Made by a program: the position numbers and the translations under genes
NCBI GenBank assembly: GCA_963722075.1
Contig: CAVRJM010000001.1
Coordinates: forward strand, 224,001 to 288,000
Length of the DNA: 64,000 nucleotides
Direction: 5' to 3'
Source: Candidatus Babeliales bacterium
GTDB lineage: Bacteria; Babelota; Babeliae; Babelales; JANWKD01
Part shown: in pieces, positions 1 to 64,000 of the stretch
Position numbering within the stretch: position 1 is the stretch's first letter
Layout of the letters: each line of letters starts with the position of its first letter
The notes under the pieces: generated by a model
What the model saw: the letters and a program-made list of their open reading frames with translations, nothing else
The model's database searches: none
Told to the model about the DNA's origin: nothing

Positions 1-151
1 GGCGACTAGGCAATTGAAATGAATTAACCGGTGATTGTGCTAGTAATCGAGCAATAGGGGTTTGATTAGGTGAGGGATTAGGATCCTCCATTGCCCTAAA
101 GGTAGTGGGTACTAAACTGATAATAAGTAAAAAAAAGCTCCATTTATTCAT
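1..151 (-). CDS. 5' end of a secreted protein paralogous to 216..1283 (runs off the window)
   Basis: Manual translation from ATG at 151: MNKWSFFLLIISLVPTTFRAMEDPNPSPNQ..., nearly identical to the N-terminus of the next gene; open to position 1. Confidence 0.85.
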   Translation of the reverse strand, partial: MNKWSFFLLIISLVPTTFRAMEDPNPSPNQTPIARLLAQSPVNSFQLPSR

Positions 152-225
152 AAAGATATTCCTTTTTAAATAAAATCTATTATATACTATAATTTTATAT
201 TAAATTTTCAATTTGTCAATAAAAT
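74..225. repeat. Copy 1 of a ~150 bp direct repeat (promoter, start, signal peptide, AMEDPNP); copy 2 at 1209..1354
   Basis: GGGATTAGGATCCTCCATTGCCCTAAAGGTAGT...CATTTATTCATAA...AAATTTTCAATTTGTCAATAAAAT present at both places. Confidence 0.9.
192..219 (-). promoter_or_regulatory. Putative sigma70 promoter TTGACA-N16-TAAAAT
   Basis: Consensus -35 and near-consensus -10; identical arrangement at 1321..1348 and 63107..63134. Confidence 0.55.
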
Positions 226-1283
226 AGGCGGTAATCTTTGGCCACCTCTTGTGGCACTGGGTTGAGAATCCGTAATAGTTGCAATAATGATTCGCGCTGC
301 TGACTCTCCTCTTCTTCTTCTTGGTAGCTAACTGGTCGATCTGCAAATATTGATTGAGGAGGTGTTGGTGCTATTGTATTTCCATTATTATTGGCAATGG
401 GGTCTGGAAATTCTAAATATTTTTCCCAATTATTGTTTTCATCGTCTAGGAGATTAGTCTCTTGTGTTGTTGTATTATTTTGCAATTGGCTATATCCGGT
501 ATAAGTTTTGCAATGTTTTTTGAGGCCAGATTTAGTTTTGAAGGATTTTTTGCAATTTTCATGGGTACATTGGTGAGGTTTGCCATTATGTTCTTCTTTA
601 ATATGAATAGAATATTTTATTGTAGATATAAAAATTTTATTGCAACCAATTGCAGGGCATTTGTAAGGATATGTTTGTGGAATTGGTGTTGATTTTCTTT
701 TACGAGAATTGCTTATCATGAGAGTCGTATTATTTTGGGGTTGAGTAAGATTGTTTGATAAATTCATAAGGGCACTATCAATCGTATCATGATAAAGCGC
801 TTTATGTATTGCTAAAATATGTCGATGTTTTGGTTTTGCGGGGCAGTAGCCTATCGGACATATCAGTTGCTGTGGGGTCGCCATATGCCTATGGTCTTGC
901 GAGCAATGCTTGGAATAAGCATTAAGATTTGTAAATTTTTTATTACAATATATGCATATAATTGATAGTATAATATGGATCGTTAAATGGGACTGTAAAG
1001 TAGAATTGAGCATTGTATCACTAGAGAAATTTTTCTTGCAGAGGTTACAGGTAGCGGTATTATTAGAGCGGGTTGCATGACTTAGTTTCATATGCGCTAA
1101 TAATTCATGAAATTTCATTGGAGGTTTTATACAGTCGGAATCGGGGCACTTAAATGAGTTAACCCATTGCGCTGCTGGTTGGGTAACAGATGTTTGATTA
1201 GAAGTTGGGGGATTAGGATCCTCCATTGCCCTAAAGGTAGTAGGCAGTAAGCTAATCAGTAGAAAAAGACTCCATTTATTCAT
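216..1283 (-). CDS. Secreted multi-C2H2 zinc-finger protein (candidate host-nuclear effector)
   Basis: Likely start ATG 1283; Sec-type signal; about six CxxC/Cx4C...HxxxH units including YKCPAIGCNKIF...HIKEEH-NGKP-HQCTHENCKKSF; basic RKRK; acidic C-terminus. Confidence 0.85.
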   Translation of the reverse strand: MNKWSLFLLISLLPTTFRAMEDPNPPTSNQTSVTQPAAQWVNSFKCPDSDCIKPPMKFHELLAHMKLSHATRSNNTATCNLCKKNFSSDTMLNSTLQSHLTIHIILSIICIYCNKKFTNLNAYSKHCSQDHRHMATPQQLICPIGYCPAKPKHRHILAIHKALYHDTIDSALMNLSNNLTQPQNNTTLMISNSRKRKSTPIPQTYPYKCPAIGCNKIFISTIKYSIHIKEEHNGKPHQCTHENCKKSFKTKSGLKKHCKTYTGYSQLQNNTTTQETNLLDDENNNWEKYLEFPDPIANNNGNTIAPTPPQSIFADRPVSYQEEEEESQQRESLLQLLRILNPVPQEVAKDYRLFY

Positions 1284-1354
1284 AAGAATATTCCTTAAAC
1301 AAAATCTATTATATATTATAATTTTAAGGTAAATTTTCAATTTGTCAATAAAAT
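1209..1354. repeat. Copy 2 of the promoter plus signal-peptide direct repeat
   Basis: Matches 74..225. Confidence 0.9.
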
Positions 1355-1449
1355 TACTCCAAAAGATTTAAGAATTTTGTTATCTATTGAGTACCTAAGT
1401 AGAGCCTGGGTTAGTAAGATATTTTGATCTTAATTTGTATTGCAATGTA

Positions 1450-2085
1450 TTAATAAGAATCAAAAAGCGCGGAGGGATTAGATGTGTTGATTAATGCCAA
1501 TAATCCTAAGAGTTCTTGTTGATGCTGTTTATAACTTTCCGATTGAGTTTCATATGTAGTTGGCGCAGTTGGCAAATTGTACTGATCATATTGTTTAATA
1601 GCTGCTGATAATGCAGCTATTTTATTTTTTATTTCTTGAGTATAACTGGTTGTTTCTTTTTCAATTTCTTTTGCCGTGGTGATTGGTAGTACATTGTTGT
1701 TAGTATCATCGTTGTCAAAAGTTAAGTGTATAAAATTCATAGTAGGTGTTTCATCAGTAAAATTATACGTTGTAGGACGACTTCGGGGTATGTTAACACA
1801 ATCTCGGGATTTATGTACGTTTAAGCTATGTTGATTAAAGAAGCTTTCCGAGCAGTCGGGGCAGCGATGATCTAACGTGCGATGATCTATTAAATGCCTT
1901 TTTAGATCTGAGTGATGAAAAAAACGCTTCGAGCAACTTACATACTTACATTGGTACTGTTTATGGTGAAAATCGTTAGCTGAACGCTTTCTTTTTTGAG
2001 GATCTTTTTGGTTTTCCATACTTATTAGAGAAAAATATGGAAAGCTCATACTAATAATAAATGCAAAAAATCTTCGTTTGCTCAT
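1450..2085 (-). CDS. Secreted C2H2 zinc-finger protein (two fingers)
   Basis: ATG 2085 preceded by AAAGGAG; signal peptide; QKRKRS; YQCKYVSCSKRFFHHSDLKRHLIDH and CPDCSESFFNQHSLNVHKSRDC. Confidence 0.85.
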   Translation of the reverse strand: MSKRRFFAFIISMSFPYFSLISMENQKDPQKRKRSANDFHHKQYQCKYVSCSKRFFHHSDLKRHLIDHRTLDHRCPDCSESFFNQHSLNVHKSRDCVNIPRSRPTTYNFTDETPTMNFIHLTFDNDDTNNNVLPITTAKEIEKETTSYTQEIKNKIAALSAAIKQYDQYNLPTAPTTYETQSESYKQHQQELLGLLALINTSNPSALFDSY

Positions 2086-2423
2086 AGGTGCTCCTTTCTG
2101 GACTATTTTTATCGATGTTAGAGTGGTGGCATCTTCTATAATAGCGTATTGATTATCCGCGAAGGAACAAATTGCATATTTGTAAATTATTTTAATGCGG
2201 CATACTCTGTAATAATTAATTGCAGCTGGATAAAAACGATAGCGCAATCGGAGAATCTTGCCGTGAATGTGTGTGTGCCCTATAAGCATTTAAATTGCTG
2301 GTTTATTTAAATGAGTAAGATTAGTTCTTTAAAATTTCCTTATCCATGGCATACTAGGCGTTGTTGAGTTTTTTTTAGGTAACAATTATAAGAAGTACTA
2401 CTTAACGTTTTAAAGATTGTTTT

Positions 2424-4154
2424 ATGAATAGCATTCAGGGACATAAATATCGCTGGAAATTGCCTACCATCGATCAACAAGAAACAATGGCAATAGCGGC
2501 ATCATATAATCTTTCGGCTCCTATTGCACAAACAGTATTGAGTCGTGGTTTTCTTTCTCCTGAGTCAATTAAATCGTATTTATTTACCTCATATGAAAAT
2601 GAGATAACACATCCTTCTTTATTAAAAGATGCTCAAAAAGCCGTCACTCGAATTATACATGCTCTTGAGCATAAAGAAAAAATATTAATCGCGGGTGATT
2701 ATGATGTTGATGGTATCACCTCTGCTTCTTTAATGATGATCTGCTTAGTGCCGCTGGGTGCTCACATTAATTTTTTTCTGCCGCATCGGGTGCGCGATGG
2801 GTATGGGCTTTCAACTAAGGTAGTAGAACGCGCAGCAGAAAATAATTATAAGGTTATTATTACGGTCGATAATGGTATTACTGCTTTTGAACCGGCTCAA
2901 AAAGCCAAGCAATTTGGTATTGATCTTATTATTACCGATCATCATAGGCCACATGATCAAGTGCCTGAGGCATTTGCTATTATTAATCCACACCAAAAAG
3001 ATTGTCCGTACCCGTATAAGAAATTTGCAGGAGTAGGGGTAGGTTTTAAGATTTTGTCGCTTTTATACGAACAACTCAAGTTGCCGCTTCCTCCCAAAGC
3101 ATACGAGTTGTTACTATTAGGAACCGTTGCCGATGTGGTTCCATTGACCGGAGAAAATCGCTATTGGGTGCGCCATGGTCTTTCATATATTAATAGTTAC
3201 GAAAGCTATTCGTTAAAAATTTTAAAAGAAAATGGTAAAGTAGTACGTACGCCCTTATCTGCAACTGATATTGGTTTCTCAATTACGCCTCAAATAAATG
3301 CCTTAGGACGATTAGAAGATCCGCGCGAAGGGGTAAAGTTTTTAATTGGTTCAGAAGTGAGTACGGTAGAGCGCGTTGGTAAGGTTCTCTTTGAACTTAA
3401 CCAAACACGTAAAGAAATTGAGCGTGCTGTTTTTTCGGACATAAAAAAAGAAATTGATAATGGTACTATTAACATTGAACATGAGCATATTATTATGGCA
3501 GCAAGTGCTGCATGGCCACCGGGCGTTATTGGCTTAGTAGCATCGCGCTTAGTAGGTGCCTATGGTAAGCCTACTATTTTATTTCATCTGACTAAAGAAG
3601 GTGTTGCCAAAGGCTCTTGTCGTTCTATTACAGAGTTTAATATTTTTGAAGCGTTGCAAGAGCAGCGTGAATTGCTGATCAACTTTGGCGGACATGCAGC
3701 GGCGGCGGGGCTTTCATTAGCGGTTGATAAAATTCCACTCCTTAAACAACGTCTTGAAGAACGTATACGCAGTAGTCTCACGCTTGAAGATTTACAACAG
3801 AAAATTGTATTGGATGCGCAGCTTAATTTACCCGATATAACTTCTAAATTTATGAAGGATATGGACTACTTGCAACCGTTTGGTCATGAAAACCCAGCGC
3901 CTGTTTTTTATCTTAAAAATGTCACCATGGTACAAGCACCTATTTTAATGAAAGATGCCCATGTAAAATGTGCGGTATTTGCTGAAGGAGTTATTAAGCC
4001 GTTAGTATTTTTTAATCGGCCTGAACTCTTTGAATATTTGCGCAATCATAGTGCCGATTCCTTTGATGTTGCTGTACAGGTAACCCAAAATCATTGGAAT
4101 AATAAAGTTACCTTAGAATTAATAGGAGTTGATATTGCATGCAGACAGGAATGA
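2424..4154 (+). CDS. recJ: ssDNA-specific exonuclease RecJ
   Basis: GDYDVDG, ITVDNG, TDHH, GTVADVVPL and GGHAAAAG DHH/DHHA1 motifs. Confidence 0.97.
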   Translation: MNSIQGHKYRWKLPTIDQQETMAIAASYNLSAPIAQTVLSRGFLSPESIKSYLFTSYENEITHPSLLKDAQKAVTRIIHALEHKEKILIAGDYDVDGITSASLMMICLVPLGAHINFFLPHRVRDGYGLSTKVVERAAENNYKVIITVDNGITAFEPAQKAKQFGIDLIITDHHRPHDQVPEAFAIINPHQKDCPYPYKKFAGVGVGFKILSLLYEQLKLPLPPKAYELLLLGTVADVVPLTGENRYWVRHGLSYINSYESYSLKILKENGKVVRTPLSATDIGFSITPQINALGRLEDPREGVKFLIGSEVSTVERVGKVLFELNQTRKEIERAVFSDIKKEIDNGTINIEHEHIIMAASAAWPPGVIGLVASRLVGAYGKPTILFHLTKEGVAKGSCRSITEFNIFEALQEQRELLINFGGHAAAAGLSLAVDKIPLLKQRLEERIRSSLTLEDLQQKIVLDAQLNLPDITSKFMKDMDYLQPFGHENPAPVFYLKNVTMVQAPILMKDAHVKCAVFAEGVIKPLVFFNRPELFEYLRNHSADSFDVAVQVTQNHWNNKVTLELIGVDIACRQE

Positions 4155-4843
4155 TTATTACTATTGACGGTCCTGCTGCCAGTGGCAAATCATCGGCAGC
4201 ACGCGCGCTTGCACAAAAATTACACTATTATTACCTTAATAGCGGTATGTTATATCGTGCAGTGGGATATTGCTTACTAAACAATGCACGGGTGCCACTT
4301 GATGAGCTTGCTCATGCAGATGTGCGCCAGTATACAGCATGTTTACAAACACTGGAATACCATTACGATACTGCTACTGGTCTTATGAGCATCGTAATTG
4401 AAAAAAAAGAGGTAACTTCTTCTTTTTTAAAAGATCCGGTGATTGATCAAGCAGCTTCGTTGGTAGGTGAAAATAAAACAGTTCGAGTAGTACTATTACA
4501 TCTGCAACAACAAATTGGTTTGCGCCATCCTAACCTTATTGCTGAGGGGCGCGATGCCGGTTCTGTGGTTTTTCCGCAGGCAGAATTAAAATTTTTTTTA
4601 ACAGCGCAGCAAGATGTTCGTGCATTGCGTTGGCTTAATGAGCAGATTAATAAAGGGAACATGAATATTACTTTTGAGCAGGCATTACAGATGATTAAGG
4701 AACGAGATGAGCGTGATATTAATAGGCCTTACGCGCCGTTACATATAGCTGCTGATGATATTGTTATTGATAATTCATCTATGGATTTGGCACAAACGAT
4801 TAATACCATTCTTACGATTATTCATAAGCATGAAAGTGCATAA
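4151..4843 (+). CDS. cmk: Cytidylate kinase
   Basis: ITIDGPAASGKS P-loop, SGMLYRA, EGRDAGSVVFP; ATGA overlap with the recJ stop. Confidence 0.95.
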   Translation: MIITIDGPAASGKSSAARALAQKLHYYYLNSGMLYRAVGYCLLNNARVPLDELAHADVRQYTACLQTLEYHYDTATGLMSIVIEKKEVTSSFLKDPVIDQAASLVGENKTVRVVLLHLQQQIGLRHPNLIAEGRDAGSVVFPQAELKFFLTAQQDVRALRWLNEQINKGNMNITFEQALQMIKERDERDINRPYAPLHIAADDIVIDNSSMDLAQTINTILTIIHKHESA

Positions 4844-4878
4844 AAAAAGGGGAAGTGAATGACACTTCCCCTTTTTTT
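4843..4878. terminator. Bidirectional intrinsic terminator
   Basis: AAAAAAAGGGGAAGTG-aatga-CACTTCCCCTTTTTTT between convergent genes. Confidence 0.85.
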
Positions 4879-4900
4879 CATAACAGATAAAAATCTATTA

Positions 4901-5401
4901 TTACATGGTTTCTTCAGCCATAGCAGGTGCTGGAGCGCGTCCGCCATTTTTCATAGCTTTGCGTGCAGCTTTTGCTTGAGCTTCTTGTTGTAATTGTGCA
5001 TTATGATCTGCCCAACGGCTGTCTAAATAACGAATCTGTTTTCCTGTTTTTTCAACATGTTCCATAACGCCAGGGTGAACTGGTTTATGATAGGTAGGTT
5101 TGTTTTGGTAAACTGCAGGTGAGGTGCCAACGGGACAGGTTGCTGGTTCAGCAGATTTTCTACCACCACGTGTACCGCGTTCACGGTATACATTTTGGCG
5201 CCATCCTTGTTGTTCTTCATAACCTATAAGTTCTTTACCATCATTGCAACCATCATCATAACAACCTTCATCACAATAATCATCATAATAATCATCGCAA
5301 TAATTCTCACATGGTGCTTCACACGTTCTACGACAGCACCAACAGCCAGGAAGTGCTAGAATGCTGCCTATGCAGACAAGCGCCAATAACAATTTCTTCA
5401 T
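4901..5401 (-). CDS. Small cysteine-rich putative lipoprotein
   Basis: Signal with lipobox-like LPG|C followed by WCCRRTCEAPCENYCDDYYDDYCDEGCYDDGC; AGGAG RBS. Confidence 0.75.
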   Translation of the reverse strand: MKKLLLALVCIGSILALPGCWCCRRTCEAPCENYCDDYYDDYCDEGCYDDGCNDGKELIGYEEQQGWRQNVYRERGTRGGRKSAEPATCPVGTSPAVYQNKPTYHKPVHPGVMEHVEKTGKQIRYLDSRWADHNAQLQQEAQAKAARKAMKNGGRAPAPAMAEETM

Positions 5402-5478
5402 ACAATCTCCTTAGAAGATATTGGTTAAACATTTTCTGCACATAATGTAGTAAAAAAATAGGGATAAATGCAAGTCCT

Positions 5479-7920
5479 TTATTTTTTCTTATTCTTGGCA
5501 GTTGATTTCTTGTTATTGCCATTTTTACCGTTTTTGCCGTTCTTCTTGAGTTCTTTTGCTTTTTCATAGGGATTTTTGTAAAAGGCATTGGCAAGCACTT
5601 CATCAATAGTATCTACATAAATAATAGTCAGATTGAGGGGGGTATCTTTGAGTACTTCCTCAATGTCATCCTGATTTTCTTTAGGTACTAATACGGTGGT
5701 TAAATTATGTTGCTGGGCAGCAAGAAGTTTTTCTTTAAGACCTCCTACTGAAAGAACGCGACCGCGGAGAGTAATTTCACCAGTCATAGCCACATCAGGG
5801 CGTGTTGGATTTTTAGTGAGTGCTGAAATTAAAGAAACACACATGGTAATACCAGCGGAAGGACCATCTTTAGGGGTAGCGCCTTCAGGAATATGAATAT
5901 GCAGATCTTTACTTGAATAAAATGATTCTTTGAGACCAAGTTCTGAAGCGCGGGATCTAATATAGCTTAAAGCTGCGTAGGCAGATTCCTGCATCACTTC
6001 ACCTAGTTGACCCGTTAAGGTTAACCCGCCTTTACCCGGTAATACTGATGTTTCAATTTCTAATACATCACCACCAACTTCTGTCCATGCAAGTCCGGTA
6101 GCAATACCGATACGCTCTTTTAATAAATCTAATGTTGTTTTTTTATATTTAGGATGGCCAAGCCATTGTTTAATATACTCATCAGTTATAACCAGTGAAG
6201 TGGTATGGGAATCCTTGAGGAATACCTGAATGGTTTTACGCATTAATTTAGTAAGAATGCGCTCTAATTGACGTACGCCAGCTTCTTTTGTGTATTCGCT
6301 AATAATTTTATATAAGCTGACGTCAGTTATGTGAAACTGTTTTTTATTGAGTTGGTACTCTTTAAGCGCTTTAGGAATGAGGAAATTGCGTGCAATATCT
6401 TCCTTTTCCTTTTCAGTATAGCCTGAAAGAGTAATAATTTCCATACGATCAAAGAGTGGGTATGGAATCCCTTCGATCATATTTGCCGTAGCAATAAACA
6501 TAACTTTAGAAAGATCGTATTCCATATCAAGAAAATGATCGGTAAATGCTTTATTTTGTTCTGGATCAAGTACTTCCAATAGTGCTGATGCGGGATCACC
6601 ATGAATATCACGTGCCATTTTATCAATTTCATCAAGCAAAATAAGCGGGTTTAATGTTTTTGCTTTACGCATCCCTTGAATAATTTTACCCGGCAGAGCA
6701 CCGATATACGTTCTTCGGTGTCCTCTAATTTCTGCTTCATCTTTAATACCGCCCAAGGAAATACGCACAAATTCGCGTCCTAAGCTTTTTGCAATGGAGC
6801 TGGCAAGCGATGTTTTACCAACGCCGGGCGGCCCAACCAAGCAAATAATTGGTGAACGCTCAATTGATTTAGAAAATTTTTTAGCAGCGATAAATTCGAT
6901 TATACGTTCTTTTGGCTTTGAGAGCCCTGCATGCTGCTTATTAAGAATTTTTTCTGCTTGTTCAAGGCTGATGGTATCTTTGCTTTGTTTTTTCCATGGT
7001 ATAGAAAGTATCCAATCAATGTAATTACGTGACACTGCTGCCTCAGAAGAAAGTGGCGGCATTTGTTCTAAGCGCTTAAGTTCTTTTTCTACTTTTTCAA
7101 ACGCTTCCTCTGAAAGGCCTAGATTTTTTGCTTTAGCGCGTAATTGAGATATTTCTGCTCCTTGATCTTCCCGTCCAAGTTCTTTGTGAATAGCTTTAAG
7201 CTGTTCGGTAAGATAATATTCACGCTGACTCTTTTCTACTTGGCTTTGAATACGCCCTTTAATGCGCTGCTCCGTTTGTAGAATATCAATTTCTTTTTTT
7301 AATAAAGAACTGAGCTTAATGAGCCGTTCGCCTAAATCAGGAGTTTCAAGCATTGCTTGGCGTTCATCAAAAGAAAGATTGATATGAACGGCGATCGTAT
7401 CAGCAATCGCATCCATATCTTCTACTGATTTGGCAATAGTCATCAAGTCTACTGGAACTTTTTCATTGAATTTAGTATAGGTTTCATAGAGTTCTTTAAG
7501 ATGGCGCCAGAGCGCTTCTATTTCTACCGTCTTTTCAAGCCCTGTTGTTGGCATATCGATAATGGTAACACCGATAAAGCCATGGGTTTGATCTGCTTGA
7601 GTAATACGCGCGCGTGCAATACCTTCTACCAAAATTTTTAATGATCCATTGGGCATACGCATTACTTGTAGGATGGTTGCCCTGGTTCCTACATGAAAAA
7701 TATCGTCTTCGGTTGGATTTTCAGTGGCAGCATTTTTTTGAGTGGAAATAAAGATTGATTTATCATCTTTAAGGGCAAATTCTACTGCTTGAATAGAAGA
7801 TGGGCGACCAACAATAATAGGAAGAATACTTTTAGGAAGAATGATGACATTTTTAAGAGGCAATAATGGTAGATAATGGGAAGTGGGAACTATTGCTGTT
7901 TCATGATTTTCTTGTTTCAT
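5479..7920 (-). CDS. lon: ATP-dependent Lon protease
   Basis: GPPGVGKTS Walker A, LLDEIDK, PKDGPSAG catalytic Ser, VGGLKEK. Confidence 0.98.
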   Translation of the reverse strand: MKQENHETAIVPTSHYLPLLPLKNVIILPKSILPIIVGRPSSIQAVEFALKDDKSIFISTQKNAATENPTEDDIFHVGTRATILQVMRMPNGSLKILVEGIARARITQADQTHGFIGVTIIDMPTTGLEKTVEIEALWRHLKELYETYTKFNEKVPVDLMTIAKSVEDMDAIADTIAVHINLSFDERQAMLETPDLGERLIKLSSLLKKEIDILQTEQRIKGRIQSQVEKSQREYYLTEQLKAIHKELGREDQGAEISQLRAKAKNLGLSEEAFEKVEKELKRLEQMPPLSSEAAVSRNYIDWILSIPWKKQSKDTISLEQAEKILNKQHAGLSKPKERIIEFIAAKKFSKSIERSPIICLVGPPGVGKTSLASSIAKSLGREFVRISLGGIKDEAEIRGHRRTYIGALPGKIIQGMRKAKTLNPLILLDEIDKMARDIHGDPASALLEVLDPEQNKAFTDHFLDMEYDLSKVMFIATANMIEGIPYPLFDRMEIITLSGYTEKEKEDIARNFLIPKALKEYQLNKKQFHITDVSLYKIISEYTKEAGVRQLERILTKLMRKTIQVFLKDSHTTSLVITDEYIKQWLGHPKYKKTTLDLLKERIGIATGLAWTEVGGDVLEIETSVLPGKGGLTLTGQLGEVMQESAYAALSYIRSRASELGLKESFYSSKDLHIHIPEGATPKDGPSAGITMCVSLISALTKNPTRPDVAMTGEITLRGRVLSVGGLKEKLLAAQQHNLTTVLVPKENQDDIEEVLKDTPLNLTIIYVDTIDEVLANAFYKNPYEKAKELKKNGKNGKNGNNKKSTAKNKKK

Positions 7921-8209
7921 ACTATTGCCTTACAATTTAATTTTTCTATTTGAATTTATAACGATATAAAAATATACATTTATTATGCGCTCAGAAGGTG
8001 TTTTGGACTAAAGATGACTAGGGTGAGCTGCTTTATCAGCTTCGTATACGATTCTTATATGTAGTTTAGAGTAGCAAAAAGAGAAATGATAGTAAATCTT
8101 TACACGTAAAGGCTTTTAATAATAAGTAATTTTTGCATATTTTTTTACAAATGATTAATCTTTTGTTAGGGTATACATAGGAATATAAACATTGTTAAAC
8201 GAGGATTCT

Positions 8210-9559
8210 ATGGATAATAGTTCGACTATTAAGACATGGTGGGGTACTTTTACCAGGCCAGAGCTTAAGAAATTTTCTTTATTAGGTGGTATTTTTGGAT
8301 TTACCATTGGTGTATACTGGCTTTTAAGGCCTATCAAAGATGGTGTTTTCAATCAGTATGTGGGTGCTACCTACATCCCTACGGCAAAGCTCGTTTCTCT
8401 GGTTGTTGTTATTCCATTAGTTATAGTCTATTCCAAGCTCGTTGATGCGTTCCCGCGTCAACGCGTATTCTATGCATTAAGTGGTATTTATGCATTACTA
8501 GCGCTCGGTTTGGGCCTAATTATGATGCACCCTGAACTGGGAATGCATATGGCAATTCCTCAAGTGGGCCACCCATCAATCTGGGGAAGACTCATTGGCT
8601 GGTTTGCATATTCCTATGTAGAAAGTTTTGGTTCCATTATGGTGGCGCTCTTCTGGGCATTTGCTGCTGACACCACCACTCCTGAATCAGCAAAGCGAGG
8701 GTATGCACTTGTTGCGTTTGGGGCTCAATTGGGTGGGATTCTTGGGCCTCTGGTGGCTGCAACGCAAGCTGAAAAAATTGGAGAGCCAATCTTATTATTA
8801 ATCGCCAGTGTGGTGATGCTTGGTATCGGTGGTATGGTATGGTATTTCATGCGCGTTACTCCTAAAGAAGAACTTGCAGGGTATCAAGCTGCTGGTGCAC
8901 ATGCAAAGCCAAAAGAAAAAACAAACTTTATGGATGATATGAAGCTTCTTTTCTCTCAACCATATTTACTGGGTATTTTTGGCGTTATTACGTTATATGA
9001 AGTAATTGTAACTATTTTTGACTTTTATTTAAAATATTTCGCTTCATTAGAATTTAATGGTGCAGGAGAATATACCGCGTACTTAGGTATGTATGGCGTA
9101 TATACCAATATCCTTGCCTGTATTTGCGTTTTCTTAGGGGTAAATAATATTGGTAGAAAATTAGGTCTTGGTGTAGCGCTTACCATTACGCCCGTTATTA
9201 TTGCAATTGCGGCACTTATTCTTGCCTTTAAACCGACACTTTCAATTGCTTTCTGGATTATGGTGTTCTGTAAAGGTCTTAATTACGCGCTTAATCAGCC
9301 GTCTAAAGAACAGCTTTATATTCCTACAACTCCTGAAACTAAATATAAAGTTAAAGCATTTATGGAAATGTTTGGTTCTCGTAGTTCAAAAGCATTTGGT
9401 TCGCTTATTAACATTGTTAAACAATTTGTTAGCAGTGAATCATTCATACTCTTTTCGACTGTAGCATCACTGGGTATGGTTGGCGTGTGGCTCTATGCGG
9501 CGTTGTTCCTTGCAAAGACACACAAACAAGCGATTGCTGAGAAACGAGTTGTATGTTAA
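8210..9559 (+). CDS. TLC/NTT-family nucleotide (ADP/ATP) translocase
   Basis: About 12 TM helices; LRPIKD, LFWAFA, AKRGY, KGLNYALNQPSKEQLYIP and KYKVK motifs; GAGG RBS before ATG 8210. Confidence 0.9.
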   Translation: MDNSSTIKTWWGTFTRPELKKFSLLGGIFGFTIGVYWLLRPIKDGVFNQYVGATYIPTAKLVSLVVVIPLVIVYSKLVDAFPRQRVFYALSGIYALLALGLGLIMMHPELGMHMAIPQVGHPSIWGRLIGWFAYSYVESFGSIMVALFWAFAADTTTPESAKRGYALVAFGAQLGGILGPLVAATQAEKIGEPILLLIASVVMLGIGGMVWYFMRVTPKEELAGYQAAGAHAKPKEKTNFMDDMKLLFSQPYLLGIFGVITLYEVIVTIFDFYLKYFASLEFNGAGEYTAYLGMYGVYTNILACICVFLGVNNIGRKLGLGVALTITPVIIAIAALILAFKPTLSIAFWIMVFCKGLNYALNQPSKEQLYIPTTPETKYKVKAFMEMFGSRSSKAFGSLINIVKQFVSSESFILFSTVASLGMVGVWLYAALFLAKTHKQAIAEKRVVC

Positions 9560-9592
9560 TTACAGCAATTAATAATGAAAATTAATTAGTAT

Positions 9593-9622
9593 AAAGGCCT
9601 TCTAAAAAAAGAAGGCCTTTTT
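9593..9622 (+). terminator. Intrinsic terminator
   Basis: AAAGGCCTTCT-loop-AGAAGGCCTTT followed by TT. Confidence 0.75.
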
Positions 9623-9676
9623 GTGTTAGTAGCATTTTTTGCATTATTCATTTATAAGATTTCTAGGGGACGCTAT

Positions 9677-11086
9677 ATGAAATCTAAGCTCGGTGGTTTT
9701 GGTTCTTTTTTTGGTATGCAACGTGAAGAGCGTTTGAAGCTCATTTTATTAGCAGTTTCTTTCTTTCTTGTTATTGGTGCATACTCATTAGTTCGTGAGC
9801 TTAAAAGCTCTATGTTTATGAGTATTGTGGGTAAAGAATATGTACCCATGGCGCGCATGCTCGCCATGCTCTTATTAATTCCTGCTACTTTATTTTATTC
9901 GTTCCTGGTTGATAAAATGAAGCGCTATCAGCTTCTGTATTTTTACAGTATTGCATATGGTGTTGCTGGATTGTTTTGCGTCTATTTAGCGGGGCATCCA
10001 ACGATTGGGCTTCCTAATACAGAAACAAGTGCGCACCGCTTATTTGGTTGGTTTTTTTACTTTTTTATAGAAGTTTTTTCTCCCTTTGTTATTAGCGTTT
10101 TTTGGGCTTTTTCCAACTCAGTGTATAATCCTGAAGGGGCCAAAAATAACTACGCCTTATTAGTATCTGCGTCTAAAGTCGGCGGTATGGTTACCACCGG
10201 GTTAGCGTGGCTCTTATTTAGCCATCGTTCCTTAACGGGTGATAAGATTTTTTCTGACGTCGTTGGCCACCAATTTTTATTGGGATTCTTTTCTCTATTG
10301 GCGCTTATAATACCGTTTGTCGTGTACTTACTTATCAAAAATGTCTCTAAAAAATATCTGCATGGGTATGAAGCGGCGTACCAGTTTGAACGAGAAAAAG
10401 AAAAGAAGCATGAAGAAAAGGTAGGTATTTTTTCAGGCCTTACCTTGCTTATTAAATGCCCTTATATTTTAGGGATATTTGGTATGCTCTTTTTTTACGA
10501 GGTGGTGAGTACCGTATTGAGCTACCATCGATTAGGGATCGCGCAGGAGAGCGCTTCAGACGTCTCTGGCGTGAGTGCGTTCTTATTTGGTATGGCTTTT
10601 ATTCAACATTTTTTTGGTATTATCATCTCGTTTTTAGGAACGCGAACCTTACTACGGGTATTTGGTGAGCGTATTTGCTTATTATTAGTACCGACCATTG
10701 GCGCAATTTTACTGTTATACTTTACGTTGAGTTACACGGTACTTGCCGTGCAAATTGGCCTTATATTATTACAGGCAATTAACTACGCATTTGCGCAGCC
10801 GGTACGTGAGAGCTTATATATCCCAACATTGAAGGATATTAAATTTAAATCAAAATCGTGGATTGATGCATTTGGATCTCGTTTTGCAAAAAGTGTGGGG
10901 TCTACCTTTGTTATGGCCTCGATTAATATGGGTCCTGCCATGTTTGTTCCAGTACATGCGAGTTTCTTTGCGCTCATTAGTATCTTTTGGTTTATTACCG
11001 CGTATCTCCTTGGTAAGCGTTATACACGGGCCATTAGAAATAATGAGGTTATTGGAGTGGAAGAAGCGCGTGAGCAGGTTGCTTAA
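9677..11086 (+). CDS. Second TLC/NTT-family nucleotide transporter
   Basis: VRELKS, VFWAFSN, YAFAQPVRESLYIPT, KFKSKSWID; multi-pass membrane protein. Confidence 0.88.
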   Translation: MKSKLGGFGSFFGMQREERLKLILLAVSFFLVIGAYSLVRELKSSMFMSIVGKEYVPMARMLAMLLLIPATLFYSFLVDKMKRYQLLYFYSIAYGVAGLFCVYLAGHPTIGLPNTETSAHRLFGWFFYFFIEVFSPFVISVFWAFSNSVYNPEGAKNNYALLVSASKVGGMVTTGLAWLLFSHRSLTGDKIFSDVVGHQFLLGFFSLLALIIPFVVYLLIKNVSKKYLHGYEAAYQFEREKEKKHEEKVGIFSGLTLLIKCPYILGIFGMLFFYEVVSTVLSYHRLGIAQESASDVSGVSAFLFGMAFIQHFFGIIISFLGTRTLLRVFGERICLLLVPTIGAILLLYFTLSYTVLAVQIGLILLQAINYAFAQPVRESLYIPTLKDIKFKSKSWIDAFGSRFAKSVGSTFVMASINMGPAMFVPVHASFFALISIFWFITAYLLGKRYTRAIRNNEVIGVEEAREQVA

Positions 11087-11226
11087 AGTAATTGAGATTT
11101 ATTTGAATTATGGTACAATAAATAATACGTTTTAAGCCTCTTGTATGTTAAATTCTTACTTTCTTGTATGGGTGGTTCCTGTAAAAGCAGACCAGAAAGT
11201 AATTGGTAAAACCCAGAAAGGATATC

Positions 11227-12102
11227 ATGGCAATAGATTTTAAAAAACTAATCGAAGCAGGCGTTCCCTTTGGTCATCCAACGGCAAGTTGGAATCCTAA
11301 GATGGCTTCCTATATTTGGGGACGAAAAAATAAAGTTTATTTAATCAACGTATTAGAAACAGCACGGCTACTAGAAAAAGCAGCGCAGTTTTTAAGCTCA
11401 GTTGCGGCTGAAAATAAAACAATTTTATGGGTTGGAACTAAAAAGGTAGCACGTCCTATTATGACTCATGCTGCGCAAGAAACAAATTGCCCGTATGTTT
11501 CACACCGATGGATTGGTGGTACCTTAACCAATTTTATACAAATTAAAAAACCGATCGCTAAATTGCAGCATTTAAAAGATGTGCTTTCTAAAACGGAGCA
11601 TGAACATTATACCAAAAAAGAAATGAGCCGTTTAAACAAAGAAGCGGATCGCTTAGTAAATAATTTTGGCGGTATTGTAAATTTAAAATGGCCGATTGGT
11701 GCATTAGTTATTGTTGATGTACGTAAAGAACAAGCGGCATTAAAAGAAGCAGCAGCACTTGGTATACCAGTGGTAGCATTAGTTGATACCAATAGTGATC
11801 CTGAATTAGTACAATATGTTATTCCAGGTAATGATGATGGTCGCGATTCAGTTTCAATTATCGTTGATTATTTAGCGCAAGCAGTTAAAAAAGGTAAAGA
11901 AGTTGCTAAAGAAAAAGGTGTACAAGCTGAAGCTGTTGAAGCTGAAACAGTACAAATGCAAGAAGTACTCCCAGAAGCGCTGGAAGTTGAAGACGAGACC
12001 GAAGGATCTGACGCAGTAAAAACTGCCGCAAAAGCTAAACGTTTTAAAGAAACAGGATTTGCGCCCAAGCCTGAAGGTGCAAAAAAAAAGATAAGTAAGT
12101 AA
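11227..12102 (+). CDS. rpsB: 30S ribosomal protein S2
   Basis: LIEAGVPFGH, WNPKM, RWIGGTLTNF, VDTNSDP, IPGNDD. Confidence 0.97.
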   Translation: MAIDFKKLIEAGVPFGHPTASWNPKMASYIWGRKNKVYLINVLETARLLEKAAQFLSSVAAENKTILWVGTKKVARPIMTHAAQETNCPYVSHRWIGGTLTNFIQIKKPIAKLQHLKDVLSKTEHEHYTKKEMSRLNKEADRLVNNFGGIVNLKWPIGALVIVDVRKEQAALKEAAALGIPVVALVDTNSDPELVQYVIPGNDDGRDSVSIIVDYLAQAVKKGKEVAKEKGVQAEAVEAETVQMQEVLPEALEVEDETEGSDAVKTAAKAKRFKETGFAPKPEGAKKKISK

Positions 12103-12125
12103 AGCCTACCCAATAGATTCTTGTT

Positions 12126-12217
12126 GGAGAGGTGTCTGAGTGGTCGAAAGAGCACGATTGGAAATCGTGTATGTCCCGAAAGGGGCATCGAGGGTTCGAA
12201 TCCCTCTCTCTCCACCA
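12126..12217 (+). tRNA. tRNA-Ser(GGA)
   Basis: GGAGAGG...anticodon arm CACGA-TT-GGA-AA-TCGTG, long variable arm, GGTTCGAATCC, encoded CCA. Confidence 0.95.
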
Positions 12218-12241
12218 GTCATTTCTGAAAGAAATGCCTGG
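12215..12241. repeat. 27-nt tRNA-3'-linked palindrome (copy 1)
   Basis: CCAGTCATTTCTGAAAGAAATGCCTGG; homologous copies at 59793 and 60062. Confidence 0.85.
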
Positions 12242-12339
12242 CTGCGCCGCTATAGGATTTGTTACGTCGTAACTTTAGCGGCGGCGAATTGAAATTAATC
12301 TTCCTGCTCATCAAAAAAAGGTGAGCAGAATAAAAAGTT

Positions 12340-12422
12340 GGGAAGTCATAAAGGATGAATGCACAATCTGTCAGGTCTGAAAGGAAGCAGCAGGGGCATA
12401 CACATTCTTGTATCGACTTCCC
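12340..12422 (+). ncRNA. ffs: Signal recognition particle RNA (4.5S)
   Basis: Helix-8 motif TGTCAGGTCTGAAAGGAAGCAGCA closed by GGGAAGTC...GACTTCCC; tRNA-Ser/ffs/dnaX neighbourhood. Confidence 0.9.
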
Positions 12423-12483
12423 TTTATTTTTTGAATGTTTGAGTCTGAAGAGTTTTTATTTATTTAAATGATACGAGGTGTTT

Positions 12484-12981
12484 ATGAAAAGAATCAAATT
12501 GTGTATAGCAGGATTATGCATACTGTTAGCTCACTTAAGCAGCTCTGCTGAACAAGACGGTGCATGTAAAGATGGCGTATGTCCCGTTATACTGGATAAA
12601 CCGCAACCAGCAATACCAAAAGAAAAGCAAGCAGAACACAGTTCTGTTCTTGAGCTAACCAATCAAAATTTTGATTCAATTATCAAAAATTCTACAAAAC
12701 CAGTCATCGTCGATTTTTATGCGGTGTGGTGTGGGCCCTGTAAAATGATGAAGCCCCTCTTTGCTGAGCTTGCTGTAACAGAAAAAGAATATATTTTTGC
12801 AGCAATTGAAGGTGATAAACATCCTACCATAAGTGCACAATGCAAAGTTAATGCGTTTCCTTCTTTTGTTGTTTTTAAAAATGGTGTTCAATGGGGTAAA
12901 ATTGAAGGTGGAAAACCTAAAGAAGATCTTTTGAATGCGATAAAAAAAATTGTCGCAACTGCACAGCCACAAAAAAAGTAA
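12484..12981 (+). CDS. Exported thioredoxin-family protein
   Basis: Signal peptide, extra CKDGVC motif, VDFYAVWCGPC active site. Confidence 0.9.
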   Translation: MKRIKLCIAGLCILLAHLSSSAEQDGACKDGVCPVILDKPQPAIPKEKQAEHSSVLELTNQNFDSIIKNSTKPVIVDFYAVWCGPCKMMKPLFAELAVTEKEYIFAAIEGDKHPTISAQCKVNAFPSFVVFKNGVQWGKIEGGKPKEDLLNAIKKIVATAQPQKK

Positions 12982-12994
12982 ATTTAATAAAACT

Positions 12995-14719
12995 ATGGAT
13001 AATCATTCCCTACAACTTAATCTTGCGCGCAAATGGCGTTCTAAAACGTTTGATCAGGTAGTAGGGCAAGATTTATCGGTACGAATTTTAAAAAACAGCC
13101 TTTATTTAAATCATTATTTTCCGGTGTATCTTTTTGCCGGTCAGCACGGCTGTGGTAAAACTACCATGGCACGTATTTTTGCAGCAGCGGTTAATTGTCA
13201 GCAGCTCACCGTATTTCAGCAAAATCCTAAAGAAGCTGCGATACCATGTCTTGAATGTTCCTCCTGCCTGGCAATGGCGGGAGCTAATCATCCCGATTTT
13301 ATTGAAATTGATGGCGCATCACACACTGGCGTTGATCATGTGCGGCATATTATTGAAGTGGCTGCATTCTTGCCTATTATGGGAAGAAAAAAGATATATC
13401 TTATTGATGAAGCGCACATGCTTAGTAAAGCAGCTTTCAATGCGTTTTTAAAAATACTTGAGGAACCACCGGCATCTGCTCTGTTTATTCTTGCTACTAC
13501 CGAACTATATAAAATTATTGAAACGGTACGTTCACGCAGCTTTCAACTTTTTTTTCGCGCGGTAGAAGAAAAAACATTAGCCGCACATTTAGAACAGATA
13601 TGTGCACGTGAATCAATTGCTTATGATCAGCAAGGGTTAGTTGCTATTGTTAAACACACTAAGGGATCGGTACGCGATGCTATTAATTTGCTTGAACAGA
13701 TACGTTTTGCAGCCAGTCATATTACAAAAAAAGCAGTACTTGAAGTATTGAGTCATACTGATGAGGAAATCATCATTACCGTATATGAAACAATTCAAAA
13801 TGGTAACCCTGAGCAGCTTTTACACTGTATGCAAGAACAAAAATTACAAAGCTATGCAATTGAAGGAGTGTACAAATCATTAATCGAACTTATTACCAGT
13901 TGTATATGGGTTTCATATGGTCAAAAACCGCGCTTTTTTACCCAGTATACTGATCGGCTTAAACGCCTCACGCAAATGCATTCTGTTGCTTATTTTACGG
14001 ATTGTTTAACAGCATTATTTCAATACGAACAACAACTCTATCGAACGGATGCTGCCTGGGAGCTTTTTGAAATGGTGTTATTGCGCTTATGCCTTAAAAG
14101 GAATGCTCTTGCTCAAAAAGCTGAAATAATGGGAGGTTGCAAAGAAACACCAATAGCGTCTCAACCCACAGTTTCCCAAGTAACGTCTAAAAAAAATAAT
14201 GAAATAGTTCCCTTAAATCAAACGAAGTTTGAAATAGTTGATAACCCATTGTGGCATTCATTTATTAGCCAAGTAGAGTTATTTGATCCGTTATTGAGTT
14301 CTATTTTTAAACAAGGCGTATTTAAAGGTTTTGATCAGCAGGGCAGCATTACTATTGCGTTTGGTAAAGAATTTGTCTTTTTTGAAGATATGCTTGAAAA
14401 ATCAAGTACCATTTGGAAGCCGTTGCTTAATTCATTGGCTGGTAAACCGGTGCAGGTAAAGGCACAATTTCAAGAATTGAGCACTTCAATAGCATTGCCT
14501 ATAAAAAAAACAGTTGCTGAACAAAAAGAGCCAATACCGATAAAAAAACCAGTAGCACCAATTAAACCGCCGTATAAAAAAATGGAAAAAAAAACGACTG
14601 AACAAAGAGGAACTACGTATCCCGTGGTTGATACATCAGATACAAATCAATGGAAGAAAGCAGCGTTACTTAAAACATTTTTTCCAGGCACCATTTATGA
14701 ATTACCTGAAGGAACTTAA
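12995..14719 (+). CDS. dnaX: DNA polymerase III subunit gamma/tau
   Basis: LARKWRSKTF, GQHGCGKTT, Zn cysteines, IDEAHMLS, LKILEEPP. Confidence 0.96.
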   Translation: MDNHSLQLNLARKWRSKTFDQVVGQDLSVRILKNSLYLNHYFPVYLFAGQHGCGKTTMARIFAAAVNCQQLTVFQQNPKEAAIPCLECSSCLAMAGANHPDFIEIDGASHTGVDHVRHIIEVAAFLPIMGRKKIYLIDEAHMLSKAAFNAFLKILEEPPASALFILATTELYKIIETVRSRSFQLFFRAVEEKTLAAHLEQICARESIAYDQQGLVAIVKHTKGSVRDAINLLEQIRFAASHITKKAVLEVLSHTDEEIIITVYETIQNGNPEQLLHCMQEQKLQSYAIEGVYKSLIELITSCIWVSYGQKPRFFTQYTDRLKRLTQMHSVAYFTDCLTALFQYEQQLYRTDAAWELFEMVLLRLCLKRNALAQKAEIMGGCKETPIASQPTVSQVTSKKNNEIVPLNQTKFEIVDNPLWHSFISQVELFDPLLSSIFKQGVFKGFDQQGSITIAFGKEFVFFEDMLEKSSTIWKPLLNSLAGKPVQVKAQFQELSTSIALPIKKTVAEQKEPIPIKKPVAPIKPPYKKMEKKTTEQRGTTYPVVDTSDTNQWKKAALLKTFFPGTIYELPEGT

Positions 14720-16032
14720 TGGATATCTTACCTAAAGTAGTTATTATTGGACGAGCAAATGTTGGTAAATCTACCTTATTTAATAGGCTGTCCACCTCCG
14801 TTAAAAGTCTAACCTTAGATATTGCTGGGGTAACGCGTGATTTTATTGCCGATACCGTTAGTTGGAAAGGAGTTACTTTTCAATTAGTTGATAGTGGCGG
14901 GATCAGTTTGAAAAAATCGCAAGACGTGCTTACCGAAAAAGTTCGCCAAATTGCATTATCGCTCATTGAACAAGCGGATTTAGTGCTTTTTGTATGCGAT
15001 GGCAAAGCAGGAATTGTTCCTGAGGATCGAGAAATTAATAAATTTTTGCATAAAGCTGGTAAAGATACCATTGTTGTTGTTAATAAAATTGATGCAACTA
15101 CGGCACAAGAACAGTTATACGAATTTAAGCAGTTGGGTTTTGATACCATAGCAATTTCAGCACTACATGGTACTGGTTCGGGAGAAATATTACACGAAAT
15201 AGTAAAACGGCTTGAAAATAAACAAGTAAGCTACGTTCCTGAAAAATCAAAAATGAATTTGGTGCTTTTGGGCAAACCTAACGTGGGTAAATCATCATTA
15301 TTAAATAAATTATTAGAACAGGAACGTGCCATCGTCTCGCCGCAACCGGGCACCACGCGCGAGCCTATTACCGAACAGATTCGCTTTTATAAAGAAAATA
15401 TTCAAGTAACTGATACGGCAGGCATACGCCGTAAACGTGGCGTCACTGAGCAATTAGAAACAATGATGGTTAAAACGTCATTCAAAGCAGTTGAGCGCGC
15501 TGATATTGTACTTTTATTAATTGAGGGTACTGAAGGGCATTTGAGCGATCAAGAATTGAAACTTGCCTTTTATGCATTTGAACATAATAAGGCGCTTATT
15601 TTATTAATTAATAAGGACGATCTTACCACAGAATTGCAACATGCAGATCTTGATCGCGATTTTGAGAAATATGAATTTTTTGCAAAAAAAATCCCTCAAT
15701 TATATATCTCATGTAAAACCGGAAAAAATATTGGCAAAATTTTACCACTCGTTTCAAAGGTATGGGAGCGGTATAACCAAGAATTCTCTAATCAAGAAGT
15801 AACTGAACTGTTCAAACGAGCGCTTGAAAAAACGCCGCTCTATCATAAAACTTCACAATTACTCCTCAGGAAAGCAAAACAAATTAGCAAAGCGCCGTTA
15901 CAATTTTTATTAATTGTTAATGAACCCTTATGGTTTGGCCCGAGTCAATTATCGTTCTTTGAGAATGTTATGCGTAAGCACTATGATTTGTTGGGCGTGC
16001 CGTTGAAATTTATTCCGAGAAAAAGCGACTGA
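14719..16032 (+). CDS. der: Ribosome biogenesis GTPase Der (EngA)
   Basis: Two GTPase domains, GRANVGKST and GKPNVGKSS; DTAGIRR. Confidence 0.97.
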   Translation: MDILPKVVIIGRANVGKSTLFNRLSTSVKSLTLDIAGVTRDFIADTVSWKGVTFQLVDSGGISLKKSQDVLTEKVRQIALSLIEQADLVLFVCDGKAGIVPEDREINKFLHKAGKDTIVVVNKIDATTAQEQLYEFKQLGFDTIAISALHGTGSGEILHEIVKRLENKQVSYVPEKSKMNLVLLGKPNVGKSSLLNKLLEQERAIVSPQPGTTREPITEQIRFYKENIQVTDTAGIRRKRGVTEQLETMMVKTSFKAVERADIVLLLIEGTEGHLSDQELKLAFYAFEHNKALILLINKDDLTTELQHADLDRDFEKYEFFAKKIPQLYISCKTGKNIGKILPLVSKVWERYNQEFSNQEVTELFKRALEKTPLYHKTSQLLLRKAKQISKAPLQFLLIVNEPLWFGPSQLSFFENVMRKHYDLLGVPLKFIPRKSD

Positions 16033-16040
16033 TCTTTTCA

Positions 16041-16075
16041 GTCGTCCTGAGGCACGTTAGTGCCGTGAGGATCCA
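16041..16075. repeat. Single arm of palindromic repeat family A
   Basis: GTCGTCCTGAGGCACGTTAGTGCCGTGAGGATCCA, similar to the arm at 50993..51025. Confidence 0.7.
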
Positions 16076-16083
16076 ATAAATCA

Positions 16084-16488
16084 TTACGTGAGTAAATTGG
16101 GATAAAAACGACTCATTACAGAATATGCCGTTATACCAGTGGCTGCAAGTAATGAGATAAAGCACAATCCACCATAGATTACTTGTTTTTTTTCTATTTG
16201 ATTCCATCTGATACTGGGATCATTGTCGTCCAATGCATCTAGATGTTGTATTAGGGCATCGTGATCAATGGTACGAGTTCGTGTTAATTGTTTGTTATAT
16301 TTAAAAGCATGAAAGCCAAAATATAACCCTAATCCAGTCAAAGTCAGCACGGTACTACCAACTTGGAAGGGTGAAAATTGATATGATTGGTTGGTTAGAT
16401 TATTATTTGGTATCCGATTTGCAAAAAAAAAGACAGCGGAGCTGAAAGAAGTGAAAAGAAATAAAGGTAATAAAACTAATTTTTTCAT
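16084..16488 (-). CDS. Hypothetical exported two-TM membrane protein (GLYxG family)
   Basis: MKK signal, hydrophobic segment TGLGLYFGFHAF, second C-terminal TM. Confidence 0.75.
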   Translation of the reverse strand: MKKLVLLPLFLFTSFSSAVFFFANRIPNNNLTNQSYQFSPFQVGSTVLTLTGLGLYFGFHAFKYNKQLTRTRTIDHDALIQHLDALDDNDPSIRWNQIEKKQVIYGGLCFISLLAATGITAYSVMSRFYPNLLT

Positions 16489-16508
16489 AATAATCTCTAA
16501 TTAAATGT

Positions 16509-16856
16509 TCAGTTAAAAATATTTTTTATCAATGGAGCCGCATATACCCCGGCAAGAAATAATGAACAGGCACTGATTGTAAAATAGAAGGCTGTCTGAT
16601 CAGCCAATTTATCATTTTTGTTATAAGCCTGGCGATATTGAATTGTAGTATGCGCAGATACATTATGTAAGATTCGTGCTTGGCGAAGATCATCTTCACA
16701 TTCAGCTAAACGATTTAGGTTATTAACAAAACGATAACCACTATACAATCCGATAATGGTAAAGCCGAGAGATGGTATGGATTCTCCTAATTTTGGTAAT
16801 GTACCCGCAAAGCAAGTAGTGACGTATGTAAGTAGTAATAAAATTAATTTTTTCAT
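16509..16856 (-). CDS. Hypothetical exported two-TM membrane protein (GLYxG family)
   Basis: MKK signal, IIGLYSGYRF, C-terminal TM. Confidence 0.75.
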   Translation of the reverse strand: MKKLILLLLTYVTTCFAGTLPKLGESIPSLGFTIIGLYSGYRFVNNLNRLAECEDDLRQARILHNVSAHTTIQYRQAYNKNDKLADQTAFYFTISACSLFLAGVYAAPLIKNIFN

Positions 16857-16875
16857 AATATCTCTAATTATAAAG

Positions 16876-18024
16876 TTATTTTTTAATGTCTTTGATGGCT
16901 TTTACCATATCCATATCTCGTTCTGAAGCAAAATAATCGAGTAAATTACTTTTGTATTTATATAAATAAATTCCTGTTACTAACAAAAATAATGGTGTGT
17001 ATTCATTCAAAAAATAATTCAATTTATAACGTTGAATAATGCTTTTTAATTTAAGTAAAGCTATTACGGGCTTTTTTTCTATCTGTGCCCCGTTCTCTAA
17101 ATTTATAGTATCATAATGAGCTTGGTAACCTAACTCAGATAATAGTTTTTTTAATTGATCAATATGCCCAGAGCCAGCACAAACAAATATATGCGTATGC
17201 TTATTTACTATTTGTTCCTCATGGATATGATGTAAGAGCAAAAGATCAATTAGTGTATTAGAATATGAGTCTAAAATAAAACGAATAGCTTCTTTTTTAT
17301 TACGCTCAGTAATAGTTGTTTCAAAATCACTACTGATGTTTTGATATAGTATTGTTAGTTCATCATTACCAATGCGAGAAGTACCAAATAAGTTAAAAAA
17401 CTGTAAGGTATGATGGTAACCACGCAAAATCGTTAATAATGTATTGTCATGTGCCGTATGCCTCAGAAGTCGATCACAATATTTTCTAAGTTTCTTTGGG
17501 TAACACATATGTTTTTCTTTAAGTAAATTTACGATTCGGTCAAAATGGTCCCAGACCTGCTCAGAGGATTTTGAAAAATTAGGTAAGCAAAAAGGTAAGA
17601 TTGATGAGCCAATTTCAAAATGCCTACATTCGACGTTAATAACGGGGATATGAGCATATTGTAACAGTGAAGTAAGTCCCGATAGAAATTGTGAATGATA
17701 TATTTTAGTTAGCCCATGAACGAAAGAAACGTATGATGGCACATAATTAATATATTGTCCACTTGAAAGGGAATCCTCAACAATGCAAAGGGCATTCAAT
17801 CGACGAGCTTCATTAATTAATTCAATTTGTTGCTGAGCATCTTGAAAGGATGATTTATGATTATCTGGAAATAGATGGATATAATAATTGTTGTCAGCTT
17901 TATTTGTTAAAATAAGCGTTTCTTTGCTATGTACTGAAGCAGTACAGGGATATATAATAGCAATTAAACTAATAATTATTACTTTAATTGTAGAGATCTT
18001 TGTTATAAGATTCATATTCTTCAT
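16876..18024 (-). CDS. Exported protein, possibly TraB/GumN/Tiki-like metallohydrolase fold, with C-terminal anchor
   Basis: Signal; IHLFPDNH near the N-terminus and HIFVCAGSGHIDQLKKLLSELGY resembling the TraB/GumN FVAVGAGH...LL...GY motif. Confidence 0.55.
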   Translation of the reverse strand: MKNMNLITKISTIKVIIISLIAIIYPCTASVHSKETLILTNKADNNYYIHLFPDNHKSSFQDAQQQIELINEARRLNALCIVEDSLSSGQYINYVPSYVSFVHGLTKIYHSQFLSGLTSLLQYAHIPVINVECRHFEIGSSILPFCLPNFSKSSEQVWDHFDRIVNLLKEKHMCYPKKLRKYCDRLLRHTAHDNTLLTILRGYHHTLQFFNLFGTSRIGNDELTILYQNISSDFETTITERNKKEAIRFILDSYSNTLIDLLLLHHIHEEQIVNKHTHIFVCAGSGHIDQLKKLLSELGYQAHYDTINLENGAQIEKKPVIALLKLKSIIQRYKLNYFLNEYTPLFLLVTGIYLYKYKSNLLDYFASERDMDMVKAIKDIKK

Positions 18025-18048
18025 TATAGCTCCAAAAAGCTTTCATTT

Positions 18049-18545
18049 TTATTTCCAAAAATATGTTCTAATGTTGCATCCCGCTACGAACGCGGATAAA
18101 ATAAAAGAGCCAATAGCAATTCTGCCATACCATTTGCGTGAATCATGAAGGGGATCATCCCTTCTATTTATTGTAGCTAGTCGTTGTGCCATCTTTGTCC
18201 AATTATTATTAATATCTTGTTGGTTTGCGCTCCACGCTTGATCACGCTCATGACTATTGTTTTTTATTGCTTGATTATCCTTCATAAAGCGATAACCGCA
18301 ATAGGTTCCGATAAATGCTAAACCAATTGAGAGCAGTATGCCCAAAGAAGGGCTACCTAATTTTGTAAATAGGTCGCCAAAAGCACTTATTGATGATGAA
18401 GAAGATGGCATATTTTGGTTATCAGCATAATGCACTATCAGGTCTCCGATTTCGTAAGTGCCATTCAGATGTAAATGATCAAAAATAAAATCTTTTTGCA
18501 TAGCATAAGTAAAAGATAGTGGAAGAGAAAATAATAATATAATAA
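18049..18545 (-). pseudogene. Exported two-TM protein whose signal peptide is interrupted by the IS; 5' end at 19693..19711
   Basis: Removing the IS and one TAATAA copy restores in-frame MKKILIILLFSLPLSFTYA-MQKDFIF...; contains AFIGTYCGYRF. Confidence 0.88.
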
Positions 18546-19692
18546 CAGGACTTACGCATTGGTCGAAAGTTCTGATTGGGACTTGAAATAAATAAAAAAG
18601 GGTGCTTCAATTTTGTGAATTAAACAACAAAAGCAAAAAAGAAGGACACCCGAAATGAGAATAACAAATACAAATGAAGAATCAAGCACACCAAAATATG
18701 TAATGGGTTTATTAAAAACAACGGCACGAAAAGTTTGCACAAATATTTCTGAAACACTGGGAATAATGCATGATGTGCTCAATAGGGAAGTTGAAAAAGC
18801 AGCCCAGAATGCAGCAGAAATAACAAGCTCATTACAAAATGTTGCTCTAGAAAGTCTTAGCAATTGCGAAAGATATTTGATAATCGATGATACTCCCGTA
18901 AATAAGCAATATGCTAACGATATTGAAGGATTAGAAATTGTTTATGATAGTAGTGAGAAAAGATCAGCTTTGGGATTACGGTCTGTAATTGGCATGATCA
19001 CTGATACCAGAGTAAGAATACCGATTGATGCGGAGATTATGATAAGCAAAGTATTTGGAGAAACCAATTACAAGACAAAAAGTGAAATTGCTTACATTAT
19101 TATAGAGCGTGTTCTAGGATCAATTCGGTTTAATTGGTTAATTGCAGATGCCCATTATGCGACTGAATACCTTCTGCCAAAGCTTTTTAACAGGTCAATA
19201 AAATTTCTGATGAAAATTCCCAGAAATCGCGTTGTTACTATTAACAATAAAACAGGACAATTGCAAAAAATTTTACGTTTGAAAAAAAATAACAGATTTG
19301 CTTGTGGATACGGCACTATTTTTGGTCTTTCCTGTTATTTCTATGTGTTAAAAATTGATAAGGAAAAAATTATGTATCTTATCAGTAGCCATCAGCTCGG
19401 CAAAGAGAAGCTAATTTCTACATATAAGATTCGTTGGCAAATTGAATGCTTCAATAGAACTGCCAAACAACTTCTTGGATTCAGCGAATGCCAAATGCGT
19501 TCTTTTAACATGCAGCGTGCGCATTTACTTTTCGTGTTATGGGCTTATGCTTTAGCCGACATAAGGCGGGTAAAAGATAATTTCGACAATACTGAACAAG
19601 CCGTCAGATCCTTTCGGGTCGCAAAACCCCCTACACCATCTAGTTTATTTTATGCTTTTGAAGAGAACTCTTATGCTCTTGCGTAAGTCCTG
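18546..19692 (+). mobile_element. IS701-like insertion sequence with 13-bp terminal inverted repeats
   Basis: CAGGACTTACGCA (18546..18558) and TGCGTAAGTCCTG (19680..19692); TAATAA duplicated at 18540..18545 and 19693..19698. Confidence 0.92.
18655..19686 (+). CDS. DDE transposase (IS701/IS4-like)
   Basis: YLIIDDT, WLIADAHY, YKIRWQIECFNRTAKQLLG (YREK-type motif). Confidence 0.93.
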   Translation: MRITNTNEESSTPKYVMGLLKTTARKVCTNISETLGIMHDVLNREVEKAAQNAAEITSSLQNVALESLSNCERYLIIDDTPVNKQYANDIEGLEIVYDSSEKRSALGLRSVIGMITDTRVRIPIDAEIMISKVFGETNYKTKSEIAYIIIERVLGSIRFNWLIADAHYATEYLLPKLFNRSIKFLMKIPRNRVVTINNKTGQLQKILRLKKNNRFACGYGTIFGLSCYFYVLKIDKEKIMYLISSHQLGKEKLISTYKIRWQIECFNRTAKQLLGFSECQMRSFNMQRAHLLFVLWAYALADIRRVKDNFDNTEQAVRSFRVAKPPTPSSLFYAFEENSYALA

Positions 19693-19725
19693 TAATAAGT
19701 ATTTTTTTCATAATAATTTTCATTT

Positions 19726-20244
19726 CTATTTTGACTGTGTTGTGATTTCAATTAGTTTATTCATTGCAAAAGTAAGACCAGTAGTGGCACTGAAAAATAA
19801 AGTTGATAAGCCAAAAATAGTCGAATATTTAAAATTATTGTTTTCAATTATATTTAATTCGTCTATTTGCACACCGATCGCTTCTGGTGGTCTATTTTCA
19901 TTGCCTGATTGGATTGCTTCAGCTTTTTGTTGTTCAACTAGTCGATCCATTTTTCTATCGGTTAATTCTGATTTGATTGCATAATATAGATACCCTAATG
20001 CGCTTATAGCTAGTAATGATTTATTAATGCTTATAATTGGGTTTTCTTTGATTGTTTGCGCTAAAAAATTAGAATTATTGAATTGTTGATACCCATGATA
20101 CAAACCAAGCCCTGTTACCTCTATACCTGCAAAAATTGCAAAAATATTAAAAGGATTTTGTAAATGCTCAAGTAATGTTGGCCGGCGTGCAAGAGTAAAA
20201 CTGCTGCCAGCTATAAAAAGTAAGAGTAATAATAGTTTTTTCAT
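19726..20244 (-). CDS. Hypothetical exported multi-TM protein (GLYxG family)
   Basis: MKKLLLLLLF signal, TGLGLYHGYQQF, further TM segments. Confidence 0.75.
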   Translation of the reverse strand: MKKLLLLLLFIAGSSFTLARRPTLLEHLQNPFNIFAIFAGIEVTGLGLYHGYQQFNNSNFLAQTIKENPIISINKSLLAISALGYLYYAIKSELTDRKMDRLVEQQKAEAIQSGNENRPPEAIGVQIDELNIIENNNFKYSTIFGLSTLFFSATTGLTFAMNKLIEITTQSK

Positions 20245-20647
20245 TAGTAATATTTCCCCCATTAATAAATAATATACACTTAATTATACCAGTTTTTACT
20301 GTTAATGCAATTAGTAATTATAAATAGGGCCAATTTCTGCTAATCTTAAACAACAGTTAGAGATTAGCAGAAATCTAATCTGGCTGGCCTCTAGGTGGCC
20401 ATTATGGAAGCTGCCCCTCCTGTTTAATGCCTGTTTTGTAATGTTGGTGAATCATTAGAAAGTAATAAGGGAAATCTTATTCATGGTTTGCTGCGGGGCA
20501 ACAGGTAAAAACACTTTAATATCTTGGGCTATTAATGGTATTTTAAAAAAGGTCTAATTATTGTCTATTGTTGCATAATAGACATCTTAATTATTTCTTG
20601 TATTGCTAAATTCATGCCCTTTATTGTACTATTTTATATAGTTAAGC

Positions 20648-20676
20648 CTGGGTTGCTTCGACAGGTTCGCAACGAC
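20648..20676. repeat. Single arm of palindromic repeat family A
   Basis: CTGGGTTGCTTCGACAGGTTCGCAACGAC versus CTGGATTGCTTCGACAAGCTCGCAACGAC at 29636. Confidence 0.8.
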
Positions 20677-20763
20677 GAACATTTGTAAATTTACATGAAT
20701 CGAACAATTTTTTTTGCATACGTTAGTGAAGATTTAGTACTGAAATTATAAAGGAATGTGCAT

Positions 20764-21090
20764 ATGAATAAACAATTTACGTTCCGTGGCATGGAACAGT
20801 CTAATACCCTTCAAGAATGTGTTAATGACCAACTTGCTAAAATTGAAACATTTTTAGAGCACGAAAAAGAACCCATTTATATTCATGTCATTTTTACGGC
20901 AGGCCATACGCATGCGCATCATCGGGTGGAATGCCAGATTGTGGGCCCGGGTTATACTCTTAACGCACATCGTATTGGGCCTGAAATGTATGATCTTATT
21001 GCGGCAGTAATGGATTGCATGTATCTGCAATTAACTGAGGCAAAGAAGAAACGCGTTGACACCCGACAAACAGGAATTAAAAGGGAATAA
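20764..21090 (+). CDS. hpf: Ribosome hibernation factor HPF/RaiA family
   Basis: TFRGMEQSNTL...QLAKI...EMYDLI...QL pattern; about 108 aa. Confidence 0.75.
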   Translation: MNKQFTFRGMEQSNTLQECVNDQLAKIETFLEHEKEPIYIHVIFTAGHTHAHHRVECQIVGPGYTLNAHRIGPEMYDLIAAVMDCMYLQLTEAKKKRVDTRQTGIKRE

Positions 21091-21094
21091 CAGC

Positions 21095-23356
21095 TCATTG
21101 AAAGAGCGCTATAATTTCTGAATCACCGGTTTCAAGGGCAATATCCAATGCAGATTTTTGATCTGTATTATAACTTTTGCTTTGTGCATTGAGTGATAAT
21201 AATTGCTGTATAGCATCCTTATTTCTTTGTTGAACGGCATAATGTAACAAAGAATTGCTTTGTACAAGGGCAGTATGTATTTTGACATTACTATACTGAT
21301 TCTTATTACTAAAATAGTTAAAGCTTGTTTCGGGTAATAGCAGTTTTATTAAATCTCGTTGCTCCTGAACGCTTAAGCTACCTGGTGAAGGATTGGTGGT
21401 AGGTACTAAGGCTTTAAAAACAAAACTATCTATTTGGTCGATACTGCCATACAGCATATGATCAGTTATTAAGCGGGCCATATATTTCATCAGGGCAGGA
21501 TATTTCTCGATAATCGATAACCCCTTAATAAATTGTTCAAAGAGTATAGGATCAGTTAATAACACTTCTTTATTTTTTTGTAATAGTGCAATAAAAGCTT
21601 CCGGTATTTGATTCAAAAGAGCATGCTCAATAAGATTATATTTAAGTATGAGCTGACTTATACGAATACTCGTATGATGATTCGTGCGTTCAAATTCTTT
21701 CATTATATTCATAATAACTGCAATAAGATCAGGGTTTTCTGGGCTACTTTCACACAAATTATCCAAAGCAGTAAGTAACTGCGGCATACTTTCTAAGGAC
21801 GAAGAAAGATAATGATGAATGAGATGTGAAGTTGGAATTTTACGATGAGGATATAACTCATTGCCATCGTTATTTTTAATCAGTGGACGTAACACTGCTA
21901 ATTTATGCGCCTTTTGGGGTTCCTGATGATTGTTTTTTAAAAAAGGAATAACAATTTTTTTGCTGAGCATGGTACCAGTTAATCCATCGGTTTGCGGGCT
22001 CACAAAATAGCAATGATAATCTTTTTCCAAATAAGCCTCCATTATTTCCACTTTTTGAGTGTTATAAGTATGAAAGATAATTTTAAGCACTATGTTACTT
22101 GGGTACGTGGTATCTGCGGTGATTTCAATGCGTTGTTTTTCATTTGAAAGTGCATGAGCTAGTTCTTCAAGTGATTGAGCGTTGGTATTGAGTAGATAGT
22201 TACTGGCGTTAATGAAATTGAAAATTGTTGGTAATAGCTCATGATCCTTACTTTTATATTCCAAGAAAGGATGATCGCACAATAACTGAAACCATGCGTT
22301 TCCCGTTTGGTAATTATTTATGCTTTTAAAATCATTATAGGTTGTATAAAAGTTAATAAATTCCGGGCGCGGGCATAAAGTGGGGGATAAAAGAGTAAGA
22401 TCAAAATGATGCGTATCTTTAAGATAGCGATTAAAAAATTCGCGCAATAATCCTTCCATACAATCCGGTTGGGCGGGGTTATTATTATAAGAATGATGTT
22501 GTAAGTCAACGCTTGGCATTACATATGAACGTAAGGCAAAAACAGCAGTTTTTTCAAAATTATGATTAAGAATTTCAGAAAGTGGCATGCGAGATAACCG
22601 GGATTCATAGTGTTCAAAATCTTTTTGATTATAATGGTCGGCAGCGAATGTGGTTTGGTTAAATGACGGAATTATAGCCTCGGGTATTTGTTGTTGCAAA
22701 CGCGTATAGTAGGGAATTAAATCTTTTTTATCAGTAGCTTTTTTAACCATATGCCCTAATAAAATGGTTTGTGTTGTATATGGCCTATAAGGCGCTGATG
22801 GATTTTGTGTTTGAGATTCTTGATGCGATTGATTAATGAGATCAAGCGTATTATATGCTTTTGCGGCGGTAATAACTTGATTACATGCTTTTTTATGTTG
22901 TGCGCGCCATTGATTTGCCAAGTTAGTTTTGGTAACAGGATCTGTTAATTTATTTTGTTCTAGATTAGTAAGAATATTTGCAGTTAATTCAGGGTTTAGT
23001 GAAGCCCCTAATAATGATTTATTATGGGTAGGCCGAAAACGTGTATGTAATTTATTAAAAAGCGCCTGTGCTAATTTAACGGTAGCATGCTTTTCATTGC
23101 CAAATTTATATAATCGTTCAATCCAATTACTTTCAGCCAATATAGCACCATTTAACGGAGAAAGATGCTGGTAGCCTGGCATAAATGAGCTATGGGTGCC
23201 CTTAAAGTAATCAGGGTGCAATGCACGTGATTGACGCCAAAAGGGGGTAAATAGTGAACTGAGACGAGTAAAAATTGTTGGTTGTGGGGATTTGTGCATA
23301 CTAAAGAGGTTGATATTCCATAGTAATAAAACCCCGTATAAGAGGGTTAATCTCAT
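21095..23356 (-). CDS. Large secreted protein with C-terminal ankyrin repeats
   Basis: Signal ending LFS|M; SLLHYAVQQRNKDAIQQLL and SALDIALETGDSEIIALF ankyrin motifs; GGAGG RBS. Confidence 0.8.
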   Translation of the reverse strand: MRLTLLYGVLLLWNINLFSMHKSPQPTIFTRLSSLFTPFWRQSRALHPDYFKGTHSSFMPGYQHLSPLNGAILAESNWIERLYKFGNEKHATVKLAQALFNKLHTRFRPTHNKSLLGASLNPELTANILTNLEQNKLTDPVTKTNLANQWRAQHKKACNQVITAAKAYNTLDLINQSHQESQTQNPSAPYRPYTTQTILLGHMVKKATDKKDLIPYYTRLQQQIPEAIIPSFNQTTFAADHYNQKDFEHYESRLSRMPLSEILNHNFEKTAVFALRSYVMPSVDLQHHSYNNNPAQPDCMEGLLREFFNRYLKDTHHFDLTLLSPTLCPRPEFINFYTTYNDFKSINNYQTGNAWFQLLCDHPFLEYKSKDHELLPTIFNFINASNYLLNTNAQSLEELAHALSNEKQRIEITADTTYPSNIVLKIIFHTYNTQKVEIMEAYLEKDYHCYFVSPQTDGLTGTMLSKKIVIPFLKNNHQEPQKAHKLAVLRPLIKNNDGNELYPHRKIPTSHLIHHYLSSSLESMPQLLTALDNLCESSPENPDLIAVIMNIMKEFERTNHHTSIRISQLILKYNLIEHALLNQIPEAFIALLQKNKEVLLTDPILFEQFIKGLSIIEKYPALMKYMARLITDHMLYGSIDQIDSFVFKALVPTTNPSPGSLSVQEQRDLIKLLLPETSFNYFSNKNQYSNVKIHTALVQSNSLLHYAVQQRNKDAIQQLLSLNAQSKSYNTDQKSALDIALETGDSEIIALFQ

Positions 23357-23447
23357 TAAAAACCTCCATTGGAAAATGAATTAACCTACGTATATAACAA
23401 TAGTTTAAATTGAAAAATTGTCAATCTTGTCAATAAAATTCGAGGTA

Positions 23448-25220
23448 TTATTGATTAAATGATTTCAATTTGTCAATTAATTGTTCGATTGGCATGTCAT
23501 AAAGCTCTGCTCCCAACGCAGTTTCTATCTGTTCTGTTGCTGGGTTTACAATTAAAAAAGTAGGAAATCCGGTAATGGAAAATTTCTCTTTTAATTCTTT
23601 ATAGGGGCTATTGTAGGCATTGGTGCCATCAACTTTTAAGAGAATATACTCTTGTAACACTTCTATAACGGCAGGTTTAGTAAAGGTGGTGTTATTAATT
23701 GCTAAACAAACCGGGCAGAATCGTGCCCAAAAATCGATGAACAACTTTTTACCACTATCACGTGCTTGTTCAAGTGCTGACTGGTAATCGGTATGCCATA
23801 GATGGTGGTGAACATCATATGAATCTTTTTGAGGTAGAACCACGCTTTTATACGCTTGAAAAAAGAGTAAAAACGAAATAATAGCCAGTAATGAACCAAA
23901 TGCGCTCATACAGGTACTTAAAAATCCGGTTTTTATTTGTTGGGAATGATACAGATAAAAAATGCCGATGGCTAATACAAATAACGCAACAAACCAAAGT
24001 AAAATAGTGTGTGGTACAATAAAATTAATATAATAAAAACAGATGGCAAAAATTAAAAATCCAAAAAGACGTTTAACTTCTATCATCCATAATCCTGCTT
24101 TAGGAAGCACTTGCAGTGAACTTGAGCATACTCCTACTATTAAAAGTGGCATGCTGATTCCTATGCCAAATGAAAATAATAGTAAAAACCCCATTATTTT
24201 ATTTCCTAACGTGGCTACAATACTTAATAAAAGAGCAAGGCCTGGTGATACGCACGGAGAAGCAATAGTACCACTGGCTGCGCCAAACATAAAGCTTGAA
24301 AGCAATGGGCCTCCTTTAATACGACTGGGCCCAATCTTAATAATGTTGGGAACATGAAGATCATAAAGGCCAATCATTGATAGCGCTAAATAGGTTAAGA
24401 TGGTAACTAAACCAATAATAAAAAATGGTTTCATTAACAATTGTCCACATAAAGGGCCTACACAGCCGGCAAGTAATCCAAAACAAGCAAAGGTTGTAGC
24501 CATACCCAGGGTGTAAAATAACGATAATAAAAAATTAAATAATAATGATTTACTTCCTTGTGTTTGTAAGATGCCAATGGTAATGGGAATCATTGGATAA
24601 ATACAGGGCGTTAGACTTAATAAAACGCCCAATAAAAAAACTAATAATATTCGTATAAAGGGCGATTGAACTGATTTTATTAATCCAGAAATATAGGTTG
24701 AAATCGAAAAAGGTTCTTCATACGAATGAGTAGAAACATTTTTTTCTTCATCAATTGTTTGTACTTCACTAGTATGATCGGAGGAAGGAGGAGGTTCGAT
24801 TTCTGGAGTAATTTTTGTAGGAAATAGTTCAATAATTGTTTCTTGTGGACCGGTTTTATTACTGACTAAGGCAATATGCGCAAAAGCGGAAGGTTGGTAC
24901 GAATCATTTTTAATGGCTGTAAAAGAAAAAGTTACATTTTGATCAAATACTTTTTTGGTTTTTTTGTACGTAGGATCATACTGATTATGTGCATCGTAGG
25001 ATGTTTTATATGGCGTTATAGTCACGGCTGGGTTATCACTGGTTACAGTAATAAGATCTTTGTAAATCCATTCTTGAGGTTCTAATGAAACATGCATTTC
25101 GATTTCTTCAATAGTAGGATTAACAGTGTTGGAGGAAAAGGTTGCCGAAAAACCATTTATATTTATGAAGGTAATAAAAAGTGATGTGATGAGAAATGAT
25201 AATATGTTTATTTTTTTCAT
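23448..25220 (-). CDS. dsbD: DsbD-like thiol:disulfide interchange protein
   Basis: SLTPCIYPMIP, ASPCVSP, LPKAGLWM TM domain plus C-terminal thioredoxin DFWARFCPVC. Confidence 0.9.
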   Translation of the reverse strand: MKKINILSFLITSLFITFININGFSATFSSNTVNPTIEEIEMHVSLEPQEWIYKDLITVTSDNPAVTITPYKTSYDAHNQYDPTYKKTKKVFDQNVTFSFTAIKNDSYQPSAFAHIALVSNKTGPQETIIELFPTKITPEIEPPPSSDHTSEVQTIDEEKNVSTHSYEEPFSISTYISGLIKSVQSPFIRILLVFLLGVLLSLTPCIYPMIPITIGILQTQGSKSLLFNFLLSLFYTLGMATTFACFGLLAGCVGPLCGQLLMKPFFIIGLVTILTYLALSMIGLYDLHVPNIIKIGPSRIKGGPLLSSFMFGAASGTIASPCVSPGLALLLSIVATLGNKIMGFLLLFSFGIGISMPLLIVGVCSSSLQVLPKAGLWMIEVKRLFGFLIFAICFYYINFIVPHTILLWFVALFVLAIGIFYLYHSQQIKTGFLSTCMSAFGSLLAIISFLLFFQAYKSVVLPQKDSYDVHHHLWHTDYQSALEQARDSGKKLFIDFWARFCPVCLAINNTTFTKPAVIEVLQEYILLKVDGTNAYNSPYKELKEKFSITGFPTFLIVNPATEQIETALGAELYDMPIEQLIDKLKSFNQ

Positions 25221-25315
25221 AGCCGTTATTTAATATATGAATGTTTTACAGTAATATTTCTCATTCAATATAATAAAAATAACCACTTTGATCCATGTTA
25301 TTTTAGATTCTAATG

Positions 25316-26098
25316 TTATTCTAAAAACTGTATGCCGTTATATGCCGCAATCGTAATAGAAGCACCGCCATTACCAATGTTTCCATTTAATTGACGTTTA
25401 AAATGTTCCCAGGTTTGTTTGTTAAAGGTGCTAGTGATCGGTTTTAAGGTAATAAAATGATGAGAAATAATCGAATTGAATGTTGTATGTGCTTTTACGG
25501 TGGCATGAGCATTATTAGGAAGATTTAAAGCAACGGAACTTTTTAAACTTTTTAGTGAGATAGCGCTTTGTAAGGGGAGCGCAGAAAACCCTGCCGTAAT
25601 TGCACCGCTCGCTAAAGCGTAAATGCTATTTGAAGCTTCTTGAATATCAATTGATCCGTTACTGGCAGTAGCTTGAATAATGCCAGTGCTCTTTTTAATT
25701 TTTATATTACCATTTTCAGTTTTTATAATTAAATTGAGGTTTTTGGGGACCATTAATTTATAATTAACATAATTATTTTTTGTTTGTTGAACTGTTCGTA
25801 TTGAAAGCTGATTGTTAATTGAAATTGTTTCTATCGTTATGTGTGATAATTCCTTAGGAAGCCCCCCTTTAATTGCTTCAATTGCAACTTTAGGCAAGCT
25901 CCAACTTTTAATATGAATATTGCCATTGCTATTTTCTAATATGACCGTAGCATTATCACCAATAGGAAATTCTTGAAAGAATGTTTGTTCTTTGGTGCCC
26001 GAAAACCATTCGGTTATTTTTTTAAATGAGAAGCTGAAGCCATCAAGTTGTTTGATACAGCATATAAAAATTAAAATAATACGTACGGCAAAAGACAA
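25316..26098 (-). CDS. DUF4097-like beta-repeat exported protein
   Basis: Repeated ENSNGNIHI / TENGNIKI / ASNGSIDI / AYNGI units. Confidence 0.7.
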   Translation of the reverse strand: MSFAVRIILIFICCIKQLDGFSFSFKKITEWFSGTKEQTFFQEFPIGDNATVILENSNGNIHIKSWSLPKVAIEAIKGGLPKELSHITIETISINNQLSIRTVQQTKNNYVNYKLMVPKNLNLIIKTENGNIKIKKSTGIIQATASNGSIDIQEASNSIYALASGAITAGFSALPLQSAISLKSLKSSVALNLPNNAHATVKAHTTFNSIISHHFITLKPITSTFNKQTWEHFKRQLNGNIGNGGASITIAAYNGIQFLE

Positions 26099-26165
26099 TG
26101 CTAATTCCTACTACATTATTTGATGATAATTTTTAAAGGAAGTCTACACAAAAGAAACGTAATAT

Positions 26166-27119
26166 TCAAAAATTAATTGTTAAAGCAAAATTACGTAATT
26201 TTGCTTTTTTCTGTTTTAATAACTTCTTGCTTATACCAATAATAATTGCCATTGGGGTTCTCATAAGTAATTTCTTATTAATAATAGTTTCATCTTCATC
26301 TTCAAATAAATCTTCTTCCGGCGAGTGAGGATTATTTTGATGATCAATAATGAAAGAATCAAGAGAAGATTCGTCAGGGGTGCCAACTGAATATAAGTAA
26401 TGGTTAACTGGTTGATTTAATTGTTGTTTTAATTGAGTTCTAGCTGCCTCAATGGTGTGCATTGGTTTGTATTTTAGTGAAGTATGGTTATGGTTTTCTT
26501 CTGCAATTGGGATTAAGGAGTTTAACGAACTTAAATAATCTATAATAAAAGGATTAGGTTTTTTATGCATCTTTTGAAATTTTTGAATTGATTTGGGGGA
26601 AAAGCCGGCAGGTATTTTGAGTGATCGTTCACCAATTAATTGTTGTTTTAATAATTTACTTAATTCTTTGCACAGCACCGCGTGATGAAGTTTTTGTAAA
26701 GCGTTGGGAGTGCAAAGAGAGTTTTCATTTTCCCTAAATTGTTCAAATTCATGATATTTTATTTTATTTTCGGTATTTGATAGCGCTGTTTTTAATAGGT
26801 ACTGAGTAATAAAAGATGTTCTACGGAGAGTGGTAAATATAAGGGGCGGTAAATCTTGATATGTTTGTGAATCGATGAGTTCGAAAATAGTATAATAAGA
26901 TGTTGACGTTTTTAAACGATAACATCCACTATTGGCAATTTCTTCTATTGTTTGAAAATTTTGGATACTTTTAGGAGCCTTTAACATAGATATGATTGGT
27001 GAGGTAGGAAGTTCTACTTCTTCACGATACCGCTTAAGTGGATTTTTTTCAGATTCATTCATTGCGTGAATGTTAGTAATCGTTAAACCAATCAGAAATA
27101 AAATAATCAATTTTTTCAT
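26166..27119 (-). CDS. Hypothetical secreted protein
   Basis: Signal IHA|MNE, KNPLKRYR basic patch, acidic patch; TTGACA-N16-TATATT upstream (27163..27190). Confidence 0.75.
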   Translation of the reverse strand: MKKLIILFLIGLTITNIHAMNESEKNPLKRYREEVELPTSPIISMLKAPKSIQNFQTIEEIANSGCYRLKTSTSYYTIFELIDSQTYQDLPPLIFTTLRRTSFITQYLLKTALSNTENKIKYHEFEQFRENENSLCTPNALQKLHHAVLCKELSKLLKQQLIGERSLKIPAGFSPKSIQKFQKMHKKPNPFIIDYLSSLNSLIPIAEENHNHTSLKYKPMHTIEAARTQLKQQLNQPVNHYLYSVGTPDESSLDSFIIDHQNNPHSPEEDLFEDEDETIINKKLLMRTPMAIIIGISKKLLKQKKAKLRNFALTINF

Positions 27120-27274
27120 AGAGTTCCTAAAACACTTTTATTAATTTTTTTTACAAATATAGAATATAATCCTAGAAAAACTATTGTCAACTATAAAAAC
27201 AATTACGTTAATTACTTAAATCACGTTATACTTACAAGGAAAGCAAAAAAAATTAAATTACTAAGGAGTGCCCG

Positions 27275-28678
27275 GTGAGATCGCCAGATCAATTAAAGCA
27301 AATGGTAAATGATCTTTTGGTGCACCATCAATTAGTTAAGCACATTGTTGGTGATATTTACCAGCATAACGGTTCCAGTTTTTTAGTGGGTGGTGCGGTA
27401 CGTGATCTTATTCTTAATTTACCGGTTACCGATTTAGATATCGAAGTTCATGGGATTTCGCTCGAGGTATTAGAAAAAATATTGCGTGTTCATGGTATGG
27501 TAAATTATGTAGGCAAGGCATTTGGCGTGTTGCGCATAGAGCGTCTAGCGGTTGATTGGTCAATTCCGCGTGCTGATAAAGCAGGAAGAAAACCGTTGGT
27601 AAAGATCGATCCTTATATGAATATAAAAAAAGCATTTGAACGACGTGATTTAACCATGAATGCTATGGGGATAAATTTAATCACGTTAGAATTAGTTGAT
27701 CCATTTGATGGCTATAGCGATATGAAGGAAGGGGTGTTGCGTACACCTAATCCTGCTTTTTTTGTAGAAGATCCCTTGCGATTTTATCGCGTAATGGCAT
27801 TTATTGCGCGCTTTAATATGTGGCCTGATCGGCAATTAAATCGTCTTTGTGCAACCATGGATATTGCACATGTTTCGCATGAACGAATTGAAACAGAATA
27901 TAAAAAATGGTTGTTGAAATCTGAAAAACCATCGCAAACGTTAGTTTGGCTTGATATGATTGGGCGTTTACCAGAATTATTACCTGAGATTGCTGCTACC
28001 AAATCTATTTTACAAGAACCCGATTGGCACCCGGAGGGGAATGTTTTTGAACATACCAAGCAAACAATCGATGCCGCAGCATTATTGCATTATGAATCTT
28101 ATGAAAAAAAATTAGTTATTATGTATGCGGCTTTGTGTCATGATTTAGGAAAAATAGTAACGACAAAATTAAGAGATGGTCGTTTAACGTGTTATGACCA
28201 TCCAAGAAAAGGTATTTTTTTTACCAAAAAATTATTAAAAAGAGTTACTCATAATAAAAAACTGATTGCAAGTGTATGCAAATTAGTCGAAACTCATTTA
28301 TATCCGGCAGAATTTATTAAGGGGCATGCGCGGTTAAATGCCTATAAACGGTTAGCATTAAAACTGGCTCCTGAGGTAACGATGGCTATGCTTGCACTGG
28401 TATCATTAGCGGATAAAAGGGGAAGAAATAAAAGTAGAAAAGGACCATTAAATACAACGGAACCGGATATTGAAGCATTTTTAAAAAATGCACAAGCTGC
28501 TGGCGTATTAACAACGGTAGAAAAACCATTGTTAACGGGAAAAGATCTTATGCCGGAAATTGAACCTGGCCCGCTCATGGGAGCGCTTGTTAAACAAGCA
28601 TATGCCCTTCAGTTGCAAGAAGGAATCGATGACAAGGAAGCGCTCAAAAAGTTACTTTTAAAAAATTATAGTAAATAG
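27275..28678 (+). CDS. cca: CCA tRNA nucleotidyltransferase with HD domain
   Basis: VGGAVRD, DLDIE, RRDLTMNAM, EDPLR, HPEG...EHT, CHDLGK. Confidence 0.92.
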   Translation: MRSPDQLKQMVNDLLVHHQLVKHIVGDIYQHNGSSFLVGGAVRDLILNLPVTDLDIEVHGISLEVLEKILRVHGMVNYVGKAFGVLRIERLAVDWSIPRADKAGRKPLVKIDPYMNIKKAFERRDLTMNAMGINLITLELVDPFDGYSDMKEGVLRTPNPAFFVEDPLRFYRVMAFIARFNMWPDRQLNRLCATMDIAHVSHERIETEYKKWLLKSEKPSQTLVWLDMIGRLPELLPEIAATKSILQEPDWHPEGNVFEHTKQTIDAAALLHYESYEKKLVIMYAALCHDLGKIVTTKLRDGRLTCYDHPRKGIFFTKKLLKRVTHNKKLIASVCKLVETHLYPAEFIKGHARLNAYKRLALKLAPEVTMAMLALVSLADKRGRNKSRKGPLNTTEPDIEAFLKNAQAAGVLTTVEKPLLTGKDLMPEIEPGPLMGALVKQAYALQLQEGIDDKEALKKLLLKNYSK

Positions 28679-28685
28679 GAATTAT

Positions 28686-29354
28686 ATGTTTGTAGGTAGT
28701 TATTTTGATCCATTAATAAAAGGTATGGTGTTTGGCATTACTATGGCTGCAATACCGGGGCCCATTTTTTTTCTTATTATGCAGCGTACCATTATGGAAG
28801 GAGAAATGGTTGGTTTTTTTTGCGGATTGGGATCAATAATTGCTGATGCTTTTTATGCGCTTTTAGCTGCTATCGGGTTATCTTATATTATGGATTTTTT
28901 AATTACATACCAATCAATTTTTGCATTTTTAGGAAGTATTTTTCTGTTATATTTAGGATATTCAATTTTTAAACGAGCACCGTTAACAAAAAATTTTGAA
29001 TTACAGGATAAAAGTTTGCTTGCGGCATTAGTTTCTACTTTTTTTCTAACGATTAGTAACCCCGTTACGATATTTTCGTATTGTGTTATTTTTGCCAGTC
29101 TTGGCATTGATGGAACTAATCATCATTGGTATTCTACGATACTGTTATTAACAGGCGTTGTTATTGGCTCGCTCTTTTTTGTGTTATTTTTTATAGGCTT
29201 TTTACATTATTTTAAAAATATCGTGTCATATCGCTATATTGTTATATTTAATAAGATAATCGGTGTTATATTAATGGGCTTTGCGCTTTTTGCTTTTATA
29301 AAATCATTTAGTCCTATCTTGCCCGATTGTTCTATTAAACAATTGTTATTATGA
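28686..29354 (+). CDS. LysE/RhtB-family transporter
   Basis: AAIPGP, FFLTISNP, about 6 TM. Confidence 0.88.
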   Translation: MFVGSYFDPLIKGMVFGITMAAIPGPIFFLIMQRTIMEGEMVGFFCGLGSIIADAFYALLAAIGLSYIMDFLITYQSIFAFLGSIFLLYLGYSIFKRAPLTKNFELQDKSLLAALVSTFFLTISNPVTIFSYCVIFASLGIDGTNHHWYSTILLLTGVVIGSLFFVLFFIGFLHYFKNIVSYRYIVIFNKIIGVILMGFALFAFIKSFSPILPDCSIKQLLL

Positions 29355-29444
29355 TGGTTGATTAAGTAAAGTAAGTGAGAATGGGGTATTGAGTTACAAA
29401 AATTTGTACTCAAAGCTTATAAAATATGGGAATTTGAAATGCGC

Positions 29445-29664
29445 GTCGTTGCGAGCTTGCGAAGCAATCCAGATTAAAGAATTTGAATTATTTTTAGTTG
29501 CGTGGATTCTTACCGATCCTTCGCTAAAAGCTAGGTTGGTCGAAATGACAGTGAACTCAAAATGTCATCCTGAGGAGCGAATGCGATCGTAAAGACCAGA
29601 GAATAATAATTAAATTGAAAAATTTATTAATTAACCTGGATTGCTTCGACAAGCTCGCAACGAC
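29445..29664. repeat. Four-arm array of palindromic repeat family A (REPIN/BIME-like)
   Basis: Outer near-perfect 28-bp inverted repeat (29445..29472 / 29636..29664) enclosing an inner TGGATTC...ATGAC / GTCATCCTGAG doublet. Confidence 0.85.
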
Positions 29665-29742
29665 ATTCTAACCTTCTGCATATCAAGTTTCTGTAGTAAA
29701 TAATATACATTTGGAAAGATGAAATTTATCTAATAATTTTTA

Positions 29743-30444
29743 ATGAAAGTTACGATTATGGAAATAACTATGCATGGCAATTCATTATGGATGCTCGTTA
29801 TGCAATCTGATTTAATTACCAAATGTATTCTTATTATATTACTACTTCTTTCCATTATTGGTTGGACCATTTTCTTATATAAAATTATTTTATTACGGGT
29901 AAAAAGAAAACAATTTGGTCTTCTTATTAACCGCTTAAATGGTATTGACCTTTTTGATGAGTTACGTGCGCTCTCGGTGACCTTTAATGATACATTGCCG
30001 GGTTATTTTTTGCGCAAAAATTTTGTAAGTCTCAAGCATGTCTTAGAAGGTGAAACGCAAAAAACATTGCTTAATGAACGTGAAGTTTCCTTATTGCAAA
30101 ATCAGATGGATCAACATATTGAAACAATTTTGCAAACAGAAGAATCATATTTGCCATTTTTATTCACCAGTGCTTCGGTGGCTCCGTTGCTCGGTCTTTT
30201 TGGCACCGTATGGGGATTAGTACATGCCTTTATACGAATCAGTGAAAAGCAATCAGCAGATATTGCTACTGTTGCACCGGGGATTGCTGAAGCGCTTATT
30301 ACTACGCTAGCGGGATTAGTGGTGGCTATTCCAGCACTAGCTATGTACCATTATTTAGTAAATCAAGTTCGTTTTGTTGAACGGGAACTGGTGATTGTGG
30401 CTGATAAATTTAATTTTATTGTACAGAAAATGTTTATTAAATGA
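29743..30444 (+). CDS. tolQ: TolQ/ExbB proton channel (start uncertain)
   Basis: APLLGLFGTVWG, VAPGIAEALITTLAGLVVAIPA. Confidence 0.92.
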   Translation: MKVTIMEITMHGNSLWMLVMQSDLITKCILIILLLLSIIGWTIFLYKIILLRVKRKQFGLLINRLNGIDLFDELRALSVTFNDTLPGYFLRKNFVSLKHVLEGETQKTLLNEREVSLLQNQMDQHIETILQTEESYLPFLFTSASVAPLLGLFGTVWGLVHAFIRISEKQSADIATVAPGIAEALITTLAGLVVAIPALAMYHYLVNQVRFVERELVIVADKFNFIVQKMFIK

Positions 30445-30451
30445 GGTAGGT

Positions 30452-30892
30452 ATGGTACGTCGCCGTAGAAATCAAAGATTAGGTGCACATTTAGAAATTA
30501 CCCTAACGCCGCTTATTGATACTGCTTTAACGTTACTTATTATTTTTATGGTTACCACACCGATGATTCAAAATTCCATAAAAATAGATCTTCCTAAAGG
30601 GCAAGCGCAAGAAGGTGGCAAAGAAGCCGAAGAAATAGTGGTGGTAATTGATAAAAAAGATACAATTTACTGTAATAATAAACCGGTAAGTTTGGCTTCA
30701 TTGGGTACTGAGATAAAAAATGCTATAAGCTCCAAAGCAATGAAAGAAGGAAATAGAGTTTGGGTGAAGGTTGATCGGCAAACATGCTCAGCTGATAGTC
30801 TCATCAGCGTCATAGATTGTATTAAAGTTGTCGGGGGTGTTAAGGATGTCGCTATTGCAACCGAAAAATCGGGTGGTGCAGCAACTGCCTAA
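30452..30892 (+). CDS. tolR: TolR/ExbD
   Basis: EITLTPLID...LLIIFMVTTP, IDLP; GAGG RBS. Confidence 0.92.
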   Translation: MVRRRRNQRLGAHLEITLTPLIDTALTLLIIFMVTTPMIQNSIKIDLPKGQAQEGGKEAEEIVVVIDKKDTIYCNNKPVSLASLGTEIKNAISSKAMKEGNRVWVKVDRQTCSADSLISVIDCIKVVGGVKDVAIATEKSGGAATA

Positions 30893-31639
30893 AAAAACTA
30901 TTTTCTTGGGTAAATTATTATTTTGGTGCATTGTACTCCATAGTATAATACTCATTCTTTTTTTATGCTGACGCACGTGAAAAAAGCAATTTTTTTAGAT
31001 ACACTTCATGAAAATGCTCCTGTCGTTTTTGTTCCATTACTTAAAACATCCGGATTATTAACGGAGCAAAAATCACCTATTTCTATTCCAGGAAAAAATG
31101 AGCCCCTTAAAAAAGCTATGCCGATAAAAAAAAATATTTCTTCATCAGCAAAGCTGATTAAACCCTTAGATAAAAAAGCTGTTGTTAAAAAAGAGCCGGT
31201 AGTAAAAAAAACAACGATGCCTATTGAGAAAAAAAAAGAAATTAAAACTCCCGAAATCAAAAAAAAAGAACCAGATATAAAAAAAGCAGCGGTAGCTGTT
31301 CCAGAAACAAAAAAAGCTAATACTATTCCAGTAACAGCAGAAAATAAGGTTCCTGATAAAAAACAAACGCTGCAATTAGTAGGACGTGATGATTTAGAAA
31401 TAATGGCATTAAGTAATCAAGTAAAAGAAACCATTTTATCACAATGGAAACGGCCGACTAATATTCCATTGGAATCGGTGTGCCAAGTACGGGTGATTAT
31501 TGATAAAAATGGCAGTAAAGAAATTATCATTGAAAAATCATCTCAGGCATTGATGCTTGATATCGCTGTACGCAATTTTTTAACGCACTATGAATTTCCT
31601 AACCAGGCATGGGATAAGGAATTTGTAATTAATTTTTAA
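30876..31639 (+). CDS. tolA: TolA/TonB-like protein, frameshifted at a T7 run (30958..30964)
   Basis: TM anchor with His (WCIVLHSII) in the frame starting GTG 30876 stops at 30971; Lys/Pro-rich linker and TonB/TolA C-domain (ILSQWKRP) lie in the -1 frame. Confidence 0.75.
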
Positions 31640-31650
31640 TGAGTTGAATT

Positions 31651-33048
31651 ATGAATATATCGGACTTTTTTTATTTTATTAATGGATTGCTTCGGCAAGC
31701 TCGCAATGACATTTCTTTATTTTTTTACAGCATGTTGTCATTCCGAGCGGAGCGTGGGAATCCATTAATATATATCTTCCTCATATTTACTTTCCTCGTA
31801 TGGGGAAATGTAAACGGTAATCAAAAATTAACTATCAATTTAACTAACCAGCAACAGCAAAAAATGAAGCTTCTATTTGGCCTCATTAAACCCACGCCAT
31901 TAGTAAAAGAAGTAACTCAACACATTAAGCAAGATATCTCTTGTCAGCAGCAAAAATTAATGGGCTTTGAAATTAACATACAAGAATTTGAATCTATTCC
32001 TTCAAAAAAAGTATGTAAGCAATTATCAAGCCAAGGATTTTTGATGGCGGTCTTCTTTCAAGCAGCAGGAGAGCATGCAGTTGAGTGGCGCTTATATGAT
32101 ATGGGAACACTTACTATGCAAAGAGGAAAAAAAATAACCGTACAAAATCAACCGGAAATACAAAAGAAAGCACATCACGTCGCCGATACGATATGGGCAT
32201 TATTAACAGGACAGCCAGGAATTTTTTCAACCAATATTAGTTACTGCATGGAGCGTAAAGTGAATGGGCATGTACTGAGTGATATTTATTATAAAACGCC
32301 CACCAGTATAGAACCGCATTGCTTAGTGAGAGGCGGTAAATTACTTGCTCCTCGCTGGAATAATAATAATCAAAATCCATTATTATTATATTCGGAAGTA
32401 ACGCCAACCAATATTCGCTTGATGGCAACCAATTTGGATGGAAAGCGGTATATGGTTTCTAATTTTGATGGGCTTACTATGCTGCCATCAGTATCGAATA
32501 ATGGGGAATATATTGCATATTGTGCCACCTATAAAGGAACGAGCCAAATATATTGCAGTATGCGTGATCCTAAAACCAATAGAAAAATCTCATATCGTAA
32601 AACGCATAATGCTGGTAATAACACATCACCGACGGTATGTAATAATGGCGATATTATTTTTTGTTCTGATTTTGAGATGAAAACGCCACAAATATATTAT
32701 TTGCATGGAGATACCGATGTTCTTGATCGTATTACTAACGGTGGTTATTGTGCATGCCCTCATTTTTGTCAAAAAAATAATAAAATAGTGTATTGCAAAT
32801 TAGTAGAAGGGTATATGCAGCTTTTTACTTATGACATGCATAATAAGCACCATACACAGATTACGTTTAGTAAAGAAAATAAAGATGAATGCTGCTGGTC
32901 GCCGTGTGGTAATTATGTTATTTGTTCAGTTGATAAACCAAAAGGAAGCCGCATTGCATTACTCAATATGACTACCCAAGAACAGCTTTTAATTACTCCT
33001 GAAGGAAGTTCTTGCTTGTATCCTTCTTGGTCAGGTGTAATAATATAA
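31651..33048 (+). CDS. tolB: TolB-like beta-propeller protein (start 31651 or 31732)
   Basis: AHHVADTIW...LTGQPGIFST motif, PD40-like repeats (WSPCG, PSWS), position after tolQRA. Confidence 0.88.
   Translation: MNISDFFYFINGLLRQARNDISLFFYSMLSFRAERGNPLIYIFLIFTFLVWGNVNGNQKLTINLTNQQQQKMKLLFGLIKPTPLVKEVTQHIKQDISCQQQKLMGFEINIQEFESIPSKKVCKQLSSQGFLMAVFFQAAGEHAVEWRLYDMGTLTMQRGKKITVQNQPEIQKKAHHVADTIWALLTGQPGIFSTNISYCMERKVNGHVLSDIYYKTPTSIEPHCLVRGGKLLAPRWNNNNQNPLLLYSEVTPTNIRLMATNLDGKRYMVSNFDGLTMLPSVSNNGEYIAYCATYKGTSQIYCSMRDPKTNRKISYRKTHNAGNNTSPTVCNNGDIIFCSDFEMKTPQIYYLHGDTDVLDRITNGGYCACPHFCQKNNKIVYCKLVEGYMQLFTYDMHNKHHTQITFSKENKDECCWSPCGNYVICSVDKPKGSRIALLNMTTQEQLLITPEGSSCLYPSWSGVII
31677..31770. repeat. 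Family A palindromic doublet inside the tolB 5' coding region
   Basis: Perfect 12-bp IR TATTAATGGATT / AATCCATTAATA with inner CGCAATGAC...GTCATTCCG. Confidence 0.88.
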
Positions 33049-33077
33049 ATAATGTTAATAACAATAAGGAGAAGACA

Positions 33078-33743
33078 GTGAAGTTATTATATATATTGAT
33101 AACAAATCTTTTTTTATGTTCTGTTCTAAATGCGAATAATCAAAATGAACTTTTTGACGCCTTATCTACTTTACAACAAAAAATGAGTGCTTTAGGTAAC
33201 ACCTTAATGAAAAAACCGGTTCAGCCTCAAAAAAAATTACCAAAAAAAACAAAAGGATCGCCAGAGCCTACTCAATATCAAAAAGAAATGTCTGAGTGGA
33301 CGAAACAAAGCAAAATAATAAATGATATCGCAGAAGAATTTAATAAAAAGCCGGATGAACTGGGCGCTATCTTAGTAAAAAATATAACCGAAGGTAAAGA
33401 AATTATGGTGGGTAATAAAGTAGTTGATTTAGATGAGTATTTAAGCTATCAAAAGAAATATTTTCAAAATATATTTCCAACGTTAGAAGAAGCATTAAAA
33501 GAATTAAATGCTATAACAATAAAGCCACCTAATTTATCGGTTTTTCCAAATATTGTAGCAATTACCGGTAATTCATCTTATTTGAAGTTATTATTTTCAC
33601 AATTGGGAAGTGCTTATAAAGATGTGCTCGATGAAGAAACACTTAATCTATTACACTCATTAGAGAAATTAGTTGGTGGTTTTAGTGAAAAATGGGAAAA
33701 AATGAAGGTGAAATTCGGTAACAAATTTGCCGCGAAAGTTTAA
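33078..33743 (+). CDS. Hypothetical secreted helical protein
   Basis: GTG start with AAGGAG RBS, signal peptide. Confidence 0.75.
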   Translation: MKLLYILITNLFLCSVLNANNQNELFDALSTLQQKMSALGNTLMKKPVQPQKKLPKKTKGSPEPTQYQKEMSEWTKQSKIINDIAEEFNKKPDELGAILVKNITEGKEIMVGNKVVDLDEYLSYQKKYFQNIFPTLEEALKELNAITIKPPNLSVFPNIVAITGNSSYLKLLFSQLGSAYKDVLDEETLNLLHSLEKLVGGFSEKWEKMKVKFGNKFAAKV

Positions 33744-33827
33744 TACTGATTTTACTGCAAACTACAAAAATATTCTTGCTTGCTATAGGGGGTTTTATTG
33801 TATAATAGTAATAAATTGGAGGTTCTC

Positions 33828-34331
33828 ATGAATAAACTATATATTTTAATAAGTTTATTATTACCCATTTCCGTGGCGAGCTTAGCAATGGAGGCTCCAG
33901 AAAAAGAAAAAGAAACAGAAAAAATAAGAACTAGTCGAACAGTAAGGCTTTCGGCAGAAGAAGCACAAAAATTATATTGGGATACCATTGCTGTCGGTGG
34001 AGTGACCGGAAAGCAATTGCCTTATGAAGAATATCGGGCAAATTTAATGGCAGTGATTCCATTAATGGGCTTTACGCAGAGTCGATTCAGTGATCCATTA
34101 GCAGATGCGGTTCATATGAGAGATACTGAATTTGTAAAATTTTTATTAGAGCATGGTGCTGACCCCGATTTTAGGGGAATGAACAGTTTAAGCGCTCATG
34201 ATTATTTAGATCCTGGTTGTGCAGGTAAAATCCGTCGTGCCAAAAATCCGTATCCAGGTTCAGTTGAAGAAATACAAGCATTGCTTAATAAATATTCGGC
34301 ACAAATAAAATGTACTAAATATCGTCAGTAG
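33828..34331 (+). CDS. Secreted single-ankyrin protein (paralog 1)
   Basis: Signal SLA|MEA; PLADAVHMRDTEFVKFLLEHGADP. Confidence 0.88.
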   Translation: MNKLYILISLLLPISVASLAMEAPEKEKETEKIRTSRTVRLSAEEAQKLYWDTIAVGGVTGKQLPYEEYRANLMAVIPLMGFTQSRFSDPLADAVHMRDTEFVKFLLEHGADPDFRGMNSLSAHDYLDPGCAGKIRRAKNPYPGSVEEIQALLNKYSAQIKCTKYRQ

Positions 34332-34520
34332 AATAATATTCATTAATAGTTATTTAAAGCACTGCATTCTTACTTAAACTGAATTGCTTTTTTTTATTTT
34401 TCTTCTCTTGGTCAGTGGCGTTATCATAGAAAATAATTGAAAAACAGCTACTATTGATAAATACGAAGCTGTTATTGTATACTTATTAACAAATGGGTCT
34501 AATTAGAAAAGGGAGGTTCT

Positions 34521-34994
34521 ATGAAAAAATTACTAATTATCTTATGTTCGTTATTTTTTATTTCTCTTAGTTTGGCAATGAAATGTCCGGTAGGGGAAGG
34601 AATTAGAGAGCTATTAGAACTCTCAAAACAAGAAGCCGAAACTATTTATTGGGATACGGTATTTACTCATTTACCGTATGAAGAATATCGTGCAAATTTA
34701 ATGAAAACTATCCCACTAATTGATTTTATTCGCCCACATTATAAAAGACGTGTATTAGGTTATGGCTATCCTTTATTAATAGCAGTATGGATGAGAGATA
34801 CTGAATTAGTAAGACTTTTATTAGAACATGGCGCAGATCCTCTTTTTAGAGATTTTAGCGACTTGAATGCATATGATCTTCTTGATTATAAAAGCGCTGG
34901 TGTTGATGCACCAGAAAATCCGTACCCAGGGACGTCTGAAGAAATAATAGCATTACTTGATTCTTATTCAAAAAGAAAAAAGAGCTCAATTTAA
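34521..34994 (+). CDS. Secreted single-ankyrin protein (paralog 2)
   Basis: Signal SLA|MK; PLLIAVWMRDTELVRLLLEHGADP; shared LPYEEYRANLM and NPYPG. Confidence 0.88.
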   Translation: MKKLLIILCSLFFISLSLAMKCPVGEGIRELLELSKQEAETIYWDTVFTHLPYEEYRANLMKTIPLIDFIRPHYKRRVLGYGYPLLIAVWMRDTELVRLLLEHGADPLFRDFSDLNAYDLLDYKSAGVDAPENPYPGTSEEIIALLDSYSKRKKSSI

Positions 34995-35031
34995 AATTTT
35001 ACAATTTAACGGATTATTCTGAAATGATTTT

Positions 35032-35228
35032 ATTAATGGATCCAGCCTTCGTCCTTCAGACTACGGCGGACACCGTGCCCATGCCTTGTCCGGCATAGCT
35101 TTAGCGACGACGGAGAGCTCGCCGTGACATCATGGCTCCGATTGTCATCCCGAGTTTACGTGGGGACTGCGTCCGCCGTAGCTTGCCAAGCCGGTAGGCG
35201 TGGACAAGCGTAGGCAGGATCCATTAAT
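35032..35228. repeat. Composite palindromic element (family A shell with nested family B hairpins)
   Basis: Perfect IR ATTAATGGATCC / GGATCCATTAAT; inner GTGAC...GTCAT plus GC-rich hairpins such as GTCCGCCGTAGC and CTACGGCGGAC. Confidence 0.85.
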
Positions 35229-35385
35229 TAATAACTTCTTTATTAGTTCAATGTAATAGATAAGTCTTAGCTAAAATCGCGCTTTTATTTACAGGCTTTT
35301 TGGTGTGTTTGCCCTGTTGAAAAAAGGCGAACTTTTTGAAGGATAGGAATATATTTTTGTATACTAGAAGATAAAGGGGGATCAC

Positions 35386-35892
35386 ATGAAAAAATCATTT
35401 ATTTTAATTTGTTTATTATCTATTGCTTCTGTTTGTTTTGCAATGGAAGCTCCAGAAAAGGAAAAAGAAACAGAAAAAATAAGAACTAAGCCAACAGTAA
35501 GGCTTTCCAGTAAAGAGGCAGAAAGATTATATTGGGCTACTGTAGCTCCTAGTGGAAGGCCCGGACAATCATTGCCTTATGAAAAATATAGAGCAAATTT
35601 AATGGCTGCGATTCCATTTATAGAATATACGCAGAGTTCATTGAGGGATCCATTAGCAGAAGCGGTATGGATGCGAGATACCGAATTTGTGAAGTTTTTA
35701 TTAGAGCATGGTGCAGATCCTAATTTTAGGACAATGACTACTTTAAGCGCGTATGATTATTTAAATTATGGAAACGCGTGTGGGGCTGCTATTCCCGCTC
35801 CTCAAAATCCGTATCCAGGTTCGGTTGAAGAGATACAATCATTGCTTAATAAATATTCAGCACAAATAGAACGTACTAAATTTTCTCAATAG
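35386..35892 (+). CDS. Secreted single-ankyrin protein (paralog 3)
   Basis: Signal CFA|MEA; close DNA similarity to 33828..34331. Confidence 0.88.
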   Translation: MKKSFILICLLSIASVCFAMEAPEKEKETEKIRTKPTVRLSSKEAERLYWATVAPSGRPGQSLPYEKYRANLMAAIPFIEYTQSSLRDPLAEAVWMRDTEFVKFLLEHGADPNFRTMTTLSAYDYLNYGNACGAAIPAPQNPYPGSVEEIQSLLNKYSAQIERTKFSQ

Positions 35893-36098
35893 ATAATACA
35901 TTCATTCGCTATCCAAAAAAGAATAAAGAAAATAGCTGATTTTTCCCATAATCCCCCAGTATAACCCAGGGTATTATTAACAACTTGAAATTAATTTATT
36001 TTCTGATATCCTATAGATATAGGTTTAAACCTATTTATCCAATAATTTAAAGGTAAAAAGCCTTAAAAGAAGAATTTAAGGAATCTATGGAGGTATCA

Positions 36099-37454
36099 GT
36101 GAAACTGTTATATATAAGTTTATTATCATTAGCATTCTTACCATGTGCTGCAATGAACCAATCTTCTTCTCATGATGGTATTTTCTATTTAGTTGAAGCA
36201 TCGGATGGCCAATTGGTAGAACTACCTGAATCAGTAATAAGAAGATTAAAAGTACTCAATGATTGTTTTAAAGATACTGCCGAAGATTATCTACACAATG
36301 CGTATGCTGGTATTAAAGAAAAAGTTACGGGTAAAGCTGATAAAAATATTTTGTTTTTTAGTTTAAAAGATCGAAGCATTCCCCAAGATATTCCCTTAGA
36401 TAAAGATTGGGACATACCCGTAGATAGCACATTATTGCAAGATTTGAGCGATTGTTTAAGAGGCGTTAAAAAGGTTAAACAATTGGATCCAAAAAAACTT
36501 AATGAGCTTTTTGAAGCAGCTGATTGTTTGGGAGCGCCACGAGCATTCTTAAGAAAATTAACCTTATATGCGCGTAAGTGCTTACCAAAAGATGAGCAGC
36601 ATCGATTAATTTGCTGTGGCCATTATTTAAATTCGCTTAATACCTTTATTGATAATGGGTATTTTACCAAAGACAATGAACAAAATTACCTATCAATACA
36701 AAAAGATCAGAATAATAATGATATTATTACATTACAATTATCGGGTTTAGAGCTTGATAATTTACAGGGTATTGATAAAGTTGCCCGCATTGTTGGCACT
36801 GGAGTTCATAAAATTTGTTTAGAAACAAATAAATTAGTAAAAATTAATTTAAGCAAATTTTGGGAATTATTTCCTCATTTGAATGAAATTAGTTTGGCGC
36901 ATAATAAAATTACAAAAGCCTGTTTATCCATTCCCAATCAATCTTATTCAATGCCAGTTGGTGCGATAATAAATTTATCCGATAATCGACTAAAAAAAAT
37001 TAAGGGAAAATTATCTGAAGCAGCAATTTTAGATATTCAAAAGAATACGATAAGTCCCGAGCTTAAAAATTGTTTAGAATTAATTCAAGAGCCCACATTT
37101 TATCAAAATAATCATTATTTTATTAAAGCATTAAAGAGTAATTATTTTTTAAGTAATATGAAAAAAGGTACAGAAATAGGCCTGATGGGCGTAGGTATGC
37201 TTCCGCTGAGTGTTTCTTTGATCTTATATTATAAAAAAGTTCAAAAATTACCGTCAGAAACTATGAATTTAGAATATGCACAAATTTTTTTGAAACAATT
37301 AAAAGATGTCGTTACAGACCCATTGACATATAAAACAGCTCTTAATTATTTTAGTGGGATGTGTTTATGGAATGTAAGTGTTAATCTTATTTGTGATAGG
37401 GACTTTTATAAGCAGCATTATGGTTTTATTTTACCACAAATCATTACTGATTAA
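36099..37454 (+). CDS. Secreted Skp1/BTB-like plus leucine-rich-repeat protein
   Basis: GTG with GGAGG RBS; LVEASDGQLVELP and LNELFEAADCLGA (Skp1/BTB-like); LRRs ICLETNKL, ISLAHNKI, INLSDNRL, LDIQKNTI; C-terminal hydrophobic segment. Confidence 0.78.
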   Translation: MKLLYISLLSLAFLPCAAMNQSSSHDGIFYLVEASDGQLVELPESVIRRLKVLNDCFKDTAEDYLHNAYAGIKEKVTGKADKNILFFSLKDRSIPQDIPLDKDWDIPVDSTLLQDLSDCLRGVKKVKQLDPKKLNELFEAADCLGAPRAFLRKLTLYARKCLPKDEQHRLICCGHYLNSLNTFIDNGYFTKDNEQNYLSIQKDQNNNDIITLQLSGLELDNLQGIDKVARIVGTGVHKICLETNKLVKINLSKFWELFPHLNEISLAHNKITKACLSIPNQSYSMPVGAIINLSDNRLKKIKGKLSEAAILDIQKNTISPELKNCLELIQEPTFYQNNHYFIKALKSNYFLSNMKKGTEIGLMGVGMLPLSVSLILYYKKVQKLPSETMNLEYAQIFLKQLKDVVTDPLTYKTALNYFSGMCLWNVSVNLICDRDFYKQHYGFILPQIITD

Positions 37455-37757
37455 TTAAAGAGCTACAACATCACTGTATGTTAATTTGCTGCATATAAAT
37501 TCAATTTATATTTAAAATATTATAAATAAATTCCATAACCCAATCAAACGCCACGCGTTTTTTTGAACTTTTATACTTCATAAAACATCGACAGTACGCA
37601 CTTCTTTGAGTATAATTATGAATAACTTCTCATTTTTATTATTTTATAGTACAATTAGAATATATACTGCTGGTGAACTCTTTAAATTTTTAAATTGTTA
37701 AATACTGCTTGCAATTATTTAGAAAATAGATCTGTTGAAACTAAATAGGTATCAATT

Positions 37758-40406
37758 ATGAAACACAAATTAAAAAATAACCCCTTTGTACGCGGCCCTA
37801 AGAATCTTATTTTTGCGCTTATTTTTTTTGTAATTTCATTAGCATTGCTAACGAAATTAACCGATTATACCCGCCATGTTAAAAGTATTGCGTATTCTAC
37901 CTTCTTAAAGAATGTGGAACAGGGAACGGTAAAATCAGTCCATATTAGTGGGCAAGATGTGTATGGTATTTTACAAGACGGTACGCGCTTTGAAACGGTA
38001 GTTGCTGAAAGCCCAAGCAATTTAGAACTATTGCGCCAACATAATGTAGAATTTTCAGTAGCACCAACCACTGGCCAATTTAATATATGGCATCTGCTGT
38101 TGTTATTCTCTTTCTTGCTTGTACCCTTAATAGTTTGGTACTTTTTCAAACAATCACGCGGTGGTTCTGGCGGAGGAACTACGCTGTTTAGTATGGGTAA
38201 AAGTAAAGCGAAGATGTTTATGCCATCTACTATTAAAATAAATTTTAAGGCAGTTGCTGGTGCTAAAGATGCCAAAGAAGAGCTTAAAGACGTTGTTGAT
38301 TTTTTGAAAAATCCTGAAAAATACCGTCGATTAGGTGCAAAGATACCGCGCGGTGTTTTACTGGTGGGTGAACCGGGTAATGGTAAAACGCTCCTTGCTA
38401 AAGCGGTAGCAGGGGAAGCAAATTGCCCATTCTTTAGTATTACGGGTTCAGATTTTATTGAAGTTTTTGTTGGTGTGGGCGCAGCGCGTGTTCGCGATCT
38501 GTTTGCGCAAGCGCGTAAAAATGCACCGAGTATTATTTTTATTGATGAAATTGATGCCATTGGCCGTCAACGTGGCAGTGGTTTTGGCGGCGGCCATGAT
38601 GAGCGTGAGCAGACCCTTAATCAACTTCTGACTGAAATGGACGGCTTTGATACGGCAGGTTCTTCGGTGGTGGTGTTAGCTGCTACCAATATGCCAGACG
38701 TGCTTGATAAAGCATTATTGCGTCCAGGGCGTTTTGATCGCCGTGTGGATGTACCGTTTCCTGATGCTGAAAGCCGTGAACAAATTTTACGCATACATGC
38801 GCAACAAATTAAGCTTGATCCTGAAGCTGATCTTAAAAAGATTGCTGAAGTTACTGCCGGGTATAGTGGCGCTGATTTAGCAAATCTTATCAATAAAGCG
38901 GCTATTAATGCCTCTAAAAAGAACCAAGATAAGGTCATGATGGAAGATATCGAAGATGCGCATAAAACAATGCTGCAATCATATAATGGACCAGCATCAA
39001 GTGCTACACAAATGACTAAAGGCAATAGTAGTGCTAAAATGTTTATGCCATCGCAAGTTAAATGTAACTTTGAACACGTAGCGGGCATGCAAGAAGCAAA
39101 AGAAGAGTTGCGGGATGTTGTTGATTTCTTAAAAAATCCTGAAAAATTCAGACGCTTAGGGGCAAAAATTACTAAAGGGGTGCTGTTAATTGGTGAACCA
39201 GGTAATGGTAAAACCTTACTTGCTAAAGCCGTTGCTGGCGAGGCAAATTGCCCATTTTTTAACGTAAGTGCTTCTGAATTTGTAGAAATGTATGTTGGGG
39301 TGGGTGCTTCGCGGGTGCGTGATCTATTTAATCAGGCGCGTAAGCATAATCCAAGCATTATTTTTATTGATGAAATTGATGCGGTTGGCAGACATCGTGG
39401 ATCTGGCATTAATGGCGGCAATGATGAACGTAATCAGACGCTCAATCAATTGCTAACTGAAATGGATGGTTTTGATACATCGTTAAGTTCGGTGATTGTA
39501 ATAGCGGCAACAAACCGACCTGATTCCCTTGATCCAGCATTAATGCGGGCAGGGCGCTTTGATAGAAAGGTAGAAGTTCCGTACCCAGATCTTGCGAGCC
39601 GTGAAAAAATTCTTAATTTACATGCTCAAAAAATTATTATGGATCCAGTAATTGATTTACATAAGGTTGCCCGTGGCACGCCCGGGTTTTCTGGTGCAGA
39701 TTTGGCTCATTTAGTAAATGAATCGGCATTACTAGCTTCGCGAAATGGTGAAAAAACCATGGTTTCAATTCAAGATTTTGAAGAAGCGCGTGATAAAATT
39801 ATGATTGGAAAAGAGTTAAAAACAATCGTGTTATCTGAACAAGAGCGTAAAATAACGGCATTCCATGAATCAGGACATGCGTTAGTGCGCTTATTATTAC
39901 CAGAATATAGCGATCCATTACATAAGGTAACTATCGTACCGCGAGGACGTGCGTTAGGCGTTACCCATTCATTACCAGAACGAGAAAAATATACCCAAAC
40001 CAAGGAAGAGATGCTTACGGTGATTATGGTTTGCTTAGGTGGCCGTGTTGCTGAAGAAATGGTCTTTAATGTACTGGGGACCGGTGCGTATAATGATTTT
40101 GAAAAAGCTACTGAAGTTGCACGCCGCATGGTATGTTCTTATGGTATGTCTTCAGAATTAGGCCCGGTGGTTTATAAGCAACAAGAGGGCGAATATACCT
40201 ACTCTCAAAAAACAGCAGAACGCATTGATGCAGAGGTGCAAAAGCTGTTAGAGCAATCATATCAAAAGGTTAAAGAACTCTTGGGCCAACACAGGGATAA
40301 GCTTGAAAAGCTGGCCAATCATCTCTTTAATAAAGAGACGCTCTTTGCTCATGAAATCTATGAGTTGCTAGGAATTGAAGCGCGCCAAGACTTTAAACTT
40401 TCATAA
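37758..40406 (+). CDS. ftsH: FtsH ATP-dependent zinc metalloprotease with duplicated AAA domain
   Basis: Two TM, two copies of GEPGNGKT / IIFIDEIDA / RxGRFDR, HESGH protease motif. Confidence 0.96.
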   Translation: MKHKLKNNPFVRGPKNLIFALIFFVISLALLTKLTDYTRHVKSIAYSTFLKNVEQGTVKSVHISGQDVYGILQDGTRFETVVAESPSNLELLRQHNVEFSVAPTTGQFNIWHLLLLFSFLLVPLIVWYFFKQSRGGSGGGTTLFSMGKSKAKMFMPSTIKINFKAVAGAKDAKEELKDVVDFLKNPEKYRRLGAKIPRGVLLVGEPGNGKTLLAKAVAGEANCPFFSITGSDFIEVFVGVGAARVRDLFAQARKNAPSIIFIDEIDAIGRQRGSGFGGGHDEREQTLNQLLTEMDGFDTAGSSVVVLAATNMPDVLDKALLRPGRFDRRVDVPFPDAESREQILRIHAQQIKLDPEADLKKIAEVTAGYSGADLANLINKAAINASKKNQDKVMMEDIEDAHKTMLQSYNGPASSATQMTKGNSSAKMFMPSQVKCNFEHVAGMQEAKEELRDVVDFLKNPEKFRRLGAKITKGVLLIGEPGNGKTLLAKAVAGEANCPFFNVSASEFVEMYVGVGASRVRDLFNQARKHNPSIIFIDEIDAVGRHRGSGINGGNDERNQTLNQLLTEMDGFDTSLSSVIVIAATNRPDSLDPALMRAGRFDRKVEVPYPDLASREKILNLHAQKIIMDPVIDLHKVARGTPGFSGADLAHLVNESALLASRNGEKTMVSIQDFEEARDKIMIGKELKTIVLSEQERKITAFHESGHALVRLLLPEYSDPLHKVTIVPRGRALGVTHSLPEREKYTQTKEEMLTVIMVCLGGRVAEEMVFNVLGTGAYNDFEKATEVARRMVCSYGMSSELGPVVYKQQEGEYTYSQKTAERIDAEVQKLLEQSYQKVKELLGQHRDKLEKLANHLFNKETLFAHEIYELLGIEARQDFKLS

Positions 40407-40487
40407 TGTTTCATTTTGAAAAAAGAGTTTTTTTAAGATATACTACTAGATTATTATGGTATTAGAGAAAGGATTCTAAGGATACTC

Positions 40488-40691
40488 ATGTCAAGAATTT
40501 GTTATGTTTGTAACAAGCGGCCACAAGTAGGTAACCTGGTAAGCCATGCACGAAACAGGGTTAAACGTTGGATTTACCCAAATGTTCATAAAATGTGCTT
40601 TATTTTGGCTAGCTCAGGTAATCGTAATGTTATACGTGGAGCTGTATGTGCAAAATGTGTTAAATCAGGTAAAGTTGAAAAAGTCGTTTAA
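40488..40691 (+). CDS. rpmB: 50S ribosomal protein L28 (Zn-binding type)
   Basis: MSRICYVCNK...GNLVSHA...KRWIYPNV...CAKC. Confidence 0.95.
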   Translation: MSRICYVCNKRPQVGNLVSHARNRVKRWIYPNVHKMCFILASSGNRNVIRGAVCAKCVKSGKVEKVV

Positions 40692-40709
40692 AAATAAGGT
40701 TATTATATA

Positions 40710-40988
40710 ATGGCAAATACTAAATCAGCCAAAAGACAAGCAAAAAAGAATATCGTTAAAGCTAAAAAAAATCTTGCTCGCCGTACTGCTATTAAAACGG
40801 CTATGAAAAAAGTATTAGCAGCAGTTGAAGAAGGTCTTGATGCAGCACAGGTAAAAGAGTTATTACGATCAGCTGAATCAAAACTTGCACGTGCTAAAAG
40901 CAAAAACACGTTGCATCCTAAAACAGCATCACGTAAAGTAAGTCGTCTTGCTAAGCGTGTATCATCTGCACAAAGAGCTCAACAATAA
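40710..40988 (+). CDS. rpsT: 30S ribosomal protein S20
   Basis: MANTKSAKRQ...LHPKTASRKVSRL. Confidence 0.96.
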   Translation: MANTKSAKRQAKKNIVKAKKNLARRTAIKTAMKKVLAAVEEGLDAAQVKELLRSAESKLARAKSKNTLHPKTASRKVSRLAKRVSSAQRAQQ

Positions 40989-41016
40989 AAAAAGGCATTT
41001 TCATAATGCCTTTTTT
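40987..41016. terminator. Bidirectional intrinsic terminator
   Basis: AAAAAAAGGCATT-ttcat-AATGCCTTTTTT between convergent genes. Confidence 0.8.
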
Positions 41017-41734
41017 ATTTTGTTTGATTATTTTTTAGTTCCAATAATCTCTTATAATTTGTTACTAGTTTTCTAACGTTATCTATTTGTTTTTCTAGCT
41101 CTTCAAATTTTTTCCAGATAGTATTAGTTAGTTCATTTCTCGTACTATCTTTATCTTCTAAGTCTTCTATTCGTTCAGCTTGATCATTATTGATTTTTTC
41201 ATATTTAATTAAATAATCTTCTAAAGCATTTGTCTTTTCAATAAGCATTGCAATCTGGCTTGGACGAGTTGCTTTTTGTGGTTTTTCTATATCGCTTTTA
41301 TCGATGCCTATTATTAATTCTATATTAGTAACGCGCCGTGTTAATTGCTTTAATAAATTTTGCGTTTCACTCATTTGCGAGAAGGATGCTCGTGGTGATT
41401 CTGTTAGCTTATTAGGTTGCGATGAAGCAATGTGATCTAATAAGCTTTTATAGTGCTGTCCATTATTATAATACGCATAATAGATGCCCCATCCAAAAGC
41501 GCATAAAATAGGATATTTTATTAAACTGGGAATGGTATGCCAGCAATTCTTTACTAATTCATAGGCATTTAATGTTTCAGTTTTATTAAAATAAGAATAG
41601 ATTCCAAGTCCCATAATACCACCACTTAATAATGAATAAGGATGCGATATGGTATTTTTTAATTTTTGAAAAGGCTTAGTGGAACCTATATGCAGTAATA
41701 AGCACAGTGAGAAAATGATTTGTTTATTGATCAT
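41015..41734 (-). CDS. Exported protein with two hydrophobic segments and a C-terminal coiled coil
   Basis: Signal, GIMGLGIYSYF, ILCAFGWGIYYAY, heptad-rich C-terminus. Confidence 0.72.
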   Translation of the reverse strand: MINKQIIFSLCLLLHIGSTKPFQKLKNTISHPYSLLSGGIMGLGIYSYFNKTETLNAYELVKNCWHTIPSLIKYPILCAFGWGIYYAYYNNGQHYKSLLDHIASSQPNKLTESPRASFSQMSETQNLLKQLTRRVTNIELIIGIDKSDIEKPQKATRPSQIAMLIEKTNALEDYLIKYEKINNDQAERIEDLEDKDSTRNELTNTIWKKFEELEKQIDNVRKLVTNYKRLLELKNNQTK

Positions 41735-42339
41735 TGTTGTGATGATTCGCTGTTCATAATAAAGGAAAGACTCATTCTATCCTGATTTTGATGCTCAGGA
41801 TAGTTTTGTTTATATAGTTGATAATATGTATAAAGTGATTGCTTGATATCAGGAGTTAATGGTGGTTGAGATGGCGTTTTTATTATAGTTAATATGGTAT
41901 TAAAAAGTGAACGAACGGCAAATGGATCCTGAGCATCTAAATGCAGGCTGATTAATTTTAGATAGGTATTAATCTGTAAATTATAAAAATGCGTTTGGTA
42001 TATTTCTCTATAGTGTGCTATTTCATGTGGAGTGGAAAATTCATACGGTATTACTTTGAAAGTAAGTAATCGGTTCAAGTGTTCAATTTCTTCTAATAAC
42101 AAATCCTTAATTCCAGTGAGTTTATTATTGGTTGGATGCAAATTATAACTATGACAGATTTGTAGATATTCCCTTTCAAAATCTCCTATTTTTTGCATAT
42201 GAGGCTTAGCCTGCTTTTTATAATACACTCTTCCGCTATTAGAACCAAATTTATCTTCTTGGTTATCCTCTTGATCAGGATTCATAGCTTGCATCGATAT
42301 CATTGCCGTAATGATTAAAAAAAAAGTAGCATATTTCAT
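41731..42339 (-). CDS. Hypothetical secreted protein
   Basis: Signal MQA|MNP; C-terminal RMSLSFIMN. Confidence 0.75.
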   Translation of the reverse strand: MKYATFFLIITAMISMQAMNPDQEDNQEDKFGSNSGRVYYKKQAKPHMQKIGDFEREYLQICHSYNLHPTNNKLTGIKDLLLEEIEHLNRLLTFKVIPYEFSTPHEIAHYREIYQTHFYNLQINTYLKLISLHLDAQDPFAVRSLFNTILTIIKTPSQPPLTPDIKQSLYTYYQLYKQNYPEHQNQDRMSLSFIMNSESSQQ

Positions 42340-42527
42340 GTGATTTCCCCCGGTAAATTAAATACTTATATAATAGTAATAATGGCATAAATTTAGATTA
42401 AAATTCAATTAATTAAATTTTCTTGTAAGATTTATAATGTTATAAACTTTTACAAGAAATTATATTTATTTTACACTAGAAGTAAATACGATTTATTCAA
42501 AAAAATCTTTAAAAAACGAATCAATTA

Positions 42528-44354
42528 ATGGATTTAAAAAAAATAAAACTCAGTGAAATAAAACCTGAACAAATTAGAAATTTCTCAATTATTGCGCATA
42601 TTGATCATGGCAAATCTACCCTTGCGGATCGGTTACTGGAAACTACTGGTACCTTATCAGAGCGAAAACGGCATGAGCAATTTTTAGATAAATTACAAGT
42701 TGAAAAAGAGCGGGGCATAACGGTTAAGGCCCAAACAGCGTCCATGTTTTATGAATATAAAGGCCAATTATACCTGCTTAACTTAATCGATACCCCCGGG
42801 CATGTTGATTTTAGTTACGAAGTTTCTCGCTCATTATATGCATGCCAAGGAGCATTGTTATTAGTTGATGCAGCCCAGGGTGTGCAAGCACAAACTATGG
42901 CCAATTTTTTCCTTGCTTTTGATCAAGATCTCACTATTGTGCCCGTTATTAATAAAATTGATATGGCAGCAGCAAATCCTGCTTTAGTAGCGCAAGAATT
43001 GAAACATCTTTTTGATATAGCTGAGAGCGAAAATATTCTAGCATCTGCTAAAAATGGCATTGGCATCGATGCTATTTTAGAGGCTATTATAACCCGTATT
43101 CCGGGACCGCGTTCAGATACTGAACAACCCCTTAAAGCGCTCTTATTTGATTCGTGGTTCAATGAATATAAGGGGGTTATTTGTTTGATTGCCATAAAAG
43201 ATGGCAGTCTTAAAATAGGAGACTCAATTACGTTAGCGCAAACAGGCCAAACATACGAAGTGCTTGAGATTGGCTTAATGTATCCTGATGAATCACCCAT
43301 GGATGCGCTGTATGCTGGTCAAGTTGGCTATTTAGTTGCCGGTATGAAGACCGTAAAAGAAGCGCGCGTAGGCGATACCATATTCCATACTAAAAAAGAA
43401 GTGGTTCCATTTCCTGGTTTTAAACCATCAAAGCCGATGGTGTTTGCAGCAATTTACCCGGTTGATAGCTCTGAATTTGACTTACTTAAAGATGCAATTG
43501 AGAAATTAACGTTAAATGACGCGAGTGTAACGGTTGAAAAAACAACGTCAGTAGCATTGGGGCTTGGATTTCGATGCGGATTCTTGGGCCTATTGCATAT
43601 GGATGTTTTTAAGCAACGTCTTGAACAAGAATATAATGTTACTGCTATTGTTACTTCCCCTTCGGTGCGTTATAGAGTGAAGTTAAAATACAGTAATGAG
43701 ATTATTGATATTGAAAACCCAACTGATTTTCCTGAGCCGCAAAAAATTGAAGAGATTTTAGAACCGATTATTAATGCCACGATTATTGTTCCTAAAAAAT
43801 ATTTAGGCAATATTATGAACTTATGCCAAGAACGGCGCGGTCAGCAAAAAGATATGACCTATTTGACTGAGGATCGATTAATTCTTAAATATGTATTGCC
43901 ACTTAATGAAGTAGCTACCAATTTTTATGATGAATTAAAATCCTTGAGTTCTGGTTATGCGAGCTTTGACTATGAAGAAGCGGGCTATCAGGTATCTGAT
44001 TTAGTTAAAATGGATATTTTACTTGGTGGCCGTCCGGTGGATGCATTATCAGTAATTGTACATACTGATAATGCTTATTACCTTGGACGCGATATGGTGC
44101 AACGATTGAAAAAAGTTATCCCACGGCAATTATTTGAAGTTATTATTCAAGCAGCTTTAGGTTCTAAAATAATCGCACGAGAATCAATTTCTGCATTACG
44201 AAAAGACGTTATTGCTAAATGTTATGGTGGCGATATTACGCGTAAGAAAAAATTGTTAGAGAAACAAAAAGAAGGTAAAAAGCGCATGAAGCAAGTCGGT
44301 AATGTTGAATTACCCCAAGAAGCCTTTTTAGCTTTTGTAAAACGAACAGAATAG
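42528..44354 (+). CDS. lepA: Translation factor EF4/LepA (GUF1-like)
   Basis: IRNFSIIAHIDHGKSTLADRL, DTPGHVDF, KCYGGDITRKKKLLEKQKEGKKRMK. Confidence 0.98.
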   Translation: MDLKKIKLSEIKPEQIRNFSIIAHIDHGKSTLADRLLETTGTLSERKRHEQFLDKLQVEKERGITVKAQTASMFYEYKGQLYLLNLIDTPGHVDFSYEVSRSLYACQGALLLVDAAQGVQAQTMANFFLAFDQDLTIVPVINKIDMAAANPALVAQELKHLFDIAESENILASAKNGIGIDAILEAIITRIPGPRSDTEQPLKALLFDSWFNEYKGVICLIAIKDGSLKIGDSITLAQTGQTYEVLEIGLMYPDESPMDALYAGQVGYLVAGMKTVKEARVGDTIFHTKKEVVPFPGFKPSKPMVFAAIYPVDSSEFDLLKDAIEKLTLNDASVTVEKTTSVALGLGFRCGFLGLLHMDVFKQRLEQEYNVTAIVTSPSVRYRVKLKYSNEIIDIENPTDFPEPQKIEEILEPIINATIIVPKKYLGNIMNLCQERRGQQKDMTYLTEDRLILKYVLPLNEVATNFYDELKSLSSGYASFDYEEAGYQVSDLVKMDILLGGRPVDALSVIVHTDNAYYLGRDMVQRLKKVIPRQLFEVIIQAALGSKIIARESISALRKDVIAKCYGGDITRKKKLLEKQKEGKKRMKQVGNVELPQEAFLAFVKRTE

Positions 44355-44460
44355 TTGATTTCTTATGGTATCTTTTTGATAGTAATAATGAATTCAAGGG
44401 TTGCTGCTTAGATAAAAATTCTTGGATTTATGATAACCGGACATTATAGATAAGGAACAT

Positions 44461-45552
44461 ATGAATAAATCAGAAAATAACAAAGAGCAATCACATCTTT
44501 TTTCTGGCAACATTTTCATTTTTCAGGCATTTGATATTGGGGAAGATATAAACTTAGAGAAAGTTCGTCAATCCGAAAATGTGTTAGTACGGCCATTAAC
44601 CTTATCAAAATATTTTAAAAATTATCATACGCCGCTTCCTATTGATTTACCGCATCCGCATGAAAGCTCTAAATTTATTAGCAGTAATTTACACAGCTTT
44701 GGGGTGATTTCATTAGCCTATAAAGTTCCGTTTCATGATACTCTAGAAAATTTGCGCAAAAAATTAATTACTATTGATGGAGAGTTTCAAGAACAAGGCG
44801 TTATTGATGCTAGTTCTATTTTTAAAGTAATAAAAAAATATGTAAAACATGAACGTTTTTTCCATTTACGCACCTCGTATGTGGTAATTCAAGTTGACCC
44901 GCGTCCGGATGCAATTTCAGTGGTTGGATTTAAAGATAGGTATGGCAGCTTTATTGCCTCACTAGTACGTTTTGAAACTGAAAGTTTAAGTGAATATCAA
45001 AAAGGTGAAATTCTTGATTCGGCATTAGGATATTATCGCGAAGATCTTTTTATCATCGATACCCAAGCAGCATTTGTGTATGATGATGAATATGAAGATA
45101 TTTTAGATCTCTTTGAATTTGCTAATATACAGCAACTAGAATTACAGTATTTTGATCGTATGCTTGATCAGCAACTTAATGTGGTATACCAACGCGAAGT
45201 GCGCACACTGCCGCTCAAAGCATATATTCCATTAATTGGCTCATTGCCGCGTGATTTGATTGGCTCATTGGGCATTTTAAAAGTAGAAATTTCGGTGATT
45301 ATTGAGCGTCTTGAAAGTAGTATTAAAATTGCCGGCGAAGAATTCATTTCAGAATTATACTCGGTATTAGTGGATAAATTAGATTTAAAAAATTGGAAAG
45401 AATCGATTAATACTAAATTAGAAATTATTAAGGATATGAACTCCTTTCACCAAAATAAAGTTGATTCAATTCGTGAAGATTTCTTATCGATTCTGATTAT
45501 TGTGTTAATTTTTATTGAATTAGTGGTTGGTATTTTAAGTTATTTAAAATAA
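44461..45552 (+). CDS. Conserved hypothetical protein with C-terminal TM (possibly RMD1/DUF155-like)
   Basis: AFDIGEDINL, FGVISL, EFANIQQLELQYFD, terminal LSILIIVLIFIEL helix; family call is tentative. Confidence 0.6.
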   Translation: MNKSENNKEQSHLFSGNIFIFQAFDIGEDINLEKVRQSENVLVRPLTLSKYFKNYHTPLPIDLPHPHESSKFISSNLHSFGVISLAYKVPFHDTLENLRKKLITIDGEFQEQGVIDASSIFKVIKKYVKHERFFHLRTSYVVIQVDPRPDAISVVGFKDRYGSFIASLVRFETESLSEYQKGEILDSALGYYREDLFIIDTQAAFVYDDEYEDILDLFEFANIQQLELQYFDRMLDQQLNVVYQREVRTLPLKAYIPLIGSLPRDLIGSLGILKVEISVIIERLESSIKIAGEEFISELYSVLVDKLDLKNWKESINTKLEIIKDMNSFHQNKVDSIREDFLSILIIVLIFIELVVGILSYLK

Positions 45553-45559
45553 GGGATTT

Positions 45560-45820
45560 ATGAAAAAGTTATTTGCGATGACATTTTTAGCGACGTTTTC
45601 TTTGAGTGCTATGAATAAAAGTGAGGAAAAACAAGTATTAAATGTTGCAGTAGTTGCTGCTCAGAGTAATATTCGACCGGCACAGCATTCATTTCTTCCC
45701 GTTCGGCCACCATTTCAAAAAGCACCTCTTGATGGTGTTAATCCGCGTGAAGATCAATCACATTTGTTTTTATCTAAAAAAACGAAGCAAGAGAATAATC
45801 AAAAAAACACTGATTCGTAA
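45560..45820 (+). CDS. Small secreted protein
   Basis: MKK signal LSA|MNK; AAGGG RBS. Confidence 0.65.
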   Translation: MKKLFAMTFLATFSLSAMNKSEEKQVLNVAVVAAQSNIRPAQHSFLPVRPPFQKAPLDGVNPREDQSHLFLSKKTKQENNQKNTDS

Positions 45821-45896
45821 ATTAATTAAGACGGCGATACTTTTAGGGTTTCAAGGTATTTTACTCCAAGCTGAAGAACATTGAAGTTAAGAGGTC

Positions 45897-46447
45897 GTCG
45901 TTGCGAGCCTGCGAAGCAATCCAGGCTATTGAATCTAATCTGAATTCTTCAAGTAAGGTATTTTTCTCGCCAAAAATACCTTACCTAAAAAAGCGCCACC
46001 ATGCTGGTGGATCCGTCTACGCTTATCCACGCCTTCCGGCTTGGCATCCAGCCGTCGCTCTTTGAGCTATGGCGGAGTAAACAGCTACGCCGGACAAGTC
46101 TGCACTATCACTCGTGTATGCACCACACGTGATTAATGCTATGCATTAACCCTTCGGGTGCACGACGCATTACCGGACTTTAATTTATTCAACTATTCCA
46201 CTTTTGATCTAATCCATAAAGAAAAAATAGCAATTACGATAATACCGTCATTCCGTTCTATCGTTGCAAGGTGTGGCGGAATAAAGCGCGTTCCTCGTCG
46301 AAAGTAAAGCTTCGACGGATAGGGAACTACTTCAGCCGTAGCTGGTAAAGCGAAGGCTGGAAACAATGGATAAAATCAAATGGCCTTGAAGCAAAACCGT
46401 TGAAGGGTCTGAAGCACATCGTTAGATGTGCGAGGGCCCGCCTTTTT
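45897..46447. repeat. Highly structured intergenic region with family A and family B palindromes
   Basis: Family A arm 45897..45924; inverted copy of 35171..35223 at 46008..46095 with an internal insertion; several further hairpins. Confidence 0.75.
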
Positions 46448-46585
46448 TGCGATAGAGAGATAAATAAGAGACCCTCTCTTATTTGCCCTTGTATTGAAAA
46501 TATTGGGCAAGCAATATTTTCATACCCGGCCGGTATTAGGCCAATAGAAAAATATGATTTTTTATGTGAATAGTTTAAAAAGCAA

Positions 46586-47068
46586 TTACTGAGCAATGCT
46601 AACGCGCGCGGGGCGTAATAACTGGCCTTTAAATAAATACCCATTTTGCAATACTGCTACAATATGACCAGCAGTAAGAGGCGATTGCACGGTCATTATC
46701 GATTCATGTAATTCCGGATTTAATTCGTCATTTGACGAAACTTTTATCGTTTCAATGCCAACTTTTTCTAGATATTTCTGTAACTCTTTATGAACTAATT
46801 GGAATCCTTTAAACCAAACTGCATCAGATTCATTTTTTGGGGTATGTTGTTCAATAGCACGATTAAAATCATCAACAAAATTAAGAAGCGGCAGCAATAG
46901 TTCCATTTGTGCTACACGCGACCATTGCTGGCGTTCTTTTTCTTGTCTTTTTTTAAAATTATCAAAATCCGCAACAAGATGCGTATATTTTGTTTTTATT
47001 TCCATTAATTGGGTCTGGCACTGATGCAATTCACCAGTATTTTGTTCTTCGTGATGCGCCTTATCCAT
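46586..47068 (-). CDS. grpE: Nucleotide exchange factor GrpE
   Basis: ADFDNFKKRQEKE, VDDFNRA, NPELHES, LQNGY...LLRPARVSI. Confidence 0.95.
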   Translation of the reverse strand: MDKAHHEEQNTGELHQCQTQLMEIKTKYTHLVADFDNFKKRQEKERQQWSRVAQMELLLPLLNFVDDFNRAIEQHTPKNESDAVWFKGFQLVHKELQKYLEKVGIETIKVSSNDELNPELHESIMTVQSPLTAGHIVAVLQNGYLFKGQLLRPARVSIAQ

Positions 47069-47195
47069 GATTTTAACCTTTATGAACTTATGGTAATAGT
47101 TTATAGTATAAAACATTATACCATAATGATTATAACTAACAAGACGCATTAATTGACCTACGAGCTTTGAGTGGTAAATTTGAAAATAGGAAATT

Positions 47196-48461
47196 ATGAA
47201 TAGCAATAAATTAAGATGGCTTTTTTTATTATTTTTATCATATACCAGTATTTATACCATTGATAATCCGCATTTTTATCGTGCTAATTTCTTCTGGGGA
47301 GAGCCTCGTTTTGAGGAACCATGGCTCAGCACGTTTGAAATAACCTTTGGCGGGGGCAGTACTAAAAAAGCACGAAATAAAAAAGGCGAAAAAACAGATT
47401 TATTAAATATTTATGGGTTACAAAATATGCAAGCGCTTGCGCAAGGGGTTCCAAACCTTGATAGCAGTAATCCATTGGAGGCCATTCTTATTGATTTGGC
47501 GGCTCTTCCAGCACGCGATAATTTTGGCAAAGTTCGTTTTAAAGGGGAATTTGATATAGAGGAATTGGTATTAAATGGGTTTCAAAATATAAAAAACGGA
47601 TTTTTTTTGCAATGTTACTTACCCATTAGAAGTTTACATATAAATAACATTCATTTTATTGATGAATCTCCTGCTGACGATATTTTTCCTAATCGAAATA
47701 CCCCACAATGGCTTAGCTTTTTGAGTAATGTTACTACTATTTTATCGCAATTTAACCGTTCTATTGATAAAGTGAGTGAGACCGGAATTGGGGATCTTTC
47801 GCTTTTAATTGGATGGGCTCGTAATTATCAAGAGACCTGTTATATAGATTATTGTGATGTTGATGCCAAAATAGGAATATTATTTCCGACCGCAAAAAAA
47901 CAAAGTATTAGAAATCCCTTTAGCATTCCTTTAGGATATAATGGCTTTTATGGATTACCATTTAAATTTGATTGTTCTATTGGTTATTGGGAATGGCTAA
48001 CGGCAGGGTTTCATATCGGTGCACTTTTTTTATTTGAGCGTGAAAAGTTGCTTCCACTTAAAACGGCTCCTGACCAAAATGGTTTCATATTTTTAGCCCA
48101 AGGAAAAGCAAAAGTTGATCCTGGTACCTATTGGGAGTTATCCGGGTACGTTAAGGCGGATCATTTTTTTAAGGGACTTTCGTTGCTCATTGGCTACTGC
48201 TATACGCAAAAAGATGCTGATTGTATTGTACCATTAGATATGGAAGTTTTTAATCCAATTATTGTTAATACTGATCAGCGATTTAAATCATGGAATATGC
48301 AGGTGATCCACTGGATTATTGAATATGATTTTTCAAAGAAGCCTACTGATCTAAAGCCGCGTGTAGGTATTTTTTCTAACGTCTTGGTGGGAGGAAAACG
48401 AGTATTTAATACCAGTATTATTGGGCCATTTTTGGGGTTTGATGTTTCTTGGTGTTTTTAA
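47196..48461 (+). CDS. Putative outer-membrane beta-barrel protein
   Basis: Signal peptide, alternating aromatic/Gly strands, C-terminal FLGFDVSWCF ending in Phe. Confidence 0.6.
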   Translation: MNSNKLRWLFLLFLSYTSIYTIDNPHFYRANFFWGEPRFEEPWLSTFEITFGGGSTKKARNKKGEKTDLLNIYGLQNMQALAQGVPNLDSSNPLEAILIDLAALPARDNFGKVRFKGEFDIEELVLNGFQNIKNGFFLQCYLPIRSLHINNIHFIDESPADDIFPNRNTPQWLSFLSNVTTILSQFNRSIDKVSETGIGDLSLLIGWARNYQETCYIDYCDVDAKIGILFPTAKKQSIRNPFSIPLGYNGFYGLPFKFDCSIGYWEWLTAGFHIGALFLFEREKLLPLKTAPDQNGFIFLAQGKAKVDPGTYWELSGYVKADHFFKGLSLLIGYCYTQKDADCIVPLDMEVFNPIIVNTDQRFKSWNMQVIHWIIEYDFSKKPTDLKPRVGIFSNVLVGGKRVFNTSIIGPFLGFDVSWCF

Positions 48462-48892
48462 CCAATGGTTTCCTGGTTAAAAAGAAATAATTCTTTTAAT
48501 TTATCCTTGCTTTGATTAAGAAGAGATAAAAGTGAGCGGCAAAAAGGATCAGCAAGATATGATTCATAGGTGATTAAATAACTTTGCGATACTTTCTCAA
48601 GGGCATTAAATAAATAGTCAATATCTTCAAGAAGGTATGATTTAGTTTCTTCAGTGTTATTTATTAAGTTAATGATTGAATTATTTAAAATTAAAAACTT
48701 ATTAAAAAGATAATCTACCCAATCATCATGAAGTTGCTTATTAAAATGTATTACTTGTAAATCATTGCACAGTTCTTTGCAAATAATATCAATTTGTTGA
48801 AAATAAGGCGTTGGATACATTGGAATTTCGTTGCAATAAGCCGATGTAATAAAGAATAAAATGCCGAGTTTTATTTTAATATTTATATTCAT
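48458..48892 (-). CDS. Hypothetical secreted helical protein
   Basis: Signal-like N-terminus, AAGGG RBS, upstream TTGACA. Confidence 0.65.
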   Translation of the reverse strand: MNINIKIKLGILFFITSAYCNEIPMYPTPYFQQIDIICKELCNDLQVIHFNKQLHDDWVDYLFNKFLILNNSIINLINNTEETKSYLLEDIDYLFNALEKVSQSYLITYESYLADPFCRSLLSLLNQSKDKLKELFLFNQETIG

Positions 48893-49010
48893 AGAATATC
48901 CCTTAAAAAATTAATTTTCTTGAAGTATATACTATAACAATGGCATTTTTGAATTCAAATTGTCAATATAATAAATAGTAAAAAAATAAAAAGCGTTCAT
49001 TAGAAACAAA

Positions 49011-49037
49011 TAGAGGCTCCGTTTTTTGGAGCCTCTA
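49011..49037. terminator. Hairpin, probable terminator for the ssb-containing minus-strand unit
   Basis: TAGAGGCTCC-gtttttt-GGAGCCTCTA. Confidence 0.65.
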
Positions 49038-49057
49038 TGATGAGAACAAAAGTATTT

Positions 49058-49624
49058 TTAATGTTTTTGTGAATCAAGTAGCTTCAGTTGGTTAAAGATT
49101 GTGTAGCTTAGATGAGCGCCAGATGCACAGCACCCAGCTAATCCGAGGCTCGTAGTGAGGATGCCGTCTATAACATCCATTTTACTAAATTCTTTTTGAC
49201 AAAATTTTTCTATGCCATAACAAAGAGCAATTGCTCCAGTAAAAATACCGAGGACTGACCTACAGAGTTCAGGTGTTATGAATGGGCGATGCCGTTGGTA
49301 GGAGAGTCCTTTAGATGAAAGACTAATATCAAATCCCGATTGATCGTCATCTGAACGCAGTGATACGTTATATGACCGTTGAGGATTGCTTGAAGAAGGT
49401 GCGTCATATGAATAGTGGCGGCTGCTGGATTGAGCAGAGCTATTTGCAGGCCACAAGCCAAAGGTAATAACGTTAAGAAATCTATCAAGTTCTGCATCGT
49501 CTTGCTCTGCTTGTTCGCGTAGATTACGAGCAGATTCATAAAAAGTTTGCGATCTTTTATCTTTTCTCATGCCGTAGCAATTGATGATGCCCATGCAAAA
49601 TAATAAGAACACTATTTTTTTCAT
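49058..49624 (-). CDS. Secreted protein with two C-terminal hydrophobic segments
   Basis: Signal CYG|MRK; Ser-rich middle; two TM-like segments. Confidence 0.72.
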   Translation of the reverse strand: MKKIVFLLFCMGIINCYGMRKDKRSQTFYESARNLREQAEQDDAELDRFLNVITFGLWPANSSAQSSSRHYSYDAPSSSNPQRSYNVSLRSDDDQSGFDISLSSKGLSYQRHRPFITPELCRSVLGIFTGAIALCYGIEKFCQKEFSKMDVIDGILTTSLGLAGCCASGAHLSYTIFNQLKLLDSQKH

Positions 49625-49635
49625 GCTATTGTCCT

Positions 49636-50205
49636 TTAGAAAGGAAGGTCATCTTGAAAAGGTGGCTCGTCTTTAAAATCAAATTCGCCAGAAGGTAAAG
49701 CTGCTTGTTCAGATTGATTAGCGGGAAACTGTGTTGAATAAGCACCGGCTTTCTTTTTGGATTGTATGCGCCCTAATTTTTCTTGGGTAGCAATAACGGC
49801 TGGGTCAGAAGATTCAAAGGGCTGACTTTCTGAAGTTTGTTCAGATTCTGATTCAACTGAAGTAGCACCCTGATTGGAGCCTAAGAATACCACGCGATCA
49901 GCTACAATTGAATGCTTGCTGCGTGTTTGACCATCAGGTGTTTGCCACGTATCAAATTTGAGGCGACCTTCAATAAGCACTGAACGGCCTTTTTGTAAAT
50001 ATTGACGGCAACTTTCAGCTTGTGGTCCAAAAACATCAACATCAATGAAGCATACTTCTTGAACCATGGAACCAGTTTGTTTGTTTTTATAACTGCGATT
50101 TGATGCTATGCCTAAACGGGTTACCGGTTGTCCTGATGTTAATTGTTTATAATCTGGGTCACGCGTGAGGTTTCCTGCCATAATAATTCTATTGTAACTA
50201 GCCAC
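49636..50205 (-). CDS. ssb: Single-stranded DNA-binding protein
   Basis: NRIIMAGNLTRDP, KGRSVLIEGRL, C-terminal DDLPF. Confidence 0.97.
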   Translation of the reverse strand: MASYNRIIMAGNLTRDPDYKQLTSGQPVTRLGIASNRSYKNKQTGSMVQEVCFIDVDVFGPQAESCRQYLQKGRSVLIEGRLKFDTWQTPDGQTRSKHSIVADRVVFLGSNQGATSVESESEQTSESQPFESSDPAVIATQEKLGRIQSKKKAGAYSTQFPANQSEQAALPSGEFDFKDEPPFQDDLPF

Positions 50206-50295
50206 AAGTATCCTTTCTCTGTAATAATGTTATATTCAATAGTAGGTATTATAACAAAAAAAATAATTATTAAAAATTCATTTTATAAATAAATT

Positions 50296-50694
50296 TTATG
50301 CTGTTTTTATCGATTGATTAACAATTTGCTTAAGTTCTGCAGTATATTTTTTTATTTCATTATAAAAGTTATCTAACGACTTACTTATTTTTTCCTGAAC
50401 TGCTCGATATGCTTGCAATTGTTGGTTATTAGCCATTACAAAAAAGCTATTTTTATCTTGATTCACCAGTATTATTTCATGATCAATAAGCGTTTTTTGA
50501 AGGTCGGCGGTAGCTATATGAAGGTACGCGCTTTTTTTATCATTAGTGAGCATTAAGGAGCCACATGCTTCTTTAATAGCGGTATCGGATTCCTTTTTGA
50601 GTTTTGGTGGTGCTATAAACGATTCGGGTGCTGGTTGATCTGCATGCATTACCGTGGTGAGTACCAGGCAGCTGAGTAATATTTTAGTATTCAT
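50296..50694 (-). CDS. Hypothetical secreted protein
   Basis: MNTKILLSCLVLTTVMHA signal. Confidence 0.65.
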   Translation of the reverse strand: MNTKILLSCLVLTTVMHADQPAPESFIAPPKLKKESDTAIKEACGSLMLTNDKKSAYLHIATADLQKTLIDHEIILVNQDKNSFFVMANNQQLQAYRAVQEKISKSLDNFYNEIKKYTAELKQIVNQSIKTA

Positions 50695-50701
50695 GGGTAT
50701 A

Positions 50702-50920
50702 CTAATAGCCATTGTACGTTCCTTTTAGCTTTTTTATTTCTCTTTCTAAGTCTTTATTTTTGCTTTCTACTTCTTTAATATGATTCTCTAAGTTTCTCAC
50801 TTTAGATTCTAAGCTTTGTATCTTACTTTCTAGCTGATTCAATTTATAGGTTGTTGTATAATCAACTCCCTTTAGTGAGAATATACAAAATAATACGGTG
50901 ATACTTATTTTATAAGACAT
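50702..50920 (-). CDS. Small exported coiled-coil protein
   Basis: Signal-like N-terminus then LESKIQSLESKVRNLENHIKEVESK heptads; AAGGA RBS. Confidence 0.65.
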   Translation of the reverse strand: MSYKISITVLFCIFSLKGVDYTTTYKLNQLESKIQSLESKVRNLENHIKEVESKNKDLEREIKKLKGTYNGY

Positions 50921-50940
50921 ATGGATCCTTATTGATTTTA

Positions 50941-51025
50941 TGGATCCTCACGTCGCCATGGGCTCCTCAGGATGACAAGGAGTTGTTTTGATGTCATTCT
51001 GAGGCTGTTAGGCCGTAGGAATCCA
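50941..51025. repeat. Family A palindromic doublet
   Basis: TGGATCCTCACG...CTCAGGATGAC spacer GTCATTCTGAG...CGTAGGAATCCA. Confidence 0.82.
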
Positions 51026-51141
51026 GTTATAGATTAATTCCTTATTTTATATGCATTATAAACCGTTGGGTGCTTATTAACATTAATAGTATACTGCTAA
51101 AAAAGTTAATGAGAAAATTAAATAATCCCTCAGGAGTATAA

Positions 51142-51843
51142 ATGATAATAAATATGCTACTTATAGTATTACTTTCTTCTTCTTATTCATATGCACATGA
51201 AGAAAAGAAAAAAGATACGGCGGTAAAAACTGAAGTTGCAACAAAACTTTTTATAGGAGCATATATTACTGCCCTTGCCTTAGATATTGGCTCCTACCTT
51301 TCAACTACTCTGCAAAATAGTATATGGGGTGCAGGAGAAATAGATGATGCCGTTGCTCAACGTATTGATAAAATTGCGCTTACGTATAATTTCAAAAATA
51401 CTCCTGCTATTAAACAAGCATATTCTGTATGGCATTGGTTAGGAGGTTCATTATTTTCAAACCATTCAATCTTGTTTATTGATAAGGAGCTAGCCCAAAC
51501 GATCAGGAACATCGAGTATGATGATATGGGGTATCATAAAGAGACTGAAAGAAAAGTAATAAATCAACTAGTAGTTATTGAACATAATAGGGATTTGAAT
51601 ATTATTATTGCGGCATTAACGATACCTCTATTAACCTATGGCTTATTAAAGGGGTGTAACGTGCTGCTTAAAAAGATGGGGCAAGCCAATAATGCTCTTG
51701 TAAAGGCGATAAAAAATGGTATCGAGTATTGTTCAAGTAATAGCATAATTATTGGCTTATGTTCATTATCCATGCTGTATGGATTTATTAAAGCGCAAGA
51801 TTGGTATTTGGTAAATCAAGCAGGTGCCATAGTAGGTTACTAA
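51142..51843 (+). CDS. Hypothetical exported membrane protein
   Basis: AGGAG RBS, signal, about three TM segments. Confidence 0.7.
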   Translation: MIINMLLIVLLSSSYSYAHEEKKKDTAVKTEVATKLFIGAYITALALDIGSYLSTTLQNSIWGAGEIDDAVAQRIDKIALTYNFKNTPAIKQAYSVWHWLGGSLFSNHSILFIDKELAQTIRNIEYDDMGYHKETERKVINQLVVIEHNRDLNIIIAALTIPLLTYGLLKGCNVLLKKMGQANNALVKAIKNGIEYCSSNSIIIGLCSLSMLYGFIKAQDWYLVNQAGAIVGY

Positions 51844-52406
51844 CCATGTTTTCTTACAATTGAGCGAGTGCCAATCAAGATATATTGCGCTAACGAGGCA
51901 AATACTAAAAGAATGAGTATAATAAGAAAAAAGTTATATGTTTTTATTGGTACCCATTGAAAAAAGTAACAAAAGAAAAACCAGATAATAAAGCATATCT
52001 GCACAAACGTAGTACCTTTACCAAGCATGGTTGGTTGAATTTCAATTGATCCATGCAGGCAATAAATAATAAATGAGCCGCCAATTAAAATTAATTCTTT
52101 GCATAACACTAATAATACAAACCAGCGCGGAATGATAAAAAGTGGCGTTTTGATAAAGGCCAGCGTAGCAAAACAAGAAACTATAAGTAATTTATCAGCG
52201 CATGCATCAAGGCACGCTCCTAAGAAAGTGCGCATATGTAAAAGACGTGCTAAAAAGCCATCGATTACATCAGTTACCGCGGCTAGAACAAATAACCAAA
52301 ACGCTTTTTGCCAACAACTTTGTACCATTGCATACACTATAAATGGGGTAAGAAGAATACGTACTAACGTGAAAAGGGTTGGAATGGTGATATATCGCAT
52401 CATCAT
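51840..52406 (-). CDS. pgsA: CDP-alcohol phosphatidyltransferase (PgsA/cardiolipin synthase type)
   Basis: TDVIDGFLAR...LGACLDACADK motif. Confidence 0.88.
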   Translation of the reverse strand: MMMRYITIPTLFTLVRILLTPFIVYAMVQSCWQKAFWLFVLAAVTDVIDGFLARLLHMRTFLGACLDACADKLLIVSCFATLAFIKTPLFIIPRWFVLLVLCKELILIGGSFIIYCLHGSIEIQPTMLGKGTTFVQICFIIWFFFCYFFQWVPIKTYNFFLIILILLVFASLAQYILIGTRSIVRKHG

Positions 52407-52409
52407 ATG

Positions 52410-53462
52410 TTATTGAATAACCCCTGCTCCTAAGCACTGTGAATTAGCATAAAAAACAGCAAATTGCCCCGATGCAATACCTTGATCATTTTCTGTTAAG
52501 CGTATTTCTGCTTTATGATCATCAATAAATTCGATTGAACAGCTGTGAATTTGTGCACCATGACGTAATTTAACAAGCAATTCACGTTGCATTGGTTTTT
52601 TGCCTGAAATCCAATTAAAATTGCCAACAATACATGATTTGCGCAGTTTTTCTGCCGAGTAATAGTTTCGCGAAATATAAACAGTGTTACTGCTTGGATC
52701 TTTGGCAGTTACATACCAAGGGCCACCACTCAATCCAATGCCCTGACGTTGCCCAATAGTATAAAACCAAAAGCCTTCATGGATACCCATTTCTTTTCCT
52801 GTTTCAATTTCAATTAAAGGTCCTTTGGAAGTACCTAAATGATACTTTAAAAATTCATCAAATTTTAATTTCCCTAAAAAGCAAATTCCTTGGCTATCTT
52901 TGCGCTCTTTATTGGGAAGGTTAAATTGCTGGGCTAATGCGCGTACTTGGGATTTTTTTAACGCACCTAGGGGAAAAAGGGCTTTTTGTAATTGTTCTTG
53001 GGTAAGATACGAAAGAAAATAGGTTTGATCTTTAATAGGATCAGGGGCAGCATGGAGTTCCTTAAGACCATTTTGTTCAAGTACTTGGGCATAATGGCCC
53101 GTAGCAATTGCGTCAAATTGATTGCCAATAGCATCATAAAAACAACCAAATTTGATCTGTTGGTTACAGAGAATATCAGGGTTGGGGGTAAAGCCTGTTT
53201 TTACCTGAGTGATAGTGTAGGCCACTACGCGTTCCCAGTATTCTTTTTGTAGAGAAATAATTTGTAGTGGAATATCCAATTGGGCGCATACGGCTTGAAC
53301 ATAGGTTAAATCTTCTTGCCAAGGGCATTCGCCCAAAAAAGAAAGTTCGTCCTCAAGCCAAATTTTTAAGTAAAACGCCGTAACTGAATGTCCTTGATCT
53401 TTTAGGAGTTTTAAAGCAACTGAGCTATCTACTCCACCAGATACTAAAACTGCTATATTCAT
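52410..53462 (-). CDS. mnmA: tRNA 2-thiouridylase MnmA
   Basis: SGGVDSS, TPNPDILCN, ATGHYA, KDQTYFL, DSQGICF, TIGQR. Confidence 0.97.
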   Translation of the reverse strand: MNIAVLVSGGVDSSVALKLLKDQGHSVTAFYLKIWLEDELSFLGECPWQEDLTYVQAVCAQLDIPLQIISLQKEYWERVVAYTITQVKTGFTPNPDILCNQQIKFGCFYDAIGNQFDAIATGHYAQVLEQNGLKELHAAPDPIKDQTYFLSYLTQEQLQKALFPLGALKKSQVRALAQQFNLPNKERKDSQGICFLGKLKFDEFLKYHLGTSKGPLIEIETGKEMGIHEGFWFYTIGQRQGIGLSGGPWYVTAKDPSSNTVYISRNYYSAEKLRKSCIVGNFNWISGKKPMQRELLVKLRHGAQIHSCSIEFIDDHKAEIRLTENDQGIASGQFAVFYANSQCLGAGVIQ

Positions 53463-53508
53463 AATGTATAAATATAGCAGTTATTTTTAAGATCGCCTAT
53501 TAGGTTTG

Positions 53509-54291
53509 TTATTTTAAGGCGTTATTAAGATTTTCAAGTCTATTTTTTAAGTTTTTTAGGCTAAATTCTACAGAACGTTCTCCAAGGGAGGTGGCCCATA
53601 CTTCTTCTTCCTCCTCTTCTTCTTCAGGTGTTGTAATGGTACCCCACATAGTAGGCAATTCTTCTTCACTTTCAGATTCTTCCGCGGAAATCCATCCCTC
53701 TTCTTCCGATTCTGCTCCTTCTTGCGCGGGTTGTAAGCCAATAGTTTGTTCAATCATATGGCGCGTTTGATTATCAGTAAAGTAAGGAACAAAATGATGT
53801 CTAAGTTTCATATCGCCAGTTCTGCTTTTATAAATTGCACTATGTCGTCCACTGATTTTCATTATATCTATAAAATGCTTCGCATTAACCCATCTAAAGT
53901 CTTTTTTTTCTTTATCCCGTTGATCAGGCCCTTTTAAAATTTGTTGGGGGGTTTTATAGGGAACTTCTGCTAAAAATAATGAATAATATTTTTTTGGGCC
54001 AGGATTAGTGATCCCATCTTTTGGTTGTAAATCCTTTTCGGTTAGTTTGTAAGTACCTCGAGATTCTTCCCGCAGCTCACGCAAGGCAGTTTGCTGAGCA
54101 GTTTCATTTCTCTTACCGCCACCACCAAAATCAGCCCAGTCATCTTCTAGTGTTCCAAAAGCTTCTTGTCCTAGTAGAAAATATACGTTCCCTTTGTGTT
54201 TAGAATATGGAAGTACGCCCGCATTTTTTGCTTCTAGTGAAAAACTAATGATGCATGATAAAAAAATAATGATTAATGCTTTTTTATTCAT
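53509..54291 (-). CDS. Secreted NUDIX hydrolase with acidic tail
   Basis: Signal; AGVLPY...FLLG...WADFGGGGKRNETAQQTALRELREES Nudix box; Glu-rich C-terminus. Confidence 0.85.
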   Translation of the reverse strand: MNKKALIIIFLSCIISFSLEAKNAGVLPYSKHKGNVYFLLGQEAFGTLEDDWADFGGGGKRNETAQQTALRELREESRGTYKLTEKDLQPKDGITNPGPKKYYSLFLAEVPYKTPQQILKGPDQRDKEKKDFRWVNAKHFIDIMKISGRHSAIYKSRTGDMKLRHHFVPYFTDNQTRHMIEQTIGLQPAQEGAESEEEGWISAEESESEEELPTMWGTITTPEEEEEEEEVWATSLGERSVEFSLKNLKNRLENLNNALK

Positions 54292-54442
54292 AGTAACCCT
54301 TTTTTAGTTAGTTTCTTTCATTTTATATAAGATAGTTTTTTCAAAGCAATGATTTGAACACGGTATATTCATTCTAGACTTTTGATTTATTTCGATTTAT
54401 AACTAAAACAGCCAAAAAATATGAAGCATCTGAAAGGAGTAA

Positions 54443-55807
54443 ATGGCTAAAATAGTTATTCTTGGTGCAGGGCTAACTGGGCTTTCAGTAGCCTATCATT
54501 TAGAAAAAAAAGGATATTTTGATTACAAAATAATCGAAAAAGATTCTACGGTAGGGGGGTTATGCCGTTCGGTTCATCAGGATGGCTTTACGTTTGATTA
54601 TACGGGCCATTTATTACATGCCAGTGATCCTTATTTCCAGTCATTTATTGCTCAATTAGTGGGTATGAATACCCTTAATACTATTGTACGGCGTTCTTTT
54701 ATTTATTCTCATGAAGTATTTACCCATTATCCATTTCAAATAAATTTATATGGATTGCCGGTACCAGTGATTGCTGAATGTATCGAGGGTTTTGTAACCA
54801 GAAAAAGAAATAAAAAAATTGACTCGTTTTATGATTGGGCGCTTGCTACTTTTGGACACGGTATTGCCCGCCATTTTTTCTTTCCTTTTCAAAAAAAAAT
54901 ACTTTCTTACAACTTAAAAAAAATTACGGCATCATGGACGGGGCGTTTTGTACCATCCACGTCACTAACTCAAATGATTCAAGGGGCCATTAGCGACCCG
55001 GCACTTGATCAACAGATTGGCTATAATGCTCATTTTTATTATCCCAAAAAAGGAGGAATCTTTTTCTGGGTAGAAAAAATTGCGCAGGCTTTAAAAAATC
55101 ATATTTACACGGGATATGAAGTTAAATCAATTGATATGGAGGCAAAACGGGTTATTTTTGCTAATGGCGATTATGAGCAGTATGATACGCTGATTTCTAC
55201 TATTCCCTTAGATATATTGTTGTTGCGCTTAGAAGACCGTTCAACAACAACCTTTAAGAAAGCCCAAGATCATTTGGTTTGTAATTCAGTGATTAACTTT
55301 AATATAGGAATAAATAGACCAGATCTTTCTGAAAAGCATTGGATCTATTTTCCTGAAAATGAATTTCCTTTTTATCGTATTGGTTTTCCACATAACTTTA
55401 CTTCATATGCGGTGCCAACGGGCTGTAGTTCTTTGTATGGCGAACTTTCTTATGTTAAAAAATCAAAAAAGCGAATTAATGAACAATTGCAAACATCGTT
55501 AGCGATGACAAAAAAATTGTTGGGTATTGCTGATCATGAAATCGTTACTGAAAAAATTATTCCTATTAGCCATGCCTATGTAATTTATGATTTTTGGCGA
55601 GAAAAAAAGTTACCTTCCTTATTAAAAGAACTTCAGCATAATGATATTTACTCAATTGGACGTTATGGGGCATGGAAATATTCAAGCATGCAGGAAGCAG
55701 TATTAGATGGCAAGAAAATTGCTGAAGAATTAGTGGTAATGCCAGCCAAAAAAACATTTTTTGTTACGCCTAAGGAATATGTTGGACAAAAAGAGATAGT
55801 AAATTGA
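54443..55807 (+). CDS. FAD-dependent oxidoreductase (UDP-galactopyranose mutase / protoporphyrinogen oxidase-like)
   Basis: GAGLTG, VGGLCRS, FDYTGH, GRYGAWKY. Confidence 0.8.
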   Translation: MAKIVILGAGLTGLSVAYHLEKKGYFDYKIIEKDSTVGGLCRSVHQDGFTFDYTGHLLHASDPYFQSFIAQLVGMNTLNTIVRRSFIYSHEVFTHYPFQINLYGLPVPVIAECIEGFVTRKRNKKIDSFYDWALATFGHGIARHFFFPFQKKILSYNLKKITASWTGRFVPSTSLTQMIQGAISDPALDQQIGYNAHFYYPKKGGIFFWVEKIAQALKNHIYTGYEVKSIDMEAKRVIFANGDYEQYDTLISTIPLDILLLRLEDRSTTTFKKAQDHLVCNSVINFNIGINRPDLSEKHWIYFPENEFPFYRIGFPHNFTSYAVPTGCSSLYGELSYVKKSKKRINEQLQTSLAMTKKLLGIADHEIVTEKIIPISHAYVIYDFWREKKLPSLLKELQHNDIYSIGRYGAWKYSSMQEAVLDGKKIAEELVVMPAKKTFFVTPKEYVGQKEIVN

Positions 55808-56709
55808 AGTTTGATTTTTACAAAAATAAAAAAATATTAGTCACTGGTGGAGCAGGCTTTATTGGTTCACATTTAGTGCATCAATTAGTGAGTTTGGGTG
55901 CGCATGTACATGTGCTTGATAATCTAAGTACCGGGACACTTGAAAATATAAAACGCGTGCTGCCATCTATTACTTTTCTTGAAGATTCTATTACCAATAT
56001 AGCTGCCTGTTTAGCAGCCACTGATCAAGTAGATCTTATATTTCATTGCGCGGCACAAACTTCGGTACCCCAATCGATGGAAAATCCGCTCTTTTGTTTT
56101 CAAACAAATATTGAGGGTACGTATAATCTACTAGAAGCAGCGCGAAAAAATAAGGTGCGGCGCGTGGTGTTTTCTTCTTCTTCAGCAGTATATGGTGAGC
56201 GGCAGGAAAAATGTCATGAAGAAATGGTATGTCAACCCAGCTCACCGTACGGTTATTCTAAATATATTGGTGAATCATTATGCAAAACTTACACTACTGC
56301 ATTTAATCTAGAAACGGTGAGTTTGCGTTATTTTAATGTATATGGTGAGCGGCAATTAATTACGGGGCCTTATGCAGCAGCACGTGCAGTGTTTAAAGAA
56401 TGCATGCATCTTAATAAGCCAATTACGTTATATGGTGATGGATCACAGCTGCGTGATTTTGTAAGCGTACAAAAAGTAGTAGAAGCAAATTTGATCATGG
56501 GGATGCTATGCAGTAGTCAGATAAATGGGCAGGTTTTTAATGTAGCTTCAGGTTCTAGCATTAGTTTATTGGAATTAATCGAAGCATTAAAAAAAGAATA
56601 TCCTTCATATAATCAAGGGATATTATTTAAACCGGCACGCGCGGGAGATATTCGCTCTATTGCGGCTGATTGTACTAAATTAAATGGTATAAGAAGTACT
56701 ATTTCTTAA
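55804..56709 (+). CDS. NAD-dependent nucleotide-sugar epimerase/dehydratase
   Basis: TGGAGFIG, SSSAVYG, YGYSK, LRYFNVYG. Confidence 0.93.
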   Translation: MKFDFYKNKKILVTGGAGFIGSHLVHQLVSLGAHVHVLDNLSTGTLENIKRVLPSITFLEDSITNIAACLAATDQVDLIFHCAAQTSVPQSMENPLFCFQTNIEGTYNLLEAARKNKVRRVVFSSSSAVYGERQEKCHEEMVCQPSSPYGYSKYIGESLCKTYTTAFNLETVSLRYFNVYGERQLITGPYAAARAVFKECMHLNKPITLYGDGSQLRDFVSVQKVVEANLIMGMLCSSQINGQVFNVASGSSISLLELIEALKKEYPSYNQGILFKPARAGDIRSIAADCTKLNGIRSTIS

Positions 56710-57101
56710 CGTGATCTGCCGCTAATACCAATATTCCATGTATTACCCGCACCATTAACCCATAAATCATAATGATCTAGATCACCATTAAAGGTGAGGG
56801 CAGGATCGATATTGGCATTATCTACGTTATTATCACCCTTATAAAAAGATGCACTGGTATAAGTACATTCTTTTTCTTTATCGGATAAATTATAAGTTAC
56901 TTTGTGATTGGGGCCAATGTAATTATAATGCAGCGTTGTATTACAGATATCCGGTAGAGAAGGCATGCTTTTGGAATGTATATGAACGCTAATTCCTTCT
57001 TTTTTATTTACGTTATGGATAGTAATACTACCTTCGCCGGCGAAACTATTGCTGAGGTTTGATAAAAATACTAGTAATAAATAGGTAATTTTTTTATTCA
57101 T
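56706..57101 (-). CDS. Small secreted beta-rich protein (paralog of 57227..57628)
   Basis: Signal; CTYTSASFY, LWVN, WNIGI; GGAGG RBS. Confidence 0.75.
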   Translation of the reverse strand: MNKKITYLLLVFLSNLSNSFAGEGSITIHNVNKKEGISVHIHSKSMPSLPDICNTTLHYNYIGPNHKVTYNLSDKEKECTYTSASFYKGDNNVDNANIDPALTFNGDLDHYDLWVNGAGNTWNIGISGRSR

Positions 57102-57226
57102 AAGCCCTCCATTACTATAAAAATAACATAATTTATTTCAGTTTGGCAATAATTATTGCTGTTTTACCTTTAATATTGCTATAATAATTTATGGAGATTT
57201 TATTTGATGAAAATGAGGAGAATTTC

Positions 57227-57628
57227 ATGATTTATGGTAAGAAAATGCTATTTTTAATTTTTATTTTAACATTGAACATGCAAATATATCCAATGATTCC
57301 GGATACTAACGTGACTATAGTGAATAAAAGCAAAGATCCGGTAACGGTGTACTTACATAGTGTGCCCAGGACATGTTATCCTGCTAAAAGAACTATTCGG
57401 TTTGATTTACCCGGGGCAACCATGTACTCTTTAGGTACAGTAACTAAGCCAGTAGGAACTACCTGCACCTATTCTAATGCTGATTTTTATCATAATGAAA
57501 ATCATTGGGGTAGTTCTGACATTCAACCGCGAGCCTATGTTCCGAGTGCTGATGGTGCTGCCAAATTGTGGATAAATAACTCAGAGGGTGGCAAATGGGG
57601 GATAGGAATAACTAAATTGAATCCATAA
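57227..57628 (+). CDS. Small secreted beta-rich protein (paralog of 56706..57101)
   Basis: GAGGAG RBS; signal; CTYSNADFY, LWIN, WGIGI. Confidence 0.75.
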   Translation: MIYGKKMLFLIFILTLNMQIYPMIPDTNVTIVNKSKDPVTVYLHSVPRTCYPAKRTIRFDLPGATMYSLGTVTKPVGTTCTYSNADFYHNENHWGSSDIQPRAYVPSADGAAKLWINNSEGGKWGIGITKLNP

Positions 57629-57722
57629 TTAGTAAATATATTCGCTTCGCCTCTCTTAATTGCTAAAAAAACTGATTTTGGCACACTATATACTATATTA
57701 AAACGTTAATATAGGAGCATAT

Positions 57723-58319
57723 ATGGCCAAAATTACCATGGAACTCATTCAACAGCTGCGTGATAGAACCGGCGTTGGCATGATGGATTGTAAAAAAGCA
57801 TTAACTGAAACTGATGGTGACCTAGAAAAAGCGGTCGAGTTATTGCGTAAAAAAGGTGCAGCTATAGCGGCAAAAAGATCCGCTAATGTAACGGTAGAAG
57901 GATTGGTACATGCGTATATACATCCCGGTAGCCAAGTAGGGGTTTTGCTTGAGATTAATTGCGAAACTGATTTTGTTGCACGTACAGATGCTTTGAAACA
58001 ATTTGCTGCTGATATTTGTTTGCATATTGCTGCAATGAAGCCTTTATATATTTCTCCTGAATCGGTTGATACTACGTTGCTTGAAAAAGAACGCGCTATT
58101 TTTAAAGAACAATTAGCTGCATCAGGTAAACCGGAAAAAATTATAGATCAAATTGTTGAAGGTAAAATTGCTAAATTTTACACCGAAGTCTGTTTATTAC
58201 AACAACCATTTGTAAAAAACGATAAAATTACCGTAGATGATGTTTTGAAGGATATTATTGCAAAATTAGGTGAAAATATAAAAATTAAGAAATTTGCCCG
58301 TTTTGAAATTGGCAACTAA
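57723..58319 (+). CDS. tsf: Elongation factor Ts (short form)
   Basis: LRDRTGVGMMDCKKAL, EINCETDFVA. Confidence 0.97.
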   Translation: MAKITMELIQQLRDRTGVGMMDCKKALTETDGDLEKAVELLRKKGAAIAAKRSANVTVEGLVHAYIHPGSQVGVLLEINCETDFVARTDALKQFAADICLHIAAMKPLYISPESVDTTLLEKERAIFKEQLAASGKPEKIIDQIVEGKIAKFYTEVCLLQQPFVKNDKITVDDVLKDIIAKLGENIKIKKFARFEIGN

Positions 58320-58338
58320 TGGTTGATAGGTCCTTTTA

Positions 58339-59046
58339 ATGAATATAAGAAAAACTATCTTATTAAAATTGACCGGTGAAATTTTACCTGTAAATGCTCA
58401 GCATCAGATTGATGGCGTCTATCTGCGCTCTATAGCACAGCAAATTCAACAACTTAATCAAACGCATTATTTTGGCATTGTTATTGGTGGTGGGAACTTT
58501 TTTCGGGGTAATAAACAAGGCGCTCATTTGGGCTTATCACCCAGCGTTGGTCACCAAATAGGGATGCTTGCAACCATGATGAATGGGTTAATTGTAAAAG
58601 ACATCTTAGAACAAGAAGGTGTTCGATCAACACTTTTTTCGGCAATACCTTCATCTGAAATAGCAGTGCCCATATCACAGCAGGCTATAAAAAATGCTAT
58701 GGGGAATGGTGAATGTGCAATTTTTGCCGGCGGTACCGGAAACCCTTTTTTTACTACTGATACAAATGCTATCTTACGAGCGTTACAAATGCGAGCAGAT
58801 TGTGTGTGGAAAGGAACTAATGTGGATGGTATCTTTTCTGCTGATCCTCGTAAAGATCCTCAAGCGCATTTCTTAAAGCGTGTAACCTATCAAGAAGCCC
58901 TTAATAATAATTTAAAGATTCTTGATGCAACTGCTTTTGTTCTTGCTAAAGAACAAGGATTAAAAATTCGTGTTTTTAATATATTCAAGAAGGATGCGCT
59001 TATTAATGCAGCACACCAACAGGATATGGGAAGTATTGTAGAATGA
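58339..59046 (+). CDS. pyrH: Uridylate kinase
   Basis: LLKLTGE, GGGNFFRG, GTGNPFFTTD. Confidence 0.96.
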   Translation: MNIRKTILLKLTGEILPVNAQHQIDGVYLRSIAQQIQQLNQTHYFGIVIGGGNFFRGNKQGAHLGLSPSVGHQIGMLATMMNGLIVKDILEQEGVRSTLFSAIPSSEIAVPISQQAIKNAMGNGECAIFAGGTGNPFFTTDTNAILRALQMRADCVWKGTNVDGIFSADPRKDPQAHFLKRVTYQEALNNNLKILDATAFVLAKEQGLKIRVFNIFKKDALINAAHQQDMGSIVE

Positions 59047-59083
59047 TGGTTATTATGAAATATAAATTAAAGGATTATTAACG

Positions 59084-59668
59084 ATGATTAATTTAAAATT
59101 AACTGATAATAATTTAAAAGAATTTGAACAATCAGTTACCGCCGAAATGGATAAATCACTTAAACATTTTGAGCGAGAATTGATTACTATTCGTACGGGG
59201 CGTGCACATCCTGCTATGGTAGAAGCACTGAAAGTTGCTTGTTATGGCACCGTAAAAAATTTAAAAGAGATAGCACTAATAACAGCGCCAGAACCAAAGA
59301 TGATTGTTATTGAGCCTTGGGATAAAAGTTTAATTCCTGATATTGAAAAAGCGATTGGCAATTCTGATTTAGGAATTACGCCGTTTAATGATGGTAATTT
59401 AATTAGATTACGCTTGCCTGAAATCTCAACTTCACGTCGTGATGAGTTAGTTAAAGTGCTTCATAAAAAGCTCGAAGATGCTCGTATTGCAGTTCGTAAT
59501 GTACGAAAAGATTACCATAATCTCGTAAGAGATACTGAAAAAACTAAAAAGATTTCAGAAGATCATACCCGTAGACTTAATGATACGTTGCAAAAAATAA
59601 CGGATAAGTTTATTGGTATTGTTGAACAGATGGCACAGAAAAAAGAAAACGAGATTAAAACGGTGTAA
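59084..59668 (+). CDS. frr: Ribosome recycling factor
   Basis: IRTGRA, EPWDK, ARIAVRNVR. Confidence 0.96.
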   Translation: MINLKLTDNNLKEFEQSVTAEMDKSLKHFERELITIRTGRAHPAMVEALKVACYGTVKNLKEIALITAPEPKMIVIEPWDKSLIPDIEKAIGNSDLGITPFNDGNLIRLRLPEISTSRRDELVKVLHKKLEDARIAVRNVRKDYHNLVRDTEKTKKISEDHTRRLNDTLQKITDKFIGIVEQMAQKKENEIKTV

Positions 59669-59719
59669 AACATCTTCCCTTTCTTAATTGTTGTGCTAAA
59701 CTTGCAATAGAATTTGACA

Positions 59720-59795
59720 GGGCCGCTAGCTCAATTGGTAGAGCGACAGACTCTTAATCTGCAGGTTATTGGTTCGATTCCAATGCGGCCCACCA
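59720..59795 (+). tRNA. tRNA-Lys(CTT)
   Basis: GGGCCGC...CAGA-CT-CTT-AA-TCTG...GGTTCGATTCC...GCGGCCCACCA, 76 nt. Confidence 0.95.
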
Positions 59796-59827
59796 GGCAT
59801 TTCTGAAGGAAATGACTGGCAGGCCAG
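59793..59827. repeat. tRNA-3'-linked palindrome (copy 2) plus CAGGCCAG
   Basis: CCAGGCATTTCTGAAGGAAATGACTGG-CAGGCCAG. Confidence 0.85.
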
Positions 59828-59977
59828 CTTTTTAAATGAAGTTGACATTATTAGTACAATGAAAAGCGCAAGACTATTTGGCATAGCTTGCTGCAACAAA
59901 GAAGTTGATATTTTCAAAATAAAAAATTGAATTATCTTATGAAGCAGAGTAAAATTATACAATTACCAAATTGATAA

Positions 59978-60064
59978 GCAAGAGTGGCGGAATTGGTAGA
60001 CGCGCTGGACTTAGGATCCAGTTCCCGAAAGGGAGTGGGGGTTCGAGTCCCTTCTCTTGCACCA
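59978..60064 (+). tRNA. tRNA-Leu(TAG)
   Basis: GCAAGAG...CTGGA-CT-TAG-GA-TCCAG, long variable arm, GGTTCGAGTCC...CTCTTGCACCA. Confidence 0.95.
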
Positions 60065-60096
60065 GTCATTTCCCTCGGAAATGCCTGGCAGGCCAG
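60062..60096. repeat. tRNA-3'-linked palindrome (copy 3) plus CAGGCCAG
   Basis: CCAGTCATTTCCCTCGGAAATGCCTGG-CAGGCCAG. Confidence 0.85.
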
Positions 60097-60193
60097 TTAA
60101 AAGATAATGGCGATGATTGGAAATTGATACACTGAAGCGATACATTCTGCCAGAGCTTGAAAAGCTATGGAGGAATAAAAAAGGAGAGAGTCG

Positions 60194-61498
60194 GTGAGTC
60201 GAAGCAATACGGGTGCAATTCAACTGCATCTCGATCACATCCAACCAAATTATGCAAAAGTAGTAGTAATTGTTCCCAAACACTATGTTTCAACCTTATA
60301 CAAGCGCGCATCGTTAGCGCAAAAAAATGAAATCTTTACGTATGGATTTCCAAAAGGTGCTACGCCGTTATCGTATATTGAACAAAATTACAAAGCGACC
60401 TTACTTGATCATGTAAAAGAATTTCTTTTCAAATATTTTGTTATGAGTTCCCTATACCAAGAGCTATTAACGCAAAAAGTTCGTATTGCAGGAGAACCAC
60501 GATTACATGATATCATTTTAACTGCTGAAGAAGATGCCCAGTATCATTTTGAACTATCGTTGACGGTGCCCATGGATTTAAGCCGATGGAAAATGTTATT
60601 ATTTAAAGCACCAAAGCGCAAAAATTATAAAGATATTGATCGGCAAGTAGAATCATTTATCAAAGAAGAGCAAAATAATTTAAAAAAATATCAAACCGAT
60701 GCGGTAGAAATTGGCGATTGGGTTTGTTTCTTCATCAGTTTAACTGATGAGGAAAACCAAGCTATTTTAGGCGATTATCAGGAGATGTTATGGTTAAAAA
60801 TTGGTAGTGAAGAGGCAGATATTCCATTTCAAGAACTATTTATTGGTAGAAAAAAGGGTGAATCTTTTTATAGCGCTGAAAAATGTTTGCAGGATTATTT
60901 CACCAGTTCACTAAATAGTAATTATCAGTTTCTGATTGAGATTAAAGATATTGTTCATCATGGTTTTTTCTCGATCGATCATTTGAAACATCATTTTAAA
61001 TTGCGCTCTAATAAAGAGGTTCATCAAAAGTTAATTGAAATCTTTTCGTATCGAAATGATCTTTCATTGCGACGAGCAATGGCAGAAGAATCATTAAAAT
61101 TATTAATTTCAAAGCACCCCTTTGATGTACCTAATTATTTAGTGTTACGGCAACAAAAAATAGTTTTAGAAGCAGTAAGCACTAATCCTGATTATCATGT
61201 ATATAAAACGCAACCGAATTTTAAAGAAAATATACGTCAATTAGCAATCAAGCAAGCAAAAGAAATGTTGCTTATTGACCAATTGATTCATGAAGAAAAT
61301 ATTGCTCTTTCGCAAACAGATTTTTTGGGATATCTTAACTTAGTTAAACGCCCGCGCACTAAAGAATTTGTGTACTTTAATTTACCAAATAGTAAGGTTG
61401 ATGGGCAGGAATTTCCGCTTTCATCAGTAATTTTAGGGCAATGCTGTTTACGTGAAAAAACGTTGAATCATATAATTTACGTATTAACAAAAAAATGA
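60194..61498 (+). CDS. tig: Divergent trigger factor-like protein
   Basis: GFPKGATP resembling the GFRxGxxP ribosome-binding loop; AVEIGDWV, PFDVP; about 430 aa; follows tRNA-Leu. Confidence 0.75.
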   Translation: MSRSNTGAIQLHLDHIQPNYAKVVVIVPKHYVSTLYKRASLAQKNEIFTYGFPKGATPLSYIEQNYKATLLDHVKEFLFKYFVMSSLYQELLTQKVRIAGEPRLHDIILTAEEDAQYHFELSLTVPMDLSRWKMLLFKAPKRKNYKDIDRQVESFIKEEQNNLKKYQTDAVEIGDWVCFFISLTDEENQAILGDYQEMLWLKIGSEEADIPFQELFIGRKKGESFYSAEKCLQDYFTSSLNSNYQFLIEIKDIVHHGFFSIDHLKHHFKLRSNKEVHQKLIEIFSYRNDLSLRRAMAEESLKLLISKHPFDVPNYLVLRQQKIVLEAVSTNPDYHVYKTQPNFKENIRQLAIKQAKEMLLIDQLIHEENIALSQTDFLGYLNLVKRPRTKEFVYFNLPNSKVDGQEFPLSSVILGQCCLREKTLNHIIYVLTKK

Positions 61499-62430
61499 AT
61501 AAAAATACTATCGCACCATTAATAATAATAGGGTCAGGACCAGCGGGGTTAACAGCGGCTATTTATGCAGCGCGTGCTAATTTAAATCCCATTATTGTTG
61601 AAGGAAAAGATCCAGGTGGCCAATTGATGGGAACTACTTATGTGGAAAATTGGCCTGGGAATCGATCAATTTTAGGCCCGCAACTGATGATGAATATGAG
61701 AGATCATGCCAAAGATTTAGGAACCCAGATTATTTCTGGTATGGTTACTAAAGTAGATTTTTCCCAAAAGCCGTTTACGCTAACGCTTTCCGATGATACC
61801 GTTATGAAAAGCCATTGCGTTATTATTGCCACCGGTGCTACCGCTAAACGATTAGGATGCCCGGGTGAAGATACCTATTGGGGCAAAGGAGTTACTACCT
61901 GTGCTGTTTGCGATGGCGCTTTTTACAAAGATCAGCCCGTAATAATTGTCGGTGGTGGCGATACGGCAATGGAAGATGCTTCTTTTATGACCAATTTTAC
62001 CGATAAAATTACGCTTGTTCATATTCTAGGTACATTAACCGCCTCGGCAGCTATGCAAGAGCGGATAATCAATAATCCTAAAATAAAGATTATATATAAT
62101 AGCACCGTTGTTGAAATGCTGGGGAATAATAAGCATGTGACGGGAGCAATTATTGAAAATCAGCAAACAAAAAAACGTGAGCAGTTTGAAACGAGTGCTG
62201 TTTTTGTTGCCGTTGGCTTAAACCCAAATACACAGCTCTATAAAGGGCAGCTTGAATTAGAAAAGAATGGTTATTTAAAGCTTAGTAATCATACGCATAC
62301 GTCAATACCGGGTGTTTTTGGCGCTGGCGATGTTGCTGATTATCGGTATCGACAAGCAATTACTTCTGCCGGAGCAGGGTGTATGGCTGCATTAGATGCA
62401 GAAAAATATATTAAAGAACAGGTACGCTGA
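61495..62430 (+). CDS. trxB: Thioredoxin reductase
   Basis: GSGPAG, GGQL, CAVCDG, GGGDTA, YRQAITSAG. Confidence 0.97.
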   Translation: MNKNTIAPLIIIGSGPAGLTAAIYAARANLNPIIVEGKDPGGQLMGTTYVENWPGNRSILGPQLMMNMRDHAKDLGTQIISGMVTKVDFSQKPFTLTLSDDTVMKSHCVIIATGATAKRLGCPGEDTYWGKGVTTCAVCDGAFYKDQPVIIVGGGDTAMEDASFMTNFTDKITLVHILGTLTASAAMQERIINNPKIKIIYNSTVVEMLGNNKHVTGAIIENQQTKKREQFETSAVFVAVGLNPNTQLYKGQLELEKNGYLKLSNHTHTSIPGVFGAGDVADYRYRQAITSAGAGCMAALDAEKYIKEQVR

Positions 62431-62481
62431 TTATTTTTTATATAAGTAGTTCAAATAATTGCTCAAGCTAGCCAATATCTC

Positions 62482-63069
62482 TTAATTGTTGCTCTTTTTT
62501 TCTTCTAAATGTTGAAGGATTTCTTCTAGGGGTATATTCTTATTATTGAGTGACGTATCATTTTCTTTAGTATTTTCTTCAGTTTCATATAAATAGTAGG
62601 GAAAACCAATTATTTGGTGGTTTCTTTTGCAATAGGGCTTCACCAATTCTATGTTTTCTTGCGTAAAGAGTTCGGCGACTCGCTCTTTTATACGCAACTC
62701 TTGATATGCTATCATCACTTCATACAAAAGCTGGTCAGTAGGTATAGATTGTTTACAATTTTTATATTCTTCTTTTATATATTCGGTGATAGATTTTCCT
62801 CTACCATTTGGAGAATGAGTGGGTAAAGCCCAGTCGGTAATAAGAGTAAAAGCATTTTGGGTTACGGGTAAGCGCAGATAGAGAACTGAAGTAGGATCAT
62901 ATTCTTCAGGAGGAGGTTCTTTAATGTACAGTGCGCTCTTTAATTTATTGAAAGGTAGCGGGTGGGTGTATTCAGCGACAACTTCATCCTCAATATAAAC
63001 ACGATACATACCCTGATTAACTGTTGGGAAAAAGATTATAAAAAATAAAAATAATAAGTATTTATTCAT
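62482..63069 (-). CDS. Secreted protein, possibly Skp1/BTB-like
   Basis: Signal NQG|MY; LRLPVTQNAFTLITDW and LLYEVMIAYQELRI recall Skp1/BTB helices; TTGACA-N16-TAAAAT upstream. Confidence 0.6.
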   Translation of the reverse strand: MNKYLLFLFFIIFFPTVNQGMYRVYIEDEVVAEYTHPLPFNKLKSALYIKEPPPEEYDPTSVLYLRLPVTQNAFTLITDWALPTHSPNGRGKSITEYIKEEYKNCKQSIPTDQLLYEVMIAYQELRIKERVAELFTQENIELVKPYCKRNHQIIGFPYYLYETEENTKENDTSLNNKNIPLEEILQHLEEKKSNN

Positions 63070-63170
63070 GTAATTGCTTTTTTAATTATCAAATAATATA
63101 TAATTAATTTTATATAAAATTAACAAATTGTCAAATCAAATATTGCTTGATCGTAATTATTAAAAGTAAG

Positions 63171-63713
63171 TTAAAGTTTGCAATTGAGCCATTTATCAAC
63201 CATGCGTAGTACAGAAGGTCCTTGGGTGGGGAACAGTTCCTTATTATTGCTAAACCATCTTAATTCTTTTGATTCATGATTTTTAATAAATTCTTCTTGA
63301 GGGGTGCGCAGTAAAAATCTAATATCATAATGATAATGTGCAGGCTCATCTTTACGGGCGGGAATCAAATGAATATCGATATCAAATATCTCCATTGAAA
63401 CAGGGATAATGGTAGTTATCCCTGTTTCTTCTTGTACTTCTTTAATGGCAACTTCAAGTGGATTGTTGTTACCATCACAATGACCACCCGGTTGTAGCCA
63501 GCGATTTAATTTTGCATGATGCATTAGAAGCACTTTACTATGATCTTTATTTAATAATAAAGCAGAAGCAGTTAGATGACCAATTGCCAATGAGCGCTCA
63601 AAGCATGACGGATTATTCTCAATAAATTGAATAATACGGTGTTTATATTGTTGCTCTTCTATTGTAGGAGGAATATAGATATTAAGTAGTGATAGTAAAT
63701 GGTTGCGATGCAT
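63171..63713 (-). CDS. NUDIX hydrolase
   Basis: GHLTASA, WLQPGGHCDG...AIKEVQEETG, HYDIRF. Confidence 0.92.
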   Translation of the reverse strand: MHRNHLLSLLNIYIPPTIEEQQYKHRIIQFIENNPSCFERSLAIGHLTASALLLNKDHSKVLLMHHAKLNRWLQPGGHCDGNNNPLEVAIKEVQEETGITTIIPVSMEIFDIDIHLIPARKDEPAHYHYDIRFLLRTPQEEFIKNHESKELRWFSNNKELFPTQGPSVLRMVDKWLNCKL

Positions 63714-63729
63714 CGTTAAATCCGTTTTC

Positions 63730-64000
63730 TTATTTTTTTAGTAAACTTTTTATATATGATACAAATTCATATATATCTTCAGCGGTAGTATCAAAAGAGG
63801 TCATCCATCGTACTTGCGATGTCGCCTCATCCCATATATAAAAATTATATTTTTCTTGTAATTGTGCAATAAGTTGTTTATCAAGGCGGGCAAAGACGGC
63901 GTTTGCTTGTACCGGATGCGTTATGGTGATTTCAGGAATATGAGCTAACTCTTTGGCGAGTAATTGTGCCATTGCATTGGCATGCGTTGCATTAGAATAC
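63730..64000 (-). CDS. ltaE: C-terminal part of a low-specificity threonine aldolase (runs off the window)
   Basis: NATHANAMAQLL, PVQANAVF, VRWMTSFDTT. Confidence 0.85.
   Translation of the reverse strand, partial: YSNATHANAMAQLLAKELAHIPEITITHPVQANAVFARLDKQLIAQLQEKYNFYIWDEATSQVRWMTSFDTTAEDIYEFVSYIKSLLKK

Follow-up and report, generated by a model that had tools for sequence, protein, structure and literature searches.

A methionine directly behind the predicted signal peptidase site marks repeat-type and orphan exported proteins of a Babeliales bacterium

Babeliales (TM6) are intracellular parasites of protists. In the Babeliales genome studied here (G000), a methionine directly follows the predicted signal peptidase I (SPase I) site of many exported proteins, and this pattern is genuine, genome-wide and order-wide. 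Judged from predicted sites, it is present on about a third of the leader-bearing proteins, nearly all of them repeat-type or unnamed ones, and no such rule was found described in the literature searched. The results support the view that this Met class has a mature N-terminus under selection, and the Met-E/Q/N/D end is likely to protect or sort host-bound proteins. The original prediction, which read the motif as a possible export or maturation code from 15 genes of the window (the whole 64,000-nt stretch of DNA analysed), was borne out in part.

Results

Met at the predicted +1 position

Signal-peptide-like leaders were found in 634 of the 1413 genes of the genome. Cleavage sites were predicted with our own heuristic and an EM model blind to Met, not with SignalP; the Met-blind set comprised 598 leaders, and the Met class 217 proteins. 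By the heuristic, the leaders have the anatomy of Sec/SPase I substrates, with K/R in the n-region, a hydrophobic core, a small residue at -1 and a small or aliphatic one at -3. At the 176 sites with Met at +1, position -1 was A/G/S in 154 and position -3 was L/I/S/A/C/V/T in 156. Arg never occurred at -3 (0/176), i.e., a PEXEL-type RxL is absent, and the test for lipoprotein (SPase II) signals was negative, as +1 was Met and not Cys and -2 was mostly large (Y, N, F, K, H, Q).

Met occupied the blind +1 position in 176 of the 598 leaders, compared to 4-24 at each flanking position and a bulk Met frequency of 1.8%, in line with the enrichment anticipated from the window; Gln was found there in 24. 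An untrained rule using only the upstream positions (-3, -1) still placed Met at +1 in 129/598. Further, a Met fell within residues 15-28 of 304/634 leader-bearing genes vs. 173/779 other genes (P 3e-24).

The residue behind the Met was strongly biased as well. In the Met class (n = 217), +2 was E/Q/N/D in 171 proteins (E98, Q32, D18, N23), small in 11, hydrophobic in 15 and K/R/H in 20, while the corresponding values for the other leaders (n = 382) were 121, 109, 114 and 38. The NatB-like preference noticed in the window therefore holds genome-wide, the 171/217 Met-D/E/N/Q ends being NatB-type N-termini on predicted sites, and the statement that +2 is never small has to be corrected to 11/217. 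When the class was reduced to one protein for each of its 148 clusters, E/Q/N/D remained at +2 in 112. With an anchor that ignored both +1 and +2, E/Q/N/D came next at 35/42 Met vs. 32/122 non-Met sites (P 8e-11), which indicates that the +2 preference is tied to Met and is no general taste of the peptidase. A Kozak-type G at +4 was ruled out on logical grounds: the codons of Ala, Gly and Val share this first G, and yet these residues almost never occur at +2. Pro at +4 was also discarded as a code element, as it was equally common in Met (21/148) and non-Met (19/202) leaders.

Genes of the window

All 15 positions listed in the original prediction are start codons of the genes concerned (10 on the minus strand, 5 on the plus strand), and a K/R-plus-hydrophobic leader lies in frame with the quoted junction in 14 of them (Table 1). 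A Shine-Dalgarno (SD)-like purine run precedes 13 of the 15 starts, those at 19711 and 63069 being the exceptions. Thirteen genes entered the Met-blind model, whose site gave +1 Met in 12; the gene at 45560 fails the hydrophobicity filter and that at 19711 is split. The reconstruction proposed for the latter proved correct, as the downstream half of the IS-split gene reads TYA|MQ, and the count of E/N/Q at +2 (10/15) was likewise confirmed. The BTB/LRR label given to the protein at 36099 was not upheld, Pfam yielding neither a BTB nor an LRR match. A paralogue adjoining the gene at 57227 (56706-57101) has no Met. For the gene at 63069, a gene caller was seen to start at the internal Met, so that the leader was lost.

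Table 1. Leader-bearing genes of the window and associated features. Junctions are given around the predicted cleavage site.
Feature	Coordinates	Strand	Met codon	Junction	Remarks
C2H2 zinc-finger gene, 5' end	1..151	-	91-89 (+1)	FRA|ME	783 aa, runs off window; leader 151-92
C2H2 zinc-finger protein	216..1283	-	1226 (+1)	FRA|ME	355 aa
C2H2 zinc-finger protein	1450..2085	-	2019 (+1)	LIS|ME	211 aa
Thioredoxin with leader	12484..12981	+			contrast; no +1 Met
Small orphan gene	18049..19711	-	18501	TYA|MQ (downstream half)	leader split by insertion sequence
Insertion sequence	18546..19692	+			DDE transposase 18655-19686; 13-bp terminal inverted repeats; 6-bp target duplication
Protein with C-terminal ankyrin repeats	21095..23356	-	23299 (+1)	LFS|MH	753 aa
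DsbD with leader	23448..25220	-			contrast; no +1 Met
Orphan	26166..27119	-	27062 (+1)	IHA|MN	317 aa
TolB-like (PD40) protein with leader	31732..33048	+			contrast; no +1 Met
Ankyrin protein	33828..34331	+	33888	SLA|ME	167 aa; blind site two residues earlier
Ankyrin protein	34521..34994	+	34578 (+1)	SLA|MK	157 aa
Ankyrin protein	35386..35892	+	35443 (+1)	CFA|ME	168 aa
Protein, no Pfam match	36099..37454	+	36153 (+1)	CAA|MN	451 aa; GTG start
Orphan	41731..42339	-	42285 (+1)	MQA|MN	202 aa
Orphan	45560..45820	+	45611	LSA|MN	86 aa; leader under hydrophobicity filter
Orphan	49058..49624	-	49570 (+1)	CYG|MR	188 aa
NUDIX enzyme with leader	53509..54291	-			contrast; no +1 Met
Orphan	57227..57628	+	57293 (+1)	IYP|MI	133 aa
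Orphan	62482..63069	-	63009 (+1)	NQG|MY	195 aa

Cargo of the Met class

The Met class includes WD40, ankyrin, C2H2, DnaJ and orphan proteins. Genome-wide, 35 ANK/WD40/C2H2/RING/USP/SET proteins carried the Met and 15 did not, compared to 2 vs. 37 for envelope proteins (n = 39) and 0 vs. 51 for enzymes. The expected split between repeat/orphan and envelope proteins, seen in the window for the thioredoxin, DsbD and TolB-like proteins, was thus found in the whole genome (35/50 vs. 2/39). The repeat proteins collapse into few BLAST clusters, and the eukaryote-like class should therefore not be taken as 50 independent cases. The claim that all ankyrin proteins have the Met held in the window but not genome-wide, where it was present in 17 of the 28 scanned; the other 11 (one a missed Met case) lack it, as do one WD40 protein and the RING, USP and SET proteins, and several of these have a predicted degron residue at +1. 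Since clear eukaryote-like secreted proteins lack it, the Met is no universal export code. R/K/H, F/W/Y/L/I or D/E/N/Q/C was exposed at 168 of 254 confident non-Met sites, which means that many exported proteins ignore the rule.

The stretch behind the site (residues +3 to +20) was more hydrophilic in the Met class than in non-Met orphans (mean KD -0.79 vs. -0.32; P 1e-7), and the Met share dropped from 51/111 to 15/111 from the most to the least hydrophilic quartile. Envelope proteins were almost as hydrophilic behind the cleavage site (P 0.16).

Relatives and other phyla

The pattern recurs across 121 Babelota genomes, but unevenly: counts differ more than tenfold between genomes, and it is weak or absent in several families, the low Met shares of f4, f5, f6, f7, f11 and f12 resting on 11-44 leaders per genome together with pattern counts. 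Homologues retain the Met while their leaders diverge; for the gene at 36099, it was kept in 7/7 fetched homologues with a whole leader. In the non-Met enzyme family DUF2608, Met was found in 0/94 leader-bearing homologues, and 20/39 leader-bearing ankyrin ORFs of relatives were without it.

In a search not aimed at Holosporales, Amoebophilus or phytoplasmas, the pattern did not turn up in the Pseudomonadota and Chlamydiota covered. Five Met leaders labelled Pseudomonadota by NCBI (locus L245) lie on a contig with Babeliales-type genes, and G121 (L218, L233), labelled likewise, probably belongs with such contigs. Pattern matches in the five small Pseudomonadota genomes that had the most of them were chance matches only. 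Met stood at +1 in 0/55 leaders of named Chlamydiota loci and in 4/51 of Bdellovibrionota, one of these being Met-Glu; the E. coli control comprised only 7 leaders, too few to inform. A query of the ESM Atlas with a 50-residue N-terminus found nothing.

Discussion

What stands at the sequence level is the pattern, its enrichment, its restriction to one cargo class and its retention in diverged homologues. We tentatively favour, at somewhat under even odds, the explanation that Met-E/Q/N/D is a host-stable, NatB-like mature N-terminus on host-bound proteins, produced by the predicted SPase I cleavage. Leader-bearing proteins would be exported by Sec and cut by SPase I just before the Met, and the mature proteins would reach the protist host through either vesicles or the type II system. 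In the host cytosol, an SPase-made R/K/H, F/W/Y/L/I or D/E/N/Q end would be an Arg/N-degron, a Met-hydrophobic end would itself be a degron and Met-small would be trimmed by MetAP, so that a Met-E/Q/N/D end would need no further trimming and would match NatB. The degron and NatB rules indeed match the +2 exclusions of the Met class (PMC11735805, PMC7494357). The Met should be most important for proteins with an exposed, flexible mature N-terminus, which would explain why folded enzymes starting straight in their domain lack it. However, NatB is bound to the ribosome, and UBR1/UBR4 may recognise NatB-type ends that lack the acetyl group (PMC11735805), so that a free Met-Glu need not be safe. 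A ClpS-type bacterial N-end rule is unlikely as the reader, since no ClpS, Fmt or deformylase was found in the genome.

It is also conceivable, if unlikely, that Met-E/Q/N/D is a sorting tag read by an export step after Sec (a GspD secretin, a chaperone or a motor), as with the PEXEL end, whose +2 preference is the same (bioRxiv 10.1101/2023.07.12.548774). The sharp split between cargo classes, the hydrophilic stretch that follows the Met and the export inventory would fit such a tag: a type II secretion operon (GspC/GspD) with two secretins (GspD) is present, while no OEP match, i.e., no TolC route, was found in the genome. On the other hand, the USP, RING and SET proteins and 10 ankyrin proteins, presumably host-reaching too, lack the Met, and 11 of the 64 multi-member paralogue clusters mix Met and non-Met proteins. 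Type II systems, moreover, are generally considered to read folded surfaces. The pattern also varies widely, although two gspD copies are present in all seven TM6 genomes of PMC4776705. A leader-bearing AAA+ protein was dismissed as export motor, as its predicted transmembrane segment would place the ATPase in the cytoplasm. Of the export code originally proposed, universality did not survive, and the second step need not be of a novel kind, a type II operon being present.

That the pattern reflects history and not function, either through grafting of leaders onto genes whose original start Met was retained or through copying of one leader-plus-Met cassette, is quite improbable. In its favour, orphans and tandem paralogues abound in the class, genomes differ over tenfold in their counts, as would be expected from expansions, and Met-class genes adjoin above their share (41 Met-Met adjacencies between different clusters). 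Native starts, however, look different at +2, with E/Q/N/D in 59/267 vs. 171/217 in the Met class and small residues in 92/267 vs. 11/217, a comparison made with native and not with eukaryotic donor starts. The Met is spread over 148 clusters and retained as leaders diverge, and the median best identity of leader DNA between clusters (0.57) was the same for Met and non-Met leaders. One copied cassette was rejected, and the grafting suggested originally was not supported. A preference of one SPase I paralogue for Met at P1' is very improbable: the genome has two SPase I genes and the lineage motif is unusual (Tyr at -2, Pro tolerated at -1), but the -3/-2/-1 profile is common to Met and non-Met leaders, G001 and G079 show a clear Met peak with one SPase match each, and such a taste would not keep Met off enzymes and envelope proteins. 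Hardly credible, and rejected, is the internal ATG as the true start, with the leader untranslated or both starts in use, which the original prediction had named as a refutation. Nothing was found to speak for it. An SD-like motif precedes the first start in 132/217 genes and the internal ATG in 2/217, at the 3.4% background of internal ATGs, and the upstream segment is always in frame with leader anatomy.

A maturation by two enzymes resembling the Q-rule, in which cleavage by SPase I makes the Met accessible for acetylation, outside the cytoplasm, by a membrane-anchored NAT-like enzyme (G000:C1:929670-930239), seems rather unlikely; it is compatible with a host-stable end and names its maker. 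A near-full-length orthologue (E 1e-11 or better) was found in 100/100 genomes of ten families, and in all 30 fetched orthologues the N-terminus carries a hydrophobic anchor, whose upstream side is richer in K/R than its downstream side in 24, equally rich in 5 and poorer in 1. Among PDB entries, the family profile matched protein N-terminal acetyltransferases best (Naa30, 2.5e-14; archaeal Ard1; RimI), and the confidently modelled structure (pLDDT 92) has a predicted fold matching RimI, NatC and Ard1. In the columns of NAA20 Asn116/Tyr123, N157 and Y164 are invariant among the orthologues. Further, the Met pattern exceeded a His control in carriers (598 vs. 218), compared to 62 vs. 63 in 21 non-carriers. 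Against this, family f13 has no orthologue but does have a genuine Met class (pattern 27 vs. 5; 12/101 leaders), f4, f5 and f6 carry the enzyme with little Met excess over the control (5 vs. 4, 23 vs. 18 and 36 vs. 27), and the column of NAA20 His73, which reads Asp/Glu, holds His in the studied genome but is variable over the 30 orthologues, with His outside the five commonest residues. Presence of the enzyme may reflect a single gain or loss, its topology is a prediction, it would need acetyl-CoA supplied outside the cytoplasm, and it may be an ordinary RimI or have small-molecule substrates. The Asn/Tyr pair and the NAT-like fold are common to many GNATs, and an ESM Atlas query with the enzyme returned generic GNAT clusters only. 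We also doubt the full bacterial counterpart of PEXEL maturation, in which SPase would expose Met-E/Q/N/D, a periplasm-facing anchored acetyltransferase would use acetyl-CoA from the host to cap this end, and in its capped form the end would license export of hundreds of effectors and mimic host NatB products.

In a phylum that parasitises protists, has no export machinery beyond Sec and a type II system, and exports about 45% of its proteome, mostly orphans, a two-residue mark sets 217 repeat-type or orphan proteins apart from enzymes and envelope proteins, and may serve across the order as a filter for candidate host-directed proteins. It provides a clear-cut example, open to testing, of how a bacterium may tailor its mature N-termini to the rules of eukaryotes. 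If the anchored acetyltransferase is the partner, it would be an enzyme that acetylates protein N-termini outside the cytoplasm of a bacterium. It is also a warning for annotation, as gene callers can begin at the internal Met and drop the leader.

Comparison with Known Systems

Phytoplasma SVM leaders, many of which end in Ala-Met, likewise belong to the Sec type and are carried by host-directed proteins in a bacterium that lives inside cells. SVM is, however, one homologous cassette (PF12113), which the Babeliales Met leaders are not, and the family was discarded with 0 matches in the genome at E up to 10.

Among Dependentiae, leaders are reported on 44% of the proteins and 78% of the ankyrins of C. 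destructans (PMC6561590) and on 79/126 ankyrins of B. massiliensis, which has a type II system only (PMC4378268). These secretomes resemble ours in the share of leader-bearing genes, the cargo and the GspD pair; the word 'methionine' is absent from both main texts, which do not describe the +1 rule.

The NatB and N-degron rules (PMC11735805, PMC7494357) favour the same Met-Asp/Glu/Asn/Gln ends and avoid Met-small and Met-hydrophobic ones, whereas here the Met is internal and would be exposed by cleavage, not an initiator, and NatB acts mainly on the ribosome. In Plasmodium, plasmepsin V cuts the RxL of PEXEL and leaves an acetylated xE/Q/D (bioRxiv 10.1101/2023.07.12.548774). The two resemble each other in that proteolysis, in Babeliales by prediction, gives the host-directed proteins of a parasite living inside cells a second residue of E/Q/D; in Babeliales, however, there is no RxL or second protease, the site is a predicted SPase I site, position 1 is a fixed Met, and any PTEX-like translocon would be hypothetical.

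The closest known system is the Q-rule of Bacteroidetes, where Gln at +1 after SPase I cleavage is cyclised by an inner-membrane glutaminyl cyclase (PMC5837995, PMC10653852). Both have a lineage-specific +1 residue of SPase I substrates thought to stabilise the N-terminus; as a membrane-anchored modifying enzyme, the NAT-like GNAT is a candidate here. The Babeliales pattern differs in using Met instead of Gln, in its two-residue code and in covering about 30% of leaders compared to about 70% in the Q-rule; and while the Q-rule is compartment-independent, the Met belongs to one cargo class (2/39 envelope, 0/51 enzymes, 35/50 eukaryote-like proteins).

Methionine at the predicted mature end

The genome carrying the window (G000, 1.47 Mb, 99% complete; the window is G000:C1:224001-288000) yielded 1413 genes with our own gene caller, 634 of which begin with a leader, i.e., a signal-peptide-like N-terminus, in a test blind to Met. 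This share is near the 44% reported in the accessible part of the Chromulinavorax destructans study (PMC6561590). False positives, such as Rossmann-fold starts and membrane proteins (48 of the 572 leader-bearing proteins scanned), dilute the Met signal rather than create it. Two TLC ATP/ADP carriers are encoded in the window; those of their homologues that have a name come under Babeliales or Dependentiae, apart from one under Gammaproteobacteria.

All 15 junctions at which the original prediction placed a Met directly after the signal peptidase I (SPase I) site were present in the sequence, one of them inside a gene interrupted by an insertion sequence. Genome-wide, residues 15-28 contained Met in 304/634 leader-bearing proteins vs. 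173/779 other genes. The proposed enrichment at +1, the first residue after the site, was confirmed when cleavage was modelled with Met hidden and +1 given no score: of the 598 proteins having no more than one additional transmembrane segment, 176 had Met at +1, while flanking positions had 4-24 each and bulk Met was 1.8%. The untrained starting rule gave 152, and upstream-only versions gave 129 (untrained) and 167 (trained). From these sites, we infer that SPase I cleaves directly before Met. Proteins with a Met site at most 4 log units from the best site were termed Met-class, a definition that still overlooks a few obvious cases (217 proteins, 148 BLAST clusters). Throughout the genome, leaders with and without Met share a preference for Leu at -3 and Tyr at -2 of their predicted sites, and both tolerate Pro at -1.

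The second residue

The code spans two residues. At +2, the 217 Met-class proteins have E (98), Q (32), N (23), D (18) or K (15) most often, and the NatB-like character claimed for this position held genome-wide, with E/Q/N/D in 171/217, compared to 121/382 other leaders and 59/267 native (ordinary gene) starts. Small residues occurred in 11, 109 and 92 of these sets, respectively, and hydrophobic ones in 15, 114 and 61. With a fixed upstream anchor, Met was found in 42/164 sites, followed by E/Q/N/D in 35/42 cases vs. 32/122 for non-Met. According to the available portions of PMC11735805 and PMC7494357, Met-D/E/N/Q is the NatB consensus, Met-hydrophobic a possible degron, and Met before small residues is removed by MetAP. 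Beyond +2, no fixed residue was seen in the Met-class, and the following 18 residues were more hydrophilic; Pro at +4 was rejected as a code element, being no commoner with Met than without.

Cargo classes

A Pfam scan (E 1e-4) covered 572 of the 634 leader-bearing proteins (202 Met-class), with sequences cut to 600-650 residues and hits sorted by hand. Met/non-Met counts were 17/11 for ankyrin, 12/1 for WD40, 6/0 for C2H2, 5/1 for DnaJ, 0/3 for RING/USP/SET, 2/37 for envelope proteins (both Met cases doubtful), 0/51 for other enzymes and 154/213 for proteins without a Pfam match. Counted by cluster, envelope proteins gave 2/30 and enzymes 0/44, and the repeat families shrank to few clusters. 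The Met-class robustly shuns enzymes and envelope proteins. The cargo split originally claimed stands for the envelope proteins, nearly all without Met, but not for the eukaryote-like proteins as a whole, since 11/28 ankyrin and 3/3 RING/USP/SET proteins also lack it. Many proteins probably bound for the host lack +1 Met (leader-bearing proteins without it are tabulated below). Exclusion of enzymes is not absolute, because three GNAT enzymes of relatives (L325 and L326 of genome G081; L329 of genome G077) have a leader and Met-Gln; both genomes belong to families without the anchored GNAT described below.

Coordinates of individual features
Feature	Location	Strand	Observation
Insertion sequence, DDE transposase	window 18546-19692		within leader-coding part of small exported gene
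Row of similar small membrane proteins	window 16084-20244		includes the split gene
FtsH	window 37758-40406	+	882 aa; two tandem AAA modules ahead of protease domain (translation)
AAA protein	G000:C1:473154-476093 = L068:15066-18002	+	979 aa; leader, long N-region, one predicted transmembrane segment near 239-258; FtsH/p97-like AAA module; M41-like tail reads HQAGH
Anchored GNAT	G000:C1:929670-930239 = L263:1501-2067	-	189 residues; N-terminal anchor; single-copy
USP deubiquitinase	L128:3061-4452		leader, no +1 Met; adjoins type II operon
RING protein	L127:10915-11874		leader, no +1 Met
SET protein	L132:5963-6430		leader, no +1 Met
MavL-like protein	L089:4925-6409		leader, no +1 Met
Lysophospholipase	L059:10510-12459		leader, no +1 Met
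DOT1-like protein	L066:18422-19084		leader, no +1 Met

Range across Babelota and beyond

The DNA pattern MKK...[AG]-M-[EQ], for which 17/22 matches in G000 were true, was found 660 times in 121 phylum genomes vs. 281 for a control with a His codon in place of Met, and at least 8 matches occurred in 25 genomes vs. 1. Families f1, f2, f3, f8, f9 and f13 showed a strong excess and f5 and f6 a slight one, whereas f4, f7, f10, f11, f12, f14 and f17 had none. Blind +1 Met shares in sampled DNA agree with this profile (f2 8/43, f3 7/37, f9 7/28, f6 5/44, f8 3/31, f13 9/101, f5 1/31, f11 1/27, f7 0/11, f12 0/23). A leader was present on 39 of the 57 ankyrin ORFs from loci of relatives, and 19/39 were Met-class, some in f11 and f14. 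In one f11 genome (G041, locus L046), several leader-bearing ankyrin proteins have Ala at +1 in place of Met, and Ala was the commonest +1 residue there (7/27).

The phyla of a Francisellaceae-labelled genome (401 genomes) and a Parachlamydiaceae-labelled genome (61 genomes) gave top counts, for the Met pattern alone, of 8 in 4.5 Mb and 10 in 3 Mb; the pattern requires an MKK start and is biased to AT-rich genomes, and endosymbiotic Alphaproteobacteria are perhaps thinly covered. Babeliales-type genes and the Met pattern are both present on contigs L245 and L218/L233 (G121), whose title 'uncultured Pseudomonadota' is probably wrong.

Export machinery and an anchored acetyltransferase

G000 encodes two SPase I genes, GspC together with two GspD secretins in one operon (all matches under NCBIfam cut-offs), two type II/IV ATPases, two Omp85, one MetAP-like peptidase and a second M24; TolC, deformylase, ClpS and Fmt had no match in this genome. 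In f7, f10-f13, f16 and f17, SPase I ORFs are mostly longer (about 400 aa). As far as the accessible text goes, type II is reported as the sole secretion system of Babela massiliensis (PMC4378268), and two gspD copies in 7/7 TM6 genomes (PMC4776705). Peptide deformylase was found in 2/121 phylum genomes, and translation in this lineage probably starts with unformylated Met. In the 979-aa AAA protein, whose N-part matches a 770-960-aa ORF in 29/61 genomes, HQAGH occupies the place of the FtsH HExxH motif; the protein is possibly a protease-dead FtsH-type motor.

An anchored modifying enzyme was sought by analogy with the Q-rule, whose partner is a glutaminyl cyclase (PMC5837995 and PMC10653852, available portions). 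Orthologues of the anchored GNAT occur in 100/100 genomes of ten families (100/121 of the phylum sample) and in 0/21 genomes of f7, f10-f13, f16 and f17. The anchor is retained in 30/30 orthologues with a mostly N-in charge bias, and the domain is predicted to face outwards. In 21/30 loci, the gene upstream carries a motif that we ascribe to TruA. As a single sequence, the protein matched human NAA20 (E 1e-6), the family profile gave Naa30, Ard1 and RimI as top matches, and a structure model had a RimI/NAT-like fold. The enzyme is a lead: the NatB-specificity His is not conserved, the Met-class occurs in f13 in the absence of an orthologue, and Met excess is small in f4-f6, where the enzyme is present. 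Leader-bearing enzymes needing ATP, SAM or acetyl-CoA are common in G000, which makes cofactor supply beyond the cytoplasm less odd. The anchored GNAT merits study even if unrelated to the Met-class.

Interpretation and comparison with known systems

The suggestion that the internal Met is the true start is hardly credible, as an SD-like motif precedes the first start in 132/217 Met-class genes and the internal ATG in 2/217. Grafting of leaders onto genes that kept their start Met found no support either, with no DNA cassette common to leaders of different clusters and E/Q/N/D rarer at native starts than in the Met-class. With residues 1-180 of the product of gene 36099 (a 451-aa window protein without Pfam match) as query, 15 hits were obtained; the query itself, two fragmentary sequences and four very long matches caused by repeats were set aside, and the other eight were fetched. 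Junction Met was kept in 7/7 homologues with a whole leader, followed by E, N or Y, and the eighth, incomplete at the leader, reads HG|MEE; for a non-Met DUF2608 enzyme, which served as the control, +1 Met occurred in 0/94 leader-bearing homologues (120 in all). Retention points to selection rather than history, and history rather than function is an improbable account of the Met end. A mere SPase preference for Met is more improbable still.

Beyond the observed pattern, enrichment, cargo bias, retention and range, Met-class proteins would be delivered to the host, where the exposed mature N-terminus may play a role. That Met-E/Q/N/D forms a host-stable, NatB-like end is our tentative preference, at somewhat under an even chance. 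A PEXEL-like sorting tag at the mature end (bioRxiv 10.1101/2023.07.12.548774, available portion) is rather unlikely, and acetylation by the bacterium as the purpose of the Met end, for which the anchored GNAT is the lead, is unlikely, if slightly less so than history. The host-stable end, sorting tag and bacterial acetylation are mutually compatible.

No published description of a +1 Met rule was found in the literature searched, although supplements may still list cleavage sites; the word 'methionine' is absent from the main texts, as far as accessible, of PMC6561590, PMC4378268, PMC5837995, PMC8026896 and PMC11495043. Judging from the accessible portions of the sources, the Q-rule (PMC5837995, PMC10653852) and PEXEL maturation (bioRxiv 10.1101/2023.07.12.548774) work similarly, but the Met pattern lacks some defining features of each.

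Follow-up and report, generated by a model that had tools for sequence, protein, structure and literature searches.

The 27-nt hairpin fused to the CCA ends of three tRNA genes in the window (the whole 64,000-nt stretch of DNA analysed) is probably a shortened, gene-less leader copy of a cassette that occupies tRNA CCA ends, a DNA repeat that is selfish and aided by a nuclease. On the best reading of the data it is a REP-like, non-autonomous element, the leader of a GIY-YIG cassette found at tRNA ends, for which cleavage and mobilisation are inferred. The module has been gained, lost and replaced at orthologous tRNA ends with its junction fixed at the CCA, and a single nuclease clade goes with this stem type. 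The fact that the module comes and goes at most tRNA CCA ends in this bacterial group and is matched to its own nucleases points to a likely identity as a selfish repeat, dispersed by its own nuclease family, rather than as a switch in tRNA processing.

Three tRNA genes were detected in the window by ARAGORN, all on the forward strand: tRNA-Ser(gga) at 12126..12217 with its CCA junction at 12215-12217, tRNA-Lys(ctt) at 59720..59795 and tRNA-Leu(tag) at 59978..60064. As the sequence-only reading had described, each host gene runs into the pattern CCAG[T/G]CATTTC-N5-GAAATG[C/A]CTGG, and in all three copies the encoded CCA provides the first three bases of the stem. The hairpins, on the same strand, occupy 12215..12241 (Ser), 59793..59819 (Lys) and 60062..60088 (Leu). 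The stem mismatch is T/C in the Ser and Leu copies and G/A in the Lys copy, and no U-run lies directly 3' of the stem in the three window copies. No further match to the 27-nt pattern was found in the window at up to 3 mismatches, and 100 shuffles gave 0.

The Lys and Leu hairpins are both followed on the forward strand by CAGGCCAG, as had been noted, at 59820..59827 and 60089..60096; at Lys the second CCA stands at its end, with fixed 3' polarity. The Ser copy differs and continues into CTGCGCCG; comparison with other copies assigns a degenerate tail, without the second CCA, and a decayed second palindrome to 12242..12290 (+). A decayed third arm and the start of a second palindrome, as in full-length leaders, were called by eye in the Lys module at 59862..59889 (+) against the tRNA-His and tRNA-Gly copies. 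The whole insert at tRNA-Leu covers about 112 nt (60065..60176, +; right boundary approximate). A gene for a CCA-adding enzyme does lie in the window, the ORF at 27275-28678 encoding PolyA_pol and HD domains as expected of such an enzyme; it is an unlinked housekeeping gene, and a tie to the hairpins was rejected because it is located 15 kb from the nearest tRNA. An integrative element's attachment site, which would have an integrase gene beside the tRNA and repeat the tRNA's 3' end, was not recognised, and none of the 56 window ORFs scanned matched an integrase family.

The proposal that the same element sits in opposite orientations held for the inner stem and failed for the element as a whole. 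The inner stem is inverted in the G/A copy at tRNA-Lys, and the loop is in flipped orientation in the Ser copy. The CAGGCCA tail is on the 3' side in the G/A copy too, so the element was not reversed as a whole here; every tRNA-oriented copy that has a tail carries it on the 3' side. Whole-element inversion was therefore rejected, since tail polarity is kept and loop and mismatch flip independently of each other. A MITE, with TIRs, a target-site duplication and both orientations, does not describe a module with this tail polarity and with a genuinely duplicated tRNA end at only 3/74 nuclease loci. The tail is closed by a second CCA in 61/67 copies, counted after 12 of 79 rows that were reverse reads had been removed by eye. 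Loop length ranges from 3 to about 75 nt, stem and tail stay conserved, and a third inverted arm is present in 35/55 sister leaders. The arms adjoining the CCA co-vary over 7 different triplets, and their symmetry persists in two copies with an altered CCA (G000:C4 and L212) and also in copies displaced from tRNAs. Copies linked to tRNAs start with CCAGTC or CCAGGC, and two CCA-less variants read CGTC.

A scan of tRNA 3' flanks in this genome and its relatives showed the motif to be common at other tRNAs and present in the relatives. Hairpin modules stand at 28 of the 37 tRNA/tmRNA ends of this genome, 16 with this 27-nt stem and 12 with a sister stem, and occupied ends across four related genomes number 28/37, 20/36, 20/36 and 18/38. 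By hand count, 36 orthologous tRNAs in the four genomes divide into 15 filled in all, 16 mixed and 5 empty in all, where 3 of the 16 mixed sites are island insertions in relatives, not clean empty sites (the island cause was shown for Arg(tct) and Glu and is presumed for Arg(cct)). The same stem type occurs in all four genomes at just 1 of the 15 always-filled tRNAs. The tRNA-Leu gene carries this stem here and another in G001, and it is empty in G003 and G004, in which the CCA leads directly into an A-run and the ribosome-binding site before the trigger factor gene. The distribution of the 27-mer is patchy (29/261 phylum genomes, 10/21 families, 0-15 copies per genome), and the dominant stem type differs from genome to genome. 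The motif is not spread regardless of tRNAs, being tRNA-anchored in 22/27 phylum copies and in 61/69 copies of an unselected metagenome sample; viral contigs gave 0 matches to the 27-mer. A sister hairpin shows a filled/empty pair at one non-tRNA, CCA-like site.

Copies beside GIY-YIG genes, which had been suggested as a place to look, were found: three small GIY-YIG genes directly follow hairpin-bearing tRNAs here. A tRNA was present within 450 nt upstream at 73/101 loci of this small class in the phylum, as against 0/30 for a control GIY-YIG class, and 8/16 homologue loci in other phyla are tRNA-linked. The tRNA-end nucleases are single-domain PF01541 proteins of 79-90 aa, 27-33% identical to the inverted-repeat-flanked GIY-YIGs of the genome. 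Their best PDB match is the UPF0213 protein 1zg2 (E 9e-4), with Slx1 next, weakly; NCBIfam gave no name for the two intact local nucleases. Flanking inverted repeats were found at 2/100 loci of this class versus 23/30 of the control class, and by this count the cassette is devoid of a conserved right end. A duplicated tRNA end was flagged at 5/74 nuclease loci, 3 of them genuine by eye. The single Y1_Tnp frame of the genome (129 aa) is neither near nor flanked by these hairpins.

Stem and nuclease proved to be paired. The genes that have this stem as their leader number 14, and all of them group in a single clade (SH-aLRT 99); stem types change once on the tree against a shuffled mean of 13.3, in a quick IQ-TREE run of 79 columns where kin are not independent. 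Eighteen places reach 70% identity or more with the local gene; 17/18 have the stem upstream and 15/18 are open frames. Members of the matched clade occur in genomes of eight families, and 4/5 nucleases beside unselected metagenome copies of the 27-mer belong to it. This genome's own two copies of the cognate nuclease are broken, L214 is a clade member that lacks a leader, and with this query no member was found in G245, G222, G215 and G001, which hold 10, 6, 5 and 4 stem copies.

The sequence-only reading had offered two explanations, of which the tRNA-targeting miniature mobile element agrees with the filled and empty orthologous sites, the differing stem types, the tRNA anchoring and the GIY-YIG link. 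The other, in which the hairpin acts in the RNA, either as a signal dedicated to 3' processing or as a switch by which the precursor's CCA is hidden and released, now appears very unlikely. Folding predictions do place the precursor's CCA in a base-paired state (probability 0.80-0.99), and the co-varying arms and the second CCA of most tails could be accommodated by a switch. However, the same tRNAs in relatives are hairpin-free, the competing fold is the less stable one by 2.6-3.6 kcal/mol and makes up about 1% of the predicted RNA ensemble, and the competing arm is missing from the Ser copy. Arm symmetry outlasts both CCA change and displacement from tRNAs, and no Rfam family matches the hairpin. 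Plain termination at the hairpin, as an intrinsic terminator or attenuator of tRNA transcripts, is the least probable of the readings considered: a stable stem does stand straight after a stable RNA gene and the DNA after some tails is T-rich, but just 8/61 copies have at least 4 consecutive T within 9 nt after the tail, the Ser hairpin lies 95 nt before the SRP RNA gene and other copies are within tRNA operons.

Two further explanations accept a DNA repeat. Passive spread, in which gene conversion carries the hairpin from one tRNA 3' end to another and the nuclease gene hitch-hikes, favouring tRNA loci where read-through would express it, would suit the high-copy genomes in which no cognate gene was detected and the dominance of one stem type specific to each genome. 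We regard it as highly improbable: acceptor stems are not homogenised, so that the homology at the junction is the CCA only, and the stem-clade pairing across eight families is left unexplained. It is also rather unlikely that the system is domesticated, the host retaining hairpin and nuclease at tRNA ends as a means of cutting single-stranded DNA that enters or excises at these integration hot spots, with spread as a by-product. Such a role would be in keeping with a nuclease class found in 159/261 phylum genomes, with the modulation of transformation by SsnA in Neisseria (PMC11893778), and with islands that carry large serine recombinases and occupy the same CCA junctions in relatives. Where relatives carry such islands, however, the hairpin lies displaced from the tRNA, pushed to the far end, so the hairpin did not exclude them; types also turn over rapidly and pseudogenes are frequent among these nuclease genes. 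Displaced hairpins at island ends are preceded by attachment-arm sequence in G001 and G003. Because the two tRNA-less copies in this genome follow the same sequence, they were rejected as independent jumps.

For the selfish repeat, we propose the following route. The cassette consists of the hairpin leader and an 80-90 aa GIY-YIG gene, and its position in tRNA and tmRNA genes is immediately 3' of the CCA. The nuclease may bind its own stem in single-stranded DNA and nick at or near the CCA, as does SsnA at its hairpin, and host repair would then place a copy of the leader, either alone or together with the gene, after a further CCA; the TGG of the leader possibly pairs with the target CCA during copying. 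Later template switching could let one arm be rewritten from the other, and stems with T/C, with G/A and without a mismatch would result. Since the sequence upstream of the CCA stays as it was, the insert is tolerated by the tRNA. GIY-YIG enzymes are hydrolytic nucleases that are not known to join strands, and DNA joining would therefore rest on unspecified host repair. A retro route by target-primed reverse transcription is disfavoured, as PF00078 (reverse transcriptase) had no match in the 99%-complete genome. A stronger version, a one-ended mobile element whose sole enzyme is an 80-residue GIY-YIG protein, with TGG-CCA target pairing and orthogonal pairs that include this stem and its Glu-preferring clade, is put forward tentatively and is itself doubtful.

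If the nuclease mobilises hairpins, the smallest stand-alone GIY-YIG proteins, mostly without a function so far, would be the enzymes of selfish elements, and tRNA CCA ends would be a universal safe landing site for them. A one-ended GIY-YIG element would transpose by a route unlike those of DDE, HUH, serine/tyrosine recombinase and retro systems. The matched stem and clade offer a candidate pair of enzyme (about 85 aa) and substrate (about 35 nt), and the clade may supply new sequence-specific single-stranded DNA nucleases beyond Ssn. Essential single-copy tRNAs mature although their trailer is predicted to pair with the CCA.

No description of hairpin-GIY-YIG cassettes at tRNA ends came up in a literature search that covered mostly open-access papers. 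IS200/IS605 elements have a hairpin at the end and enter the DNA immediately 3' of a short, fixed target, which is mostly not duplicated. The module shares these features with them, but it lacks both an HUH/Y1 enzyme and a structured right end, and its target is a tRNA end. SegB of phages T4/T6 is a free-standing GIY-YIG homing endonuclease of a tRNA cluster; it is larger and multi-domain and homes between alleles. In both cases a GIY-YIG gene is tied to tRNA genes and spread is thought to proceed via cutting and repair, whereas SegB is not known to have a hairpin leader or gene-less copies at many tRNAs. The hairpins resemble the REP/REPIN/BIME repeats, including CGTC-tagged REPs (Di Nocera et al. 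2013, PMC3733652), in being short imperfect palindromes that form inverted pairs and mosaics, expand in particular lineages, occur in copies without a gene and have CCA-type tails; here they number 0-15 copies per genome. In contrast to REP with RAYT, tRNA-linked copies bear no GTAG/CGTC tag, copies are confined to tRNA/tmRNA ends rather than scattered between genes, and the linked enzyme is GIY-YIG rather than a HUH tyrosine transposase.

Of the systems described so far, Ssn/SRM comes closest (Chenal et al. 2025, PMC11893778), though its defining layout is not the one found here. There inverted SRMs lie on both sides, whereas the cassette has a single 5' leader and is two-sided at only those 2/100 loci. 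Searched with the published SRM pattern, the genome gave 2 hits, neither at a tRNA, and the hairpins failed to match it, although this was a strict test that also missed the repeats of control GIY-YIG genes. The word 'tRNA' is absent from the main text of PMC11893778. Both systems combine a single-domain GIY-YIG protein of less than 100 aa with a hairpin repeat (NTS/SRM) that has many gene-less copies; each homologue has its own hairpin with a dispensable loop, and SsnA nicks just upstream of its own. The Ssn NTS starts CGTCATT and the stem here AGTCATT, and the SsnA residues mutated in PMC11893778 (Y6, Y17 and E64) correspond by spacing to Y5, Y17 and E63 here.

The hairpin that the sequence-only reading placed at the CCA end of all three tRNAs in the window is real. 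At 12215, 59793 and 60062, the CCA of each tRNA leads into the 27-nt stem (A stem), and the stem pattern had zero matches in shuffled sequence. In the 1.47-Mb, 99%-complete genome, of which the window covers contig C1 positions 224001-288000, 13 of the 14 exact copies were located at a tRNA CCA, which answers the concern that the motif might occur regardless of tRNAs. Including variants, the A stem was found on 16 tRNAs. Sister stems, which begin at CCA, are closed by TGG and have a tail bearing a second CCA, were carried by 11 further tRNAs and the tmRNA. Scanning of the tRNA 3' flanks thus gave hairpins at 28 of 37 ends. Two A copies without a tRNA were preceded by attachment-arm sequence. 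In the related genomes G001 and G003, the same arm precedes hairpins found 8-12 kb downstream of tRNA-Arg(tct). The end of this tRNA gene is taken up by a large serine recombinase with a frame that runs into the tRNA. The shared arm identifies the tRNA-less copies as displaced tRNA flanks.

Large serine recombinases with a frame ending inside the 3' end of tRNA-Arg or tRNA-Glu were also seen at L033:1563-3041 (-), L062:1-1509 and L086:10-1506, and their islands displace the hairpin module. A sister hairpin is inserted in an island attachment arm, at a CCA-like site outside any tRNA, near 871831 and 881724 of contig C1; this site is empty in two relatives (L122, L124). The window also contains a bacterial small SRP RNA gene (RF00169, 49 bits) at 12337-12428 (+), 95 nt behind the tRNA-Ser hairpin, two ATP/ADP translocase genes, and a DDE transposase gene at 18655-19686 (+). 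An ORF of similar length to the latter lies at L145:6101-7138, in a decayed island behind tRNA-Arg(tct).

The hairpin was also present in relatives, but its occupancy and type differed between orthologous tRNAs. By hand count, 36 orthologous tRNAs of four genomes (G000, the window's own, with G001, G003 and G004) comprised 15 filled in all, 16 mixed and 5 empty in all; the script passed over three G004 rows without CCA, of which one proved to be filled. Three mixed sites were due to islands and are not clean empty sites. Only Lys(ttt) had an identical stem type in all four genomes. In each of the three relatives, Ser(gga) and Lys(ctt) of the window have stems of other types. Leu(tag) has another stem in G001 and no hairpin in G003 and G004, where its CCA adjoins the trigger factor gene leader. 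Across the phylum, the A stem occurred in 29 of 261 genomes and 10 of 21 families (reversed control pattern, 0 of the 261), and 22 of 27 sampled copies were at an ARAGORN tRNA end. Among distinct metagenome matches, 61 of 69 were at a tRNA end, covering 25 anticodon types and the tmRNA. The A stem was not found in viral contigs.

Opposite orientations of the same element had been proposed from the mismatch states. We counted 67 copies (79 rows minus 12 reverse reads): 34 were T/C, 23 perfect GTC/GAC, 9 G/A and one perfect GGC/GCC; the metagenome set gave 22, 30, 9 and 0, respectively. The second CCA was 3' of the stem in 61 of the 67, and loop orientation and mismatch state were combined in mixed ways. 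Hence the module has a single polarity, with flipping or correction limited to the inner stem; the proposal holds for the inner stem and fails for the whole element. Arm-to-arm template switching would yield such changes. In two copies with an altered CCA (on contig C4 and at L212), the opposite arm had changed to match. Among 55 sister leaders taken from four genomes, 36 had perfect pairing between the triplet after CCA and that before TGG, a share inflated by a classifier requiring two of three pairs, and seven different triplets were used. Another 15 had the T/C mismatch of the A type and 4 differed otherwise. A third, inverted arm downstream repeated the leader's triplet in 35 of the 55.

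As an alternative to a mobile element, a processing signal or a conformational switch freeing the CCA had been offered. Pairing of the CCA in the precursor was predicted with a probability of 0.80-0.99, and the competing fold (-7.5 and -6.5 vs -10.1 kcal/mol) made up about 1% of the ensemble. Of 61 copies, 8 had a T-run behind the tail. In relatives, the same tRNAs work with no trailer, which makes a dedicated role in processing unlikely. The switch reading is not supported either, given the rare fold and these trailer-free tRNAs.

Proximity to GIY-YIG genes, which a mobile element might show, was found. Three of the eight PF01541 matches in the genome follow hairpin-bearing tRNAs (Gln and Gly intact, Glu with an internal TGA), and a fourth copy, which is broken, lies behind an A-like stem on contig C4. 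Relatives of the Gln gene occurred in 159 of 261 phylum genomes. We collected 107 distinct loci, made up of about 70 of the best among 318 matches, the top 30 for the Glu gene and the loci of the closest relatives. A same-strand tRNA or tmRNA lay at most 450 nt upstream in 73 of the 101 loci with enough upstream DNA, compared with 0 of 30 for the genome's other small GIY-YIG class. Inverted repeats on both flanks were found in 23 of 30 loci of that class vs 2 of 100 of the tRNA-linked class. Homologue loci outside the phylum scan had a tRNA upstream in 8 of 16, the tRNA-linked records being labelled Dependentiae, Gammaproteobacteria, Nomurabacteria, Saccharibacteria, Aequorivita or unclassified; the nearest named homologue (L016) is labelled Dependentiae. 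Together with the window's two ATP/ADP translocase genes, this label points to Candidatus Dependentiae as the probable host. In Aequorivita (L025:1382-1900), a related nuclease lies behind tRNA-Arg with no GC-rich leader; after the nuclease comes a decayed tRNA copy that a different palindrome interrupts.

The 14 genes with the A stem at the start of their leader all fell within one clade of 17 (SH-aLRT 99) in a quick tree (106 rows, 79 columns; a single broken row was omitted). The trait required one change, against a shuffled mean of 13.3 (0 of 500 shuffles). Inspection by eye showed related stems in the remaining three members, and the A stem was absent from all 89 rows outside the clade. 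Identity of at least 70% to the local Glu gene was found at 18 places, of which 15 had CCA and stem, 2 a variant and 1 neither; 15 were open frames and 9 lay behind tRNA-Glu. Several of these places have the same arms around a 40-75 nt loop, which makes the 27-mer a short form. Other subclades (L171-L269) appear to favour particular tRNAs and leaders: Gln, Arg(tct), Asn and Ser.

Both local copies of the matched nuclease are broken, and with the local Glu gene as query no clade member was found in four genomes with 4-10 A copies. These facts count against strict dependence of the stem on the matched nuclease; A copies may be left over from past bursts, or may have been moved by other clades. 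The matched nuclease genes at the tRNA-Glu locus of G000 (L200) and at L203 (G004:C5 near 148400), from two genera, have TGA at an identical codon position, indicating an inherited pseudogene or possibly read-through.

The CCA junction, turnover, polarity, tRNA linkage of the nuclease class and pairing of stem with clade are established. SsnA is described as binding its hairpin only as ssDNA, tolerating loop changes and cutting a few bases upstream (PMC11893778). By analogy, the matched nuclease would nick on the CCA side of its stem, after which host repair would place a copy of the leader at another CCA. Joining is the least secure step of this mechanism. The cassette has no conserved right end, a genuine duplicated tRNA end was found at 3 of 74 loci, and no reverse transcriptase was found in the 99%-complete genome. 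At L193, L224 and L257, a tRNA 3' segment is duplicated just after the nuclease stop codon, and a further small palindrome breaks its T-loop region; this hints that the cut site for these genes lies in the T-loop. L193 and L224 belong to a group adjoining the matched clade.

Our literature searches found no description of a hairpin-GIY-YIG cassette at tRNA ends. A 2006 survey of the GIY-YIG superfamily included stand-alone Slx1-like domains, and the three mentions of tRNA in its accessible text do not concern a link between nuclease and tRNA ends (PMC1564403). The second small GIY-YIG class has three copies on contig C1, near 1398500 (L001), 140200 (L005) and 1361700 (L006), each between inverted repeats opening with a CGTC-like tag in an Ssn-type layout; one copy is broken. 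The tRNA-linked stem does not carry the CGTC tag. Although the tRNA-end hairpin-nuclease module fails the defining layout and tag tests of the SRM-Ssn and REP-RAYT systems, these pairs of hairpin and enzyme are the closest to it in working.
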